This document shows, one piece after another, positions 1 to 64,000 of a stretch of 64,000 nt of DNA (position 1 is the first letter of the stretch; each line of letters begins with the position of its first letter). The stretch lies in contig JBKAGP010000001.1 of the NCBI GenBank assembly GCA_046290465.1, forward strand, positions 2,848,001 to 2,912,000, read 5' to 3'. This stretch comes from Planctomycetota bacterium. GTDB taxonomy: Bacteria > Planctomycetota > UBA1135 > UBA2386. Under the pieces are notes generated by a model, which was given only the letters and a program-made list of their open reading frames with translations, searched no databases and had not been told where the DNA came from. The position numbers were made by a program, and so were the translations under genes.

Positions 1-1
1 G

Positions 2-94
2 AGCCACGCACGGCGTGGCCTCATCAAGCTGCGCGAAATGCTCGGCGTAGATCCCAACGACACGAACCAGGACCAAGGTGGAGGTACGCGATGA
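2..94 (+). CDS. ECF RNA polymerase sigma factor, C-terminal fragment (partial)
   Basis: Frame from nt 2 reads SHARRGLIKLREML..., typical of the end of ECF sigma region 4; its stop overlaps the start of the anti-sigma gene (ATGA). Confidence 0.7.
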   Translation, partial: SHARRGLIKLREMLGVDPNDTNQDQGGGTR

Positions 95-816
95 GCAAGC
101 TCGAAGAGCTGGCTGAAGCGATCGTCTTCGCCCACGAAACCGACCAGACGAACACGGCGGAGACCACCGAGTCCCGCGAGCTCGAACGCATCGCGGCGCT
201 GGCCGCCGGCGCGTTCAGCCACGCGGCCCCGGCCCCGTCCTCGCTGGCCTCGAAGCTCGCCGCGGACGCGCTCGCGTTCTGCGCCGCGCAGAAGGCCCCG
301 GCACCGCAGGAGCCGCCCGGCTTCACGACCCCGCGTCCCGGCCAGGGGGGCAGGATCCTGTCGTTCGTGCTCGGCGCGGCCGCCGCCAGCATGCTGCTGT
401 GGTTCACGGTGCTGTCGCCATACGAGGAGACCCTGTCCGAGATGCGCGCCGAGGCACTGGCCAACCAGGTCGCGATGCAGCAGCAGTGGAAGCCGGGCCC
501 GAGCCCGCTCCGCGGCGACGTCACCGGCGACGTGGTCTGGCGCCAGAACGAACAGGACGGCTGGCTGACGTTCCGCAACCTGCCGGTGCTGCCGGCGGAC
601 AAGGCCTACCAGCTGTGGATCGTCGACGGCGAACGTGAAGGTGCCCCGGTCGACGGTGGCGTGTTCACGATCGCGTCCGAGGACCGCGAGACGATCGTGC
701 CGATCCAGGCGCGCCTGCCGATCGGCAAGCCGGCCGCGTTCGTGATCACGGTCGAGGACCGCAACGGCGTGGTCGTCTCCAAGCAGGAACACGTCGTCGC
801 GATCGCGGCGTTGTAG
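91..816 (+). CDS. Anti-sigma factor, RskA family
   Basis: Single TM helix followed by LPVLPADKAYQLWIV...PVDGGVF...FVITVEDRNG, an RskA-like C-terminal signature; coupled to an ECF sigma. Confidence 0.8.
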   Translation: MSKLEELAEAIVFAHETDQTNTAETTESRELERIAALAAGAFSHAAPAPSSLASKLAADALAFCAAQKAPAPQEPPGFTTPRPGQGGRILSFVLGAAAASMLLWFTVLSPYEETLSEMRAEALANQVAMQQQWKPGPSPLRGDVTGDVVWRQNEQDGWLTFRNLPVLPADKAYQLWIVDGEREGAPVDGGVFTIASEDRETIVPIQARLPIGKPAAFVITVEDRNGVVVSKQEHVVAIAAL

Positions 817-916
817 GCCCGCGGCGACGCAAGTCGGCAACTCCCACTTGCGCGCCGGCCATCGCCCGGCTAGGTTCCTCCGCCCGTCGCGCTGCAAGGC
901 GCGGCACCCGTGGTGC

Positions 917-992
917 GGGTAGGTAGCTCAGTTGGTAGAGCATGGCATTGAAAATGCCAGGGTCGGCGGTTCAAATCCGCCCCTGCCCACCA
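917..992 (+). tRNA. tRNA-Phe (GAA)
   Basis: 76-nt cloverleaf: GGGTAGG/CCTGCCC acceptor stem, GCTC/GAGC D stem, TGGCA-TTGAAAA-TGCCA anticodon arm, GGCGG-TTCAAAT-CCGCC T arm, encoded CCA. Confidence 0.97.
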
Positions 993-1006
993 CCCTTTCA
1001 GGGCGG
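948..1006 (+). repeat. attL core (59 bp, from the anticodon loop through the tRNA 3' end plus 14 nt)
   Basis: TTGAAAATGCC...CTTTCAGGGCGG is identical to 43674-43732. Confidence 0.95.
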
Positions 1007-1055
1007 ATACACAACGGGTTACGACAGCGAGCACTGTCAGCCTCCTTGCGGCCAA

Positions 1056-1073
1056 TCTAACTTTCGGTCTAAC
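1056..1073 (+). promoter_or_regulatory. Putative integrase arm-type sites (TCTAAC pair)
   Basis: TCTAAC at 1056 and 1068; the same 12-bp-spaced pair occurs at 43525 and 43537. Confidence 0.55.
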
Positions 1074-1082
1074 CTGCGCCCC

Positions 1083-2201
1083 ATGACGGGAGCCAGCAAG
1101 CGGCCGAAGAAGCCCCGGAAGAAGCCGGGGATGCGATGGATCCAAGCGCGCTGGCGCGAGCGTGCGCAGCGCTGGGAGTGGCTCCCCTGCCGACGCATCG
1201 ACGGCAAGCTGGTCTGGGGCTCGAGCTACCCAACCCAGGAAGAGGCCTTCGAAGCCGCCAAGCGGATGCCCGAGGAGCACGCGCGCCACGAGCGGATCGG
1301 CGACCTCACCTTCGGCGGGGCCTGCGACAAGGCGAACCAGCAGCTGATCGCCGACGGCGGCAGCGAGCACACGCGCACCGGCTACGTCAGCCGGTTCGGC
1401 AGGTGGTTCGACATCCTCGCGAAGGATGCGCTGGTCTCGGAGATCACCAGCGAGGACATCGAGTACTTCAAGCTGCAGCGCCGCGAGAAGCACGGCGTCG
1501 CCAGCGCGACCATCAAGAAGGACCTGGTCGTCATGCAGCGGGTGTTCGACATCGCCGGCCTGACCGGCGAGCACAACCCGGTGCGCGGCGTGCGGCGGCC
1601 GAAGCCGATCGACCCCGACCGGCCGTTCCTCAGCATGAAGCAGGTCGCCGAGATCCTCGACAAGATCCGCGCGAGCAAGAAGCCCGAGCGCGAGTGGCAC
1701 GCGGTCGTCATCGCTTTCCTGGCGCTGACCGGCATGCGCGCCTACGAGCTCGAGCACCTGCGCCGGAAGAACGTCGAGACGCTCGAGGACGGCAGCTGCT
1801 GCGTCGTGCTGCAGGGTGAGAAGGGCAAGCGGATGCGGCGCGTCTACATCGCCGAGGGGTCCGCGTGGATCGCGCACGCCTTCGTCAAGGAGGCGGTCAG
1901 CGCTCCGCCGATCGCCCCGGCGACGATCGCGACGATCTGCAAGCGGTGGAAGCGAGACCTCGACCTCCCGCACCTGTCGGGGCGCGTCCTCCGCCGGACG
2001 TTCGCAACCGAGATGGATCAGCATGTCTCTCTTCGCTACCTGCAGGAGATGATGGGTCACGCGCAGATCACCACTACGCAGAAGTACGTTGGCCTTGATC
2101 AGCAACGCGCACGCGCCGCCGCCGGGCAGCTTCATCTTTCGTTGGCCGGGACCGATCGATCAGCGCCTCCCGCTCCGGACCAGTCGTCCGCCGGCGGTTG
2201 A
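1083..2201 (+). CDS. int: Tyrosine recombinase / phage integrase
   Basis: Catalytic motifs TGMR, GEKGK, RVLRRT (HxxR variant), MMGH and TTQKY; adjacent to attL; start placed at ATG 1083 because the longer ORF runs through the tRNA. Confidence 0.93.
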   Translation: MTGASKRPKKPRKKPGMRWIQARWRERAQRWEWLPCRRIDGKLVWGSSYPTQEEAFEAAKRMPEEHARHERIGDLTFGGACDKANQQLIADGGSEHTRTGYVSRFGRWFDILAKDALVSEITSEDIEYFKLQRREKHGVASATIKKDLVVMQRVFDIAGLTGEHNPVRGVRRPKPIDPDRPFLSMKQVAEILDKIRASKKPEREWHAVVIAFLALTGMRAYELEHLRRKNVETLEDGSCCVVLQGEKGKRMRRVYIAEGSAWIAHAFVKEAVSAPPIAPATIATICKRWKRDLDLPHLSGRVLRRTFATEMDQHVSLRYLQEMMGHAQITTTQKYVGLDQQRARAAAGQLHLSLAGTDRSAPPAPDQSSAGG

Positions 2202-2388
2202 GCCAGGCGAGGAACTCCGGCCAGACGATCAGGCTGACGTGGTTCTTGCCCTTGCGCAGCGTCGTCATCGTCGGCGCGCCGCGCACCGAACGCAGGAGCT
2301 TCCGCAGCTCGGCGGGGTCGTCGAACCTCGCGAACTTCGCGCACTCCTCGAGCGTGCGGAGTTCGGTCTCTTCGGTGATCTCGCTCAT
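2074..2388 (-). CDS. Putative excisionase / small DNA-binding protein
   Basis: Basic 104-aa protein (LRTLEECAKF...WPEFLAWL) convergent on and overlapping int; GGAGA RBS. Confidence 0.5.
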   Translation of the reverse strand: MSEITEETELRTLEECAKFARFDDPAELRKLLRSVRGAPTMTTLRKGKNHVSLIVWPEFLAWLNRRRTTGPEREALIDRSRPTKDEAARRRRVRVADQGQRTSA

Positions 2389-2555
2389 GGTCGGTTCTCC
2401 AGGTCGTCGACCTCGATGCCCTCGAGGTCCTCGGTGAACACCCACCGCTCGCCGTCGACTTCCATCGCGTGCTGCAGCGCCGCGGCGCGCATGGCGGCGG
2501 CGCCGGAGTCGAAGGCCTCGCGGAGAGCGTCCGTGGATTCGCTGGGATCACGCAC
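2385..2555 (-). CDS. Phage hypothetical protein
   Basis: GTG start with GAGGAGG RBS; overlaps its neighbours. Confidence 0.45.
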   Translation of the reverse strand: MRDPSESTDALREAFDSGAAAMRAAALQHAMEVDGERWVFTEDLEGIEVDDLENRP

Positions 2556-2766
2556 GGAGAGAAGCCTCCTCAGCTTGCTGGCGGTCCTGATCGGTGAGCG
2601 GCGCACCGCCGCGCAGCTCGGCGACCGCGTGCTCGAGCACGGGCAACAGCAGCGCGCGCAGCGATGGCCGCGGTTCGGTCACAAGCGAGGCCGCGACCTC
2701 GAGGCGCACTTCCAGCGGCATCGCGATGAGCGACTCGAACGTGACCTGGCGCTTCGTCGTGCGCAT
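2548..2766 (-). CDS. Phage hypothetical protein
   Basis: MRTTKRQ... with GGAGG RBS; part of a coupled leftward operon. Confidence 0.55.
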   Translation of the reverse strand: MRTTKRQVTFESLIAMPLEVRLEVAASLVTEPRPSLRALLLPVLEHAVAELRGGAPLTDQDRQQAEEASLRA

Positions 2767-3118
2767 CAGCTGATCCTCCGTGAAAAATGGGCCCGCGCCG
2801 GTCTCCCTGTTGGCGCAGGCCCCACGACTCGCTCTCGATTCGCTGCGCGGCTCGCCACCGCGCCCCAGACCGCCGCGCCGACCACTCGACGACGTGACGG
2901 CAGAGAGTTCCCGAACCTGCTGAGCAGGCATGCGCCGTGGTCGGGCGGCGCGTCAGGTTCGGGCAGGCTCGCGGCGAGGGAACGTTCGCCGCCAACCCAG
3001 ATAGCTACCGGCGCCGAGCGGCTGCATCTGAGCCGCCCCGCGAACGTCCGACCGTGAGCGTCAAAGACCGCTCGGCACCGGCGCCCGGAACATCCGGGCG
3101 AATGCGTGTTGGCGCGCA

Positions 3119-3754
3119 TCACTGCGCCCCCATCAGCAGCGACAGCCCCTGCATCAGCCAGCCGTGGAAGCACCACAGCAGCATCACCAAGCCGACGGCG
3201 ATCGCGCCCAGCCACCCCGGCTCCGCGTCCTCGGCGCGTGCCAAGCCGGAGTTATTCTCGGTGGCACCGGACAGATCTGTCCGGTCGGCGAGGGGTGCAC
3301 GGTCTCGGCAAAGTTTCCCGAGAACCACCCACGAAACGTCACACCGACGTAACGCGGGCAAGGAACCGGCAGCTCCTGGGGTTGATGAAGGTTCGCCGGC
3401 GCGCAGCTGCACCGGATCGGCGCCGAGCGGGTAGCGCCGGCCGCTAGAGAGCCCCTTGCGCTCATTGCTATCGGCTGCTCCGGTCGCAATCAGCAACGGA
3501 GAGTCATGCACCAGAAGCTTCAGACCAGAGTCCTGAGCGCAGGTGCAGCCACCGGTCGAAGGGTGGCTGCAGGGGCGGGAATCACCGCCGCGGCGCAAGG
3601 CGCGGCGGGTTCCCTTCGTCGCTATCGGTGCCGCGCCTTCAGTGCTACCAGAAGGGCCGGGGCGCCCTTGGCGCACGCTCCCGACGATGCCTTCGACAAG
3701 CGACGTGTTCCTGTGAGAGTCGGCGGGGAGACGCAGATCGCGTTCTGCTGGCAT
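3119..3754 (-). CDS. Hypothetical protein with C-terminal TM helix (boundaries uncertain)
   Basis: AGGAGG RBS before ATG 3754; divergent from the repressor; N-terminal half is low complexity. Confidence 0.35.
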   Translation of the reverse strand: MPAERDLRLPADSHRNTSLVEGIVGSVRQGRPGPSGSTEGAAPIATKGTRRALRRGGDSRPCSHPSTGGCTCAQDSGLKLLVHDSPLLIATGAADSNERKGLSSGRRYPLGADPVQLRAGEPSSTPGAAGSLPALRRCDVSWVVLGKLCRDRAPLADRTDLSGATENNSGLARAEDAEPGWLGAIAVGLVMLLWCFHGWLMQGLSLLMGAQ

Positions 3755-3860
3755 GTGGGTCCTCCTGGTAGCACTGCCATCGCAGTACCCGCAGGATCCT
3801 ACGGATTCAATAGCTTGCTACGTGTTTTTCAGTTCAGCACCCCATCAACGCTAGGATCGC

Positions 3861-4343
3861 ATGCAGACCATGGGGCTCGACAACGACCCAGACCCGAAGG
3901 CGCTGGCGCTCAGTCGTCGCCTCAAGAGTTCGCGACGCAGAGCTGGGCTGAGCCAGAAGGAAGCCGCTGCGTACCTTGGAGTTGGCGAAAGCACAGTCGG
4001 CACCTGGGAGCGCGGCTTGGCCGAGCTTCGTGCACTGGACCTGGAGCGGTGGGCCACCATGACCAGCACCGACCCCGCCATCCTGCTCGGATGGAAGAGC
4101 GAACAGCTGGGACTGCCGATCGTCCGGTCAGAGACGACCTACTTGGTGAGACGCGACCGCGTCGAGAGAATCCGCGCAGCCAAGGACATCAGCGAACTCA
4201 GGGACCTGTTTCGACTGGGCATTGCCTTCGGGCATGCAGTCACCCCGCAAGCCGAAGAGGTCACTGCCGACGAGTGGTCACGTGTCGAGAGGTTGGTCGA
4301 GTTCCGAATCGCCGAGCTCGGCGGCATACCAGAGGACTGGTAG
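3861..4343 (+). CDS. XRE-family HTH repressor (CI-like)
   Basis: RLKSSRRRAGLSQKEAAAYLGVGESTVGTWERG helix-turn-helix. Confidence 0.88.
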   Translation: MQTMGLDNDPDPKALALSRRLKSSRRRAGLSQKEAAAYLGVGESTVGTWERGLAELRALDLERWATMTSTDPAILLGWKSEQLGLPIVRSETTYLVRRDRVERIRAAKDISELRDLFRLGIAFGHAVTPQAEEVTADEWSRVERLVEFRIAELGGIPEDW

Positions 4344-4346
4344 CGC

Positions 4347-4841
4347 ATGTCTGAGGGCCTCGCAGGACAACGACGCGTGCGCAAGCGCCCGACGTGGCGC
4401 AAGCACGCAAGCATCGTGACGATGCTCGCACTGCTCGCCACCGCAGGTTGGACGATCGTGGGTGTCGACTGGCCATCGAAGACAGGGCGGGGCAACCCGG
4501 TCGATGCGCTGATTGCGAGCGTGCACGGCAACGGCGAGTCAGCGATCCAAGCGAACATCGAGGCCACCGACCGCGCGGTTGACTTGATCGACTCGCTTCA
4601 GCTGATCCGGGATCACGGCAACAGCCGCCGCCGGACGGAGGCCAAGCAGGGGCTCGCGCTGTTGCGAGTCGCCCTGGATGAGCCGTCGGCGACGCGCAAC
4701 GTTGAGGCCCCGGTCGACCCCTACTTCCTCTACTCCATTCAGGTCATCAAGGTGCTGCAGTCTGTCGCGAAGGACGGCACTGATCGGCAGCAGCAACAGG
4801 CTCGGATGAGCCTGGAGCGAATCCGCAAGCACCTTGGCTAG
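4347..4841 (+). CDS. Single-pass membrane protein with two helical repeats
   Basis: TM at about aa 20-38; LQLIRDHG..EAKQGLALLR resembles LQSVAKDG..QARMSLERIR. Confidence 0.6.
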   Translation: MSEGLAGQRRVRKRPTWRKHASIVTMLALLATAGWTIVGVDWPSKTGRGNPVDALIASVHGNGESAIQANIEATDRAVDLIDSLQLIRDHGNSRRRTEAKQGLALLRVALDEPSATRNVEAPVDPYFLYSIQVIKVLQSVAKDGTDRQQQQARMSLERIRKHLG

Positions 4842-5176
4842 CTGGAGGCTTGCACGTTTGTCGAGACCGCATCAGCCAGCCCATCGTTGTCGACGACCTT
4901 CATGGTCTCGGCATCGCTCGGCACCGTCACCGTCACCTTCCCGCTGGCGTTCGTCATGACGTCCATGTGCGTGTCCTCGCCCTCTTCGTTGCGGAACGTG
5001 ATCGTGAGACTCGCCGGGGCCGGCCCGGTGTACTCGATGGTCGCGGACTGCCCTTGGACGGGCGGGGTCGGAGAGATCGTGATCGTCGGCGGATTTGCCA
5101 TGGGTCCTCCTGCAGCAAGGAGCCCCAACGATAGCACAGCACCCATCGCGAGCTTGAACATGCTCAACGCTACCAC
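4838..5176 (-). CDS. Small exported beta-sandwich-like protein
   Basis: Hydrophobic signal segment followed by Thr/Val-rich beta strands. Confidence 0.6.
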   Translation of the reverse strand: MVALSMFKLAMGAVLSLGLLAAGGPMANPPTITISPTPPVQGQSATIEYTGPAPASLTITFRNEEGEDTHMDVMTNASGKVTVTVPSDAETMKVVDNDGLADAVSTNVQASS

Positions 5177-5271
5177 GCGCGCGTGCGCGCGGTCGTCGAG
5201 TTGTCTCGCTCAAACCACCAACAACCCTTAGCAGCGGCGCGGGGAAGCGCCGCGTCGAAGAAGGAGATGCG

Positions 5272-5889
5272 ATGCCTCGTCGCGACGACCCAGCCACGAA
5301 CCGTCAACGCAAGTTGATCAAGTTCGCGGGACACGAACCCGGAACCATCACCTTCTTCGAGGCATCAGACCTCATCGACCAACTGCTAAACCAACAGGGA
5401 CTGGAGGAGCGTTGGGTTCGCTACACGATCGCCACCGACGACTTCGGTCGCGACTCCGATGAGCTGAAGCCCTTCACCGAGGGCGAGCTCGAAGCGATCG
5501 ACATACCAGACGACTGGGACAGTTCGGATCGCGTCACAGCTGAGAACTTGAAGCTGATTAAGAGGCTGGTTGCCGATGAAGGCGTGTTCGACGATCCATG
5601 CCCGCGCGTCGAAGTCAGCGACCGCGAGTTCGTGTTCACCGGCCGGTTCAGCTTCGGCACGCGCAAGACATGCATCGAAGCAGCCAGCAGAAAGGGGGCC
5701 CGCTGCACGACCGGCGACGAGGTCACGATGCTGACGGACTACTTGGTTGTCGGAGAGAAGGGCAACGCCAACTACGCACACGGCAGCTGGGGCACCAAGA
5801 TCGCTGCTGCGGTGCTGTTCCGGTTCCAGTACGGACACCCAGCGATCGTCCGCGAGTCGGACTGGATCGCAGCGATGGAAGCGGCATGA
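5272..5889 (+). CDS. BRCT-domain protein
   Basis: FVFTGRF..R......KGA.....VTMLTDYLVVG.......WGTKI..A.......IVRESDW, ligase-type BRCT pattern; AAGGAG RBS. Confidence 0.8.
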   Translation: MPRRDDPATNRQRKLIKFAGHEPGTITFFEASDLIDQLLNQQGLEERWVRYTIATDDFGRDSDELKPFTEGELEAIDIPDDWDSSDRVTAENLKLIKRLVADEGVFDDPCPRVEVSDREFVFTGRFSFGTRKTCIEAASRKGARCTTGDEVTMLTDYLVVGEKGNANYAHGSWGTKIAAAVLFRFQYGHPAIVRESDWIAAMEAA

Positions 5890-5921
5890 CGCCGCACTGC
5901 ACTACCCCTCGGAGAAGCTAG

Positions 5922-6791
5922 ATGACCAAAAGGACCGAACCCAACGTTCTGCAGCACTCAACTGAGAAGCTAAACGAGCTGCTTCGACAGGTTGAGCAAC
6001 ATGCAGATGAAGACGTGCTACTGATCTTCGGCCCCCTCTTCGCTGATGTCGACAAGCGCGTGCGATTGGCTGTCGAGGCGATCAAGAATCGACGCGAAGG
6101 CCTGTTGATCATGCTGACCACGAACGGGGGCCTCGTAGAGATCGCAGAGCGGATCGTCAAGACCGTACGTCACCACTACGATCGCGTTCGGTTCATCATC
6201 CCCGACCGCGCCATGTCTGCAGGGACCATCCTCGCGATGTCTGGTGATGCGATCCTGATGGACTACTACTCGTGCCTTGGACCGATCGACCCACAAGTGC
6301 CGAACGCCGATGGGAACTACGTCCCCGCATTGTCCTACCTAGAGCAATACGAACGCCTGCGCCAACTGTCGCTCAACGGTCAGCTGACGACCGTCGACGC
6401 ACAGATGATGCAGAAGATGGACCTCGCCGAGTTGCACCGCTACGAGCTGCAACGCGACCTCTCTGTCAAGCTGATTCAGGACTGGCTGGTGGCCTACAAG
6501 CTCCGGGACTGGAACACAACCGAAGGCCGTGGGACGACAGTCACCCACCAGATGAAGGAGCAGCGGGCCAAGGACATTGCCGAGCAACTAAGCGACCACA
6601 AGCGATGGGGGTCTCACGGCAGAGGCATCACAATGGAGGTTCTCTGGAACGACCTAGGCCTCAAGATCGACGACTTCGGGGCCGATCAGACGCTGAGCGA
6701 CCGAGCTAGGGACTACCACGATTTCCTTCTGGACTACATCATGGGTCCGGATAGATCCTTCGTGCATTCCAACTCCTGGGGTACCCGATGA
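5922..6791 (+). CDS. SDH-family ClpP/crotonase-fold serine peptidase
   Basis: LTTNGG, AMSAGTILAMSGD, LGPIDPQ and WGSHGRGI motifs. Confidence 0.85.
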   Translation: MTKRTEPNVLQHSTEKLNELLRQVEQHADEDVLLIFGPLFADVDKRVRLAVEAIKNRREGLLIMLTTNGGLVEIAERIVKTVRHHYDRVRFIIPDRAMSAGTILAMSGDAILMDYYSCLGPIDPQVPNADGNYVPALSYLEQYERLRQLSLNGQLTTVDAQMMQKMDLAELHRYELQRDLSVKLIQDWLVAYKLRDWNTTEGRGTTVTHQMKEQRAKDIAEQLSDHKRWGSHGRGITMEVLWNDLGLKIDDFGADQTLSDRARDYHDFLLDYIMGPDRSFVHSNSWGTR

Positions 6792-6997
6792 AGCACCTAA
6801 GCAAGCCAACGCTCGATGCCAACCCGATGGTCGACGTCAAGATCCTGGAGGAGGTGCAGCGCCAGAATGCGGACCTTGCCCGCGTCGGTAGCTACGACGC
6901 ACAGGCCTCCTACAAGCTTGCGCCGACGCACGAGCAGATGACTCAACAGGGCATGCAAGCGTGCTCGCGGCCGCAAGGAGCTGGCCGCGAGTCATAG
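6788..6997 (+). CDS. Small hypothetical protein coupled to the peptidase
   Basis: ATGA overlap with the upstream stop; 69 aa. Confidence 0.55.
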   Translation: MKHLSKPTLDANPMVDVKILEEVQRQNADLARVGSYDAQASYKLAPTHEQMTQQGMQACSRPQGAGRES

Positions 6998-7022
6998 GGC
7001 GACACCCAGTTCGACGCAGGAC

Positions 7023-9665
7023 TTACGGCACCATCGCCCCGCGGAACACCACGCCCGCGCGTCTCCCGCCGAACACCGTGACCAGGCGCCCGACGGTCGA
7101 GCCGCCAACCGACGAACCGCGCGCGATCCGGAACGTGTCGTAGCCGGTCGCCTCGACGGTCACCGTGACGTCCCCCACGTCCGCCTGCAGCGGCGTCTCT
7201 TCGTCGATCTCGAGCACGACGCCCCCCATGCCCCGCACGGGGATCGCGCGGTCTCCGTCGCCCTCACCGTCGATCGCAATGCTGTCCTCGAGCGCGAACC
7301 CGATGAACGGGTGCTCGCCGGTCGCGAGCACCCCGTAGCCGCCGTTCGATTCGAGTGCGGCGCCGAACGGGATCGACTGCCCCGCCTTGACCAGAACCTG
7401 GTGGAAGTCGACCTCGGGCACGTTCGCGATGAACTGGCGCAGCGCGTCCGGGAGCAGCTCCTGTGCGGCCGCCGGCTCGCCAGCTTCCGGGGCCTGGTAG
7501 TCCTCCGCGACGTCGAGCCACACGCCCATCGTCGACTCGCCGCCGGCGTCCGGGAACACGTACTCCGTCGGGAACGGGATCGGCGACGACGGGAGGTTGC
7601 CCTGGTTGGCGGCCGCCGGCGTGAGGTGGAACGGCGCCGCCGACGGGTCACCCTCGAACCACGGCGCCACGGTCGACGAGTTGGTGCCCTCGACGTCGCC
7701 GGCGTCGCCCCACCGGTTGCGATCGAACGTGATGCCCGAGCCCGAGTAGTTGAACTCCTCGAACACGCACCCGCGCACCTCGGTCCGGCCGGTCGCCGCG
7801 ATGCTGCCGAAGTCGACGTTGTGGAACGTGCAGTGGAAGAACAGGCAGTCGACCAGGCCACCGCCCGGGTTCATGTCCGACTTGTCGGGCCCGGCGTCGC
7901 CGCAGTCAACGAACGCCACGCGCTCCATGATCGGCGTCGAGCTCGCGAAGAAGCGCGTGCCCGTGCAGTCCTCGGACCGGATGCCCTGGATCACCGAGTT
8001 GGTGCAGGCCCCGTTGAACTGAATCACGTCGGGGTGCACCTGGTCGACGTAGGCGGACTGGTTCATCCCCTCAAGCGTCGCGGTGCCGACGTAGGTCGCG
8101 CAGTAGAGCCGGTGGCCGGCCAGGTCAGCGATCGGCGTCAGACCATGCGACGGCGCGTTGATCGTGATCGTGTATTCCGACCCATCGACACCGGCGGCCG
8201 TCACCTGGCGGCCTTCGAAGATCACCGGCCCCGAGCCCTTGGCGCCGTCGACCAGCGCGATGCCCCACCGCTCCGAAAGAACCAGCTCGGGGGCGTGGTC
8301 GGCAAAGTCGAGCTGCACCGACTCGTCCGGGTTGCCGAAGTTCGCCAGCGGGTTCACGTCGTAGCTCGCGGCGCGGCGAATCACGATCGTGTTGGCGTCC
8401 GGCGTCTCGAGGGAAACGCCGCTGTCGATCTCGCAGTCGATGTAGCCGCGAACCTCGGGGCCGTATCGCTGCCCCTTCGGCTTGCAGTTGGCCAGCATGA
8501 GCGAGGGGGCGTCGCTATTCGATTGCCAGCAGGTGGCCGTCCAGTCCTCGATCACGCAGTCGAGGCCGTAGCTGAAACTGACGAACGCGTTGTCGACACC
8601 GAGCGCACGAACGCACGTCGCGCCGAGGACTGCGCCCCCGCTGCCGCCGTTGTCGAGCACGTGGTCGAACAACCGGACCGTGTTCTCGGTGTAGCGCACG
8701 GACCAGCGGGTGGTGACCGCGTTGTGCGCCGGGTGCCCGAACACGCCGCCCTCGACGTGCAGCCACGTCGCGTTGGCCATGGCGGCGAGCGTGCCGACCT
8801 TGAGGTCGCCCTTGGTCACCTGCGGCGTCGACCCCTCGAGGATCATCAGGAGGCGCAGCTGCGCCGGGTGGCCGCTGCCGGTGTTCGGGAGCAGCCAGAG
8901 CGTGTCAGAGGAGTTGAAGCGGCCGTGCAGCCCCGCCTCCCAGATGACGGATCCGTTCGGATCCATGCCATCCCCGTTGCGCACGATCGTGGCGCCGTCC
9001 TCGACGCGCATCGTGACCCACCAGTGGTCCGACGTGCCGCCCTCGCAAGCCGGGTTACCTGGGCCGGCCCAGACGTGTTCGCCGGCCATCAGCACCACCT
9101 CGGCGCCGCCGAGCTCGCCCGTGCCGTTGGCGGCCTTGATGAACCCCTCCATCACCTGCAGCACGGCCGTGCCGCGGGTGAGCCCGTCGTTGGCGTTGTC
9201 GCCGCTGACGGGGTCGACGTAGATGACGCGCGTGTTCGGCCGCGTGTCGCTGTCCTTGTTGTTGTAGACCTTGAGCGTCGGCAGGTTCTCGGTGCTGCCG
9301 GCCGTCGTGGTCACGACCACTTCGATCGTGATGGTGCCGTTCGGCCAGTCGGCGGCGCGCAGGTCCATGCCGAACGCGAACAGGTCCGACATGGTCGTCG
9401 TGCCGGTCCTCGGGCTGACCTGAGTATTGTAGTTCGGCGCTCGCCTCGAACGCGCCGTGATCGGCGCCTGCGCCACCCCGTTGATCGTGAACACAACGGA
9501 GGCGATGTCGCCCTCTCCGCCCGTGCCGGTGCCCTCCAGGTTCGTCCACGAGACGACGTCGAGCGACACATATTCGCCGGCATCGTTGAGTTGTCGGCCA
9601 GTGAGCGTGGCCCATTGCGCGATCGGTGCAACCATACGTATTGACTCAAGCAGGTGCTGCGCCAA
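7023..9665 (-). CDS. Beta-helix (depolymerase-like) protein fused to a C-terminal capsid-decoration domain; putative head spike
   Basis: IYVDPVSGDNANDG...VVLMAGEH and HPDVIQ beta-helix-type motifs; last 136 aa align without gaps to 25097-25537. Confidence 0.8.
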   Translation of the reverse strand: MAQHLLESIRMVAPIAQWATLTGRQLNDAGEYVSLDVVSWTNLEGTGTGGEGDIASVVFTINGVAQAPITARSRRAPNYNTQVSPRTGTTTMSDLFAFGMDLRAADWPNGTITIEVVVTTTAGSTENLPTLKVYNNKDSDTRPNTRVIYVDPVSGDNANDGLTRGTAVLQVMEGFIKAANGTGELGGAEVVLMAGEHVWAGPGNPACEGGTSDHWWVTMRVEDGATIVRNGDGMDPNGSVIWEAGLHGRFNSSDTLWLLPNTGSGHPAQLRLLMILEGSTPQVTKGDLKVGTLAAMANATWLHVEGGVFGHPAHNAVTTRWSVRYTENTVRLFDHVLDNGGSGGAVLGATCVRALGVDNAFVSFSYGLDCVIEDWTATCWQSNSDAPSLMLANCKPKGQRYGPEVRGYIDCEIDSGVSLETPDANTIVIRRAASYDVNPLANFGNPDESVQLDFADHAPELVLSERWGIALVDGAKGSGPVIFEGRQVTAAGVDGSEYTITINAPSHGLTPIADLAGHRLYCATYVGTATLEGMNQSAYVDQVHPDVIQFNGACTNSVIQGIRSEDCTGTRFFASSTPIMERVAFVDCGDAGPDKSDMNPGGGLVDCLFFHCTFHNVDFGSIAATGRTEVRGCVFEEFNYSGSGITFDRNRWGDAGDVEGTNSSTVAPWFEGDPSAAPFHLTPAAANQGNLPSSPIPFPTEYVFPDAGGESTMGVWLDVAEDYQAPEAGEPAAAQELLPDALRQFIANVPEVDFHQVLVKAGQSIPFGAALESNGGYGVLATGEHPFIGFALEDSIAIDGEGDGDRAIPVRGMGGVVLEIDEETPLQADVGDVTVTVEATGYDTFRIARGSSVGGSTVGRLVTVFGGRRAGVVFRGAMVP

Positions 9666-9720
9666 GGCCGATAGCCAAGGCCACTTCTCATCACGCGCTG
9701 GGTTTCCTGACCAGCGCGAA

Positions 9721-9747
9721 GGCGGCGGCGCGCTGGGCGCCGCCGCC
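9721..9747 (-). terminator. GC-rich hairpin, possible weak terminator or attenuator
   Basis: 11-bp perfect stem GGCGGCGGCGC/GCGCCGCCGCC between ORF 9759 and the spike gene; poor U tract. Confidence 0.45.
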
Positions 9748-9758
9748 TACTTCACGCG

Positions 9759-10034
9759 CTACTCGCGCGACAACGCCGCCTGCACGCCGGCGAGCGCCAC
9801 CTTGCCGATCCAGTCGGCGATGATGGTCTGCGCCGCGGCGGCCTCGGCGGCCGACAGGTTCGCGGCCTGCGCCGCGATGTGCTTCGCCTCGCGCTCGGCG
9901 CGCTGCGGGTCGGTCAGCGCCAGCGCCGCGACCTGCGTCGCGTCGGCGGCGATCTGCGCCAGCAGCTGCTGCTTGGCCGGGTCGGTGACTCGCGCCTTCA
10001 GCTGCGAGACCAGGTCGTCGAGCGGCGGGATCAT
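9759..10034 (-). CDS. Helical hypothetical protein (candidate lysis accessory)
   Basis: Ala-rich helical 91 aa with a hydrophobic C-terminus; coupled to the lipoprotein gene. Confidence 0.55.
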   Translation of the reverse strand: MIPPLDDLVSQLKARVTDPAKQQLLAQIAADATQVAALALTDPQRAEREAKHIAAQAANLSAAEAAAAQTIIADWIGKVALAGVQAALSRE

Positions 10035-10279
10035 CGCTTCACCTCACCGGTCTCGGTGCGGATGCGCCAGGTCTCGACCGTGCGGCCACGGCGCTCCTTC
10101 TCGACCGTCGTCAGCTCCGGGTCGGCCTCGACGTACTCGAGGTACTCGGGCGCGATCGTGTCGTAGGTCACGCGGTCGGCCTTGACGTAGGCGTCGGCGA
10201 CGCCGGTGCACGACGGCAGCACGCAGCAGCCCGCAACCAGCAGGAGAAGGAGAAGGGAACGTCTGATCTTCGGTTTCAT
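10031..10279 (-). CDS. Predicted lipoprotein (spanin-like candidate)
   Basis: MKPKIRRSLLLLLLVAGC/LPSC lipobox-like signal; located after the tail genes. Confidence 0.6.
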   Translation of the reverse strand: MKPKIRRSLLLLLLVAGCCVLPSCTGVADAYVKADRVTYDTIAPEYLEYVEADPELTTVEKERRGRTVETWRIRTETGEVKR

Positions 10280-11103
10280 GGCTTCGCAGTCGGTGGCCTG
10301 ACGGTCTCGAACACTTGCTCGAGCTCGATGATGAGCCCGCGGCAGCGGGCGGGGGATTCGAAGACCTGGCGCATCGCAGCAACGAACTGCGCGCGTTCGT
10401 CCTCGGGGATTGGTTCGAACCGGCCGGTCCGCATGCCGGGTTCCTGACTTTCGGGGTCGCCGTCGACCCAGAGCCGACGGCGGCCGAAGTTGATGCTCAC
10501 GTACCAGAGCTGGGCAGACGCTCGCCACGCGAAGGGCAGCACGATCGACGCGCACGTGCCCTGCTCTACGTACTGGTGCCTCAGCGTTCCGTGAGGTTGG
10601 CCCGGGTCGTCCGGGTCCTCTTCGACTGGGCATTCGAGCGCGACGCCGGTTCGGTTGGGCAGGCTCTCGAGCAGCCGGCCCAGGAAGTCGCGGTACCAGG
10701 AGTCGGCCTCGAATCGACGCCAGAGCTCGATCGTGTTGGGCTCGCCAGGGGCGGCGCGCTGCGCCTGGCAACGAACGGTGAGCGGGCCAGCGTTCCAGGC
10801 GTCACCACCGTTGTTCGCGGTGAGCAGCAGGCAGCGCTGAAACCCGCTCTCGGTGATCCACCGATGGACGACGGCCTCGATGGTGCGCACCCGGCGCATG
10901 TGCACGATCGACTCCTCGAACTGGATCTTGGCGTCGATCTTCGCGCTCTCGCGGCGTGCCAAGGCCCGGAAGCGCGTCGACAGCTCGCCGATCTTCGGCA
11001 CGATCTTGGTCAGCGCCACAACGGCCGCCATGACGACGGCTGCGATGCCGCCGATCCAGGCCATGGTGGTGACCGCCCAGGCGGGCATCTCGCTCGCGAG
11101 CAT
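10276..11103 (-). CDS. Holin-like protein: N-terminal TM plus soluble GAF-like domain
   Basis: One TM, coiled coil, then RCLLLTANNGG...SIVLPF...YVSINF; position typical of a lysis cassette. Confidence 0.45.
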   Translation of the reverse strand: MLASEMPAWAVTTMAWIGGIAAVVMAAVVALTKIVPKIGELSTRFRALARRESAKIDAKIQFEESIVHMRRVRTIEAVVHRWITESGFQRCLLLTANNGGDAWNAGPLTVRCQAQRAAPGEPNTIELWRRFEADSWYRDFLGRLLESLPNRTGVALECPVEEDPDDPGQPHGTLRHQYVEQGTCASIVLPFAWRASAQLWYVSINFGRRRLWVDGDPESQEPGMRTGRFEPIPEDERAQFVAAMRQVFESPARCRGLIIELEQVFETVRPPTAKP

Positions 11104-11576
11104 CAGCCCCCACCTCCCCCCGCCACGTTCGCGTCGATCCAGTCGGCCAGCTCCTGGACGCTCTTGATGCCGCTGCCCACCAGCGAGCCGGACCAGTCGG
11201 CGCCGCTGATACTGACGGCTGTGCCCGCGTGGGCATGCCCGACATCGGACTTGTTCGCGAGGTAGCCGAGGAACGTCGCGGTCAGCGCGTTGAACAGCGC
11301 GTTCACCTCGCCGATCCGGACCAGGTGCTGCGGCAGGGATGCGGCGACGTCGCTGCTCGGCGGCGACGTGAAGGCCTGCGAGCCGTCGAGCGGTGCGAAC
11401 GGGCCGCCGGCGGCGTGCTCGATCGGCACCAGGTCGGCCGCCTTGACGCGCATCGCCGCCTGTCCCTGGTCGCCGAACACGACGAGTACGGAGTCGCCTT
11501 CGACGGCGCGCACCGTCCCGGCCACCGAGTAGATGGCGTCCGCGACGATCGGGTTGCCGTTCCGGTCGTTCGGCAT
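11103..11576 (-). CDS. Tail fiber-associated protein
   Basis: NKSDVGHAH fiber-type H-x-H motif; downstream of the tail tip genes. Confidence 0.5.
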   Translation of the reverse strand: MPNDRNGNPIVADAIYSVAGTVRAVEGDSVLVVFGDQGQAAMRVKAADLVPIEHAAGGPFAPLDGSQAFTSPPSSDVAASLPQHLVRIGEVNALFNALTATFLGYLANKSDVGHAHAGTAVSISGADWSGSLVGSGIKSVQELADWIDANVAGGGGG

Positions 11577-12205
11577 CAGACGACCTCGACGACCGCCCGG
11601 AAGTTCGTGAGGGTCGTAGCGGTGCCGACCTTCGTCATCGTGACCTTGAGGACGTCGAGATCGGCGAGGCTGAGGTTCTGGTCGGGCGTCAGCACGTAGG
11701 CCGCGTCGGCCACGAACTCGGCGCCGCCGCCGACGCCTCCGAGCGCCGTGAACGTCCCGACGGTCCCGCTGAACAGCTCGACCGGTGAGCCCGGCGAGGC
11801 CGCCGGGCACTTGCTCAGGCCGACCTGCCACTCGTTGCCCGACGAGCTCGTCGATGCCGTGTCGGACAGAAGCACCAGGCGCTTGACCGTGCCGGGACCC
11901 CGCGAGGCCCCCGCGTACGCGGTGGCCGTCGCAGACAGCGATCCGGTGAGGCCGTCGACGACGAGCTGGTGCCGCAGGTCGCTGCCCACGAAGCCGCGCT
12001 CGTACCAGACGGAGTTCGTCGCGTCGCGCTGCTTCAGCAGCGGCGGCGACGTCGACGTGTCGAGCCAGAGCTGGCCGGCGATCGGGTTGCTCGGCGCGGC
12101 GTCGCCGCTGAACTGCGTGCGCAGAGACTCCAGGGCGTTGGCGACGTTGGTCTTGATCGCGGTGTTGAGCCGCAGGCTGCCGGTCGGGAGGATGAAGTTC
12201 TGCAT
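11576..12205 (-). CDS. Tail fiber / receptor-binding protein
   Basis: N-terminal FSGDAAPSNPIAGQLWLDT...LKQRD...W motif typical of fiber attachment domains. Confidence 0.65.
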   Translation of the reverse strand: MQNFILPTGSLRLNTAIKTNVANALESLRTQFSGDAAPSNPIAGQLWLDTSTSPPLLKQRDATNSVWYERGFVGSDLRHQLVVDGLTGSLSATATAYAGASRGPGTVKRLVLLSDTASTSSSGNEWQVGLSKCPAASPGSPVELFSGTVGTFTALGGVGGGAEFVADAAYVLTPDQNLSLADLDVLKVTMTKVGTATTLTNFRAVVEVV

Positions 12206-15200
12206 CAGAGTCGCGCCTCTACTCGCGCCAGTCGGATCCGTGGGTTGTGGGTCGTGCTCTCGCGTTCGACGCGGATGCGGAACTGCGCGTAGCGCGAGCT
12301 GCGGACGCCGTCCTCGTGCGGCGTGTCGGCACCGAAGGAGCCCGACGACGTGCGGAAGCGCGACTCGAGCACGATGTTGGTGTGGCTGCCGGCCTGGCCG
12401 GCGCGGCCGTGCACGAACTCGGTGTCGGGCAGGTCGTCGATGATCGTCGTGACGTCGTCGACCGTTCGCGACCAGTCCACGCCCGGCCGGCCCGGCGATG
12501 CATCGCGCCCGTCCACGGTTCGCCAGTCGAGCTCAGGGCTGCCCAGCAGGTCGGTGACGTCGTCCACGAGCTCGCTGCTGTCGACGGCGCCCTCCACGGC
12601 GATGCGCCACAGGAACGGGCCATCGAACCCGGCGTCGTACTCGTCCGACTCGTAGGCTCCCTCGAGCGCATCGCCGTCCAGGGCCAGAACCCCCTCGTCG
12701 TTGACGGTGTCGGTGTGGGTGCCGTCGAAGTCGTCGTCGGTCCCGACGAAATCGACGTCGGGCCCCGCCGCGGCCGGGATGAACGGGGTCGGGTTGCTCT
12801 GCCGGCCGTCCTCGGCGACGGCCGCGATCAGGAACGAGTCCCCCGCGGGCGCCGCCGGCCAGGTCACGCGCGGGCCAGCGACCCGAGCCAGCACCGGTGC
12901 ACCGACCCAGCCGTCCCCCGCCCGGATCTCGTAGGCAATCGCGCCGGCGACGGCGCTCCACGACCAGGTCACGACGCCGTTGGCCTCGTTCTCCGTGATG
13001 CCGGTGACCGGCGGGACCGTCAGGGCCATGAACTCCGGCACGGTCACCAGGGCGCGCACGCCCGTCTCTGCGGGCTGATTCGCGTCCGAGCCCAGCTTGT
13101 CGAGCACGACCGAGATCTCCAGCTGAGCGCCAGCCTGGAGCCCCCGGACGTCCACACCGTTGCTGTCTGTCGAGCCGAGCGACGACCAGGTGTCGCCGCC
13201 GACCGGCCGCGCGAACACCCGGGCGGTCTCGGCGCGCCGCTCCGGCGGCTTGGCGAACGTGATCCGGTGACCATCCCGGATACGCACGACGCGGATCAGC
13301 GAGACCACGGGGTCGACGGCGCCGTCCTCCTGGGCCTCGACGGCCAGGAAGTCGGTCGAGAGTCCTTCGTCGTACTCCTCCGGATCGATGGCGTCGTAGA
13401 TCTCGGGCACCCACTCGAGCGCGGTGATGGCGTGGGTGAAGTCCTCGCGCGCCTCGATCGCCGTGATGCGGTAGGTCTCGACGACCTGGTCGTTCATGCC
13501 GAGCACCGCGTCGGCGCCGGCCGCGACGGTCACCGCCTCGTCCAGCGTCAGGATCGTGAACGTCCGCCCCTTGATCGTCGTGCTCGCCATGCTGTCGATG
13601 CCGACGTGCAGCGGCGCGCCCGACTCGGTCCGGAACACGACCGCATCCCATGGATCGCCGGCGGCGTCGTGGTCCACGATCACCGCTGCCGAGGCGGTGA
13701 CGTCATCGACGACGACGCAGGCCTGCGGAACGACCGCCCCGAACGGTCGGAGCACGTTGTTCTCGACGTCGATCAGGTCGCCGACCTGCGACGCCAGGGC
13801 CCATCGCCCCGTCACGAAGTCGATCTTGCGGGTGACCAGCCGGTTGACCAGGTGCCGGTAGATGCCCTCCCGCCAGACCTGCGTCGGCCGCGTGACGCTG
13901 AACAGCTGGGCTTGCTCGGGGCGGTACTTGTCGGCGACCTCGTCCGGCTGACCAGGGTCGTCCAGCGTGCTGCTCGGATCCTGGACAGGGAAGGCGTCCT
14001 GCTGCCAGAACTGCTCCTCGTTCAGGAACTGGAAGATGTAGGCCGTCGGGCGCGAGCTGCGCGGCAGCCACGTGACCGTCAGGTCCTGCACGGACGACGA
14101 AGAGAACAGCTGCGACGGCGCCTTCGCCGGGACGCTGACGCTGCCCTGTGCGTGCGCTGCCGCGAACTCGTAGACGATCGAGACCTTCCCGTTCTGGAAG
14201 ACCGGCGCTGCGCGACCGGCCTCGCAGATTGCCAGCACCCACTCCCAGGCGGGGCGCGACTCATCGAGCACCAGGTCGCACGTGAACTGCGGCTCGCCCC
14301 ACGGGTTGGCGGGGTTCGGGTCCCGGTCGCACCACACGGCCCAAGCAGCGAACGAAGGGAGGTCGAGGTCGTCCTCGCTCAGGTATTGCCCCAGGCCCCA
14401 TGGCTGGGTCAGGAAGTCGAGCAGGATCCACGCGGGGTTCCGACCAGGTGGGTAGTCGTGCCAGTCGAACGGGGCCGCCGGCACGTCCCAGCAGCGCGGC
14501 GAGAATCCCTGAACCGCGTCCCACACCCGCACCTTGACGCCATCGACCCTGACCTTGAACTGCGGCAGGCCGCCCGACCACTTGCTGGACGCCTGCAGGT
14601 TGAAGGCGGCGAGCGCGATGCGCGGATAGGCGAGCTGGTGCTCGATGGCGGTCGTCACCTCGCGCCACGTGATCGCACTGCCGCCGTTCTGCGGCGCGCC
14701 GGACTCGCGGCGCACGCGGAACTCGAGGTCCCCGCTGACCGGCGCCGCGAAGCGCCCCGTCACCGTGCGGACCTGCGGCGACGTGATGTCGGCGAAGTCC
14801 GGCGCGAACACGAACGTCTCGTTGTCGGACGTGCTCCACGGGGTGACCGGCTGCAGCTGACGCCACGCCGTCTCGCCGACGAACCGCCAGTTCAGCTTCA
14901 GGCTGCACTCGAACACCTCGTTCTCGCCGGTGGGCCCGAGCGAGTAGAGGCCCACCGGCGCCTCGAGCACGAAGCTGACCGTCGACACCTCCTCGGCGGA
15001 CGCGACGGTGAAGCTGCGCTCCTCGCCGAAGCCCTCGATCGCCTCGTTGACCCCGTAGGACGTCGAGACGTTGGAGAACGGGAACTCGAGCGGCGTCTGG
15101 CTCAGGGTCCCGGGCCGGATGCTGAGCTGCACGCCGGCACTCGGCTTCTGGAAGAACTGGAACGAACCCGCCTGGAACACGCGCGCATCGGCGGACGTGA

Positions 15201-16191
15201 AAGTCCCGCCGTTGACCTGGCCGAACGCGATCTCGAGGTTCGAGGTGTTCGGTGTCCCCAACGGAGCGACAGCCTCCCAGGCAGTCGGCCACTCCTTCAA
15301 CAGCGGTTCGAGCACCCCGCCGATCGACTGGACCGCGACTACCTCGACGCTGCCGTAGTTGGTCGAAGTGCTCGGGTTGTAGAGGAACGCTCGGTCGCCA
15401 GCGGTGAGCCCCGACGGACTGTTGATCCAACCACCTTGCCAGCTGAGCTTGATCGCTTGGTAGCCCTCGACGGTCGTCGCGAGCTCGGCATCGTTGACTC
15501 GGACGAAGTTCGGCAGAGGCGTCGGGTTCTCGGACGGGATCGGCTGCTGCGTTGCGGCGACGAGCGCGGACTGGCCGAGGCCACCGAGCCTGTCGGCCGC
15601 GGTAGCGAGGAAGTCGCCGACCCGGTGGATCGGACCTTCTGACAGAGCCAGGACCACGCGCAGCGTGTCGGTCGTGACCGCCAGCGCCGACGATCCACCC
15701 TGCGACCTCGCGAAGGCCGATGTCTCGATGGCCTGGCCGCCGGTCGCGATCCGTCCGTAGACGACCGGGACCAGAAGCCCTTGCCCGTAGTTCGTCCGGA
15801 TCCCGAGCCACGAGTAGGTGGCCGACCGCTCGTCGCCTCGATCCTGCGGCTGGTCAGGTGCCTTCCGCGTCGGGCTCAGCGCCTGGATCGCGTAGTTGAT
15901 ACCGACGCTGACGACCGCGGAGATGACCGCGTAGACGAAGTAGCCCAGCAGATCGACGCCGTACGTCGTCGGCGCAACGACGACCACAGTGTCGCCGTCG
16001 CGAAGCTCTCGGTCGTAGCCGTCCTCCCCCAGCATCGTGCCGTTCACCAAGGCCTCGACCTCGAGGCCAGGCAGGACGTCGGCAGCGGCCAGCGCGATGC
16101 AGCGAGCAGTCACACCAGACCGCCACGGCACCTCGCGGCGCACGACGTTCTCACTCCCGATGGAGCCGCGCCGAATCACCACGTTCAGCAT
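12205..16191 (-). CDS. Tail tip protein: gpI-like ubiquitin-fold domain fused to gpJ-like central tip
   Basis: VNG.....ELRDGDTVVVV, VPVVYGR, LSEGPI, LAYPRIAL, NPAWILLDFLT...WGLG, FTCDLVLD; FN3-like C-terminal region. Confidence 0.88.
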   Translation of the reverse strand: MLNVVIRRGSIGSENVVRREVPWRSGVTARCIALAAADVLPGLEVEALVNGTMLGEDGYDRELRDGDTVVVVAPTTYGVDLLGYFVYAVISAVVSVGINYAIQALSPTRKAPDQPQDRGDERSATYSWLGIRTNYGQGLLVPVVYGRIATGGQAIETSAFARSQGGSSALAVTTDTLRVVLALSEGPIHRVGDFLATAADRLGGLGQSALVAATQQPIPSENPTPLPNFVRVNDAELATTVEGYQAIKLSWQGGWINSPSGLTAGDRAFLYNPSTSTNYGSVEVVAVQSIGGVLEPLLKEWPTAWEAVAPLGTPNTSNLEIAFGQVNGGTFTSADARVFQAGSFQFFQKPSAGVQLSIRPGTLSQTPLEFPFSNVSTSYGVNEAIEGFGEERSFTVASAEEVSTVSFVLEAPVGLYSLGPTGENEVFECSLKLNWRFVGETAWRQLQPVTPWSTSDNETFVFAPDFADITSPQVRTVTGRFAAPVSGDLEFRVRRESGAPQNGGSAITWREVTTAIEHQLAYPRIALAAFNLQASSKWSGGLPQFKVRVDGVKVRVWDAVQGFSPRCWDVPAAPFDWHDYPPGRNPAWILLDFLTQPWGLGQYLSEDDLDLPSFAAWAVWCDRDPNPANPWGEPQFTCDLVLDESRPAWEWVLAICEAGRAAPVFQNGKVSIVYEFAAAHAQGSVSVPAKAPSQLFSSSSVQDLTVTWLPRSSRPTAYIFQFLNEEQFWQQDAFPVQDPSSTLDDPGQPDEVADKYRPEQAQLFSVTRPTQVWREGIYRHLVNRLVTRKIDFVTGRWALASQVGDLIDVENNVLRPFGAVVPQACVVVDDVTASAAVIVDHDAAGDPWDAVVFRTESGAPLHVGIDSMASTTIKGRTFTILTLDEAVTVAAGADAVLGMNDQVVETYRITAIEAREDFTHAITALEWVPEIYDAIDPEEYDEGLSTDFLAVEAQEDGAVDPVVSLIRVVRIRDGHRITFAKPPERRAETARVFARPVGGDTWSSLGSTDSNGVDVRGLQAGAQLEISVVLDKLGSDANQPAETGVRALVTVPEFMALTVPPVTGITENEANGVVTWSWSAVAGAIAYEIRAGDGWVGAPVLARVAGPRVTWPAAPAGDSFLIAAVAEDGRQSNPTPFIPAAAGPDVDFVGTDDDFDGTHTDTVNDEGVLALDGDALEGAYESDEYDAGFDGPFLWRIAVEGAVDSSELVDDVTDLLGSPELDWRTVDGRDASPGRPGVDWSRTVDDVTTIIDDLPDTEFVHGRAGQAGSHTNIVLESRFRTSSGSFGADTPHEDGVRSSRYAQFRIRVERESTTHNPRIRLARVEARL

Positions 16192-16568
16192 CGGCGCCAG
16201 ACCTCCTGCGGCGTCTTCGAGAACCGGTTCAGGGGGCGCGACCAGGTGCCAGGACTCGGGTGCGACGACCACACGAAGCCGTCGTGCACGATTGCGGACC
16301 AGTGGTGCTCACCGAAGAACAGCAGCACGTCACCATCACGGAGCGGCGCGTCACCACGACGCCAGCCCTCGGGGAACCCGGCGTCTCCCGGCGATTTCCC
16401 CGGCTGGCGGTAGTGCTGCGCCAGCGTCTCCCAGGGATCCGGGATCCCCTCGCCGCGCTGCTCTAGGACGAAGAGCACGACGCCCAGGCAGTCGATGCCC
16501 GCTCCGATCTGGCGGCCACCGAGCTCGTACGGAGTGCGCAGCAGCTTCCTTCGCAAGTCGGCGTTCAT
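16185..16568 (-). CDS. NlpC/P60 tail assembly protein (gpK-like, no JAB domain)
   Basis: PYELGG...GIDCLG...GDVLLF...HHWSAIV; lies between gpL-like and gpI/J-like genes. Confidence 0.8.
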   Translation of the reverse strand: MNADLRRKLLRTPYELGGRQIGAGIDCLGVVLFVLEQRGEGIPDPWETLAQHYRQPGKSPGDAGFPEGWRRGDAPLRDGDVLLFFGEHHWSAIVHDGFVWSSHPSPGTWSRPLNRFSKTPQEVWRRC

Positions 16569-17263
16569 CGCTGCTTCGACACTCCCGGGAAGGCGCCGAA
16601 GTTGCGCGGGTTCATGCGCGGCAGGCCGCGGGCGACGTGATCGTCACCACGCTTGATGCACGACCCGAGCGTCTTGTCGCAAGTCGTGTAGGCCGCGGCC
16701 GAGTTGACGACGTAGCCGCACTGACGGCTGCCGAACGGCCAGCGGCATCTACGCGCCGTGAAGCGGTCCTGCGGCGCCGCCTTCTCGTAGAAGTTCTGGA
16801 AGCCGAGCCGGATGCTGATCGCGCGCGAAGTCGCGGTCGCCGAGATCACCTCGAAGTCCCAGCGTTCGAACTCGTGGTTGGGGTAGGCGATCGACAGCGC
16901 CGACTGCGGGACGGTGTACAGGCGGCACGTGTTGCCCTCGAGACCGGCACCGGCGTGCAGGTAGCGCATCAGCGCCCCGGTCGTGTTGTCGACCGAGAGC
17001 TGCAACCCCGGGAGGTTGCCTTCCCCGTCCCGGCGCATGACCGAGAGCGAGAAGTTCCACGGCTGCCATCCCCAACTCTCCGGGTGCGACGGCGGCCAGG
17101 AGAGGCCCTCGTGCCACTTGCACGAGCGCAGCAGCAGCGCGGGCATCGGCGTGTCCAGATCGAGCCGCGGTCGCTCCAGCTCGAGCTCGAGCAAGCGCAC
17201 GTAGGCGTCCGCACTGTGCGGATCCTCGCGCGACGCGAACGACGATGGCAGGGTGATGGGCAT
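16565..17263 (-). CDS. Minor tail protein L-like (Fe-S cysteine cluster)
   Basis: CRWPFGSRQCGY...CDKTLGSC...NFGAFPG C-terminal signature. Confidence 0.85.
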   Translation of the reverse strand: MPITLPSSFASREDPHSADAYVRLLELELERPRLDLDTPMPALLLRSCKWHEGLSWPPSHPESWGWQPWNFSLSVMRRDGEGNLPGLQLSVDNTTGALMRYLHAGAGLEGNTCRLYTVPQSALSIAYPNHEFERWDFEVISATATSRAISIRLGFQNFYEKAAPQDRFTARRCRWPFGSRQCGYVVNSAAAYTTCDKTLGSCIKRGDDHVARGLPRMNPRNFGAFPGVSKQR

Positions 17264-17264
17264 C

Positions 17265-19043
17265 CTAGGCGGTGAACACCAGCTCGGTGACCTCGGTGGT
17301 GAGCTCGACCCGACCATCTGGCAGTCGAGACTCGGAGAACGGCGTGCGCTGCGTCACGGCGACCGACTCCCCACCGCCTGGCGTGGGGAGCGCGAAGTTT
17401 CGATTCTCACGCAGGAACACCGAGACGGCGGCGCCGTGGCTGGCAGCCAGCGGCCCCCAGGTGAGGGCGAGCACGCGCCGCGGCTTGATCCAGTTCGGCC
17501 AGGTCCGCGAGTAGCCGGCGCGCGCGCGGATGCGTCCGATCTCGTGCCCAGAGACCCGGACTGGCGTGGCTGCAATCGGCGGATAGGGCGGCGACGGCAG
17601 AGCGCCGACGAGCGGGCCCTCGCCGTGGAGCGAGAGTTCGATCGGTGTCGGGATCACCCACTTCGGAGCGCTGAGCGACTGATCGTGCACGCGGTTGAAG
17701 ACAGCGTGCGAGATCTCTGTCACCGACGCCGGTGCGAACGGCCCCGAGTTCTGGAACCAGAACCGCACGAAGTGGAGGCGAGCTTCGTCGACCGCTTCGA
17801 ACGGAAGCGTGCGCGCCTGCAGGTCAAGAACGGGGATCCGCTCCTGGTAGCCGAAGGACGCGGCGCCCTCGACGTAGGCGAACGCAGACGGGTAGGTGGC
17901 GCCCTGGTCCTCCAAGGCCGTGTGCGCACGGAAGCCGTTCCCGCCCGGCTCAAGTACCTGGAACGTCGCGCAGGCGAGCTGCAGCACGCCAACGGGCGCC
18001 GCCGGCGCTGACACCTCGTGCCGGCTGTACGGCGTCCACGGTTGGCCGTCGTAGAGCTCCGTCGCCTCGCCGTGCGAAGCCACGTAGGACCCCGCCTGCG
18101 GCGTGAGACCGAGGTCGACCCGGATCGCCAGCATCGTGTGGGCCTGCACCACGGGAACGACGCTCGCGATCTGGTCGGTGAGCCGCATCCGCCCGAAGGC
18201 GTCGACGACCTCGGTCTCCAGGCGCTGCATGCTCCCGATCGTGGTCACGACCGGTACTTCCGAAGGCGTCGGGACTCCGGTTGGGTGCGGGCGGTTCGTG
18301 CGCGCACTCGACTCGACCACCCACGCACCAGACCGCGCAGCGCCGTGCTGGAGGTCGGGCGGAGGCACGGTCGGCGATGGCTGCATGTAGGTCGCGTGCA
18401 GCAGGCACCAGGACTGCGAGCTCGCGCCGATGGCGTTGCTGCTCGTCCAGTCGAGCGCGCCAGACTCGTCCCGCTCAGCAAGCACGAGGTCGAGCGCTTC
18501 GAGCTCGTCCATGTCGGCCCAGAACCACCTGACGTCGCGAACCAACGGCGGCTCCGTCGCACTTGCCGCGTAGGCCGGCGTGTCGCCGTTCCAGTTCAAG
18601 CGCGCGTAGAGGCCGAACTCGGCGGCACTCGTGTTCGTCGTGGCGCCGAACGTGGGGTCGCTGATCGCCGGTCGGCCCGTTCCGGCCGACTGCTGCACCA
18701 TGATGAACGTGAAGGGCATCCCGGCCCACAGCGTGGTCTTCAGCGACTCATGCCGTAGCGAGAACCGCGCGCGATGGAACGTGCTGCGCGCGCCCCCCGT
18801 CAGCCCCATGCAGACCTCGAGCACCCCGCGCTCCGGCGTCGCACCGACGGTCCGGACCTGGCAAACGAACCCGGTGACGACGAGCGCCAGGCGCTTGCTC
18901 GCGCCGGCCGGCAGGTGACCCAGCGGGATCGCATCGACCTGCTGCCAGTCGCTCGGCGCGTTCGACGTCGGCGACGACGGGAACAGCGTCACGTTGACGT
19001 CAGCGGGCGCCCTGCGAAGGCCGAAGAGCCGTTCGTCCGCCAC
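17265..19043 (-). CDS. Distal tail protein: ~480-aa unknown N-terminal domain plus C-terminal gpM-like domain
   Basis: Occupies the gpM slot after the tape measure; C-terminus GYSRTWP...LTW...FLRENRNFALPTP...EVTEL resembles lambda gpM. Confidence 0.65.
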   Translation of the reverse strand: MADERLFGLRRAPADVNVTLFPSSPTSNAPSDWQQVDAIPLGHLPAGASKRLALVVTGFVCQVRTVGATPERGVLEVCMGLTGGARSTFHRARFSLRHESLKTTLWAGMPFTFIMVQQSAGTGRPAISDPTFGATTNTSAAEFGLYARLNWNGDTPAYAASATEPPLVRDVRWFWADMDELEALDLVLAERDESGALDWTSSNAIGASSQSWCLLHATYMQPSPTVPPPDLQHGAARSGAWVVESSARTNRPHPTGVPTPSEVPVVTTIGSMQRLETEVVDAFGRMRLTDQIASVVPVVQAHTMLAIRVDLGLTPQAGSYVASHGEATELYDGQPWTPYSRHEVSAPAAPVGVLQLACATFQVLEPGGNGFRAHTALEDQGATYPSAFAYVEGAASFGYQERIPVLDLQARTLPFEAVDEARLHFVRFWFQNSGPFAPASVTEISHAVFNRVHDQSLSAPKWVIPTPIELSLHGEGPLVGALPSPPYPPIAATPVRVSGHEIGRIRARAGYSRTWPNWIKPRRVLALTWGPLAASHGAAVSVFLRENRNFALPTPGGGESVAVTQRTPFSESRLPDGRVELTTEVTELVFTA

Positions 19044-21052
19044 TACCTGGCCCCCTTCTGGACGCTCTGCCTGAAGCCGCGGTGGGAGGACAGGTCGTCA
19101 GAGACCAGGCTCCGGATCGTCTCGCGGTTGGCGACGAGCCCCTCGGCGGCGTCGCGACTGTCCCAGGCGTAGACGTTGACGTTCACGTTGCGCGCGCCGC
19201 CGGCGGCCGGCGAAGGGCCGAGGTAGACGGCTGCAGCGCCGCTGCCGCCGAGCGCCGCCGGAGACGCCTGCAGGCTCGCGGCCGACGCCGTTCCGCCGCC
19301 ACCGCCGCCGACGTCGACGCTCCCACCCCCGGTGAACAGGCTGATCGTGCGCAGCACCAGCAGCCGCGCGATGACCTGCGCGATCATCTGGAGCGTCGAG
19401 ACACCCCACTGACGGAACGCCTCGCGCATCGACTGCGCGCCGGTGATGACGCCAGCGATCGAGTTCGCGAGGCCGTCCACGGCTCGTGTAGCAACAGATC
19501 CAAATGCCGCACCAACCGTAGCGTCGAATCGATTCAGCTCCCCGCGGAGGCGCTTGATGCTCTCCTCGAACCCCTCGGAGAACGTCCGGGGGAGATCCAC
19601 CGTCAGCTTCGGCTGTGCGCCCTTATTGATGGCCTCGCCAATCTCCTTGCCGGCCTGCTCCGCGTCCGACTTCGGGACTCCGGAGGCCCGCAACCGCCGA
19701 ACCATCTCCTCACGCAGCTGCTCGAATGTCCTGAAGGACTGCTGAACCGAGGCCGCGATACCTGTCGCCGCCGGTTGCTCAGCACCATTCAACTCGTCGA
19801 AGAACCGCCGCACAGCGTTCCGCGCACGCTCTGAGAAGTAGATGAACTGCTCGTTGGCCGGAAGCTCGGCAATCCGAAGTTCCTGTAGCTCGCGCAGCTT
19901 CTGCGTCTCTCGATCGAGAATGTCCAAACGCTTAGAGCTCGGCTCGACACCACGATCACGCCGCCGAGCGATGGACGAGTTGAGAGCGTCGATGCCCCTC
20001 TGGACGTCGGCAATCTGATCGTTGAGCGCAGTCAACCTGGGCGATGGCGCGGACGTCGACTTCCGCTCGAACTCGAAGAAGCCCAACGTGAAGCCATCCG
20101 CAACGGCTGCGAAGTCGGCGAGCGTCTTCTCCAGGCCCTTCGGGATGCTCGCTACGAACTGTGCGACGTCGATGGCCACTTGCGACAACCCCGAGATCGC
20201 CTGGACCGTTGCAGCCGCGATGTCCTTGATCGAGTCCTTGTTCGAGAGCAGCGCCTTGGTCAGCCTATCGATCCCCTTCGTGACCGCTGGTTCGAACTCC
20301 ACGATCACCAAGCGAGAGACAGACTCGATCGCGGTCTGAAGGCTCCGGAACGCCTTCTCGGACCGCACTGCCGCGCGCGCTTGCTCAGATGTGATCGTCG
20401 CACCCGCGCGCCGAGCTTGTTCGAGAGACGTCTGGAACGCCGCCGAGCCGTCGCCAATCAGGTTGATTACGTTCCGCCACTGCTCTGGGAACAGCTTGAC
20501 CAGCTCGAGGTACTGCTCGCTGCCCTCATTCAGGTCAGTGATGCCGCCCGCCATTGCCCTGAAGACGTCGATGGGGTTCTTGCCCCTGAGGTCGTCGACT
20601 TCGACGCCGAGGCGCGCGAAGGCATCGATCTGTCGCTGCGCACCCTCGAGGGCTGCCCCCTGCGCGGCAGCCAACGACGACATCACCGCACGGAACTGCT
20701 CGGCGTTGCCTCCTGCCTCCTGGAACGCGAACCGAAGCTCGCTCAGGTTCTCGATTGTCTCTCCGGTGGCACGAGCGACGGCCACGAGCTCGTCGACCTG
20801 CTGGTTGATGGCACGACCTGCGGCCACGATCTCTGAAGCGAACTGAGCGATCTTGAGGCCTGCGTAGATAGCGGCGACGGCGGCGGCCGCCTTCTTGACG
20901 GCCGCCCACGACTTCGCCGCCCGGTTGTTCGCCTTCTCAGTCTGGTCGGCGACCTTCTTGACCTCGTCACGGATCCCGCCCAGCTGCTTGGTGATCTCAT
21001 CAACCAGCAGCGCTCGGATGCTGAGCGTGCGCTTGTCGGTACGATTCGTCAC
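19043..21052 (-). CDS. Tail tape measure protein
   Basis: 669 aa, Ala-rich and helical; follows the chaperones; NVNVNVYAWDS C-terminal motif. Confidence 0.88.
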   Translation of the reverse strand: MTNRTDKRTLSIRALLVDEITKQLGGIRDEVKKVADQTEKANNRAAKSWAAVKKAAAAVAAIYAGLKIAQFASEIVAAGRAINQQVDELVAVARATGETIENLSELRFAFQEAGGNAEQFRAVMSSLAAAQGAALEGAQRQIDAFARLGVEVDDLRGKNPIDVFRAMAGGITDLNEGSEQYLELVKLFPEQWRNVINLIGDGSAAFQTSLEQARRAGATITSEQARAAVRSEKAFRSLQTAIESVSRLVIVEFEPAVTKGIDRLTKALLSNKDSIKDIAAATVQAISGLSQVAIDVAQFVASIPKGLEKTLADFAAVADGFTLGFFEFERKSTSAPSPRLTALNDQIADVQRGIDALNSSIARRRDRGVEPSSKRLDILDRETQKLRELQELRIAELPANEQFIYFSERARNAVRRFFDELNGAEQPAATGIAASVQQSFRTFEQLREEMVRRLRASGVPKSDAEQAGKEIGEAINKGAQPKLTVDLPRTFSEGFEESIKRLRGELNRFDATVGAAFGSVATRAVDGLANSIAGVITGAQSMREAFRQWGVSTLQMIAQVIARLLVLRTISLFTGGGSVDVGGGGGGTASAASLQASPAALGGSGAAAVYLGPSPAAGGARNVNVNVYAWDSRDAAEGLVANRETIRSLVSDDLSSHRGFRQSVQKGAR

Positions 21053-21474
21053 CTCGGACTCCCCGCCCGACGATTCGGGGGATTCAGTGCGCGTTCCCGG
21101 TAGCTGTGAATCTCACGAGCGCCGAACGGGTAGGCGCTCACGAACGTTGCAGCCTGGTCGTTCCAGCCTCCGGGGTCCGGCAACACCCCATTCTCGACCA
21201 TGGCGAAGGCCGCGATGAGGCCCAGTTCGCGCTCAGTCACGACGCGATGCGGACACTCGCTCTGCGGGATCTGGCCGGTGCCGGCGCACGCCGTGCACTC
21301 CGGCGAGTCGCCAGCGCAGAACGGGCACCCGAGATACCCCCAAGGTTCGGCGGACGGACCATCACAGCCCCACTCCGCGCGCAGGCGCCGACTGGTTCTG
21401 CAGACCCGGCATGACTGCACCGGGCCCTCCCCCTTTGCGGAGCAGACGATGGCCGCCGCCAACATCACTTTCCC
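21049..21474 (-). CDS. Tail assembly chaperone GT extension (-1 frameshift product), Cys-rich
   Basis: The -1 frame continues from GGGAAAG as GKVMLAAA...; GVLPDPGGWNDQ motif; its stop overlaps the tape measure start. Confidence 0.75.
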   Translation of the reverse strand, partial: GKVMLAAAIVCSAKGEGPVQSCRVCRTSRRLRAEWGCDGPSAEPWGYLGCPFCAGDSPECTACAGTGQIPQSECPHRVVTERELGLIAAFAMVENGVLPDPGGWNDQAATFVSAYPFGAREIHSYRERALNPPNRRAGSPR

Positions 21475-21839
21475 ACGTCTTCCTGCGTAGTCCGATTCTG
21501 CTTCACGACCTGCTCGGCCAGTTCGGCGATGCAATCGGCTGGGAGCGAGTCGTAGCTGCTCAGCGCGAGCGGCTTCTCGACCTCGACCCCGAACAGCATC
21601 TGCGAGCCCTCGACGCGCACAGCCTCAACCGGGCGGCCCTGCGCGTCGGCCATGCCATCCCAGCCGCGAACGCCCGCCCGAACTACAAGCTCGACCTGCT
21701 CTTGTTCCTTCAGGCTCGGCAAGGCGAGCATGGTCCGGTGCGACAGCACGCCGATCCGGAAAGTCGTGGGGCGGGGCGAGTCCTTGTCGGACTCGAGGAC
21801 GACCGAGAAGACCTCGGCCACGGATCGTGCGATCACCAA
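21465..21839 (-). CDS. Tail assembly chaperone (gpG-like)
   Basis: AAGGAG RBS, TTG start, VRGWDG motif; ends GTG GGA AAG TGA. Confidence 0.8.
   Translation of the reverse strand: MVIARSVAEVFSVVLESDKDSPRPTTFRIGVLSHRTMLALPSLKEQEQVELVVRAGVRGWDGMADAQGRPVEAVRVEGSQMLFGVEVEKPLALSSYDSLPADCIAELAEQVVKQNRTTQEDVGK
21468..21474 (-). other. Programmed -1 frameshift slippery site G GGA AAG
   Basis: Same heptamer as the lambda G/GT site, immediately before the stop codon. Confidence 0.85.
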
Positions 21840-21852
21840 GGGATGCGGCTCC

Positions 21853-23274
21853 TTACAGCTGCGAGAAGTAGAGGTCGTCGTCGCCCGACTCGGCGATGCG
21901 CATCGGCCGGAGCGTGACGTCGAACACGGAGATGCCGTTGGCGTCCGAGAGGGACACCTCAGCGACCTGGCAGTGCGGCGCGACGACGGACAGCGGGTTG
22001 CCGTTGGCGTCGACCAGGACCGCCGCGAACCGCACCGCGGTGCCGTTGTCGCGCATCGCTTCCCAGTCGAAGGCACCGTTCACGTTGTCGACGGTGATCT
22101 GGATCGTCGAATCGCGGTCCGTGATGTTCGCGCCGGTCGCGCCGCCGGGACTGTTCGCGTCGAGGTTCGGAGAGACGGTGCCGGCGTTGTCGAGGTTGAT
22201 GCTCTTGATCGGCAGCCGGTAGACGTTGGCGTCCGAGTCGTACTCGCCGACTGCGACCACAGCGCCGAGCAGTCGCGGGCCCTTGACCGAGCTGGTCGCG
22301 CTCGAGGCCGCCGGAGCCACGTCGAGGTCGGAACCGATGTCGCCCTGGAACGTCCAGCTGAACTGCAGCGGCTCGCCGACGCTGCCCTGCATGCTGAAGG
22401 TGCCGCGCGCGCCCTTCAGCTCCCGCCGGCGGCCGTCGAGGTTGTGCCAGAAGACGAGCGTCGGGCCCTTCACGACGGTCGGCGCCGCGTTCAGCGTGGC
22501 GGTGTTCGTCCCGTCGGTCACGACGTCGCCGTTCGCGATGCTGCCCCAGAGCAGGGTGACGTTCAGGTCGTCGAGCGCCGTGACCTCGACGACCGTGAGG
22601 CCGCCCACGAGTTCGCCGCCGCGCTCGATGTTGTAGCTCTTGCCCGCGGCCGCGCCGGTCAGGTCAGCGGCGAACCCGATCTGCATCAGCGACTCGCTGG
22701 TCGGCGCGTAGCTGAACGAGTTCGCCCGCGTCGCAGCGCCCGAGGGCGTCGTGCCGGCACCAGACGACGCACCCGTCACCGCGTTCACAGCGTTGAACGC
22801 CGACGAGCTCGTGCGCGCCACGACCAGGACGTCGCCGGACGAGGTGGCCTTGTCGACGGAGCTGCCCCCGCTCGTGATCGCGACCACGATGCCCTCGGCG
22901 TCGCTCGTCGCCTGGGTCACGCGCTCGCCGACGACGAAGTAGCCGGTGCCTCCGGAGACGCTTCCGCAGGTCAGGTTCTGGACCGCCGGCACCGCGGCAT
23001 AGCCGCACGCCTTGAGCAGCCTTGCGAACTCCGGTTCGGCCGCACCGCCGCTGCCGCGGAAGTCGGTCTGGAACGACAGCTCGCGGGTCTTCCGGCCGGG
23101 AGGCTGGAACGCTCCCGAAAGCGTCGCGCCGCTCGGCGTCCGGTCGAGGAAGTCCGTCGAGTCGGAGATCGACGGGTCGTAGACCAGGATCGCATCGGAT
23201 CCGGTGAGGGTTCCGCCGCCGCCAGGCGTGGTTTCGATCGCTCCGAGGAGCTGCTGCTTTCGGGTGAGGACCAT
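21853..23274 (-). CDS. Major tail tube protein with inserted beta-domains
   Basis: MVLTRKQQLLGAIET..., LLKACG, LKGARGTF, FSWTFQG; position upstream of the chaperones. Confidence 0.8.
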   Translation of the reverse strand: MVLTRKQQLLGAIETTPGGGGTLTGSDAILVYDPSISDSTDFLDRTPSGATLSGAFQPPGRKTRELSFQTDFRGSGGAAEPEFARLLKACGYAAVPAVQNLTCGSVSGGTGYFVVGERVTQATSDAEGIVVAITSGGSSVDKATSSGDVLVVARTSSSAFNAVNAVTGASSGAGTTPSGAATRANSFSYAPTSESLMQIGFAADLTGAAAGKSYNIERGGELVGGLTVVEVTALDDLNVTLLWGSIANGDVVTDGTNTATLNAAPTVVKGPTLVFWHNLDGRRRELKGARGTFSMQGSVGEPLQFSWTFQGDIGSDLDVAPAASSATSSVKGPRLLGAVVAVGEYDSDANVYRLPIKSINLDNAGTVSPNLDANSPGGATGANITDRDSTIQITVDNVNGAFDWEAMRDNGTAVRFAAVLVDANGNPLSVVAPHCQVAEVSLSDANGISVFDVTLRPMRIAESGDDDLYFSQL

Positions 23275-23277
23275 GTC

Positions 23278-23622
23278 TCAGGAGTGCGCCAGCAGGACCT
23301 CGAGCTCGCCCGAGACGCTGGCGGTCGTCGGCGACGAGTAGGAGAACTGCGGCGGGGTCAGCCACCGCACCTTGATCGCCTGGCTCTCGCCCGGCGGTGT
23401 CCAGTCGAAGGCGCCGACCCCGTGCTCGAGGTAGTGGCGCCAGATCGCGTCCGCGACTTCCCTGCGCTTATCCGACCAGGTCAAGAGCAGCTCGCGCGCG
23501 CAGAGCTCGGCGTCGACCGTCTGGCCGAACACCAGCGGTCCCGAGTCCGATGTCTCGAAGCCGGGATCGGGGCGTTCCGCGACCGCGCTCGGCGGCGGCA
23601 GGCCTGTCGCTGGAATGCTCAT
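23278..23622 (-). CDS. Stand-alone gpM-like distal tail protein paralog
   Basis: HGVGAFDWTPPGESQAIKVRW resembles the recalled lambda gpM HGGWKSFLWTPP...IKV. Confidence 0.65.
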   Translation of the reverse strand: MSIPATGLPPPSAVAERPDPGFETSDSGPLVFGQTVDAELCARELLLTWSDKRREVADAIWRHYLEHGVGAFDWTPPGESQAIKVRWLTPPQFSYSSPTTASVSGELEVLLAHS

Positions 23623-24062
23623 AGGCCCGGGTCCTGGTAGTGGTGCCGGTACGAGAAGGTCAGGCCGATGAAGGCGCCGAGTTCGCCCTTGTCGTCCGGG
23701 CCCTCGATCTCATGCCCCGCGACCACCACGTCGGAGAAGCCCGGCACGGTTCCGGCAGTGTCCGGCGCATGCACGACCTTCTCGATCTCCGTGACCATCC
23801 GGTCGAGGTAGCGGTAGGCGTTGCCGCCGTCGGTGACCTCGTCGGCGTCGCCAACGCTGACGACGAGCGTGACCTCGACCCGGAAGGTCGCCTCGTAGGT
23901 CTCGGACGTGCCGAGCTCCTTGTCCTCGCCGTCGGGGTGGACGTAGGCCGTCGGCCCGTCGGGGCGGGTGTTCCGCATGTCGCGGAGCGTGCCCGTCATC
24001 CCCTCGATGGCGTCGATCCTGGTGACGAGCTCCATCAGGATCCGGTCGCGGATGCTAGCCAC
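23619..24062 (-). CDS. Tail terminator-like protein
   Basis: MASIRDRIL...; acidic 147 aa ending FSYRHHYQDP; synteny. Confidence 0.6.
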   Translation of the reverse strand: MASIRDRILMELVTRIDAIEGMTGTLRDMRNTRPDGPTAYVHPDGEDKELGTSETYEATFRVEVTLVVSVGDADEVTDGGNAYRYLDRMVTEIEKVVHAPDTAGTVPGFSDVVVAGHEIEGPDDKGELGAFIGLTFSYRHHYQDPGL

Positions 24063-24744
24063 GGCCGGCCTCCATGTCCTCGACCATGCGCCTCGTGCGG
24101 TCGCGCAGCTTCAGGTCGCGCGCGCCGCGCAGCTGGTCCCACGTGCGGTAGAACTTCAGCGTCGGGCGGTTCATCACCCGCGGCAGCTGCGCGTAGCGCA
24201 ACCGGAGCTTGCGGATCTTCTTCCGGTCGCGCACGCGCTGGGCGACGACCTTCTTCATCTCCTCGAACACGAGGTATCCGCCGCCGCGGCGCGGGAAGAT
24301 GCGCAGCCGCCGGTTCGGGTACTTCTTCTTGAAGTCGCTCGGCGTCGGCAGCCCGCGCGTCTTAACCGGGATGGTCAGCAGCTTGCCCTTGGCCCGCGTG
24401 ACGCCGCCCTGCTCGAGCAGCTCGAGCGCGTCGCTGCCGGTGCTGATCTCCGCTCGGAAGCGCTGCAGCTTGGCGACCGCGTCTTCGGGGCCGCTCGCCA
24501 TCTTGTCGGTCGGCACTTCGTAGCCGACGGCGCGGCGACCAGGCCGCGACTTGCCGACCCGGCCGACGTCGATGCCCTTGCCGCCCTTGCGCTTCCGGCC
24601 GAAGCTCGGCCGCTGGCGACGCAACCACGCCGTTCGGTGCTCGATCATCGAGCCGAACCAGAACCCGCGGACGTGACGGTATGCCGCCATCGGAGCCGCG
24701 CGCACGACGTCAAGCAGCCCATCGGGCTGGAAGTCGAGTTCCAC
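24055..24744 (-). CDS. Basic tail-completion/neck protein (gpZ-like position)
   Basis: Very basic; LEQGG..RAKGKLLTIP motif; synteny. Confidence 0.55.
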   Translation of the reverse strand: MELDFQPDGLLDVVRAAPMAAYRHVRGFWFGSMIEHRTAWLRRQRPSFGRKRKGGKGIDVGRVGKSRPGRRAVGYEVPTDKMASGPEDAVAKLQRFRAEISTGSDALELLEQGGVTRAKGKLLTIPVKTRGLPTPSDFKKKYPNRRLRIFPRRGGGYLVFEEMKKVVAQRVRDRKKIRKLRLRYAQLPRVMNRPTLKFYRTWDQLRGARDLKLRDRTRRMVEDMEAGRG

Positions 24745-24758
24745 ACCGCCGCCGGCCA

Positions 24759-25097
24759 CTACTCGAGCACCTCCACGATGATCCGTGCCTGGTCCTCGCC
24801 GACGACGCGAACCACGCAGCACGGAACGGCCGCTTCGCCGATCCGGACCGGCAGCACGATCCGGTCCTTGCCGACGACCACCGACTCGACGCCCGTTGTC
24901 GCGTGCCGCGGCATCGCCACGACGCAGCTGCGCCGGTTGATCTCGCCGTCGGGCCCGTCGAAGTCGCGGCGCACGGCCGCGTTGAACGTGCGCTCCGGCG
25001 ACCCGTCGCTGAACCGGTACGTGATCGACTCGGCAACGCCGTTGGCGTTGCCGTAGATCTCGCGCGCGTGGCGCTGCTGTAGGTCGCGGAGGCCCAC
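24759..25097 (-). CDS. Head-tail joining protein (gpFII-like)
   Basis: AESITY..., beta-rich 112 aa; start overlaps the decoration gene stop. Confidence 0.55.
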   Translation of the reverse strand: MGLRDLQQRHAREIYGNANGVAESITYRFSDGSPERTFNAAVRRDFDGPDGEINRRSCVVAMPRHATTGVESVVVGKDRIVLPVRIGEAAVPCCVVRVVGEDQARIIVEVLE

Positions 25098-25537
25098 TAC
25101 GGGACCATCGCCCCCTTGAACAGGACCGCGACCCGCGAGCCGCTCAGGACGGTCACGATCTTGCCGACCGTCAAGCCGGTGATCGCGCTGGCGCGCTCGA
25201 TGCGGAACGTGTTGTCGTCGGTCGCCTCGACAGTCACGGCCGCCGCGCCGACGTCCGACTGCAGGGCCGTCTCGGTCGTGATGTCGAGCTCGATGCCGCC
25301 CTGCGCGCGCACGCCGATCGTCCGATCGCCGTCCGCCTCGCCGGACACCGCCAGGCTCGTCTCCAGCGCGAAGCCGGCGAACGTGCCCGCGCCCGAGGCC
25401 ACCTCCAGGTAGCCGCCGTTCAGCTCGAGGCACGCGCCGGCGTAGATGGTCTGACCCGCCTTGACCGGCATCTGCTGCAGGTCGATTTCGGGGACGTTCG
25501 CCAGGAACGGCGGGACTCGCTCTTCGGTCATTGCCAT
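25097..25537 (-). CDS. Capsid decoration/cement protein
   Basis: PVKAGQTIYAGA...FAGFALE...DGDRTIGVR..G...DVG; directly follows the major capsid gene; AAGGAG RBS. Confidence 0.8.
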   Translation of the reverse strand: MAMTEERVPPFLANVPEIDLQQMPVKAGQTIYAGACLELNGGYLEVASGAGTFAGFALETSLAVSGEADGDRTIGVRAQGGIELDITTETALQSDVGAAAVTVEATDDNTFRIERASAITGLTVGKIVTVLSGSRVAVLFKGAMVP

Positions 25538-25598
25538 TTGGATCTCTCCTTGTGTGGATCTGGGTGGTGGGCGGCGCGGGGACGTGCCGCCCGATCGA

Positions 25599-26528
25599 TC
25601 AGGTGGTCAGCGTGACGCGGACGGCCTGGTCGTAGCGGCCGTAGCCGGCCGCACAGACGCGCTTGGCCTTGAACAGGTGCACGTCGTTCAGGAACCCGAT
25701 GTCGGAGTTCTGCGGGTTGCGCTCCGCGAACTGCGTCGGCACCTCGTCCTGCCAGAGCAGCGCGCGCACGTCGCTGTCCGACCGGAACACGAACAGCTGA
25801 TCCTCCGCCGTCAGGCGCGGGTTCATGATCACGCTGATCTGGTAGTCGCTGTTGCGCAGCGTGTTGCTCGCGCCGTTGCCCGAGAACTCGTTGCGGGTCG
25901 CGGACAGCAGGCCCGTGTGCAGGTTGATCGGGCACATGATCGTGAACTGCCGTGCGAACTCGTTGCGCGGCTCGCCCTCGTCGTCCAGGAAGCCGACGAT
26001 CTGCTCGATCGCCTTGAGCGCGACATCGATGCCCTCCTGCGTCGTCAGCTGGTTCGCCGCGGCGACCGTGTGCGAGATGGCGTTGTCGATGGTGTCGCCG
26101 TTCTCGTTGCGGTGGTCCGACGCGAAGAAGTTCTTCTTGTCGTAGGCCTTGCCGTTGGCGTTGAGCAGCAGCGCCGTCAGCAGCGACTGCGGCAGCTGCG
26201 CCGCGCGGGCGGCACGCTCGTTGACGCGGGCCATGATCTGCCCGGTCTTGTCGCGCCGCATGTCGTCTTCCTTGATCTCCAGGATGTTCTGGTAGACGCG
26301 GTTGCGCAGCGACAGCTCGAAGGTCTTGAGCGTCCGCTTGGTCGGGCTGTTCCCGAGCTCCTTCAGAGTCGGGCTATCCGACGCGAAGGTGTAGGTCTCG
26401 ACCTCCTGGTTGGAGTCGTACTGCGAGGCCAGCCGGGAAACCCAGCTGGCGGTCATGGCCTCCTCGAGGCGCTTGAAGAAGGCCCCGATGATCGCGCGCG
26501 ATCCGAGGCCCTTGAGGGTTCCGGGCAT
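25599..26528 (-). CDS. Major capsid protein (Mu gpT-like)
   Basis: SNQEVETY, LRNRVYQN.LEI..DD..RD..G, AYDKKNFFASDH, AGYGRY. Confidence 0.85.
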   Translation of the reverse strand: MPGTLKGLGSRAIIGAFFKRLEEAMTASWVSRLASQYDSNQEVETYTFASDSPTLKELGNSPTKRTLKTFELSLRNRVYQNILEIKEDDMRRDKTGQIMARVNERAARAAQLPQSLLTALLLNANGKAYDKKNFFASDHRNENGDTIDNAISHTVAAANQLTTQEGIDVALKAIEQIVGFLDDEGEPRNEFARQFTIMCPINLHTGLLSATRNEFSGNGASNTLRNSDYQISVIMNPRLTAEDQLFVFRSDSDVRALLWQDEVPTQFAERNPQNSDIGFLNDVHLFKAKRVCAAGYGRYDQAVRVTLTT

Positions 26529-26587
26529 GTCTGTCTCCTGTTCCGTGTCTGTCGTTTGTCCTGTTCCGTCAGAACCGGATCAGCGCA

Positions 26588-28018
26588 CTACTGCGCAATC
26601 CGGCCCTCGCTCTCCGCCTTCCGGTAGGCGAGGAACGCCTGCTTGTCGTCCTTGAACTCCTCGCGGACCTCCGCCGAGGCCTCCCACTCCCTGTCCCACT
26701 TCGACGCGCCCTCCGGCATGCCGGCGATGCGCTCCTCGACGGAACGGGTGTCGGTGCCGCCGTTGTTGCCGGTGGCCAGCGAAGCGGACGCGGGCGGCGC
26801 GACGCGCTGCCGGCGGTCCTCGATCAGCGCCGTGAGCGCCTCCGCCTCCGGCGTGCCGCTGTCGATCAGCTGCTGCGCGACGTCCTTCTGGTCGGGATCG
26901 GCGGCGCGGAGGATCCGCGACGCACGCGCACGCTCGGCGGCGGCCGTGTCGGCCGTGCTGCTGGGCGTGTCGTCGGCACGCGCCTCCGGCTGGGTCTCCG
27001 GCTCGGCGGCCGGCGTCGTCGACGGCGCCGTGGCCTCCGTCGGGGTGGCCGCAGTCTGTTCGTGCGCGGCGCTCTCGTTCGTCTCGGGCATCTGAGGTTC
27101 CTCCTCGTCTGGGTGAGCGCCTGCGCCTCCTGTGGCGTCAGGCACGGATTCGGTTGCAGCGGCGCCGCGCGCCATGGCGCGCGCGCGCTTCACGGCGATC
27201 TCGACGTCGCCGATCTCGTCGACGTAGCCCTTGTCCTGGGCCTCGGCGCCGATGTAGATGCGGCCGTCGCCCATCGAGCGCGCAGCCTCGACGTCGATGC
27301 CGCGGCCCTCGGCGATGCTCTCGACGAACATCTCGTGGTAGCGGTCGACCTCGCGCTGCACGTCGGCGCGGTCGGCGTCGCTGACGGCGCCGTTCGATTG
27401 CACGCCGCCCTTGGCCGGCGTGCTCTTCACCACGACGGGCTCGTAGCCGCGGTTCGCGAGCGCGCGGCTGTTGTCGAGGAAGCTGGCGATCACGCCAACC
27501 GATCCGACGGACGAACTGCGCGTCGCGACGATGCGGTTCGCCTGGGATCCCAGGTAGTAGGCGGCCGAGGCCATCATGGCGTCGGTGTGCGCCACGATCG
27601 GCTTCTGGTCGCGTGCGGCGCGGATCTCGGCGGCCAGCTCGTCGATCCCGAGGACGCTGCCGCCGGGAGAGTCGATCTCGAGCACGATCGATCGGACCGA
27701 CGAGTCCGCGACCGCGGCCCGGAGGTCGGAGCGGATGTGCTCGACGGAGGTCCCCACGTTGCTGCAGATGTCGCCGACCGCGCTCGCGCGCTGCGCGATC
27801 ACGCCCTGGATCGGCACGAAGGCAACACCGCGCTCGGTCCGCATCTCGGCGTCGCGCTTCGGCCGGTCGCGACGCGCAGCGGCGGCGATCCCCTCGTCCG
27901 TGATCTTGATGCCGTCCTCGCGGCTGATCAGCAGCTGCATCATGCGACGGTGCGTGCCCTCGTCCATCGCCCATGCGTGCGATAGCGCGAACGTCAGGAT
28001 TCGACTCAGGGTCGTCAT
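26588..28018 (-). CDS. S49 prohead protease with scaffold-like C-terminus (gpC/Nu3-like)
   Basis: IDSPGG, MASAAYYLGS, VGSVGV; acidic linker followed by a helical C-terminal part. Confidence 0.9.
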   Translation of the reverse strand: MTTLSRILTFALSHAWAMDEGTHRRMMQLLISREDGIKITDEGIAAAARRDRPKRDAEMRTERGVAFVPIQGVIAQRASAVGDICSNVGTSVEHIRSDLRAAVADSSVRSIVLEIDSPGGSVLGIDELAAEIRAARDQKPIVAHTDAMMASAAYYLGSQANRIVATRSSSVGSVGVIASFLDNSRALANRGYEPVVVKSTPAKGGVQSNGAVSDADRADVQREVDRYHEMFVESIAEGRGIDVEAARSMGDGRIYIGAEAQDKGYVDEIGDVEIAVKRARAMARGAAATESVPDATGGAGAHPDEEEPQMPETNESAAHEQTAATPTEATAPSTTPAAEPETQPEARADDTPSSTADTAAAERARASRILRAADPDQKDVAQQLIDSGTPEAEALTALIEDRRQRVAPPASASLATGNNGGTDTRSVEERIAGMPEGASKWDREWEASAEVREEFKDDKQAFLAYRKAESEGRIAQ

Positions 28019-29709
28019 GCCTGCTCTGCCTCCGGTTCCTCGTTCTCGTCGTCGTCGGCGCCCTCGTCTTCGAGTTCGCCCTCGTCGCCGACCTGCGGGT
28101 CCAACTCGTCCCCTTCCTCGGGCGGGTCAGGAGGCTCCGTCGCCGGCGGCGCCGACGCGGCTCCCTTGCCCAGGAGCGAGCCGGGCTTCAGCCCGAGCTC
28201 CTCCTCAATCGCCTCCGCCTTCTTGATGTACTCGGCGTTCTTCCGAAGCAGCTCCTCTGCGTCGAGGCCGAGGCGCGCCGCCTCGTCGTACGGCGTCGAG
28301 AGGTGGTTCTCGATGGCAATGCGGCTGCTCTCGATCTCCTTGACGGGATCGACCCAGCCGTAGGCCGGCGGCATCCAGCGGACAGCGAGGAACGGCTTCG
28401 GGTTGTCCCGGAAGCCGGGCGGCATCGGCAGCGTGCCGTCCGAGATCTTCGAACGGATGACGTTGGACCACCACGGCATGCAGAACTGCCGGATCAGCAT
28501 CGCGCGCAGCGCGTCGAACCCGCGGCGGCACTCGAGCAGCATCGAACGCGCGCTGCTGTAGTTCATGCGGCCGAGGTCCTTTGAGACGAGCTCGTAGGAC
28601 AGGCCCTGACTCGCCCAGATCGCGCGAAGGATGCGCGTGACGAACGCGTCGAACTGCGCGCCGGGCCGATTCGGCATGAACGGCTCGATGCTCTCGCCTT
28701 CCTCGAGGTACTCGATCGTGCCGGCCTCGAGGCGCTGCAGCAGCTTGCCCTCGTCGTTCGGACTGCTGCCCGGGCGGAAGTCGCCGCCGTCCAGTTCGGG
28801 CGCACGCTTCACGAACATGGCGATATTGCTGCTCGCGCGCGCGGCGATCAGCTCGCTGCTCAGATACTCGTGCAGGTGGCGGTTGTAGGGCAGCGCTGCC
28901 GCCAACCATGGGACGCCGCGCGTCTGGCCCGGGCGATCGCGCCGGAAGACGTGCTGCACCATGCTGTAGCCGTTCTCCTCTGCCACGACGTAGCTGCCGG
29001 TGAGCCCGGTTCGTGCACCGAAGGAGGCGTCCGCTGGGTGCGAGTCCAGGAAGTGGTATCGGACCGGCTGGCCGCGATCGCCGAGCTCGACGCCCGCGCG
29101 CATCCGATCCGTGTCGATGGCGTTCGGGGACTCCAGCCGGTCGGAGTCGATCAGCTCGCAGAACAGGTCGTTGCCGTCCTTGACCAGGTGCCCGAGGCCT
29201 TCGCCGTCCTGCATCAGCATCCGAACACCGATTCGCTGCAGGTCGCTGAACGAGCCGTAGTTGGTGGCGTCGGCGTGCGGCGCCCACTCGGACCACGCGG
29301 CTTCGCATGCGCCGCGCCAGTCCTGACACTCGCCTTCGGACATGCCGGTCGCCTCGGGCGTGCAGATGCTCTGCGGCAGGATCCCCTTGCCGACCGTGTT
29401 CTCCTCGAGCACGCGCACGGCCGCGGCGGCGTGCGCATCGTCGCGAACCATCGTGCGGGAGGCATCGCGCAGGATCTGCAGGTTCGGGATCGCCTCCGCG
29501 TCGGCGCTGCCGCTGTAGCTGCGGCTGTTGGTCCTGCCGATGCGCGCCGCCTCGTAGGTCAGCAGCCCCTGCGCTCGCAGGCGATGCTGACGCATCTCGA
29601 GCCCCATCTTCGGCATGAAGGTGCCGACCACCCCGTCGACGATGCGCCGCACGGCGCCGCCGACGCCGGAGTAGATCGATTGCAGCTGCTGTTCGGTGCT
29701 CCTCCCCAT
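28015..29709 (-). CDS. Portal protein, lambda gpB family
   Basis: RPGQTRGVPWLA, NYSSARS, WVDPVKE motifs. Confidence 0.93.
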   Translation of the reverse strand: MGRSTEQQLQSIYSGVGGAVRRIVDGVVGTFMPKMGLEMRQHRLRAQGLLTYEAARIGRTNSRSYSGSADAEAIPNLQILRDASRTMVRDDAHAAAAVRVLEENTVGKGILPQSICTPEATGMSEGECQDWRGACEAAWSEWAPHADATNYGSFSDLQRIGVRMLMQDGEGLGHLVKDGNDLFCELIDSDRLESPNAIDTDRMRAGVELGDRGQPVRYHFLDSHPADASFGARTGLTGSYVVAEENGYSMVQHVFRRDRPGQTRGVPWLAAALPYNRHLHEYLSSELIAARASSNIAMFVKRAPELDGGDFRPGSSPNDEGKLLQRLEAGTIEYLEEGESIEPFMPNRPGAQFDAFVTRILRAIWASQGLSYELVSKDLGRMNYSSARSMLLECRRGFDALRAMLIRQFCMPWWSNVIRSKISDGTLPMPPGFRDNPKPFLAVRWMPPAYGWVDPVKEIESSRIAIENHLSTPYDEAARLGLDAEELLRKNAEYIKKAEAIEEELGLKPGSLLGKGAASAPPATEPPDPPEEGDELDPQVGDEGELEDEGADDDENEEPEAEQA

Positions 29710-32700
29710 CAGTCAAACGCGACCCTCACACTGCCGCCGCCGCGCTTGCGCGCGGCCTGGTGCTGCTGGTGCCTCTGCAGCTTGATGAGCTCGTCGGGAC
29801 TCCGACGCTGCACGGAGTCGCCCGTGGCCGTCGTGTAGCTCGCGACGTCCGGCGAGTCGTGCATGGCATCGGTGAGCGCCTGCTGCTGCTCGGGAGTCGC
29901 CGTCGGACCGTCTTCGCCGCCGGACTCGGCGGGCGCCGCCGGCGGGCTGTCCCCGCCTTCCTCCGGCGCGTCCCCGCCGCCGTCGCCGTCGCCGTCGCTC
30001 ACCGAATCGAACGTGCCCGCAGTCGTCGATCCGTAGATCACCGCGGCCGACCCCGTCGGATGCGACGGCCAGGTCGCGGCCCCATCGAGCGCGGCGTCGA
30101 TCAGGAACCCCTTGCTGATCATGTTGCGCGGGGTCAGGTGCAGCCCGTTGAACTCGCGGTACGGCAGATACGGCATGTTGCCGAACGCGACGTTCGCGAC
30201 GCTGAGGTCGAGCGCGAGGTTGGACGGATCGACGAGGATGCCCCCCTGCATGGAGGCTGCTTGCGCCTGCTGGGCCGCCCGGATCCGCGAGACCTGCTCG
30301 GTGCTGCCGAACGGCGTGCCGGCGTGCAGCTGCACGACGACGCGCGCAGGCGTGTCGCCGCCGACTAGGCCGTCCGTCAGGAACGTCTGGTCGATCGCCT
30401 CCCAGAGGTTGGCGAGGTTGGCGGCGTAGTCGTTCGACTGCGACAGGTCGGCCTCGCCGTTCTCCCAGATGACGGCGACCACCTTCGGCATGTAGCGCTT
30501 GTTCGCCGCGAGGCCGCCGTCGCCGTCGCCCACGTTGACCAGACGGTCCAAGCACGCGGACCACTGCTGCTTGGCGTAGACCCAGCAGGGCGGCGGCCCC
30601 ACCTTCACCGCGATGTCCGAACCCGGCGTGCCGGCGGGGTAGAGCGTCGTCCGGATGCCGGCCTGCACCACCAGCTTCGAAGCTGTGCAGCTGGCCGCGA
30701 TCGCGTAGACGAAGGCGTGCTGGTCGTCGTGGTAGCTCGCGTTCGAGCTCGCGAGCTGCAGCGGGATCAGCGGCAGCGCCGCGCCGCCCTCATCCTGCTG
30801 GCCAATCAGGCCGCCGCTGGTCCCGAACAGGCTGCCGAACACGGCGCCGGCGGCCGACGTGATCTCGACCGTCGAGCCGACCGTCGTGAACGTCAGGTCG
30901 CCGCGCGTGACCGTGCCCTGCGACGCCGTCGGCGACCAGGTCGCGTAGCCGTTCGTGTCGGCCGACACCGACGACGAGTTGATGCCGATCTTGAACAGCA
31001 GGACCTTGCCGAAACGCTCGCGCGCGCGCGCCATGATCGGGATCTCGGGACCGCAGTCGCCCGCGTTGTCCCACGCCGTGTTCGCGCCGTCGCCGCCGAT
31101 GTCGAAGCGCTGGATCTGGCCGTCGACGAAGTTCCAGTGCATGACCTCGTCGGTCGTCGTGTCGACGCCCGACAGCGGCCAGTGCTCGCTCGAGTGGTAG
31201 AGTGTCGGGTCCGCGTCCTGCGGCAGCCACTTCGAAGGGTCGATCAGGCCCTTCACCTGCGACTGGCCCAGGTAGACCACGATCGCGAGCTGCTCGAAGA
31301 ACGATTCGGGGAACGCCACGTCGAGCCCCGACATCTTCCGCCAACCCGCGAGGCCGAGGTTCAGGTAGTCCTCGGGGCGCAGCCACTCGTTGTCGTCGAC
31401 GAACGCGCCAGCGGGCCCCGACGTCAGCGCGACGCCGCCAATCATCTGGTAGTTCGGGCTGCGGACGTGGTTGTGGCTGCTGCTCGTCTGGTCGGCCGAG
31501 TGCCAGTTCTCGCGGATCCGCTTGATCGCCTCGGCCGCGGTGAAGGCCGCGAACGCCGACGTCGGCTGGTAGCCCTGCTCGTCGCTGCGGTGCGACAGGA
31601 TCACGACGTCAGCGCCGATCTCGAGGTTGAAGTCGCTGTCGGTGAGCAGCTCGGCGACCAGGTCGGCGTAGTCCTGCGCGCCGGGGCCGAAGATCGCCTT
31701 GTAGCCGGAGCTGTAGGTGAACGGTGCAGCACCGTTCATCCAGTCGTCGACGTCGCCGGCCGCCGTCAGGCAGGCCTCGAGTCCGCGCAGCGTGGTCCAC
31801 TCGCCGGTCCACGGGAACAGGGCGACCTTGCGCACCTGCGCGGCGCCGCCGGGTTGGCCGGCGGCGTCGTCCCGCGCGGCGATGAAGCGCGCGCGCATGT
31901 TCTCGTAGTGCAGGCTGCCCTTGCGCCACCCGAAGACGGTCGAGTCGGCGGTCGCGGTCGCGCCGCTCGATGCCCCCGTGATCGTGTCCGTCGCCGCGAG
32001 CACGCCGCCGTTGGTCTGCCGGACGAACATCACGTCCTCGGCGTCGCTCAGGCAGATCACCTGCGCCGACCAGGCGCCGCCGTTCGACACCGTCTCGCCG
32101 GCCGTGAAGTCGCCGACCAAGCCGCTGACGTCGATCTCCTGCACCGCGACGCCGCCGCGCACGCCGGCCGCCGCCCCGTCCTCGAGCGACGAGTACTTCA
32201 CGACTCGGCAGTCGAAGCCCATCCCCGTGCACCAGTTCTTGAAGCTCGGGATCATCCGCATCGTCGGCGACGGCGCGGTCAGCAGCTTCTGCCCGTCGGA
32301 CGGCGGTTGAGCCCACTGGCCGTAGGTCGTCCCGTAGGTGATCTCCTGCGGGTCGGTGAGCCCCAGACCCGGCAGCGGCGCGTAGGGCGCCCACGCGCCC
32401 TGCGTGTGCGTCTCGACCGACACCACCGACCGGTCCGTCGCCGCGCTGGCGTGGGCGCCGGCGACGCCGCCCAACGCGACCGGCAGGCAGTTCCACCAGA
32501 CCCGGGTGATGACGTCCGAGATCCCCGGCGTGCCCGTCAGCGTGTGCACGTAGAGCTCGTCGTCCCCGGCGGTGCTGACCGAGTAGAGCACGACGCCCGA
32601 CCAGGTGTTGCCCGCGTTGCGGATGATGTCGCCGGGGTAGATGGTGGTCGAACCGTCGACCGTGATCTTGGTGGCCTTGCGCGCGCCGCTGTCCCAAACG

Positions 32701-33260
32701 ACCGGGTCGGCCGCGTCGCCGCTGACGTCGAAGTTCGCCTGGTCGGCGTCGGCCCACAGCTTCGACTGCATCCAGTGCCGGATCGTCGGAGCGGCGAAGT
32801 CAGTCGTCGTAGACCCGTCGGGGTCGATGATCAGGCACTCGACGCCGGTGCCGCCGCCGACCCAGCCGTCGAGCAGCGCCTCGACGCGGGAACCGAGCAG
32901 GTTTTGGTAGTAGGCCGAGTCCGGGACGCCGGCCGTGCCCGCGTGGAGCGCGGGCGTCGACCACATGAACTCCGCCGGCACCAGCTTCACCAACAGGTGC
33001 GAGCCGCCGTAGCCGGTCGGCAGCGTCTCGGCGAACTTGCCGACGACGATGCCGACGCTGACGAGGCTGAGGTTCTGGTCGGTGGCCGCGGCCTTTGGCG
33101 CGATCAGGTCGCCCTCGCTGACCGCGGCGAACTGGCCGCTGCTGCCCGAGATCAGGACGTGGTACGGCGGGAGCTGCGGCCAGAGCGCACCCGGCGGGCT
33201 GACATGGCGGTCGCCACCGATCAGCATGTAGGGGGTCGTCGCCACCCTGACACTCTGCAT
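29709..33260 (-). CDS. Large virion protein: tandem SGNH/SASA esterase-like domains plus C-terminal gpW-like module
   Basis: YLGQSQ, GPE, IWENGEAD and NGLHLT motifs; last ~65 aa gpW-like; sits in the gpW slot immediately before the portal. Confidence 0.7.
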   Translation of the reverse strand: MQSVRVATTPYMLIGGDRHVSPPGALWPQLPPYHVLISGSSGQFAAVSEGDLIAPKAAATDQNLSLVSVGIVVGKFAETLPTGYGGSHLLVKLVPAEFMWSTPALHAGTAGVPDSAYYQNLLGSRVEALLDGWVGGGTGVECLIIDPDGSTTTDFAAPTIRHWMQSKLWADADQANFDVSGDAADPVVWDSGARKATKITVDGSTTIYPGDIIRNAGNTWSGVVLYSVSTAGDDELYVHTLTGTPGISDVITRVWWNCLPVALGGVAGAHASAATDRSVVSVETHTQGAWAPYAPLPGLGLTDPQEITYGTTYGQWAQPPSDGQKLLTAPSPTMRMIPSFKNWCTGMGFDCRVVKYSSLEDGAAAGVRGGVAVQEIDVSGLVGDFTAGETVSNGGAWSAQVICLSDAEDVMFVRQTNGGVLAATDTITGASSGATATADSTVFGWRKGSLHYENMRARFIAARDDAAGQPGGAAQVRKVALFPWTGEWTTLRGLEACLTAAGDVDDWMNGAAPFTYSSGYKAIFGPGAQDYADLVAELLTDSDFNLEIGADVVILSHRSDEQGYQPTSAFAAFTAAEAIKRIRENWHSADQTSSSHNHVRSPNYQMIGGVALTSGPAGAFVDDNEWLRPEDYLNLGLAGWRKMSGLDVAFPESFFEQLAIVVYLGQSQVKGLIDPSKWLPQDADPTLYHSSEHWPLSGVDTTTDEVMHWNFVDGQIQRFDIGGDGANTAWDNAGDCGPEIPIMARARERFGKVLLFKIGINSSSVSADTNGYATWSPTASQGTVTRGDLTFTTVGSTVEITSAAGAVFGSLFGTSGGLIGQQDEGGAALPLIPLQLASSNASYHDDQHAFVYAIAASCTASKLVVQAGIRTTLYPAGTPGSDIAVKVGPPPCWVYAKQQWSACLDRLVNVGDGDGGLAANKRYMPKVVAVIWENGEADLSQSNDYAANLANLWEAIDQTFLTDGLVGGDTPARVVVQLHAGTPFGSTEQVSRIRAAQQAQAASMQGGILVDPSNLALDLSVANVAFGNMPYLPYREFNGLHLTPRNMISKGFLIDAALDGAATWPSHPTGSAAVIYGSTTAGTFDSVSDGDGDGGGDAPEEGGDSPPAAPAESGGEDGPTATPEQQQALTDAMHDSPDVASYTTATGDSVQRRSPDELIKLQRHQQHQAARKRGGGSVRVAFD

Positions 33261-33308
33261 CGGATGGGTGAACGATTGCGAGAGGGTCGTTCATCCCTGC
33301 TGAACAGA

Positions 33309-33533
33309 TCAGGATTTTTCTTCGTCGACCTGGTCGAGGCTCGGCGGCTCGACCTCCATGGATCGGAAGCGCTGACCGCAGCTGAGGCAGCGGTGGTAGC
33401 GGGTTACGCCGCTTCGGTTCTGACCTGTGCACCGCGCCCGGTTCTTGCCGCAGCGCGGGCATCGTGGCGGAACCCGCGGGACCGTCGGGTAGAAGTCGCT
33501 GTCGTCATCGTCGTCGTCGATGGCCCGGATCAC
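33309..33533 (-). CDS. Zinc-ribbon protein, Ogr/Delta-like
   Basis: CPRCG...RYHRCLSCGQRFRSME. Confidence 0.65.
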   Translation of the reverse strand: MIRAIDDDDDDSDFYPTVPRVPPRCPRCGKNRARCTGQNRSGVTRYHRCLSCGQRFRSMEVEPPSLDQVDEEKS

Positions 33534-35389
33534 GCGGAACCGCCTCCGAACAGGTCGAGCCCGAGCCCGCCGCGCGCGCCGCGGCGCCCCTCCGACCGAC
33601 GCTCCCTACGAGGCTTCCGGGCGACGGCTGCGGCGTCGAGCTTGTGCACGCCGAGCCGGTGCGCCATCGCGACGTTGTAGACCTGGGTGTCCCAGAAGTG
33701 GTTCTGGCTGCCGGCGGTCTTCTTGACCCAGCGGTCCGTCGTCTTCGTCTTGCTGACCACCGAGACCTTGTGCTCGCTCGTCATCTCGCGAAGGAACTGC
33801 TGGTCGACCTCCTGGTAGAGGTGGTAACCGCGGTCGCCGGGTTCGCCGTTCTCGATGCTGTCGGCCAGGTGGTCCTTGAACATGCCGACGTTCAGGCCCC
33901 AGATCTGCATGCCGATCGGCTGACCCGTCCTCGGGTGGCGCTCGACCTTGCGCGGCTTCCATAGAACGGGGTCGTCGTACTCTTGCCCGGAGCACATGTG
34001 CACGATGCCCCTGTGCTTCCTCGCGAAGTCGATCACGTCGTTCTGGCGGTAGTTCGCGTCAACGAACACGCCGGCGATGCGAACGTCGCCCGGCCACGGC
34101 TTGTGGAACAGGATCGCCTCGAGATCGCTGAAGTCGTCAACGCGGCCGTGATCGAGTAGCCACGACTCCATCTTCGGCCCCCACCCGGTCAGCGAGTAGG
34201 CCAGGAAGCGCTTCTGGACGTCGACGCCACCGGTGACGACCAGCACACCTTCCGGAACATCCCCGCGGTTGTAGCCGCCGACGCACTCCTTGATGACCTC
34301 GATCCGCGTGTCCTGCGTTCGGTCGACGTAGACCTCCGCGAGCCACGAGTTGACGAAGTTCTGGTACTCCGGCGTGCCCTTGGCGCTCAGGTACTCGGCC
34401 GCGATCTCCCACCAGGTCAAGAACGGCGAGTAGGCCGCCCAGATGTGGTAGCTCCGGTGCGGGTTTCGCTCGTCGAGTTCGAGACGACCATCGACGAGGT
34501 GATCCTCGAGCGTGACGCCCTTCGGGCACCAGACGCCCTTCGGAAGAAGCTGCGTCCGCTTCTGCTCGTCGTTGATCGGCTTCGCGCACGACTCGCACTC
34601 GTACCAGGCCTTTTTGCGCTCTTTCATGGCGCGCGCGTCGGCGATGTCCTCCGGCCACTTGATCTGGTCGAGCTTCAGGACCTGGTAGGTGCCGCAGTGC
34701 GGGCACGGGACGTGGTAGCGGCGCTGGTCCCCCTTCTCGAACTCGCGGATGATCAGCGAACCTGAGTCGGTCGGCGTGCTCGCGATCACGATGCAGTGGT
34801 TCGGGAAAGTCCGCGTTCGCTCTCGCGCCAGATTGAACGGCGGCGCCTCGCCCCGAGCCTTTGCCGGCCACTTGTCGCACTCGTCTGCGAAGAGCCACCG
34901 CGCGGGGTAGCTGGCGAGGTCCTGCGGGTTGACGGCGCTACGGAACAGGATGCGGGAACGGCGAAGCTGAATCTGGCGCTGCTTCGAGTCGAAACGTCGA
35001 TCCGTCAGCTGCCCGCGCCACGTCGGGCTGACCTCCATGGCCGGCCGGATCTTGTTCTCGCAGAACTCGACGGCCGCCTCCTTCGAAGGCATCACGAGCG
35101 TCGACGGACCAGGGTCGCGGCACGTCGCGTACGCCATCATGTTGATCATCGCCTGCGTCTTGCCGACCTGCGTGCTCGCGACGACCGTGATCTGCCGCAC
35201 CCACCCGCGGCCGATCGAGTCCATCCACTCGGCGCCGTAGGGAGTGCGCGCCGTCCTGTATGGACTACCTGCCTCGGCGCTGTCCGGCGGCAGGAAGAGG
35301 TTCTCGTCGGCCCACTCGCTGACGCGCACCCGCTTGGGGTAGGTGAACGCCTCGCCGCGGCGGCCAGCCCAGAGTGGTGACACCGTCAC
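33530..35389 (-). CDS. terL: Terminase large subunit, lambda gpA family
   Basis: STQVGKT Walker A, FADECD Walker B, STPT, GDQRRYHVPCPHCG, GVDVQ, NHFWD; GTG start overlaps the terS stop. Confidence 0.95.
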   Translation of the reverse strand: MTVSPLWAGRRGEAFTYPKRVRVSEWADENLFLPPDSAEAGSPYRTARTPYGAEWMDSIGRGWVRQITVVASTQVGKTQAMINMMAYATCRDPGPSTLVMPSKEAAVEFCENKIRPAMEVSPTWRGQLTDRRFDSKQRQIQLRRSRILFRSAVNPQDLASYPARWLFADECDKWPAKARGEAPPFNLARERTRTFPNHCIVIASTPTDSGSLIIREFEKGDQRRYHVPCPHCGTYQVLKLDQIKWPEDIADARAMKERKKAWYECESCAKPINDEQKRTQLLPKGVWCPKGVTLEDHLVDGRLELDERNPHRSYHIWAAYSPFLTWWEIAAEYLSAKGTPEYQNFVNSWLAEVYVDRTQDTRIEVIKECVGGYNRGDVPEGVLVVTGGVDVQKRFLAYSLTGWGPKMESWLLDHGRVDDFSDLEAILFHKPWPGDVRIAGVFVDANYRQNDVIDFARKHRGIVHMCSGQEYDDPVLWKPRKVERHPRTGQPIGMQIWGLNVGMFKDHLADSIENGEPGDRGYHLYQEVDQQFLREMTSEHKVSVVSKTKTTDRWVKKTAGSQNHFWDTQVYNVAMAHRLGVHKLDAAAVARKPRRERRSEGRRGARGGLGLDLFGGGSA

Positions 35390-35853
35390 GCGACCGACTC
35401 CCTCTTCAGCGTCTCGATCGCGAGGCTCATCTCCTCGTCGTAGACCTCCTGCACGAACTCGGGCGTTGGGTTCACGTTGCCGAGACGACGCGCCAAGCGC
35501 GGGCCGAGCATCCGGAGGGCGTTCATCACCTGCGCCCAGCGCTGCGCGTCCTCGCGCTCGCACTCCTCCTTCGAATGCAGCAGCCCCTCGGCCTTGGCGA
35601 GTTCGAGCTCGGCGCGCTTCGCATCGGCAAGGCGCTTCCGCTCCAGAGGCTTGCTCGGCTTCTGCTCCTCGATGCTCGCCTTCGCCTTTCGCGGGCCCGG
35701 GATCCGGCGCTGCTCGGCGCGCCAGGCCTTCGCCCGCTTCGCCCAGGCCTTGATCGCCTCCCCATTCGCGGGGAGAGGCATCCCCTTCGCCCGGTCACGC
35801 TCGATCGTGCGGACGCTGACCCCCAGTGCCTTGGCGAGCTGGCCATTCGTCAT
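35386..35853 (-). CDS. terS: Terminase small subunit, Nu1-like
   Basis: QLAKALGVSVRTIERDRAKGMP winged-HTH plus coiled coil (AKRAELELAKAEG). Confidence 0.85.
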   Translation of the reverse strand: MTNGQLAKALGVSVRTIERDRAKGMPLPANGEAIKAWAKRAKAWRAEQRRIPGPRKAKASIEEQKPSKPLERKRLADAKRAELELAKAEGLLHSKEECEREDAQRWAQVMNALRMLGPRLARRLGNVNPTPEFVQEVYDEEMSLAIETLKRESVA

Positions 35854-35913
35854 CCAGCTCCACCGCCACCGACAACAACCAAAAATCCGGCCACCACGTA
35901 GCCAGAAACGTCG

Positions 35914-35955
35914 TGCGGACCGCCCACTTGCGAGCCTCGCCGCCCGGAAGGACCC
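35914..35955 (-). other. Candidate cos site (cosQ GGGTCCT plus cosN-like GGGCGGTCCGCA)
   Basis: Upstream of terS; 30 nt from cosQ start to the GGGCGG start, as recalled for lambda. Confidence 0.6.
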
Positions 35956-36034
35956 GCCCGACCGCACCGGACCTGCGCCCCAGCGCATCGGATGCGCCCG
36001 GCCGCGGCCGGCGCGCCGAGGCTCGCACGAGCGA

Positions 36035-36631
36035 TCACGCGAGCCCCCACACCACGATCGCGCCGATCACGGCGCCGACCAGCCCCATGACGATCGCGAA
36101 CACAGGGCGCCGCCGCTGCCCCTCAACCGCCGCGGCGACGGCGCGCCGCAGACGGTAGATCGCCTCGGCCGCCGACTGGATCTCCTTGGCCTCGTAGCCC
36201 GTCGGATCGAATGTTCCTTCGGCGAGCTGCTCGATGCAAAGCAGGCATCGGCGCAGATGCCTCCCGTTGGCCTTGGCCTCCTCCGCGCGGATCTGCCATG
36301 CGAATCGTTCGTTGGCCAACTCGGCGGACTCCTGGCTCGCGTCGATCAGCATCTTCACCCCAGCAGTTGGAGTGACGTCTTCCCTGCACCACTCCCACAG
36401 TTCAGCCGTGTCGAGCAGGTCGCACACGCCGGAGAGTTCGGCCTCGGCCTTCTCGGCGCGCGCCCTCAGCTCGTCGCGCTCGGCCAGCAAGCGACGCAGC
36501 ATGTTCACGACCGCCTTGATGTGGCGCATCGCGGGGTGGTTTAGCGACCCGTCGTAGTGCCGGAAAACGTCGCCATGGGCCTTGTACTCCCATGCTGTCA
36601 CGTCCGCCTGCGTGACCGGGGTGCTACTCAT
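36035..36631 (-). CDS. Coiled-coil phage protein with C-terminal TM
   Basis: LLAERDELRARAEKAEAEL coiled coil; hydrophobic end. Confidence 0.6.
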   Translation of the reverse strand: MSSTPVTQADVTAWEYKAHGDVFRHYDGSLNHPAMRHIKAVVNMLRRLLAERDELRARAEKAEAELSGVCDLLDTAELWEWCREDVTPTAGVKMLIDASQESAELANERFAWQIRAEEAKANGRHLRRCLLCIEQLAEGTFDPTGYEAKEIQSAAEAIYRLRRAVAAAVEGQRRRPVFAIVMGLVGAVIGAIVVWGLA

Positions 36632-36875
36632 CGTCGATCTCCACGATCTCGCAGGAGTAAACCGGCATATCGCGGTCGCACAGGTATTCGCCTGCCTCGT
36701 TGAACGCTTCACAGCGCCGTCCGTCTGGCGCGTCGGCGTTCTTGGTCGTGCTGGCATACTCCGACTTGAACGCAACGTGCGGCTTGCCGTCTTCGTCGAA
36801 CCACACAAGCAGGCCGGGCTGAGCCCTCTCGACGGTCGTGGGGAATCCCAGGGGGCGCACTTCGATTTGACTCAT
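36624..36875 (-). CDS. Phage hypothetical protein
   Basis: Coupled ORF, FKSEY...EAFNEAGEY. Confidence 0.55.
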   Translation of the reverse strand: MSQIEVRPLGFPTTVERAQPGLLVWFDEDGKPHVAFKSEYASTTKNADAPDGRRCEAFNEAGEYLCDRDMPVYSCEIVEIDDE

Positions 36876-38800
36876 CGCCGCCCCTGCGTCGGAACGCCCG
36901 GCGCGAACCACGACATGCGGCCGGCCTTGGCGTCGTTGTGCATCTGCTCCCAGATCGCGCGCGCCTGCTCGTGCTGCGGCTCATGGCGCAGCAACACGGA
37001 TATGGCGCACGGGAACCACTCGACGACGAACCAGCCGGTGCGGTGCGCGCCCTTGCCCTCGGCCATCTCGACGTCGGGGAGCGGCGTGCCGTCGGTGAAC
37101 GCGGTGTTGTCCCACTCGACCCAACGACCGCCCTGCCGGCGGTAGGCGTGCGCGAGCACGGCCTTGGCGGCGCGCAACGCCATGGCGCGGCCCTCGGGGA
37201 TGTCGAACTCGGTGCACGCCAGGTCGAGGCCGTAGGCGCCGAACGCCTGCTGCCACCACATCACGCCGCGCGTGTAGCGCTTCTCGCGGCCCTTGTCGAA
37301 GTCGCCGAGGATTCGGTCGTCCTTGCGCGGATCCCAGACGTCGCCCGGCTTGCTGCCGAGCTGCGGTACGTAGACCTTCACCACGCGCTGCCGGAACCGC
37401 TGGCGCACGAGCTGCGCGAGCTCGCGGTCGGCCAGGTTGTTCCACAGCTGCACGGCAACGATGCCGGCGTAGCCGACCGAGCGCGCCGCGTCCGGGCCGC
37501 TGGTCGACAGCCGCGGGTCGATCGTCTCCTGCAGCAGGAAGCTGCGCGCCTGGTGCTCCAGCTCCCACTGCAGCGCCGGCGACGCCGTGTAGCGCGCGCC
37601 GGCCGACAGGGTGCCGACGAGCCAGTGCTCGCGGTCGGCCCCGAACCACTCCCCCGGCACGTCCCACGGAGCGATCGGCCGCTCCTTGCCGAGCTGGTCG
37701 GGCGACACGTCCTTCCGGTGGTGCGCGCGCGAGTGCCAGAACACGAGCTCGGGGTGCTGCTGCAGCCGCAGGTGCTCGCCGTCGGCCTCGAGGTGGTGGC
37801 ACGGCCGGTTCGCGTACTTCAGCGCCGACAGGTAGGCCACCCACTCGGCGCCGACGCCGCCGGGCAGCATCGGCTCGCCCCGCACGAACACCTGATCCTC
37901 CTGCGACCCCGTCTGCGTGCTGTTCGGCGCGATCCCGACGACCGGGTAGCCCCAGTCGTGCAGCCGCGCGACGGCGCCGGGCAGCTTCTCGCCGGCCCAG
38001 CGCATGGGGTCGAATCCGGCCGGGTAGAGCGGGTTCCCGTCCGGCAGCAGCTTCTCGATGCCGACGGCGCCGATGGCCAGCGACGCGACCGCCTGCACGC
38101 TGCGGTGCTCGGCCGGCGTGTCCAGATGCCGCGGCCAGACGATCACGAACGGGATGATGCGCGCCTGGCCGTCGGCGAACCGGCTCGGCGACACGATCGG
38201 CTGGAAGAAGTGCCGCCCCACCGGCAGCACGACGCCGTCGCCGAATGTCAGCCGCTGCGCCGCGACGTCGGCGTGCACGTCGGGCACCGTCGGGTCCGAC
38301 GCCGTCACGGCGAACTCGCCGTGAGCCCACGCCTCGCCCGGGTAGTGCCGCAGCCAGACGTCCTGGCACAGCATGCGGCCGACGCGGGCGCGCAAGTGCG
38401 CCGTCCAGGCCGCGCCGTCGACCGCGACCTCGACCAGGTGCAGCGGCTGGCCGTTGAGCTTCAGCGCGCCGCCGAACCAGCCGAGCAGGTCCTGCGGCAG
38501 CGCACCGATCGCGTGCGGCGCCGCGACGCCCTCGGACAGGTCGAGCTCGAGGCGGCCGCCGGCGGGCAGCGTGGCCCAGACGTCGATCGCGTGCACGTCG
38601 CGCCCGCAGGCGTCGCCGAGCACGAACCGCGCGGCGCCAACGCGGCCGCTGGCGTGTGGCGGCAGCCGGTCGATGGTCGAGCGCACCCACCCCTCGAACG
38701 GCACCGGGCCGTGGTTGGCCAGGCGCACGGTCTGCGCCGCGAGCGCAGCACACCAGGCGAATAGGAACGCGAATAAGTACAGCACGTTCTGCAGTCTCAT
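36872..38800 (-). CDS. Signal-peptide-bearing 642-aa protein of unknown function
   Basis: MRLQNVLYLFAFLFAWCAALAA-Q signal; beta-rich N-terminal and Trp-rich helical C-terminal halves; ATGA overlaps on both sides. Confidence 0.7.
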   Translation of the reverse strand: MRLQNVLYLFAFLFAWCAALAAQTVRLANHGPVPFEGWVRSTIDRLPPHASGRVGAARFVLGDACGRDVHAIDVWATLPAGGRLELDLSEGVAAPHAIGALPQDLLGWFGGALKLNGQPLHLVEVAVDGAAWTAHLRARVGRMLCQDVWLRHYPGEAWAHGEFAVTASDPTVPDVHADVAAQRLTFGDGVVLPVGRHFFQPIVSPSRFADGQARIIPFVIVWPRHLDTPAEHRSVQAVASLAIGAVGIEKLLPDGNPLYPAGFDPMRWAGEKLPGAVARLHDWGYPVVGIAPNSTQTGSQEDQVFVRGEPMLPGGVGAEWVAYLSALKYANRPCHHLEADGEHLRLQQHPELVFWHSRAHHRKDVSPDQLGKERPIAPWDVPGEWFGADREHWLVGTLSAGARYTASPALQWELEHQARSFLLQETIDPRLSTSGPDAARSVGYAGIVAVQLWNNLADRELAQLVRQRFRQRVVKVYVPQLGSKPGDVWDPRKDDRILGDFDKGREKRYTRGVMWWQQAFGAYGLDLACTEFDIPEGRAMALRAAKAVLAHAYRRQGGRWVEWDNTAFTDGTPLPDVEMAEGKGAHRTGWFVVEWFPCAISVLLRHEPQHEQARAIWEQMHNDAKAGRMSWFAPGVPTQGRR

Positions 38801-39663
38801 GAGTTGTTGGCCTCCTCCTCGTTGGCCCGAAGCTTCTCCCGGCGGCTGGCCCACAAGGACCGAGCCTTCTGTCTCTCCGCCTCGCTCAGGTCGGCGACCA
38901 GGTCGACGACGCCGTCGAGCTCCGCAGGCGTCTGCGCAGCGAGGATCGCGTCGCAAGCCCGGACGAACGGCGTCTTCACGCCGGCGAGCCACTCGAGCAG
39001 GATCCGCGGGATCGCGTCGTCCGGCTTCTGCTCGTGGTGCTCGGCGAGCGCCGGACAGCGCGTCTTCGTGACGACGAGCTCGTTGTTGCGCGGCTCCATC
39101 TCGGCGACCACGTCGAACTCGAACTCCATCCCGTCGCGCTGCACGGCCTGCGTGCCGACCTTCCGGATCACCTTCTTGCCGCGATCGTCGACGTCCTGGA
39201 GCCACTCGGACTTGGCGCGCATCGTCGCGATGACGTGCAGCGGCGCGCCGATCATCGCGTCGATCAGCTGGTTGTGCAGCGGCGTCACCGAGGCCCACGC
39301 GCCGAACGAGTTGCCCTTCATCGTCGAGGCCTGCCGATCGACCTGCTCGAGCGCGCCGCCGCGCCCCATCCAGGCATGCGACAGCGAGTCGATGACGAGC
39401 ACGTCGTGCTCCCCGGTGTTCGCGGCGGCCGCGATCGCCTTGACGAACTGGATCGGGCTGTGGTTCTCGAGGTCGAGGACGTCGAAGTCGAACGTGTCGG
39501 CGTACTTGCTCGCGCTGCCGCGCTCGGTGTCGATCAGGGCGACGCGCTTCTGCGCGAACGCGCTCGCGAACTTCAGGGCCGTGTAGGTCTTGCCCGCGCC
39601 GCTGGGGCCGACCAGGGCCATTCGCAGCCGGCTCTCGGACTTGACCGCCTTCTTGAACTGCAT
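38797..39663 (-). CDS. AAA ATPase, Sak4-like recombination protein
   Basis: GPSGAGKT, IDTERGS, VIDSLSHAW, HVIATMRAK, EFEFD, KTRC. Confidence 0.85.
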   Translation of the reverse strand: MQFKKAVKSESRLRMALVGPSGAGKTYTALKFASAFAQKRVALIDTERGSASKYADTFDFDVLDLENHSPIQFVKAIAAAANTGEHDVLVIDSLSHAWMGRGGALEQVDRQASTMKGNSFGAWASVTPLHNQLIDAMIGAPLHVIATMRAKSEWLQDVDDRGKKVIRKVGTQAVQRDGMEFEFDVVAEMEPRNNELVVTKTRCPALAEHHEQKPDDAIPRILLEWLAGVKTPFVRACDAILAAQTPAELDGVVDLVADLSEAERQKARSLWASRREKLRANEEEANNS

Positions 39664-39665
39664 CG

Positions 39666-40307
39666 TCAATCGCTGGATCTCGGGTCCGGGGCGCCGCCGC
39701 GGCGCCCTCTCATGGGGCTGGGTTCCGGCTCCCCGGTGTGGGTCAGCTGCTCGAGCAGGTGCTCGAACTGGCGCTGCGCAAGAACCGGGGGGACAGGCAC
39801 GACGGCCTCGGCGATCGGCGCAGGAAGGCCTGGCCAACGCGGGTCACCCATCAGGTCGCGCGCCTCGGTGGCGAGCGCGACGTCGTCGGCCGCCTTGATG
39901 AGGCTGCCCGCCTCAGCGCTCAGCTTCCGGAGACCGAACCGGGCCCGGATGCAGCCCAGCAAGCGTGCCTCGGTCGTCGCGAAGCTCTCGAAGTAGCCAT
40001 CGCGCTCGACCCACAGGGCGCCCTTCACCGGGCGGATGATGTCGCCGAGGTAGGCCTCAGCCGCGTCGTGCAGCAGCGCTTGCAGCAGCAGCTCGCGATC
40101 GTCGACGCCGGCGCCGCGGACGAGCCGAGCGACCAGCACGCTGTGCTGCGCGACCGAGTAGAACCGCTCGCACCGGCCGGCGAAGCGGCACGTGCGCGCC
40201 AGGCTGTGCGCGATGTCGGTGGCGTCAACCTCCTCGGGCCGCGGGTCGAGCGGCCAGAACCTCCGACCGTCGGCCATGCCGATCCACTCGCCGATCCGCT
40301 CAGGCAC
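39666..40307 (-). CDS. HD-domain phosphohydrolase (YfdR-like)
   Basis: DIAHSLA..CRFAG...FYSVAQHSV...LLHDAAEAYLGD...D..L.TE. Confidence 0.88.
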   Translation of the reverse strand: MPERIGEWIGMADGRRFWPLDPRPEEVDATDIAHSLARTCRFAGRCERFYSVAQHSVLVARLVRGAGVDDRELLLQALLHDAAEAYLGDIIRPVKGALWVERDGYFESFATTEARLLGCIRARFGLRKLSAEAGSLIKAADDVALATEARDLMGDPRWPGLPAPIAEAVVPVPPVLAQRQFEHLLEQLTHTGEPEPSPMRGRRGGAPDPRSSD

Positions 40308-41319
40308 CCTCGACCCCCCGCATCACGTCGCGAAGCACGCTCTTGGCGGTCTTCGGTTCGGCCGGAGCCGACCCGGATCCGCCGAGAACCGGGTCGCTCT
40401 CGTCGATCACGACAGGCGGCCGCAGGTCCCGCTCCTTGCGCTTCATGCGCTCGTGGTCCCTCACGGCCAACCACTCGCAGCTGTCGAGCCAGCGGCTCAG
40501 CAGGGCGCCGTAGTCGCTGTTCGACTTGGACTTCGCGATCGCGACGAGATCGTGCACGTCGGCGACCGTGAGGCCGCGCGCGACGTGCGGAGCGACCTGC
40601 TTGCGGATCGCGCTCCGGCGGGCGACCGCGAACGGGATCACCGCCCGGTAGCGGGTCTCCATCAGCGCGTCCGTCACCGCCTCGAGCGTGTGCTCGTCGA
40701 CCTCGCCGCTCTCAGGCTGCGTCGCCGAAGGCGGCGCTTCTGCCGGCCGCGCAGCGGCCGACTCCCGGTCAGGCACTGACCCTCGCGCGGGCACGCGCGC
40801 ATTGGGTTGTACTGGGTTCTTACTGGGTTCGGGTGTCCTGGGGGGACACCCTTTAGGGTCCTGGGGGGACACCCTTTCGTCCGATTTGGACACCCTTTCG
40901 GGCTCAATGGGTGCCCCGGGAGGACACCCTTTCTCGTCAAAGGGTGTCCCAGCAGGACACCGTTCTTCGGCCCGAAAGGGTGCCCCGTCGGGACACCCTT
41001 TCGCCGCCGACTCGCCGCCGACCAGCGCCTGCCAAGCGTCATCAGCGGCGCCCGGCGATACGACCCAGACGGACATGCCGCGCGACCGGCCGCCCTTGCC
41101 GCGACGCTCGAGCTGCACCAGGCCGGCCTCGGCGAGCTGGTCGAGCACCTTCCGCACGACGCGCGGCGTCGACCCAACGCGGCGCGCGATGCCGGGCGCC
41201 GACGGCCAGGCGCGGCCGTCCTTGTCGGCGTGACAGAGGAGAACGAGGAGCACTCGCGCCTTCACCGGCAGCGCCTCGGACGAAGCCATCACGGCCAAAC
41301 GGTCCAGCAGTCCAGGCAT
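40300..41319 (-). CDS. Replication initiator (N-terminal wHTH, lambda O-like organisation)
   Basis: LCHADKDGRAWPS...IARRVG...LAEAGLV; central repeat block. Confidence 0.8.
   Translation of the reverse strand: MPGLLDRLAVMASSEALPVKARVLLVLLCHADKDGRAWPSAPGIARRVGSTPRVVRKVLDQLAEAGLVQLERRGKGGRSRGMSVWVVSPGAADDAWQALVGGESAAKGCPDGAPFRAEERCPAGTPFDEKGCPPGAPIEPERVSKSDERVSPQDPKGCPPRTPEPSKNPVQPNARVPARGSVPDRESAAARPAEAPPSATQPESGEVDEHTLEAVTDALMETRYRAVIPFAVARRSAIRKQVAPHVARGLTVADVHDLVAIAKSKSNSDYGALLSRWLDSCEWLAVRDHERMKRKERDLRPPVVIDESDPVLGGSGSAPAEPKTAKSVLRDVMRGVEGA
40803..41003. repeat. Iteron-like array, candidate phage origin
   Basis: Five GGACACCCTTT copies, one variant, and several inverted GGGTG(T/C)CC copies inside the initiator gene. 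Confidence 0.75.
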
Positions 41320-41636
41320 CAGGCTCCCCCCTCGATCGGCAGCTGCTTCTGCAGCAGCGGCACGCGCTCGTGCGCGTGCAGCTCAGCGAAGCCGGCCTCG
41401 GTGACGTGGAACATCGCGGTGCCGAGCGCGCGGGACACCATCGGGGTCCTCCGCTCGACCAACCCGCGGCCCTCGAGGTCGAGCAGCAGCTCCCAGTCCG
41501 GGGAGTCGGTCCGCGCGACGTAGTTGTTGCGGTAGCAGCGCTCGAGGCAGGTGTACTTCCGGCGCTGCTGCGGCGTCAGGTCGCGCAGGCCGACGGCGTG
41601 CTCGAGCAGGCTGAGCTGGCGGGGTGTGGTGCTCAC
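41319..41636 (-). CDS. Phage hypothetical protein
   Basis: LLEHAVGL...YRNNYVA...FHVTEAG; coupled ORF. Confidence 0.6.
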   Translation of the reverse strand: MSTTPRQLSLLEHAVGLRDLTPQQRRKYTCLERCYRNNYVARTDSPDWELLLDLEGRGLVERRTPMVSRALGTAMFHVTEAGFAELHAHERVPLLQKQLPIEGGA

Positions 41637-42661
41637 GAGGCACCTCCCGCGTCGGGCCATTCGCGCACCCGCAGGTCCTCGGGCCACTCCTCGGGGTTGC
41701 CGCCCTTGCGGTCCTCCAAGCGCCAGTGACGCTGGTAGCAGGAGGTGCCGTCTGGCGACGTCACGAAGGTCCAGCCAGTCGCCATCATTGCGCGCTGCCG
41801 AAGCGAACTCGGACCGCCCAGCTCCATCAGCGCCGCATCCGTTCCCTGGGGCTCGTCAGCTCGACACGATGCCTGCTCGAAAGGCACAGCCCCGAGCTGC
41901 TTCACGAAGCACGCGACACCAGCCTCGCCGCACTGCTCCACGATGCTGTGAATCCACGCGACGTCGCACGGGCGCGACTTCGGGCCAGACTCGCCGCCGA
42001 CGATGGCCCAATCGAGGCCCTCAAGGTATGGCTGGCCGACACCAGACCCGTCGACAGCCGCCGCCCCCTCGAACTCGATCGGCCCGAGCAGCGGCTCGGC
42101 ACTCACGAATCGCACCGCGGCCGGCGTGTCGAGCAGGATCGGGATGCGCTCGTCGGCGGTGGCCTGGTCCTCGGCGCTGACGCCCAGCCAGACGTTCGGG
42201 AGCACGCAACCATGCCCCTCACGCAGCGTCAGGCCCGAACGCTGCCAAGCCTGAAGCAGCTCGCGCATGCGCTTCGGCCGCTTCGTCAGAATCTGGAACG
42301 TGTGCGCTCGCGCTTGAGCCATCGTCGCGAACACGGCCGAGATGAACTCGTCCGGCACGTCGTCGTGGAACAGGTCAGCCATCGAGTTCACGAACACGCG
42401 GCGCGGCTTCTTCCAGCGCAGCGGCTCGTCAAGTCGCTCCTGGTGGCAACGCACGTCGGTGAAGCGGCGCGGCCGGCGTTCGAACTCGTACCCGGGCGGC
42501 GGCGACCCGACACCGGGGTCCACGGGCACCGTCTGCCTGCCGTAGTGCCGCGGCCAGTCGCGCTCGGCGTAGCAGTTCGCGCAGCCGGCGCTGACCTTCG
42601 TGCACCCCGTCACCGGGTTCCACGTGGCGTCGGTCCACTGGATCTTCGTCGAGTCGCTCAA
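41633..42661 (-). CDS. Phage Gp37/Gp68 (DUF5131) family protein
   Basis: IQWTDATWNPVTGCTKVSAGCANCYA, FVNSMADLFH, LTKRP, WLGVSAE, GGESG, FVKQLG. Confidence 0.92.
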   Translation of the reverse strand: MSDSTKIQWTDATWNPVTGCTKVSAGCANCYAERDWPRHYGRQTVPVDPGVGSPPPGYEFERRPRRFTDVRCHQERLDEPLRWKKPRRVFVNSMADLFHDDVPDEFISAVFATMAQARAHTFQILTKRPKRMRELLQAWQRSGLTLREGHGCVLPNVWLGVSAEDQATADERIPILLDTPAAVRFVSAEPLLGPIEFEGAAAVDGSGVGQPYLEGLDWAIVGGESGPKSRPCDVAWIHSIVEQCGEAGVACFVKQLGAVPFEQASCRADEPQGTDAALMELGGPSSLRQRAMMATGWTFVTSPDGTSCYQRHWRLEDRKGGNPEEWPEDLRVREWPDAGGAS

Positions 42662-43254
42662 GAGGCACCTCCCAGCTCGCGCTGTCCGGCCTCGTAAGCG
42701 CGGTTCACCGCCGCCATCAGCTCGTCGCTGCCGCCGGTGTCCGGGTGCGCACCGCGCGCGGCGACGCGGTACGCCTGGCGCAGCTCGTCCAGCGACGCCG
42801 GCCGCTCATCGAGGCCCAGGACCGACCACCAGCTCGCCGGCGTCGAGTCCTCGGGCAGCGCCCGGTAGCCGGCGAACGCCTGCTCGGTCGTCCCGACGCC
42901 CCAGCGCTCCATGCCGCGCATCGCCTCGAGGTGCTGCGCGATCGCGCGCATGTTCTGCTCGGGACGCGGGTGCCTGTCGCACGCGAACACGAGCTTCACG
43001 CCCTCGCGCTCGAAGTAGACGGCGACACCCGGGTCATCCGGCGTGCGCTGGTTCGATCGCGGCCATCCGTCGAGGCGGGGCTCGATGTTCGACGAGACGA
43101 TCAGGCTCTTGCCGCGCAGCATCCTGACCTGGTCCCAGATCTGGTCGACGGCGCGCGCAACCGTGAGGCGCCCCGCGCCCTTCTTGGGGTTGCGTGCGTA
43201 CGGCTTCGTCCGTTTCTGGAACGGCGGCCACGACAACGGGTAGGCCTGGCTCAA
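42658..43254 (-). CDS. Phage J-domain protein
   Basis: YPLSWP, DDPGVAVYF, ERWGV; C-terminal WWSVLG...AHPDTGG J domain. Confidence 0.85.
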   Translation of the reverse strand: MSQAYPLSWPPFQKRTKPYARNPKKGAGRLTVARAVDQIWDQVRMLRGKSLIVSSNIEPRLDGWPRSNQRTPDDPGVAVYFEREGVKLVFACDRHPRPEQNMRAIAQHLEAMRGMERWGVGTTEQAFAGYRALPEDSTPASWWSVLGLDERPASLDELRQAYRVAARGAHPDTGGSDELMAAVNRAYEAGQRELGGAS

Positions 43255-43322
43255 GAGTCACCTCCCTCGAGCCGCCGGGGGTTCGCCGACGCACGGGTCG
43301 CCCGAGCTACGGTCAGGTGACG

Positions 43323-43529
43323 ATGACAAACATCAAAACGATCACGATCACCTTCCGCGAAGAGACCTACTCGGCCCTCTACTGGACCGAGGACGACTGG
43401 GTCGTCGTCGACCATCAGGAGCTCGGCAAGAAGGAAGCCGAGATGCGTGGACTGCCGCCCCACCTCCTTGCGCACACGCTGCTCCGCGAGCTGGCCGAGC
43501 AGAAAGTTCTCCGGCGTCGGCCGATCTAA
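43323..43529 (+). CDS. Small hypothetical protein next to attR
   Basis: 68-aa ORF with AGGTG RBS, divergent from the J-domain gene. Confidence 0.45.
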   Translation: MTNIKTITITFREETYSALYWTEDDWVVVDHQELGKKEAEMRGLPPHLLAHTLLRELAEQKVLRRRPI

Positions 43530-43635
43530 CTTCCCGTCTAACACAGTGACGGAATGACCCCGATCTAACTGCCCTGATCGCCCCCGTATGGCGGTATGCG
43601 AATAACGCTTACCAACTCCCCTGCAACGTGTTAGA
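43525..43635. promoter_or_regulatory. Putative integrase arm-type sites
   Basis: TCTAAC at 43525, 43537 and 43564; inverted copy at 43630. Confidence 0.55.
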
Positions 43636-43673
43636 TGCCATCGAGGAGAGGGAGGCAGAGGGTCTGGAGGGCT

Positions 43674-43732
43674 TTGAAAATGCCAGGGTCGGCGGTTCAA
43701 ATCCGCCCCTGCCCACCACCCTTTCAGGGCGG
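43674..43732 (+). repeat. attR core (3' part of tRNA-Phe)
   Basis: Identical to 948-1006. Confidence 0.95.
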
Positions 43733-44060
43733 TCATACAACGGGTTACGACGGCGAGCACGGCCAGCCTCCTTGCTGCCAATTTCGGCCAACCCGCACCC
43801 CATGACGAGGGGAGCCAGCGGCCGAAGAGGTCACGGCAGCAGCCGTGACTGCGGTGGATCCTAGCGCGCTGGCGCGAGCGCGCTCAGCACTGAGTGTGGC
43901 TCCCCTACGGACGCATCGACGTAAGCTCGTCTGGAGTTCGAACTACCCGGCACGGGAAGCAGCGTTCGAAGCCGCAAAGCGGATTCCCGAGAACAGGCAC
44001 GCCACGAGCAGATCCTCGACCTCACGTTCGACGGAGCCGCAACAAAGCGAAGCAGCAGCT
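43733..44060 (+). pseudogene. Decayed leader and 5' end of a related integrase
   Basis: Colinear similarity to ~1007-1345 with indels; KLVWSSNYPAREAAFEAAKR vs KLVWGSSYPTQEEAFEAAKR. Confidence 0.85.
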
Positions 44061-44759
44061 TCTACTCATCGACCATCACTCCCATGTTCGATCGGGACGG
44101 AAGATGGCGACTCGCCAACCCTGCAGCATCGAATGCTTGGAGTCTGCGGTGGCCCCCATGATGACAGGAGATCGGCCACCGCATTGACGAGCCGCCAGTG
44201 TGGGAAGTGCTGCGCGGCAGCCTGTTTCATGGAGCCCACTGCGGGCTTGTCGCGGGATCTCCCCACGCACCATGGGCCGCCGCGCAGCGAAGGTCCTCGA
44301 GTCGCCTTGAATGAGCTACTTGCGACTCCTCGGCGCCCGACGTCATCGACTGCTCGACGAACATCACCCAACGACTGCCCTGCCGTCCTGAATCGAGCTC
44401 ACACGATGCTTGCGCAGGTCGTCATGCAGCAGCGATCCGCATCCCAGAGTTGCAGCCGCAGACACTTGAGGATCTCGCACGGGCTGAGTGGACGCGATCA
44501 AGGCAAGCACAACGAACAGCGTTGACAGCAAGTTCCACCAGCTGCGAACTCGCTGCTCGCTGCTATGCACCCGACTGTGCCGAAGGATATCTCTCGGTTC
44601 ACGCACATCGACTCGCCGCCCTTCGAGGGCGCTCCGTCAGGACGCCGCGCGGGAAACGACCGGATCGGACATTGCCCGCACCTGCGCATCGCGCATGCAA
44701 CTCGCGATCACCGAGCCGGCCGCGCACCACACTTGCGCGCTAACGGCCACGCCATGCAA

Positions 44760-45083
44760 TCACCCCCGCTTGCTGGATTGACGCCAGTCGTTCGCAGAGT
44801 CGTAGAACTCGCCGTCATCGCCTTGCACCGTGGCAGTCAATCGCGCGGCGATTACTAGCATCTTGGTGACGTCGACGGGTTCAGGATCGGTGGTGAACAC
44901 ATTGCCCTCGAACCAGTCGAACCAACCGTTCTTACCATATCGAACGGCGCACGGGCCGTTCGCTGGATCACGATACAATTCCGTGTCGGAGTCGATGATC
45001 GCGTACCACTCACGAATGGTGATCTCGCAACCTTCGTTGCGATCCCAATCCACGGCACGAGTAATCCTGAGGTCGTAGCCCAT
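44760..45083 (-). CDS. Hypothetical protein
   Basis: MGYDLRITR...EW...KML.IA..L.A.VQGDDGEFY; natural-looking composition in a lower-GC segment. Confidence 0.65.
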   Translation of the reverse strand: MGYDLRITRAVDWDRNEGCEITIREWYAIIDSDTELYRDPANGPCAVRYGKNGWFDWFEGNVFTTDPEPVDVTKMLVIAARLTATVQGDDGEFYDSANDWRQSSKRG

Positions 45084-45091
45084 CGGAGGGG

Positions 45092-45385
45092 CTACCACGC
45101 GCTGCGACCGCGTCCGCGGCTGCCTCCACCAGAGTTGCGTTCCTGCGCCTCGTTGACGCGGAGGGTCCGACCATCGAGGTCCTTGCCATCCATCGCCTGG
45201 ATGGCAGCCTGAGCGTCTTCCTCGGTCGCCATTTCGACGAACGCGAATCCTCGAGATTGCCCCGTATCGCGATCGGTCATGATGGACACGCTGCTGACTT
45301 TGCGTGCATCTTGGCTGAACGCTTCCGTGAGCGAGTCTTCGGTCGAGTGGAAGGAGAGATTGCCTACGTAGAGCCTGTTGCCCAT
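45092..45385 (-). CDS. RRM RNA-binding protein
   Basis: LYVGNL (RNP2), RGFAFVEM (RNP1), Gly/Arg-rich tail. Confidence 0.93.
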   Translation of the reverse strand: MGNRLYVGNLSFHSTEDSLTEAFSQDARKVSSVSIMTDRDTGQSRGFAFVEMATEEDAQAAIQAMDGKDLDGRTLRVNEAQERNSGGGSRGRGRSAW

Positions 45386-45880
45386 GTCTGTCGAGTGCCT
45401 TGCTTGGCGGTGGTTGCAGACTGCGAGGTCGGTGATCGTTGCCACACGACAACAAGGTCATTCGCAGGTCACTGGTGTTCCAGCATCTCGCCAGCCAGAG
45501 GAGGCGGGTCGAGGGCACTGACGGCTAGGGCCGACGATGCGGACGCATACGCACGCGAATTCGATCAGACAGCAAGGAGGCGACGTCAGCTTTTGGCTCG
45601 ACGACTCCTCCGCAGGGGACCTTAGCCGCAAGTTGGGGGCGACCGTCCAAACCAAATCAACTGAACAGCAAGAAGTTCCGCCCGCTGCCGTCTGACCGGT
45701 CAGTTGTGCTCACAGCCGAATCCGCGTGGGGCCAGCCATGCGTGGCGCTGAAGGCAGTCACCTGACTTGACTTACGCCCAAGCAAGCTCAGATCCCGCGC
45801 CAGAGTCACGGATCTCATCTACATGGCGCGTCGGTTCGCGCCAACATCCGAGAATCGACCACCGCCAGCTGCCTGACCAG

Positions 45881-46924
45881 CTAGACCTCCAGCAGGACCT
45901 TCGTGCACCCATCGAGCCGCCTGCTGAACAGCTCGTAGCCGCGGGCCGCCTCGTCCAGCGCCATGCGGTGCGAGAACAGCTGCCCGAGTTGGTGGCGTCG
46001 CTCGGCGACGAGCGGCATGGTCACGTCCATCATCGCGCGCGCCGGGCAGCGGCCCGCGCGGTAGGTCAGGTTCTTGTCGTAGGCCTGGCCCGGCGAGAAC
46101 GCGAAGTGCGGCTCACAGTGCACGCCCGCCGCTGCGATGGTGCCGCCGGGGCGGACCAGATCGAACGACACCTGCGTCGCACGTTCGCTGCCGACGCACT
46201 CCAGCACGACGTCGACCCCGCGACCGGCGGTCGCGTCGGCCAACTCCGCCATCGCCCGCGCATCGTTCGGGTCGACCGCCGTCGCGCCGAAGCGCGCCGC
46301 CAGCGCGCGCCGTTCGGGCTGCAGGTCGAGCGCGAACACGCGCTCCGACGACCGCGTCGCGGCGAGCGTCGCGCAGATGCCGACCGGACCGGCGCCGACG
46401 ACGGCGACGACGTGCTCGGGCTCGATCGCCCCCATCTGCGCGCAGTAGAAACCCGTCGACAGCACGTCGCCGGCCAGCAGCGCCTCTTCCGCGACGGCAC
46501 CGTCCGGCACCCGGACCAGCGTCGTGTCTGCCAGCGGCACGCGCACGAACTCCGCCTGGCCACCGTGCAGGCCGCGGCCACCCTGGACCCAGCCGAACAG
46601 TTCGCCGCGCTCGCAGCGCGCGGTCAGGCCTCGCGCGCAGTAGAAGCAGGCCCCGCAGCTGGTCGTGAACGGCGCGACGACGCGGTCGCCGGGCGCGAGG
46701 TGCTCGACCGCCGAGCCGACCTCGACGACCTCCCCGACGAACTCGTGCCCCATGACGGTGCCGACGTCGAGGCCGTGCTCGCGGCCGAGGTAGGGGTGCA
46801 GGTCGGAGCCGCAGATGGCGGCGAGCTGCACGCGGATCAGGGCGTCACCCGGTTCGGCGACGGTGGCCGGCGGGAGCTGCTGGACCTCGACCCGACCGAC
46901 CTCCGCAAACGTGACGGCTCGCAT
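45881..46924 (-). CDS. Zn-dependent alcohol dehydrogenase (MDR family)
   Basis: CGSDLH, GHEFVG, CGACFYC...C, GAGPVG. Confidence 0.92.
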   Translation of the reverse strand: MRAVTFAEVGRVEVQQLPPATVAEPGDALIRVQLAAICGSDLHPYLGREHGLDVGTVMGHEFVGEVVEVGSAVEHLAPGDRVVAPFTTSCGACFYCARGLTARCERGELFGWVQGGRGLHGGQAEFVRVPLADTTLVRVPDGAVAEEALLAGDVLSTGFYCAQMGAIEPEHVVAVVGAGPVGICATLAATRSSERVFALDLQPERRALAARFGATAVDPNDARAMAELADATAGRGVDVVLECVGSERATQVSFDLVRPGGTIAAAGVHCEPHFAFSPGQAYDKNLTYRAGRCPARAMMDVTMPLVAERRHQLGQLFSHRMALDEAARGYELFSRRLDGCTKVLLEV

Positions 46925-46953
46925 CCCCCGATCCTATCGCCGATGCTCTGCGC

Positions 46954-48306
46954 ATGGTCCGCGCCCTCACCGTGTCCATGCTGCTCGCCACCCTCGTCCC
47001 GGCGCAGCAGCACTCCCGCCGAGATCGCCCCAACGTCGTCATCGTCTTCACCGACGACCAGGGCTACGGCGACCTGTCGTGCTACGGGCACCCGACGATC
47101 CACACGCCCAACCTCGACGCGCTCGCCGCCGCCGGCTGCAAGATGACGCAGTTCTACGTCGCGGCACCGCTGTGCTCGCCGTCGCGCGCGGCGCTGCTGA
47201 CCGGCTGCTACCCGAAGCGGGTCGGCATGCACCGGCACGTGATCTTCCCGCAGTACGACTACGGCCTGCACACCGACGAGGTCACGATCGCCGACATGCT
47301 GCGCGAGCGCGGCTACGCGACCGGGTGCTTCGGCAAGTGGCACCTCGGGCACCGGCCGGGACTGCTGCCGCTCGACCAGGGCTTCGACGAGTACGTCGGC
47401 GTGCCCTACTCGAACGACATGGCGCAGATCCACCGCAAGAAGGGCAACAGGTACCCCTACCGCCTGCCGTTCATGAACGGCAACGACGTGGTCGAGTGGG
47501 AGCCGGATCAGCGGCTGCTGACGCGGCGCGCGACCGAGGCGGCGGTGGCGTTCATCGAGAAGAACCAGGACCGGCCGTTCTTCGCCTACGTGCCGCACTC
47601 GATGCCGCACATCCCGCTCTACGCGTCGGAGGCGTTCGCCGGCAAGAGCCCGCGCGGGCTCTACGGTGACGTGATCGAGGAGATCGACTGGAGCGTCGGT
47701 GAGATCGTCGGCACGCTCGATCGCCTCGGGCTGAGCGACGACACGATCGTCGTGTTCACCAGCGACAACGGGCCGTGGCTGCCGTTCAAGCGCGACGGCG
47801 GCAGCGCCGGGCTGCTGCGCGGCGGCAAGGGCACCAACTGGGAGGGCGGCCAGCGCGTGCCGTTCCTGGTCAAGTGGCCCGGCAAGGTGCCGGCCGGTTC
47901 GGTGCAGCGCGAGGTCTCGACCGCGATGGACCTGCTGCCGACGATCGCACGGCTGACCGGCGCGAAGCTGCCCGAGGACCGCACCATCGACGGCCACGAC
48001 GTGCGCGAACTGTGGTTCGGCCGCCGCGGCGCGAAGTCCCCGACCGGGCACTTCCTCTACTACAAGAACAAGGGCGGGCTCGCCGGCGTGCGCCGTGGCC
48101 CGTGGAAGCTGCTGCTCGACAAGGGCGAGCTCTACCACCTCGAGCACGACCCGCGCGAGAACTGGAACGTCGCCAGGCAGCACGCCGGGCTGGTCGACGA
48201 GCTGCGGCAGCTGGCGAAGGACCTCGACGCCGAGATCACCGCCAACGCGCGACCGACGCGCACGGTCGAAGAGCTGCGGTTCGATCCGAGCAAACCGGCG
48301 AAGTAG
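46954..48306 (+). CDS. Sulfatase (Cys-type, formylglycine-dependent)
   Basis: DDQGYGD, CSPSRAALLTG, GKWHLG, FTSDNG; signal peptide. Confidence 0.93.
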   Translation: MVRALTVSMLLATLVPAQQHSRRDRPNVVIVFTDDQGYGDLSCYGHPTIHTPNLDALAAAGCKMTQFYVAAPLCSPSRAALLTGCYPKRVGMHRHVIFPQYDYGLHTDEVTIADMLRERGYATGCFGKWHLGHRPGLLPLDQGFDEYVGVPYSNDMAQIHRKKGNRYPYRLPFMNGNDVVEWEPDQRLLTRRATEAAVAFIEKNQDRPFFAYVPHSMPHIPLYASEAFAGKSPRGLYGDVIEEIDWSVGEIVGTLDRLGLSDDTIVVFTSDNGPWLPFKRDGGSAGLLRGGKGTNWEGGQRVPFLVKWPGKVPAGSVQREVSTAMDLLPTIARLTGAKLPEDRTIDGHDVRELWFGRRGAKSPTGHFLYYKNKGGLAGVRRGPWKLLLDKGELYHLEHDPRENWNVARQHAGLVDELRQLAKDLDAEITANARPTRTVEELRFDPSKPAK

Positions 48307-48365
48307 GCGGGCCTGCGCCAGGGATGGGGCCAGAACACGGGCAAGCGTGGCCCGTACAGCAAGAA

Positions 48366-48394
48366 CGCCGCCCGACGGAATCCGTCGGACGGCG
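48366..48394. terminator. Hairpin between convergent genes
   Basis: Inverted repeat CGCCG-C-CCGACGGA / TCCGTCGG-A-CGGCG. Confidence 0.55.
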
Positions 48395-48416
48395 CTCCTG
48401 CACGAGGAATACGAAG

Positions 48417-49532
48417 CTAGTTACCCTTCTTCGCCGCAGCTTCGGCGGCCGCGATCATCTCTTCGAGCACTTCTTCCATCTGCTTCTCACCGCGGATGTT
48501 CTTGTGCTTGATGACGCCTTCGTGATCGATGTAGTAGAGGGTGGGCCAGCCGCGAACGCGCCAGTCTTCACTGATGCGCGGCGTGTTGCCTTCGTCGCGG
48601 AAGCTCCGCCACGTGACGCCCATCTCCTTCTGCTTCTCCTTGTAGAGGGCCATCCCCTTGTCGGTGTTCGTGCGATCGGAGTTGACGCCGATCAGCGCGA
48701 AGGGACGGTCCTTCCACTTATCCACGAGCGACCGCTCGTGCGGGATCATCGCCCGGCAGGGCGGTCACCAGAAGCCCCAGAAGTCGAGCAGGACGACCTT
48801 GCCGCGGTAGTCGCTGAGCTTGAACGCGACGCCTTCGACGTCGACGCCTTCGATCTCGGGTGCAACCGAGCCGACTGCCAGCTTCTTGACCTCGACGAGC
48901 GCCTCCTTGGCCTCCTCGAGCATGTCCGCGTCCTTGGTCAGCTGCTGCACCTTCTCCAGGTCGGCGATGGCGCCGGCGCTGTCGTCACGGCTGAGCAGCT
49001 GGCGCGAACGCGCGAGCAGGGCCTTGGCGCGGATCTCCTTGTCGCCGTGGTTGTCGGCGATGTCGTTGAGCAGCGACATCGCGGAGCGACCGGCCATGCG
49101 CGCGACGCGCGGCAGGTAGTCGACGACCTCGCCGATCTGCTTGCTCTCGGCGTGGTCCGAAGCGAGCGTCTTGACCGCCCACTTGACGGCGTTGCGCTCG
49201 GTGCTCGCGTTCTTGAGGATGAAGCCGAGGAACGGCACCGCGGCTTCCTTGCCGGCGTGCTCCTGGGCGAACTCCTGCGCCGTCTCGACGAACTCCTTCG
49301 TCGGTTGGCGATAGGCCGAGCGCGGGACGCGCTCGCCGGCCTGCTTGGCCTGCGCGATCTTCTGTTTCAGCTCCGACTGGTGCTTCGCCATTGCCTTGGC
49401 GAAGTCCCGGGCGAGCTTCGTGTAGGCCGCCTGCGGATCCTGCTGCTTGGCCAGCGCTTCGACGTCGCTCTGGGCAACGACGAGGGCCGGGGTCATCAGC
49501 AGGAGCGCAGCGGCGAGAACGGGTCTCAACAT
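48417..49532 (-). CDS. Exported TlpA-like redoxin with in-frame UGA (probable selenoprotein, UxxC)
   Basis: ORFs 48765-49583 and 48417-48749 are in one frame: GKVVLLDFWGFW-TGA-PPCRAMIPHE...GWPTLYYID. Confidence 0.85.
48719..48746 (-). promoter_or_regulatory. SECIS-like hairpin
   Basis: CACGAGC-GGTC-GCTCGTG stem-loop; loop begins 32 nt after the UGA. Confidence 0.65.
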
Positions 49533-49679
49533 TGCGTAGTTCCTCGAGGGTTTGGGTAGGCGCAGTCGATACGGACCGCGCATCGATCGTTCCGGAGACG
49601 ATAGCCAGAAAGTCGTGTACGAAACGTATCCAGCCGCCGGGCAAGTTGTCCCACGCGAGCAACCGGCCCTTGCGGCCGG

Positions 49680-51329
49680 CTACTTGCCCGGATCGGCGTT
49701 CTCGCCCTCTTCGGCCTTCGGCTTGACCAGGTCTGCGCGCTTCGGCTTGAGCTTGTCGAACAGCTCCTTGTCGATCACGTAGTACCACGGGCCGAACCGG
49801 CGGGTCAGCTTGTCGGCCTCCTCCTGGCCGGCCTCGACCTTGCCGTCGTAGGTCTGCCACTCGGACGCCGCCGTGTCGAGCGTGTCCTCGAACGCGAGCG
49901 CCGCGCTGCTGACGTCCTTGCCCTCGGCGCTGCCGCCGGCGGCGCCGTCCTTGGCGTAGCTGAGCACGACGTAGGTCTCGCCCTCCTTCTTGTACTGGAA
50001 CTCGTTGCCCCACGGATCGGGACCGACCGACTTCAAGAACGGCTCGCCCTCCTCGCGCGGCGCGACCAGCTCCTCGAAGTTCTCGGGGAGGCGCTCGTTG
50101 GCCGCCTGGAAGGCGTCGATGGCCTTGACCATCGCCTCGATCGTCGAACGCGCGAGGCGCCGCTTGTCGAGCTCGGCCTGCTCGAGGCGCGGGCCGGCCG
50201 GCTGCTCGATCAGGTCGGCCACGAACTCGGCCGTCACCATCAGGTAGCGGTTGTTGGCGGCCGGCTTCTCCTCGCCTTCCTTCGCCTCCTGCGCGCCGAT
50301 GCCCGCGGTCACCTCGTCGCCCTCGCCGTAGACGAGTTCGCCGAAGCGCAGCGTGTAGCGCACCCCGCTCTTGGTCTCGAAGATCAGGTCGCCCTCGTTG
50401 CTGACCAGCTTGCCGCCGGCCAGGAAGTAACCCTTGGCCTGCAGCTGCTGGCGCAGGATCTGCGCCTCGAAGCCGTTGGCGCGCTCGAGCCGCGCGGTCA
50501 GCCCCTCGGGCTTGGGCCGCACGCCGACGATCTTGATCTGGCCGAGCGTGTTGCCGATCTCGGTCGCCTTCTCGACGTTGGTCTCCTCCTTGGCCTCGTC
50601 GAGCCCCGCGAGCGCGAACTTGTTGTCCTCACCCTTGGCGAGGACCAGCTTGTCGCCGCGCACGATCTGGCCCTTCTGCTCGTCGACCGAGTAGTTGTCG
50701 AAGACGATCTTGTCGATGTTCCAGGCCTTGGCCTGCAGCAGATCGGTCTCGATCCAGTCGGCGAACTGCGTCGACAGCGAGCCTTCCAGCTTGGTCTTGT
50801 AGATGCGCTTCTTGTCGGGGAGGCGGCAGTAGAACATAGAGGCCTTGCCCTCGACCTCCTTGCCGACGATCAGGTCGGCGAGCACGTTACCGGCCTTGTC
50901 CTTGAGCTTGATGCGCTTGCCGCGGCCCTCGGTCTCGACGCCCTCGGCGAGCGGGTCGATCAGGCCGAACTGCGCGTGGTCGCCCTTGGTGTCGCCGACC
51001 ACCGCGTCCTTCTTGAGGCCGATCAGCATCGCGGCGGCCTTGCCCATCTGGTCCTTCGCGTCGGCGGGGTAGTTGCCGTGCGAGGGGATGCGCCAGACGC
51101 CCTTGTCGTCGCGCTTGACGGCGAACGCGTAGATGTCGCTCGACGACTCGCGGAACGCGGTCACCTCGAGCTCGTTGATGACGTCGCCATCGGTGAACTC
51201 GGGGAAGAACACCTGGCCCTGGTCATCGAAGAGGTCGAGGCGGACCTCGCCGGGCTTCATCGAGATGGCGAGCACGGTCAGCGCCGCAGCGGCGCCGAGC
51301 GCGATTCCGGTCTTGGCGAACTCGTTCAT
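49680..51329 (-). CDS. DUF4340-type protein with an inserted GspG-like domain
   Basis: N-terminal TM; WRIPSHGNYPAD; DPWGNEFQY...LSYAKDGAAGG; third gene of a Gld-like ABC locus. Confidence 0.7.
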   Translation of the reverse strand: MNEFAKTGIALGAAAALTVLAISMKPGEVRLDLFDDQGQVFFPEFTDGDVINELEVTAFRESSSDIYAFAVKRDDKGVWRIPSHGNYPADAKDQMGKAAAMLIGLKKDAVVGDTKGDHAQFGLIDPLAEGVETEGRGKRIKLKDKAGNVLADLIVGKEVEGKASMFYCRLPDKKRIYKTKLEGSLSTQFADWIETDLLQAKAWNIDKIVFDNYSVDEQKGQIVRGDKLVLAKGEDNKFALAGLDEAKEETNVEKATEIGNTLGQIKIVGVRPKPEGLTARLERANGFEAQILRQQLQAKGYFLAGGKLVSNEGDLIFETKSGVRYTLRFGELVYGEGDEVTAGIGAQEAKEGEEKPAANNRYLMVTAEFVADLIEQPAGPRLEQAELDKRRLARSTIEAMVKAIDAFQAANERLPENFEELVAPREEGEPFLKSVGPDPWGNEFQYKKEGETYVVLSYAKDGAAGGSAEGKDVSSAALAFEDTLDTAASEWQTYDGKVEAGQEEADKLTRRFGPWYYVIDKELFDKLKPKRADLVKPKAEEGENADPGK

Positions 51330-53974
51330 CAGTTGGATCCTCCGACCAGGCGGTTGTCCGGGACGATCGACGACGCACGCATCGTGCGACGCAGGTAGGT
51401 CAACAGGCCGAGCAGGATGCCCGGCACCGCGGCGAGCAGCATCGTGATCAGCCGGTAGCGATCGTGGATGCCGGTGCGCGCCGCGTCGCGATCGTGCTGC
51501 GCCTCCTCGAGGCGGCGCTTCTTGCGGTCCTCGATCTGCGCCTTCTCCAGCTCGAACTTGCGGTTCTCGTTCTGCTGGACCTCGACGATCTTGACCTCCT
51601 TGGCCTGCTGGTCGAGGTTCTGGTCCTCACGGATCTTCGCGACCGCGTCGTCGAGACGCTGCTGCGCCTTGTCGAGCGATTCCTTGGCAGCCTCTTCGGC
51701 CGCCTCCTTCTCCTTCTGCCACTCGTCCTCGAACTCGCGCTGCGCATCCTCGACGGCGGTCAGCTTGCGCAGGATCGGGCGGCGCTTGCGCAGCTCGATC
51801 AGGCTCTCGTCGCCGACCAGCGTGTCGATGCAGTTGAGCGCGAAGGTCACGTTGTCGAAGCGCACGTTGGGGTCGAGCACCTGGCTGCGCAGCTGGAAGA
51901 ACTGGTTGCCGATCATGTCGAGGTCGGCGACGTAGATCAGGTCCAGCCCCTTGCTCTGGCCCTCGGCCGGCTTGCCCTCGATGCGGGCGGCCAGGGTCAG
52001 GTCGTCGTTCTTGCGCTCACGGCGCGCGTACGGGTTGAGCTGCGGGCCGCCGAAGAAGCTCTGCTGGAACAGCTCGCTCTTCTTGACGATGCCGTTGGTC
52101 TCCTTGGTCGTCGCCGGGCCGCGCGACTGCAGCAGCGGCGTGAACGTCACGCCATCCTTGCCGGCCGACTCGACGTAGCCGCCGAACATCGACACGACGC
52201 TCTGCAGGCCGCTGGTGATCGGGCTGTCCGTCGCCATGCCGGCGTCGCGCACGAACACGATCTCCTGGTTGATGCGGCCGCCGGGGAACGTGCGGTAGCT
52301 CAGGTCCCAGACGATCTCACCGACCGGCGCGTTGACGCCGATCTGCGACAGGAAGCCGTTCCAGTTGCCCTTCGGCGGGCCGCCGCCACCCATCATGCGG
52401 GCCTGCGGGCCACCCTTGGGGTCGTCCGCCGCGGTGCCCGGCGCGCCGATCGGCTGCGGGTCCTCGAACAGGATCGTCGGGTTGCCGGCGAGGATCCACG
52501 CCTGCAGGCGGTCCATCGGCTCCTGCTCCAGCGAGCTGGCCTGCGGCACGATCAGGCAGTCGAGGCCGTCCGGGTAGTCCGTGGCCGGGTCGACGTTCTC
52601 GATGTCGTATTGCTGCTCGAGCTCCTGCGCGATCGCCCAGCGCGGCTTCTGCGCGAAGGTCTGCATGTCGAAGCCGCCGAACAGCTCGACGTCGGTCTTG
52701 AGGATGCCGACCGTCTTGCGGCCGGCGTTGCTGACCGTGCGGATGCTGCGCATCAGCTCGTACTCGAGCGGCACGGCCGGCCCGACGAACGGCGTCACCA
52801 CCTCGTTGGTGCCGCACTGCACCGCGAAGCCGAGATACATCTGCAGGTCGGCCATGCCGCCGCCCGGCATCGGCACGGTGACCTGCTGCGAGCGGATGCC
52901 GAACTCGCTCTCGGCCTGGCGGGCCTCCGGCGAATAGGGCTCGGGGATGATGACCTGCTTCTCGACGGCGGCGCCGCCGATCGCGTCGAACTGGTCCAGC
53001 AGGTTGAGCAGCAGCTTCTTCTGCTGCACGAAGCCCTCGGGCACCTGCTCGCTTACGTAGGCGGTGATGTAGACCGGCTTGTCGCGGTCGAGGTCGGCGA
53101 GCAGCGTGGTGGTCTCGTCGCCGAGCGAGTGGATGCCTTCGACGGTCACGTCGACGCGCGGCAGCGCCTGCACGCCGAGGATCGTCGCGGCGAAGGCGAT
53201 CACCGCGAGGCTCGCGAACCGCAGGCCGCTGTGCACGCCCTGCACGCCTTCGGTCCACTGGCGACGGCCGAGCAGCGCCAGGCCGAGGTAGAAGAACGCG
53301 ACCGTCACACCGAGGAACAGCACGAAGCCCGAGAACGGCAGCTCCCCGCCGGCGAACAGCGCGAACTGGCCGGTCGGGCCGTTGACCTCCCAACTCGGGA
53401 AGCCGAGCCAGCCGGCGACCTTGCCGAAGTAGACGACCGTGGCGCTGAGCAGCACCGAGACGATCAGCGCGACCGTGCCGTTCTGCGTCAGCTGCGAGCC
53501 CACCATCGAGATCGCCACCAGCATCACACCGAACAGCCAGAAGCCGACGTAGTTGGCGAACAGCTGGCCCATGTCCGGGTTGCCGAGCAGCATCAGCGCG
53601 ATCGGCATCACCAGCGTGAACAGCAGCGACACGGTGTAGACCGAGACCGCCGACAGGAACTTGCCGAGCTGCAGGTCGAGGTCGGTGCCGGGCAGCGTGA
53701 ACAGCAGTTCGTGCGTGCCGTTGGCGCGTTCGCTCGCCCAGATGTTCATCGTCGAGGCCGACACGAACAGGATCGCCAGCAGCGGGAAGCCGTAGGCATC
53801 GTTGAGCACGTCCAGGTTCGCGAGGTTGTCGCGGAAGAACGCGCCGCTGTCCCAGAACATCAGCCAGCCGCAGCAGGCCAGCACGAACAGGATGATGAAG
53901 ACGTAGCCGGTCGGGTTGCCGAACCAGCTCTTCAGGTCGCGCATCCAGATGGCGCGCACGATGTTGAGGTTCAT
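51329..53974 (-). CDS. ABC-2 permease fused to a GldG-like auxiliary domain
   Basis: WASERANGTHELLFTLP...GKF, multiple TMs, LEYELMRSI, NCIDTLVGDESLIELR. Confidence 0.85.
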   Translation of the reverse strand: MNLNIVRAIWMRDLKSWFGNPTGYVFIILFVLACCGWLMFWDSGAFFRDNLANLDVLNDAYGFPLLAILFVSASTMNIWASERANGTHELLFTLPGTDLDLQLGKFLSAVSVYTVSLLFTLVMPIALMLLGNPDMGQLFANYVGFWLFGVMLVAISMVGSQLTQNGTVALIVSVLLSATVVYFGKVAGWLGFPSWEVNGPTGQFALFAGGELPFSGFVLFLGVTVAFFYLGLALLGRRQWTEGVQGVHSGLRFASLAVIAFAATILGVQALPRVDVTVEGIHSLGDETTTLLADLDRDKPVYITAYVSEQVPEGFVQQKKLLLNLLDQFDAIGGAAVEKQVIIPEPYSPEARQAESEFGIRSQQVTVPMPGGGMADLQMYLGFAVQCGTNEVVTPFVGPAVPLEYELMRSIRTVSNAGRKTVGILKTDVELFGGFDMQTFAQKPRWAIAQELEQQYDIENVDPATDYPDGLDCLIVPQASSLEQEPMDRLQAWILAGNPTILFEDPQPIGAPGTAADDPKGGPQARMMGGGGPPKGNWNGFLSQIGVNAPVGEIVWDLSYRTFPGGRINQEIVFVRDAGMATDSPITSGLQSVVSMFGGYVESAGKDGVTFTPLLQSRGPATTKETNGIVKKSELFQQSFFGGPQLNPYARRERKNDDLTLAARIEGKPAEGQSKGLDLIYVADLDMIGNQFFQLRSQVLDPNVRFDNVTFALNCIDTLVGDESLIELRKRRPILRKLTAVEDAQREFEDEWQKEKEAAEEAAKESLDKAQQRLDDAVAKIREDQNLDQQAKEVKIVEVQQNENRKFELEKAQIEDRKKRRLEEAQHDRDAARTGIHDRYRLITMLLAAVPGILLGLLTYLRRTMRASSIVPDNRLVGGSN

Positions 53975-53986
53975 GGTCGGCGTCTC

Positions 53987-54715
53987 CTAGCTGTGGGTGG
54001 TCAGCGCGTGGAAGGCCTGGTCCATCTGGCCAGCGCCCTTCGACTTGAACTCCGCCGGCGCGCCGTCGAACGCGAGCCGGCCGTCGTTGACCAGCATGAC
54101 GCGCCCGGCCATCGCCTCGACCTCCTGGAAGAGGTGCGTCGACAGCAGGATCGTGCGCGTCTCGCCGAGCTTCTTGACCAGCTCGCGCACGTGGCGGATC
54201 TGGTTGGGGTCGAGGCCCGTGGTCGGCTCGTCGAGGATCAGCACCTCCGGGTCGTGCAGCAGCACCTGCGCCATGCCGACGCGCTGCTTCTGGCCCTTCG
54301 AGCACTTGCCGATCGGCTTGTCGAGCAGCTCGCGCAGGTCACACTCCTCGGTCACGTAGTCGAGGCGCTCCTTGAAGCGACCGCCGAGGCCGCGCGCATC
54401 GCCGAAGAACTTCAGCAGCTCGCGCGCCGTCATCTCGGGGTAGAGCGGGCCGTTCTCGGGCAGGTAGCCGAGCTTCTGCGCCGCCTGGACGCGGTTCTCG
54501 GAGACGTCGATGCCGCACAGCCTGGCCTGCCCCGAGGTCGGGGCGAGGTAGCCGGTGAGCACCTTCATGGTCGTGGACTTGCCGGCGCCGTTGGGACCCA
54601 GGAACGCGACGACTTCGCCGCGCCGGATCGTGAACGACAGGTGATCGATGGCAGCAAACGACCCGTAGTACTTGCACAGGTCGACAGCCTCGATCATCGG
54701 TTCTGCTTCGGTCAT
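53987..54715 (-). CDS. ABC transporter ATP-binding protein (GldA-like); start uncertain
   Basis: GPNGAGKST, SKGQKQRVG, ILDEPT, STH. Confidence 0.93.
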   Translation of the reverse strand: MTEAEPMIEAVDLCKYYGSFAAIDHLSFTIRRGEVVAFLGPNGAGKSTTMKVLTGYLAPTSGQARLCGIDVSENRVQAAQKLGYLPENGPLYPEMTARELLKFFGDARGLGGRFKERLDYVTEECDLRELLDKPIGKCSKGQKQRVGMAQVLLHDPEVLILDEPTTGLDPNQIRHVRELVKKLGETRTILLSTHLFQEVEAMAGRVMLVNDGRLAFDGAPAEFKSKGAGQMDQAFHALTTHS

Positions 54716-55121
54716 GAGATCGATATCAGAAGGGTCGTGAGCGGACATGGGCGGGCGCGACGCGTCAGCTCTCGCAACACATCGCCCCACCGATTTCGGG
54801 GCAAAAGGCTTAGCGGTCCCGTCCAGGCCATGCAACCGTCGGACGGTCCGGGCTTCGAACTGCCGGGGCAGCTCGATGCATGCGAAGCGCCGACGAACGC
54901 CCCACCCGCCCCGAAACTCCCGACAATCCCTCAGTCCGAAACCCTGGTCGGTCCGCCGCCCTGGTCCGTTCCGTAACTCTGGTTCCGCGCAACTCTGGTT
55001 CCGGGACCAGACCTTCCCGACCACCGGCCCCGCGCCAGATGGCCTGGTCCCGGGGGCGCCCCCTGCGCCCCCGCCCCGGTCCGCAAGGTCCGGCCAGGCT
55101 CCACTCGGCTCGTGCGGCCGT

Positions 55122-55763
55122 TCAGCGGCAGCGGAAGCCGTAGCCCCAGCCAGCGCCCCAGCCGTAGCCCCAGCCCCAGCCCGGTCCCCAGAAGCCGCCG
55201 CCCCAGAACGGGTCGTTCCAGTAGCGATCGCGGTAGCGGCCCCGCAGCTGCTGCGCCGGCGCAAACGGCGTCACCTGGCCGACCGCACCAACCCCGTCGC
55301 GCACCGCGAACCGCACGTCGAACGAGTCGACGTCACTCGGGTAGGTGGTCGGCGGCCGGAACACCAGGTCGACGCGCGTGGTCGTGCCCGGCTCGGCGCG
55401 CGGCCGCCCGGCGACCGCCTGGGGCAGCAGCGGATCCTTCAGGTAGCCGTCGACGAACAGCTCCTCGACCCGGATCGAGTCGACGTCCAGTTCGAGCGGC
55501 ACCTCGCCGTTGTTCTCGACCTCGAACGCAACGTGCAGGTCGACCACCTCCTGGTCGTCGTCGGTGAAGCGCGCCTGCGCGCCGTCGGACCAGATCCGCA
55601 CCTCCCCGCGCGTGCGCGCGTCCTCGTCCCGTTCGACCTGGTAGACCGCAGCGCCGCGCCCCTCGGGGCTGGTGCCGGTCAGGTTCTCGCGAGGAGCGAA
55701 GTAGCGCGGCTGCCAGCAGCCGGCCGTCAACGCCAGGAGAGGAAGCCAGAGGAGACCTCGCAT
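55122..55763 (-). CDS. Lipoprotein with Gly/Trp-rich C-terminus
   Basis: LALTAGC lipobox; WGGGFWGPGWGWGYGWG tail. Confidence 0.7.
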   Translation of the reverse strand: MRGLLWLPLLALTAGCWQPRYFAPRENLTGTSPEGRGAAVYQVERDEDARTRGEVRIWSDGAQARFTDDDQEVVDLHVAFEVENNGEVPLELDVDSIRVEELFVDGYLKDPLLPQAVAGRPRAEPGTTTRVDLVFRPPTTYPSDVDSFDVRFAVRDGVGAVGQVTPFAPAQQLRGRYRDRYWNDPFWGGGFWGPGWGWGYGWGAGWGYGFRCR

Positions 55764-55994
55764 GCTGGGGGCATAGCCTACCGCATCCGCGAAACAACCT
55801 GCGCCTGCGACCGGACCAGTCGCACCTGACCGCCACGCGGCCCGACGCCCGCCCGCGCCCCCACCCGCTGCGAACGCCCGCTCGTAGCCCGAATGCGCAG
55901 GAACGTGGCGCCACCAGCGCATGGCCTCGCCAACGTGTCCGCAATCGCCGCATTGGGTGAAAACGCACGCCGACGCGCGGCTTCGGAAGGAACG

Positions 55995-56900
55995 ATGACC
56001 AGCCACCCCCTCCTCTCCCGTTCGCTTCCGATGCTGTTCGCCGTCGCCATTGCGGGCGCGGCGGTCGCACAGGAGGCGAGCCAGCAGCAAAGCGGCTTCC
56101 TCACCGGCCTGCGCGGCTTCGAGAACTTCCACGAGCCGCTCGGCCAGCCCCTCTACTTCGAGTCGCCGTTCAACGACACCGGCGTGCGCGCCCTCTACCT
56201 GCGCCACGACTTCTCCGACAACTCGCCGCTGATGGGCGGCGACGTGACGATCTACGCGGTGCAGGCGCGCGTCGCGCTGTCCGAGCGCTGGCAGTTCCTC
56301 GCCACCAAGGACGGCTACTCCGAGCTGTCGACCGGCCTGCTCGGCGACGACGAAGGCTGGAACGACCTCGCGTTCGGCATCAAGTACGTGCTGCACGCCG
56401 ACGAGCAGCAGGACTGCGTCGTGTCGACCGGCATCCGCTACATGGCCGAGAACGGCCACCGCGGCATCCTGCAGGGCGGCGTCGACGAGTGGAGTCCGTT
56501 CGTCAGCATGGCCAAGGGCTACGGCGACTTCCACGTCCTGTCCAACGTGACGCTGCGCGTGCCGAGCGACACCAACGACGGCAACGTCGTCGGCCACTGG
56601 GACGTGCACCTCGACTACAGCGTCAACCCCGACAGCCAGGCCGTGTTCGCGCCGCTGTTCGAGATCCACGGCGTGCACTACCTCGACGACGGCGCCACCG
56701 CGCTGCCGATCGGCGGCCTCGACTACGCCAACCTCGGCACCCAGCCGGCCGAGAACTTCGTCGCCTGGGCCGGCATCGGCGCGCGCCTCGAGATCGGCCA
56801 CCAGTTCGAGATCGGCGCCTGCTACGAGTTCGCCCTGACGGATCCGGACGACGACATCATGGACAGCCGGATCACCGTCGACTTCATCGCCCGCTGGTAG
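55995..56900 (+). CDS. Exported, probable outer-membrane beta-barrel protein
   Basis: Signal peptide, alternating beta strands, terminal aromatic residue (DFIARW). Confidence 0.65.
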   Translation: MTSHPLLSRSLPMLFAVAIAGAAVAQEASQQQSGFLTGLRGFENFHEPLGQPLYFESPFNDTGVRALYLRHDFSDNSPLMGGDVTIYAVQARVALSERWQFLATKDGYSELSTGLLGDDEGWNDLAFGIKYVLHADEQQDCVVSTGIRYMAENGHRGILQGGVDEWSPFVSMAKGYGDFHVLSNVTLRVPSDTNDGNVVGHWDVHLDYSVNPDSQAVFAPLFEIHGVHYLDDGATALPIGGLDYANLGTQPAENFVAWAGIGARLEIGHQFEIGACYEFALTDPDDDIMDSRITVDFIARW

Positions 56901-56961
56901 GGTTCGCGGTTCGGCGGCGCCCCCCGCATCCGGGCCGCCGCCGCCGGCGAACAGCCTGCCC

Positions 56962-57480
56962 GTGAAGACGTGGCGCCTGCAATCGAGCCTCTGGGTCCCG
57001 CACACCCCCGAGCAGGTGTTTCCGTTCTTCGCGGACGCACAGAATCTCGAACTGCTGACGCCACCGTGGCTTTCGTTCAAGATCCTGACGCCGATGCCGA
57101 TCCACATGCACGTCGGTCAGCTGATCGACTACCGGATCACGCTGCGCGGCCTGCCGATGCGCTGGCGCACGCGCATCGCCCGCTGGGAGCCGGACCACGC
57201 GTTTGCCGACGAGCAGCTGCTGGGCCCCTACCGGGTCTGGCACCACACCCACACGTTCACGCCGCAGGACGGCGGCACGGTCCTCGGCGACGACGTGGTG
57301 ATGCGGCCACGCGGCGGCCCGCTGGCGCCGTTCGTGATGAAGTTCGTGCGCGGCGACGTCGAACGCATCTTCGAATTCCGGGCCCGGGTGATGGCGGCGC
57401 GCTTCGGCGGCAGCGAGGACCGCGCCAGCGTGCGCTGGGTCGACGACCAGCCGGTCAGCGTCCCAGCCGGTGCACGGTGA
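56962..57480 (+). CDS. SRPBCC family protein
   Basis: VFPFFADAQNLELLTPP...FADEQLLGPYRVWHHTHTF. Confidence 0.85.
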   Translation: MKTWRLQSSLWVPHTPEQVFPFFADAQNLELLTPPWLSFKILTPMPIHMHVGQLIDYRITLRGLPMRWRTRIARWEPDHAFADEQLLGPYRVWHHTHTFTPQDGGTVLGDDVVMRPRGGPLAPFVMKFVRGDVERIFEFRARVMAARFGGSEDRASVRWVDDQPVSVPAGAR

Positions 57481-59146
57481 CGGGCATGCGCCCGCCGACG
57501 CGCTCGACGACCTGGCTCGCATAGCGCTGCAGCACCTCGCGCGGCGCGCCGAACGCCGGCGCCATGGCGCGATCGATCGGCGTCTCGATCAGGTAGATCG
57601 CGCCCAGGTCGCCCTGGCGCTGCAGCTGCGCGATCCGTCGGCCGAGCCGCTGGAAGGTGCGCACCGACACCGCGGCGTGACCCTTGACGATCAGGTGCTG
57701 CGCCGGCGCGCCGACCCACAGCGTGGTCGCGCGGTCGCCGGGCAGACGCGCGACGGCGCCGTCGAGCGCGCCGGTCAGCGACGCCATCTCGAGGGTCGGG
57801 AACGCGCGGCCGTCGACCAGCTGCCACAGCCGCAGCGGCGCGAGCACGGCGGCGAGCGCCAGCACGACCGCCGCGCCGCGCCGCGGCAGCTGCGGCACCA
57901 GCGCCAGCGGCGCCAGCGCCACCAGCCAGACGAATGGCAGGAACAGGCGCATCGCGGTGGGGTCGGCGGCATCGCCGTAGAACCACGCCAGCACCAGCAG
58001 CGTGATCGCCAGCGCCGGCGCCGCGACCAGCAGGTCGACGCGGGACGTTCGGCCGCTGGCGACGCGCCAGCCGAACGCCAGCACGCCGACGATCGCGACC
58101 GCGCCGGGCAGCGGGTTGCGCAGCGACGGCGCGAACATCTCGGTGAAGAACGCGCCGGTGTGCTCGACCAGGTTGCCCAACGAGACCAGCGTGCGACCGG
58201 CCGCTTCGGGCGTGAAGTGAGGATCCTGCGCGTGCTGCACCAGGAAGAACAGCGGCGTCACCAGCGTCGGGATCGCCGCCAGCAGCCACCAGCAGCGCGC
58301 CGTCGGCGCGAACCGACGCCGCACCGCCAGCCACACCAGGCCGCCGAGCAGCGCCATCGCCGGCAGCGACTCGTAGCGGGCCTGCGCGAACAGCGCGCTG
58401 CAGCCGAGCAGGGCCGCGAAGCGCGGCTCGTCCGGACGTTCGACGAACGCGAGCGCCGCGATCGTCGTCAGCAGCAGCAGCACGGTGGCGAGCAGTTCGA
58501 ACCCCGCCGACGTCGCGACCACGCCGGTCAGCGGCACGGCCAGCAGCAGCAGCGGCGCGGCGAGTCCGGCGAGCAGGCCCAGCCGCCGCCGCACCGCGAC
58601 GAACGCCGCGAACAGCCCGACCAGCAGCAGCGCCTGGTTGACGAAGAACGCGTTGGCCAGCCGGTAGCCCGCGACGTCGTGCACGAGGCTGCACGCGAAC
58701 GCGAACAGCGTCGGCCGCTTGTCGACCATGTTCTCGAGCGGGAACGGCCGCCCCTCGAACGGGATCGCGCCGGTCGTCATCACCGCGTGCCGCTGCAGGT
58801 GCATGTTCTGGCTGACGCCGACCAGGCTGGTCTCGTCGAACTGCACGCGCATCTGCGGCGGCGACAGCAGGACGACGACGACGACCGCGACGATCGCCAG
58901 CACCAGCCCCGGCCACCACGCCCGCGCCGTCTCGCGCAGCGACGCCTCCCGCGCCCGCCACCGCCACCAGAAGCACAGCGCCGCGAATGCGCAGGTCAGC
59001 GGCATCCACCAGTAGAGCATCCAGCCGAGCCACGCGAGGCCGCCGCCGCCGTCGGCCCACCCCCACCACCATCCCGCCAACAGCATCGGCGGCACCAGGG
59101 ACACCCCGAGCGGCAACAGCACACCGGCACCCGAACGTTCGCTCAC
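57455..59146 (-). CDS. Polytopic membrane protein (GT-C glycosyltransferase-like)
   Basis: More than 10 TM segments; FDE motif in the first loop; ARYE motif. Confidence 0.55.
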   Translation of the reverse strand: MSERSGAGVLLPLGVSLVPPMLLAGWWWGWADGGGGLAWLGWMLYWWMPLTCAFAALCFWWRWRAREASLRETARAWWPGLVLAIVAVVVVVLLSPPQMRVQFDETSLVGVSQNMHLQRHAVMTTGAIPFEGRPFPLENMVDKRPTLFAFACSLVHDVAGYRLANAFFVNQALLLVGLFAAFVAVRRRLGLLAGLAAPLLLLAVPLTGVVATSAGFELLATVLLLLTTIAALAFVERPDEPRFAALLGCSALFAQARYESLPAMALLGGLVWLAVRRRFAPTARCWWLLAAIPTLVTPLFFLVQHAQDPHFTPEAAGRTLVSLGNLVEHTGAFFTEMFAPSLRNPLPGAVAIVGVLAFGWRVASGRTSRVDLLVAAPALAITLLVLAWFYGDAADPTAMRLFLPFVWLVALAPLALVPQLPRRGAAVVLALAAVLAPLRLWQLVDGRAFPTLEMASLTGALDGAVARLPGDRATTLWVGAPAQHLIVKGHAAVSVRTFQRLGRRIAQLQRQGDLGAIYLIETPIDRAMAPAFGAPREVLQRYASQVVERVGGRMPVTVHRLGR

Positions 59147-59311
59147 GCCCGCAGCCTAGCCCCAGCCCCCCAACACCGCGCCCCCGAACGCCGCATACCG
59201 AACCGGGTTCATCCTGCGCCACGCTGCCGCTTCGGCGGCGTGTGCGGCGTCGCAAGACCTCGGCGCGCAAGACCGACGCTCCGGGCAAACGCCAGAGGCC
59301 CGCCCTCCCCG

Positions 59312-60898
<1,587 letters not shown>

Positions 60899-60907
60899 GC
60901 GCGCATG

Positions 60908-60962
60908 CTACGAGGTTTCGTAGGCACAGCTACGAGTTCTCGTCAATCACGACATCTCGTAG
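60908..60962. promoter_or_regulatory. Three palindromic UAS-like sites (ACGA-N4-TCGT core)
   Basis: CTACGAGGTTTCGTAG, CTACGAGTTCTCGTCA, TCACGACATCTCGTAG. Confidence 0.7.
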
Positions 60963-60999
60963 CACAGGCGATTCCCAATCGGATTCGTTAAACGCATTC

Positions 61000-61012
61000 A
61001 ATCAACGACTTA
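61000..61012 (+). promoter_or_regulatory. IHF-like site
   Basis: AATCAACGACTTA matches WATCAA-N4-TTR. Confidence 0.6.
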
Positions 61013-61039
61013 CAGGATCTGAGCCGAATCGACGCGGCA

Positions 61040-61055
61040 TGGCACGGCACCTGCT
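61040..61055 (+). promoter_or_regulatory. Sigma54 -24/-12 promoter
   Basis: TGGCACGGCACCTGCT. Confidence 0.8.
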
Positions 61056-61132
61056 CTACCTCCAGCACGAGCGGCCCACGTCGGGCCGCGAATCCAGAAC
61101 GAACCCAAACGACCCCTTCCGGAGACAGAACC

Positions 61133-61675
61133 ATGTCGCGCATTCCCGCCATCGATCCCGCCCAAGCCCAAGGCCAGCAGAAGGACCTGCTCGACGCCGT
61201 GCAGAAGAAGATGGGCAAGGCCCCCAACATGACCCGCGTGATGGCCAACGCCCCGGCCGTTCTCGAAAGCTACCTGCAGCTGAGCGGCGCGCTCGGCAAG
61301 GGCCAGCTCGACGCCAAGGTCCGCGAGCAGATCGCGCTGACCGTCGGCGAGATCAACCGCTGCGACTACTGCCTGAGCGCGCACACCGCCATCGGCGGCA
61401 TGGTCGGCCTCGGCTCGCACGAGATCGAGAACGCCCGTTCGGCCAAGTCCGACGACGCCAAGACCAACGCGATCCTCGACGTCGCGCGCACGCTGACCGT
61501 CAACCGCGGCTGGTTGACCGACGACGAACTGCAGAAGGCGCGCAACGCCGGCATCGGCGACGGCGAGCTGCTCGAGATCACCGCCAACGTCTCGCTGAAC
61601 ATCCTGACGAACTACGTCAACCACCTCGCCGGCACCGAGATCGACTTCCCCAAGGTGGAGCCGGCAGGCGTCTAG
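61133..61675 (+). CDS. AhpD/carboxymuconolactone decarboxylase family peroxidase-related protein
   Basis: REQIAL...NRCDYCLSAH motif. Confidence 0.9.
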   Translation: MSRIPAIDPAQAQGQQKDLLDAVQKKMGKAPNMTRVMANAPAVLESYLQLSGALGKGQLDAKVREQIALTVGEINRCDYCLSAHTAIGGMVGLGSHEIENARSAKSDDAKTNAILDVARTLTVNRGWLTDDELQKARNAGIGDGELLEITANVSLNILTNYVNHLAGTEIDFPKVEPAGV

Positions 61676-61731
61676 CCGCCGCGCGCGCACGGACACCGAT
61701 ACCAACCAGAGAGACAGAGAGGACCCCCACC

Positions 61732-62103
61732 ATGAAACTCGCAATCGTGATCACCTCCGACCCGAAGACCGGCGAGGACGGCTTCGGCCGCGCCTTCCAG
61801 GGCATGGCGCTCGCCGCCGAGGCGAAGGCCGCCGGCGACGAGGTCGACATCGTGTTCGTCGGCCCCGGCACGCGCTGGCCCGGCGAACTGCAGCAGTTCG
61901 ACCACCCGCTCAACGAGCTCTACAGCAACGTGCGCGACCGCGTGCAGGGCGCGTCGTGCGCCTGCGCCGATGCGTTTGGCGCCAGCGACGACCTCGAGGC
62001 CTGCGGCGTACCCAAGCTGACCGACCTCGCCCTGCCTGGCACCTCCGGTGTCGCGAGCCTGCGGCGCTACCTCGCCGACGGCTGGCAGACGCAGGTCTTC
62101 TAG
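61732..62103 (+). CDS. DsrE-like protein
   Basis: MKLAIVI...FVGPG...GASCACADAFG. Confidence 0.75.
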   Translation: MKLAIVITSDPKTGEDGFGRAFQGMALAAEAKAAGDEVDIVFVGPGTRWPGELQQFDHPLNELYSNVRDRVQGASCACADAFGASDDLEACGVPKLTDLALPGTSGVASLRRYLADGWQTQVF

Positions 62104-62135
62104 CCACCCCCTGACGCCCGACCCGGAGACTCCCG

Positions 62136-62750
62136 ATGGCACGCGAATACCTTCGACGGATGCTGACCCCTTCGGTGCGGGCGGCGCAGACGCACTACTA
62201 CGGCCGGTCCTACCCGGACCAGGGCAAAGAGCCGCTCGAAGAACGGCTCGGCCCCGACGAACTCGCGTTCGTGGCGCAGCGCGACTCGTTCTACCTGGCG
62301 ACGGTGACCGAGGACGGTTGGCCCTACCTGCAGCACCGCGGCGGACCGCCGGGGTTCCTGGTCGCCGACGGCGCGACCACCCTGCTGTTCGCCGACTACG
62401 GCGGCAACCGGCAGCTGATCAGCGCCGGCAGCGTGCAGCGAGAACAGCGCGTGAGCCTGTTCTTGATGGACTATCCGGCGCGCACGCGGCTGAAGATCCT
62501 CGGCACCGCCGAGGTGCTCGACGCGCGCGAGCACCCGGACCTGGTCGCACGCAGCGCGCCACCCGGCGGCCACGCCGCCACCGCCGAGCGGATCTTCCGC
62601 ATCCGCGTCGTCGCCACCGACTGGAACTGCCCCAAGTTCATCACCGAGCGCTACACGCGCCCGGAGATCGCCCAACGGATGAAGCCCCTGCAGCAACGCA
62701 TCCAAGAACTCGAGCAACAGCTCGCCCACCACCAACACCCCGACACCTGA
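62136..62750 (+). CDS. Pyridoxamine 5'-phosphate oxidase-like FMN-binding protein
   Basis: FYLATV...GWPYLQHRGGPPGF...DYGGNRQ...DWNCPKFI. Confidence 0.88.
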   Translation: MAREYLRRMLTPSVRAAQTHYYGRSYPDQGKEPLEERLGPDELAFVAQRDSFYLATVTEDGWPYLQHRGGPPGFLVADGATTLLFADYGGNRQLISAGSVQREQRVSLFLMDYPARTRLKILGTAEVLDAREHPDLVARSAPPGGHAATAERIFRIRVVATDWNCPKFITERYTRPEIAQRMKPLQQRIQELEQQLAHHQHPDT

Positions 62751-62826
62751 CCCGAAAGTTGCAGGACGAACCGCGTACCGTACGGCAACTCTCGGTTGGC
62801 AGCGCGTCCACTAGATGGACGCGCTC

Positions 62827-63996
62827 CTAGCGCACGACCAGCTCGACCACTTCGTCGTCGGGCTCCACCAGCTCCATGGGAGAGATCCTCGGGATCGGCG
62901 CACCAACCGGCGGCCGCCAGCGCGCCCGCAGCTCGAACGCCGTGTCGGTCATCGGCAGCGTCACGACGAAGCGACCGTCGTCGTCGGCCGTCCAGCTCTG
63001 GGCAAGCGCACTCCCGACAAGCTGGCCAAGCTCGAACGACATGCCCTGCCGCGGCCCCGAAGCGAGCACGACCGCGCCGGCCGCCGGCTTGCCGTCCTCG
63101 AGCAATACGCGTCCCTCGACGGCCCGCGTCTCCAGCAGGGACAGCCGCATCTCCGCGCCTCCCGCCGGCAGCGCCATCAGGCCAACGCCCCCGCCCTTGA
63201 CGTAGACGCCCGCCCGCGTGGCGTCGTCCGGATAGGCAAACTGCAGACGGCCGACGCGGTCCGTGACGAAGTCGACGATCGCGTCGAAGCCGCTCTCGTG
63301 GATCAGACGGACGCGCGCGTCGGTCGCCGGCAGCCCCTGGTGGTCGACGACCTGCAGCCTGCACATCGCGACCTCGTCCATCGCGATCTCGCCGAGATCG
63401 ACGTCCTTGCCGACCTGCGCGCACGCCGCCACCCACAGCACCGGCGCCAGCGAACGGTCCGTCTCGGCCGCGAAACCAAAGCGCCGCGCCTCCGACGGGG
63501 ACAGCACCAGCAGCACGCGGCAGCCGGACTGCGGACTGCAGCCGTGCTCGACGAAGCGGCCCTGGTCGTCGGTGCGCACCATCTGCAGCGGCGCACCGAA
63601 GCGCGCGTCGCCGCTGCCGCCGAGGCCGATCGGATGATCGAAGTAGACCGCCACGCCCGCCATCGGCTTGCCCTCGGCATCGCGCAGCCGCCCTCGGACC
63701 GCGTAGCCATCCGCGAGGACCGCGTTCGCGATGCGACGGCCACGCGCGGGCACCACCTGCAGCATCGAGGCGTAGCCGCGCTTCTCGATGCGCAGCAGCT
63801 GCGTGCCGGTCCTGCCGGTCAACGCATTGACGCTCGGCAGCCGGAACCGCGCAACGCCTTCGGCGTCGGTCTCGGCGACCCGCACCGACGTCACGCTTGG
63901 ATCCCGGCCACCTGCGGAGTAGCTCGGCATCGACGCAAGCGAGGCGCCGGCAACCGGCTCGCCAGCACCATCGCGGCAGCGCACCTCGACGGCCAC
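62827..63996 (-). CDS. Carboxypeptidase-regulatory-like repeat protein (5' end outside the window)
   Basis: Repeated GR.RD..G.P.AG..V...TD..GRF modules. Confidence 0.7.
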   Translation of the reverse strand: MAVEVRCRDGAGEPVAGASLASMPSYSAGGRDPSVTSVRVAETDAEGVARFRLPSVNALTGRTGTQLLRIEKRGYASMLQVVPARGRRIANAVLADGYAVRGRLRDAEGKPMAGVAVYFDHPIGLGGSGDARFGAPLQMVRTDDQGRFVEHGCSPQSGCRVLLVLSPSEARRFGFAAETDRSLAPVLWVAACAQVGKDVDLGEIAMDEVAMCRLQVVDHQGLPATDARVRLIHESGFDAIVDFVTDRVGRLQFAYPDDATRAGVYVKGGGVGLMALPAGGAEMRLSLLETRAVEGRVLLEDGKPAAGAVVLASGPRQGMSFELGQLVGSALAQSWTADDDGRFVVTLPMTDTAFELRARWRPPVGAPIPRISPMELVEPDDEVVELVVR

Positions 63997-64000
63997 CGGC

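Follow-up and report, generated by a model that had tools for sequence, protein, structure and literature searches.

Capsid cement, the neck adaptor and the tail-base ring are normally tiny virion proteins, and phage enzymes acting on surface sugars are usually sought in tail fibers and spikes. In the parts of the published accounts drawn on here, lactococcal 936 siphophages display glycan-directed CBMs at three places on the same virion (neck, tail tube and Dit), and these modules are swapped around like bricks (PMC6669499). Phage T1 builds cement heterotrimers of one gp48 and two gp49 beside homotrimers, and the gp48 extension protrudes and may aid adsorption (PMC11945409). The adaptor gp004 of roseophage R4C (PDB 8GTD, chain M) forms a dodecamer in which a long flexible loop holds an additional domain, N-terminal to the adaptor part, beyond the capsid; this 106-residue Ig domain was judged structural by the authors (PMC10276861). 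In the RcGTA head spikes Rcc01079/Rcc01080, the fiber docks by the peptide IALGLGLGL and binds capsule (PMC7296036). Finally, G7C gp63.1 and Klebsiella prophage RBPs carry SGNH domains in the virion, where they remove acetyl groups from surface polysaccharide (PMC13123978).

We analyzed a 64,000-nucleotide stretch of a Planctomycetota contig (hereafter the window), which holds an intact lambda-like prophage of ∼42.7 kb. It is integrated at a tRNA-Phe gene (917..992, plus strand, attL side), whose 3' end is repeated together with its flank on the attR side (43670..43782, plus strand; 93% identical to 944-1056). The head module (25599..35988, minus strand) encodes a Mu gpT-like major capsid protein, an S49 protease, a lambda-family portal, a Zn-ribbon gene, TerL (gpA) and TerS. 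The prophage hosts three minus-strand fusion genes, A (7023-9665), B (29709-33260) and C (17265-19043), all open at these coordinates and without any Pfam or NCBIfam name. The first-pass annotation described each as a large N-terminal cargo, a linker and a small C-terminal module, and this layout was confirmed. It had named the modules as decoration, gpW-type and gpM anchors and would have fallen had they resembled no such fold; instead, we found matches for all three (59% identity to a free cement protein, 8GTD_M at E 2.3e-7 and a lambda tail tip at Z 8.1). Our preferred reading, which we consider likely, is that a clade of lambda-like Planctomycetota siphophages attaches large, putatively glycan-acting domains to small structural proteins by way of their free N-termini, with both their incorporation and their activity being predicted.

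Each principle has a precedent; what is new here is the enzyme-sized N-terminal cargoes and their shuffling. The modules of 936 phages and evolved Dits, as given in the cited text, are small binding domains that sit inside Dit or at the C-terminus of the tube protein, whereas those of the prophage are enzyme-sized, N-terminal and placed on core joints. Unlike the 936 phages, the prophage is lambda-like and comes from a Gram-negative phylum, and its gene C extension matches no CBM. Open-access full text yielded no report of an adaptor-esterase or cement-depolymerase fusion, and no paper on the virion structure of Planctomycetota phages was among the matches listed.

Gene B places a pair of SGNH domains on the head-tail adaptor. 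Its first SGNH-like domain (31341..33260, minus strand) lacks the block I serine and has two small beta inserts, and the second, a SASA/SGNH domain split by one insert (30081..31298, minus strand), carries the motifs GQS667Q, GEAD938 and NGLH1041. A 45-residue Gly/Asp/Glu linker (29901..30035, minus strand) leads to a 63-residue C-terminal gpW/Ad1-type module (29709..29900, minus strand), which abuts the portal gene and occupies the adaptor slot between terminase and portal. The module profile matched the solved R4C adaptor over residues 116-177. PHROG 118, 2545 and 5774 matched 6/10, 5/10 and 5/10 members of the adaptor family, the window's own module not being among them, and two free adaptor relatives scored under the cut-off for NCBIfam phage_HTJ (E 0.012-0.017). 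Since Pfam gpW (PF02831) gave no match for the window or the near clade, we call the module R4C/Ad1-type, and lambda gpW by position only. The R4C adaptor and gene B share a homologous helix-loop-helix with an N-terminal extra domain, but the extension is a 106-residue Ig domain in R4C and, in the clade of gene B, a stretch of 570-1120 residues that contains the active-site motif of an esterase.

The cargo family profile matched 2APJ (E 1e-9) and sialic acid acetylesterase (E 1e-3). With PF03629 (SASA), gene B itself misses the cut-off (E 0.13) and 2/8 further cargoes give a match, below it; relatives G281 and G152 score above. We take S667, D938 and H1041 to be the residues of SGNH blocks I (Ser), III (GxxD) and V (His), all three of which are present in the second domain. 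All 13 aligned relatives keep the catalytic His and the Asp of block III, and the block I Ser motif is found in 12/12 full-length ones. The D-x-x-H motif before the His is replaced by N-G-L-H in gene B, and Asp occupies this column in 3/13 rows; NanS uses a Ser-His dyad. From these motifs, gene B appears to combine a dead SGNH domain, which would serve in binding at most, with an intact-looking, putative esterase domain. Because gene B is the sole adaptor gene found in the genome, a virion would bear 12 tethered putative O-acetylesterase arms at its neck. The G7C and Klebsiella SGNH domains, in the account cited above, sit on tail fibers or spikes, whereas the putative esterase of gene B sits on a head-tail adaptor as part of a dead-plus-live pair.

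Long N-termini are carried by 11/14 distinct adaptors of the near clade versus 1/36 in more distant portal loci; this single distant long adaptor resembles a read-through frame. A different reading, which we regard as unlikely, is that the fusions are three unrelated accretions: B and C would be essential proteins with spacer or stabilizer extensions, A a recent, tolerated and maybe decaying fusion, and none would be needed for entry. Two relatives, G215 and L111, have an adaptor without cargo and in L113 the cargo is split off as a separate upstream gene, so that it is dispensable there; the R4C adaptor domain was likewise judged structural in the text consulted (PMC10276861). Against this stands the retention of the catalytic Ser and His across adaptor cargoes sharing only ∼26-36% identity in local alignments. 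Moreover, L111, with its bare adaptor, bears another glycan-type domain, a GH49-like one, on the neighboring stopper; the window's own gpFII-like stopper (24759..25097, minus strand) is unfused. The tree of the cargoes disagrees with that of the portals, and a single clade of fused forms was rejected (p-AU 0.0002). Related phages seem to move cargoes between anchors and between phages, and this shuffling suggests that the virion probably carries enzymes on head and neck and not only at the tail tip.

Two G152 prophages encode the same tandem SGNH as a free gene, which, like the separate gene of L113, would also suit a scenario that we hold to be very improbable, in which the fusions are precursors: cleavage of the linker would detach the cargo, or translation of the anchor would begin internally, and the enzymes would act in soluble form at lysis, freeing progeny from EPS or modifying the lysogen surface. 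The long low-complexity linkers of A, B and C and the S49 protease encoded by the prophage fit it as well. However, no clear Shine-Dalgarno precedes the ATG/GTG codons that lie in frame close to the module boundaries, the fusion is kept in 11/14 relatives, and a search that picked up the G/T site GGGAAAG found no slippery heptamer in A, B or C; nor was a signal peptide seen on any of the three by inspection.

On the preferred reading of displayed cargoes, gene A adds the head. Its cargo comprises an N-terminal beta-sandwich and a right-handed parallel beta-helix with an insert (7506..9635, minus strand; fold search of the model, and homologs), followed by a 15-residue acidic Ala/Pro linker (7461..7505, minus strand) and a complete cement (decoration) module with its L-x5-R-x-F N-arm (7023..7460, minus strand). 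The gene had been taken to begin at TTG 9665; because homologs begin MVAPIA, its start is likely ATG 9635 instead. A contig of run X1 is identical to 6400-9549 without a difference and thus spans the cargo/cement junction at 7460, which argues against an assembly artifact in A, although this match is not independent as X1 is possibly the source sample. Pieces of related DNA are present in runs X2, X3 and X6, from two other studies, in which no independent contig bridging this junction was found. A candidate alternative A allele, from an X2 contig joining 7207 to 9767, was rejected, its short side measuring only 37 letters.

The beta-helix of the gene A cargo superposes on alginate epimerase/lyase (Z 17.0, 284 aligned, rmsd 3.6 in the fold search of the model) and has the right-handed parallel form, with an Atlas lead of 0.84-0.89. 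The beta-helix and SGNH-like folds assigned to the two cargoes at first pass are accordingly borne out, by this Z score and by 2APJ. Non-catalytic beta-helices, the adhesin PfbA and the cementing adenovirus LH3, also match (Z 15-16), and the gene A cargo may likewise act in adhesion or cementing. Acidic residues D514 (VHPD), D534, D574 and E597 (P0001 numbering) are invariant in the cargo alignment, as candidate sites only. A relative of the cargo, P0007, has a C-terminal spike_base (NF048002, E 1.8e-9, above cut-off), and in L183, a viral contig, an A-type cargo terminating in IGFGLGFGLGF comes immediately after a spike_base gene (E 5e-25). Anchoring of this cargo on the head by other means in relatives again counts against unrelated accretions. 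Compared with RcGTA as described in the cited passage, the relatives of this cargo use the same spike base, fused or via a GLG peptide, but their docking peptide is C-terminal and not N-terminal, and the window has no known spike base and carries a cement copy instead. P0003 is an A cargo without cement and P0159 matches gene C at 99%; together they may represent one sister phage with a different A allele.

The free cement/decoration protein (25097..25537, minus strand) lies directly after the major capsid gene (25599-26528) and matches PHROG 1731 (E 3.6e-9). Residues 745-880 of gene A are 59% identical to it over 136 aa (blastp E 2e-47), and a DNA repeat of 70% underlies the two copies (7118-7417 / 25192-25491). 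Only the free copy has the position beside the major capsid gene of the cements E217 gp24, Pam3 gp6 and XM1 gp53. Pfam gave no match for the window's cement proteins; of 30 short relatives picked among the top 150, 19 reached one of the cement Pfams PF22758, PF09956 or PF23982 at E<=0.05 and 2 passed the cut-off. A search of PDB sequences with the family found no match, and in the full-length gene A model used for the beta-tulip fold check the cement module has pLDDT <30.

A large N-terminal cargo occurs in 0/150 cement-family representatives (the best 150), 47 long ones being extended C-terminally, and no longer homolog was found among 3863 candidates, which is weak evidence. A scan of viral contigs by single sequence with portal and cement found nothing. 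The B and C fusions are clade-wide and the cement fusion of A is local. Gene A would have arisen when the cement gene was duplicated locally and its copy joined to a mobile head-fiber cargo, later than the clade-wide fusions, and these differing ages do not support the earlier idea of one designed system and fit the accretion reading. So does the long branch of the fused cement, six times that of the free copy (0.79 versus 0.13 in the tree), which with a dN/dS of ∼0.47 is compatible with relaxed selection.

We modeled a trimer of two free and one fused cement subunits, which scored 0.87 against 0.00 for the best of three controls, a mark reached by 116/157 solved and 2/215 mismatched pairs. 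At least 97% of contacts recur between runs and the partner pLDDT is 91; the pass may come from likeness to solved cement trimers and from the close paralogy. Only a minority of the cement trimers would then include gene A, each together with two free subunits. Both T1, in the portion of the report cited, and the prophage have long and short cement paralogs, the mixed trimer here coming from the model only; the T1 gp48 extension has ∼100 residues and is C-terminal, whereas gene A carries a 720-residue N-terminal beta-helix. The proposal that mixed free and fused subunits set stoichiometry fits the cement only; gene B has no free paralog in the genome and the free gpM-like gene is distant.

Gene C has an N-terminal region conserved in the clade (17679..19043, minus strand), followed by a Pro-rich linker (26% Pro) and a gpM-like distal tail (Dit) module (17265..17678, minus strand) in the lambda H-M-L-K-I-J slot. 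The best superposition of the module was on a 109-residue lambda tail-tip chain, which we take to be gpM (98 aligned, rmsd 5.8), and the top four of 48,161 chains were all from tail tips (lambda 8.1, Sf11 7.6, T1 7.5 and RcGTA 7.1), modest Z values from a source model with pLDDT 30-80 in the module. It thus has both the Dit fold and the slot between tape measure and gpL. Evolved Dits have an internal CBM insertion, whereas the C extension is N-terminal and its Dit module uninterrupted. The N-terminal region matched nothing in Pfam, PHROG, NCBIfam or PDB sequences (PDB profile, residues 1-475, E<0.05), and AlphaFold2 with four sequences gave a mean pLDDT of 32, poor outside the C-terminus. These ∼480 residues are a conserved part of the clade's Dit, not a swappable cargo, and with gene C in the Dit slot ∼6 copies would stand at the tail base. 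The glycan display proposed for the whole particle is therefore retained for head and neck anchors, with their sugar-enzyme-like folds, and not for the tail base.

A second, free gpM-like gene (23278..23622, minus strand) lies between tail terminator and tail tube, ∼4 kb from gene C. It has the Dit fold of the Phage_min_tail family (Atlas features 0.97; TM 0.76 to the Phage_min_tail cluster; PHROG 14 at E 0.034) and lies outside the slot after the tape measure; its alignment found no match among PDB sequences. A 3+3 Dit ring mixed from C and this protein seems rather unlikely to us: both have the gpM fold and are detectably related (hhalign probability 66%, E 5e-5), and six 480-residue extensions might crowd the threefold tip, but blastp found no similarity between the two, the slot of the free gene is ∼4 kb away, and Dit is homohexameric in the solved lambda-like tips of the cited text (PMC11945409). 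The gene keeps its slot in 9/10 loci, the tenth stopping at a contig end. By sequence its relation to the gene C module is that of a distant paralog, so that of the two free paralogs first proposed the cement one stands and this one is a clade-wide gene with a place of its own. As the alternative to a mixed ring, it would form a separate one, probably at the top of the tube.

Under the preferred reading, head and neck would take hold of a polysaccharide layer and cleave it or strip its acetyl groups ahead of tail-tip engagement, this layer being host capsule or EPS, or an algal matrix where the host may live, and cargoes would be exchanged between phages and between anchors. More tentatively, and with doubt outweighing expectation, a whole glycan enzyme might be loaded onto any small head or neck joint whose N-terminus is free, be it cement, spike base, adaptor, stopper or Dit, cargoes moving between joints and phages; the virion would advance with its head in front, digesting acetylated EPS or algal matrix on the way, with a second gpM-fold ring in the tail and a new receptor-binding fold in the 480 residues of C. 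Sugar-enzyme-like domains here fill adaptor, cement and stopper slots that are annotated as hypothetical. If this holds, an entire phage clade would have its determinants of host range at head and neck, in a host phylum of polysaccharide specialists. The natural fusions would also reveal at which termini adaptor, stopper, cement and Dit can be loaded with 60-120 kDa, a point of relevance to the design of phage display, and new carbohydrate-active enzymes may be found among the candidate cargo families.

Inserted domains had also been proposed for tail tube and tip, where extra segments are indeed present and no match identifies them. In the gpI-gpJ tail tip fusion (12205..16272, minus strand), residues ∼262-376 have no counterpart in G294. 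A blastp hint (E 0.01-0.03) that the tube and gene B share one inserted domain was rejected because a profile of seven B inserts matched 0/6 tubes and 0/2 tips. A scan of genome contigs with the tube alignment gave no locus beyond the two already in the set. The tail tube itself (21853..23274, minus strand) is 473 aa long, with an extra segment common to its relatives.

The prophage spans ~42.7 kb, from tRNA-Phe (917-992) to a 93% repeat at 43670-43782. Its late operon is encoded on the minus strand and follows the gene order of lambda: TerS, TerL, a Zn-ribbon gene, gene B (29709-33260), portal, S49 protease, a Mu-gpT-like capsid and cement, then stopper, gpZ-like, terminator, the free gpM-like gene, tube and G/T chaperones, then tape measure, gene C (17265-19043), gpL, gpK, gpI-J, small genes and gene A (7023-9635), with the gpZ and G/T labels taken from gene position. 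Every one of these frames is open, GGGAAAG lies at 21474 in the G/T chaperone genes, and the capsid is matched in 7 of 91 genomes of the same family. The first-pass annotation had proposed that genes A, B and C fuse large cargoes to small structural anchors. All three fusions are real, each anchor could be identified, as could the cargo folds of genes A and B, and the gene B cargo carries catalytic motifs. Among relatives, anchors and cargoes are swapped.

A profile of ten C-terminal modules matched the R4C adaptor (8GTD_M, E 2.3e-7), described as a dodecamer in which a long flexible loop carries an Ig domain at the N-terminus (PMC10276861). We collected 162 portal loci; 21 exceeded 700 bits and 20 of these had an adaptor match, giving 14 distinct genes. 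Eleven have long N-termini (632-1183 aa; contig starts truncate two of these), and the other three are short (69, 69 and 108 aa). At more distant loci, 36 distinct adaptors comprise 17 of ≤130 aa, 18 of 131-210 aa and one long ORF that, by eye, looks like read-through. The bare adaptors of genome G215 and relative L111 fall within the fused clade (support 100/100), and monophyly of the fused forms was rejected (p-AU 0.0002; 8 versus 6 rows, the group being defined from an earlier tree), which means that the fusion either is ancestral and was later lost in places or was gained repeatedly. The window's genome holds a single adaptor match; gene B therefore has no free subunit, and the proposal that mixed free and fused subunits set stoichiometry fails at this gene.

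The gene B cargo family matches SASA/CE6 esterases. His1041 and Asp938 of domain 2 are invariant in 13/13 rows, and the block I Ser motif occurs in all 12 full-length rows. In the first domain of tandem SGNH forms, Gly-Asp or Gly-Gly replaces this motif, except in two free copies from genome G152, where tandem-SGNH proteins are free genes (n = 2); in locus L113 the SGNH cargo has its own gene, which overlaps the start of the adaptor. Domain 2 of the window groups with those of L112, G294 and L110 (99/98), in conflict with the portal tree; cargoes have therefore been exchanged between relatives. In one G152 prophage, the Zn-ribbon gene and a bare adaptor flank a gene (L015:5355-8372) for a 1005-aa LamG and beta-helix-like protein that appears to have a signal peptide. 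A 921-aa chromosomal ORF of the window's genome (G000:C1:1523768-1526533) matches the cargo profile (E 1e-20) and is possibly a cellular relative.

The C-terminal 136 residues of gene A share 59% identity with the free cement (25097-25537). In a tree of 20 of the 36 aligned family rows the two are sisters (99/98), with branches of 0.79 (fused) and 0.13 (free), which argues for a local duplication whose fused copy evolved faster; dN and dS between them are 0.33 and 0.72. The N-arm motif L-x5-R-x-F, nearly invariant across the 36 rows, is retained by gene A, and the free copy has M..P at its position; an N-terminal arm is described as connecting adjacent trimers on the capsid of E217 (PMC10329688). 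Cement Pfams are matched weakly by 19 of 30 short relatives and above cut-off by 2 of 30, and the family appears cement-like. A modeled trimer of two free subunits and the fused module scored 0.87 (best of three controls, 0.00), a mark attained by 116/157 solved and 2/215 mismatched pairs, with contacts agreeing in at least 97%, a partner pLDDT of 91 and the first 13 residues outside confident interface contacts. This pass may stem from resemblance to solved trimers.

Among 1226 cement-family representatives, the best 150 include none with a large N-terminal cargo, which counts against gene A as a head appendage, although A-type fusions may be hidden under cargo representatives, as gene A is. 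At least 180 aa are reached by 47 of these 150 (longest, 397), all extended C-terminally. These 47 proteins (P0023-P0158, 180-397 aa), many with C-terminal coiled-coil or small beta domains, are an unannotated set of head fibres.

For the gene A cargo, modeling gave a right-handed beta-helix (pLDDT mostly 60-90). Its closest Foldseek neighbours are GH110, GH136 and GH87 (E 1e-6 to 1e-4), and VIA places it nearest to alginate epimerase/lyases, RbmB and tailspikes (Z 16-17). None of the seven cargo homologs (34-52% identity) ends in cement, and the cargo predates this anchor. In homolog P0007 the C-terminus is a spike-base domain of RcGTA type. P0005, in viral contig L183, lies immediately downstream of a spike-base gene and ends in IGFGLGFGLGF, resembling IALGLGLGL, the peptide through which the head fibre of RcGTA is reported to dock in its base pentamer (PMC7296036); the L183 pair (L183:4293-6742), from a phage of lower GC, looks like a head spike of RcGTA type whose docking peptide is C-terminal. 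These spike-base links offer the best independent argument for gene A as a putative head appendage. P0006 has a 163-residue C-terminal tail, the other four have tails of 29-78 residues, and a distant relative in genome G658 has the appearance of a secreted cellular protein.

A 727-aa protein of L111 (7681-9864) provides a fourth cargo anchor: its residues 613-727 match the stopper (E 3e-14) behind a GH49/dextranase-like beta-helix region (weak GH49 matches, E 0.008 and 0.06); the adaptor of this relative is bare. Small elements in G199 (L007:17954-19161, L008:2369-5962) and G121 (L010:15558-19767) carry only scattered virion genes (cement, TerS and tip J; or protease, truncated cement, tape measure and Zn-ribbon) and are remnants or satellites; the cement of a G199 element is 62% identical to the window's.

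Residues 482-590 of gene C have their best matches in the tail-tip chains of lambda, Sf11, T1 and RcGTA (Z 8.1-7.1), and the gene occupies the Dit slot expected for this fold. At all 7 loci that show the gene downstream of the tape measure (one each in the window and G294, two in G152, and three truncated at contig ends), that gene is long; alignment of its N-terminal region is good for six sequences and poor for G152. Glycan activity at the tail base, as first proposed, is unsupported because no fold was identified for this region. The free gpM-like gene (23278-23622), which keeps its place behind the terminator in 10 loci, is only distantly related to the gene C module. The two proteins could possibly share one 3+3 ring; a separate ring for the free protein is at least as likely.

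We consider it likely that 12 esterase arms would stand at the neck through the gene B adaptor and ~6 gene C N-terminal domains at the tail base, that a minority of cement trimers would bear the beta-helix, and that the displayed domains would cross or grip polysaccharide. Host EPS and algal matrix are both candidate substrates; the sequencing run best matching the window carries the label algae metagenome and could be the source sample. The window's virion decoration would work like that described for CBM-decorated 936 phages (PMC6669499), and its adaptor with N-terminal cargo can be likened to that of R4C. The modeled mixed cement trimer resembles the reported T1 cement heterotrimers (PMC11945409), and the predicted adaptor esterase the SGNH receptor-binding esterases as described (PMC13123978); the system lies outside the defined sense of an evolved Dit. 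Our search of open-access full text found no published report of enzyme-sized N-terminal cargoes on adaptor, cement or stopper. The window adds a cement fusion, an anchor swap of one cargo, a stopper fusion and a second gpM gene.

Elsewhere, the Zn-ribbon gene (33309-33533), between TerL and adaptor, is conserved clade-wide. A large gene upstream of the terminase (36872-38755), without a match in an NCBIfam search, has similar-sized counterparts in the same place in G152, G215, G294 and L115, with L183:704-1903 a possible relative. After the repressor (region 4347-6791) lie genes for a small predicted exported Ig-like protein (4838-5176), what we take to be a BRCT-like protein (5272-5889) and a ClpP-like SDH protease (5922-6791). 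No endolysin could be recognised among the late-operon genes; two small genes at 9759-10306, one lipoprotein-like, are conserved in G152 prophages and are possibly a lysis cassette. The att repeat (944-1203 and 43670-43921) reaches beyond the tRNA and takes in a degenerate copy of the integrase 5' region, which suggests that a related element was formerly integrated at the same tRNA-Phe site.
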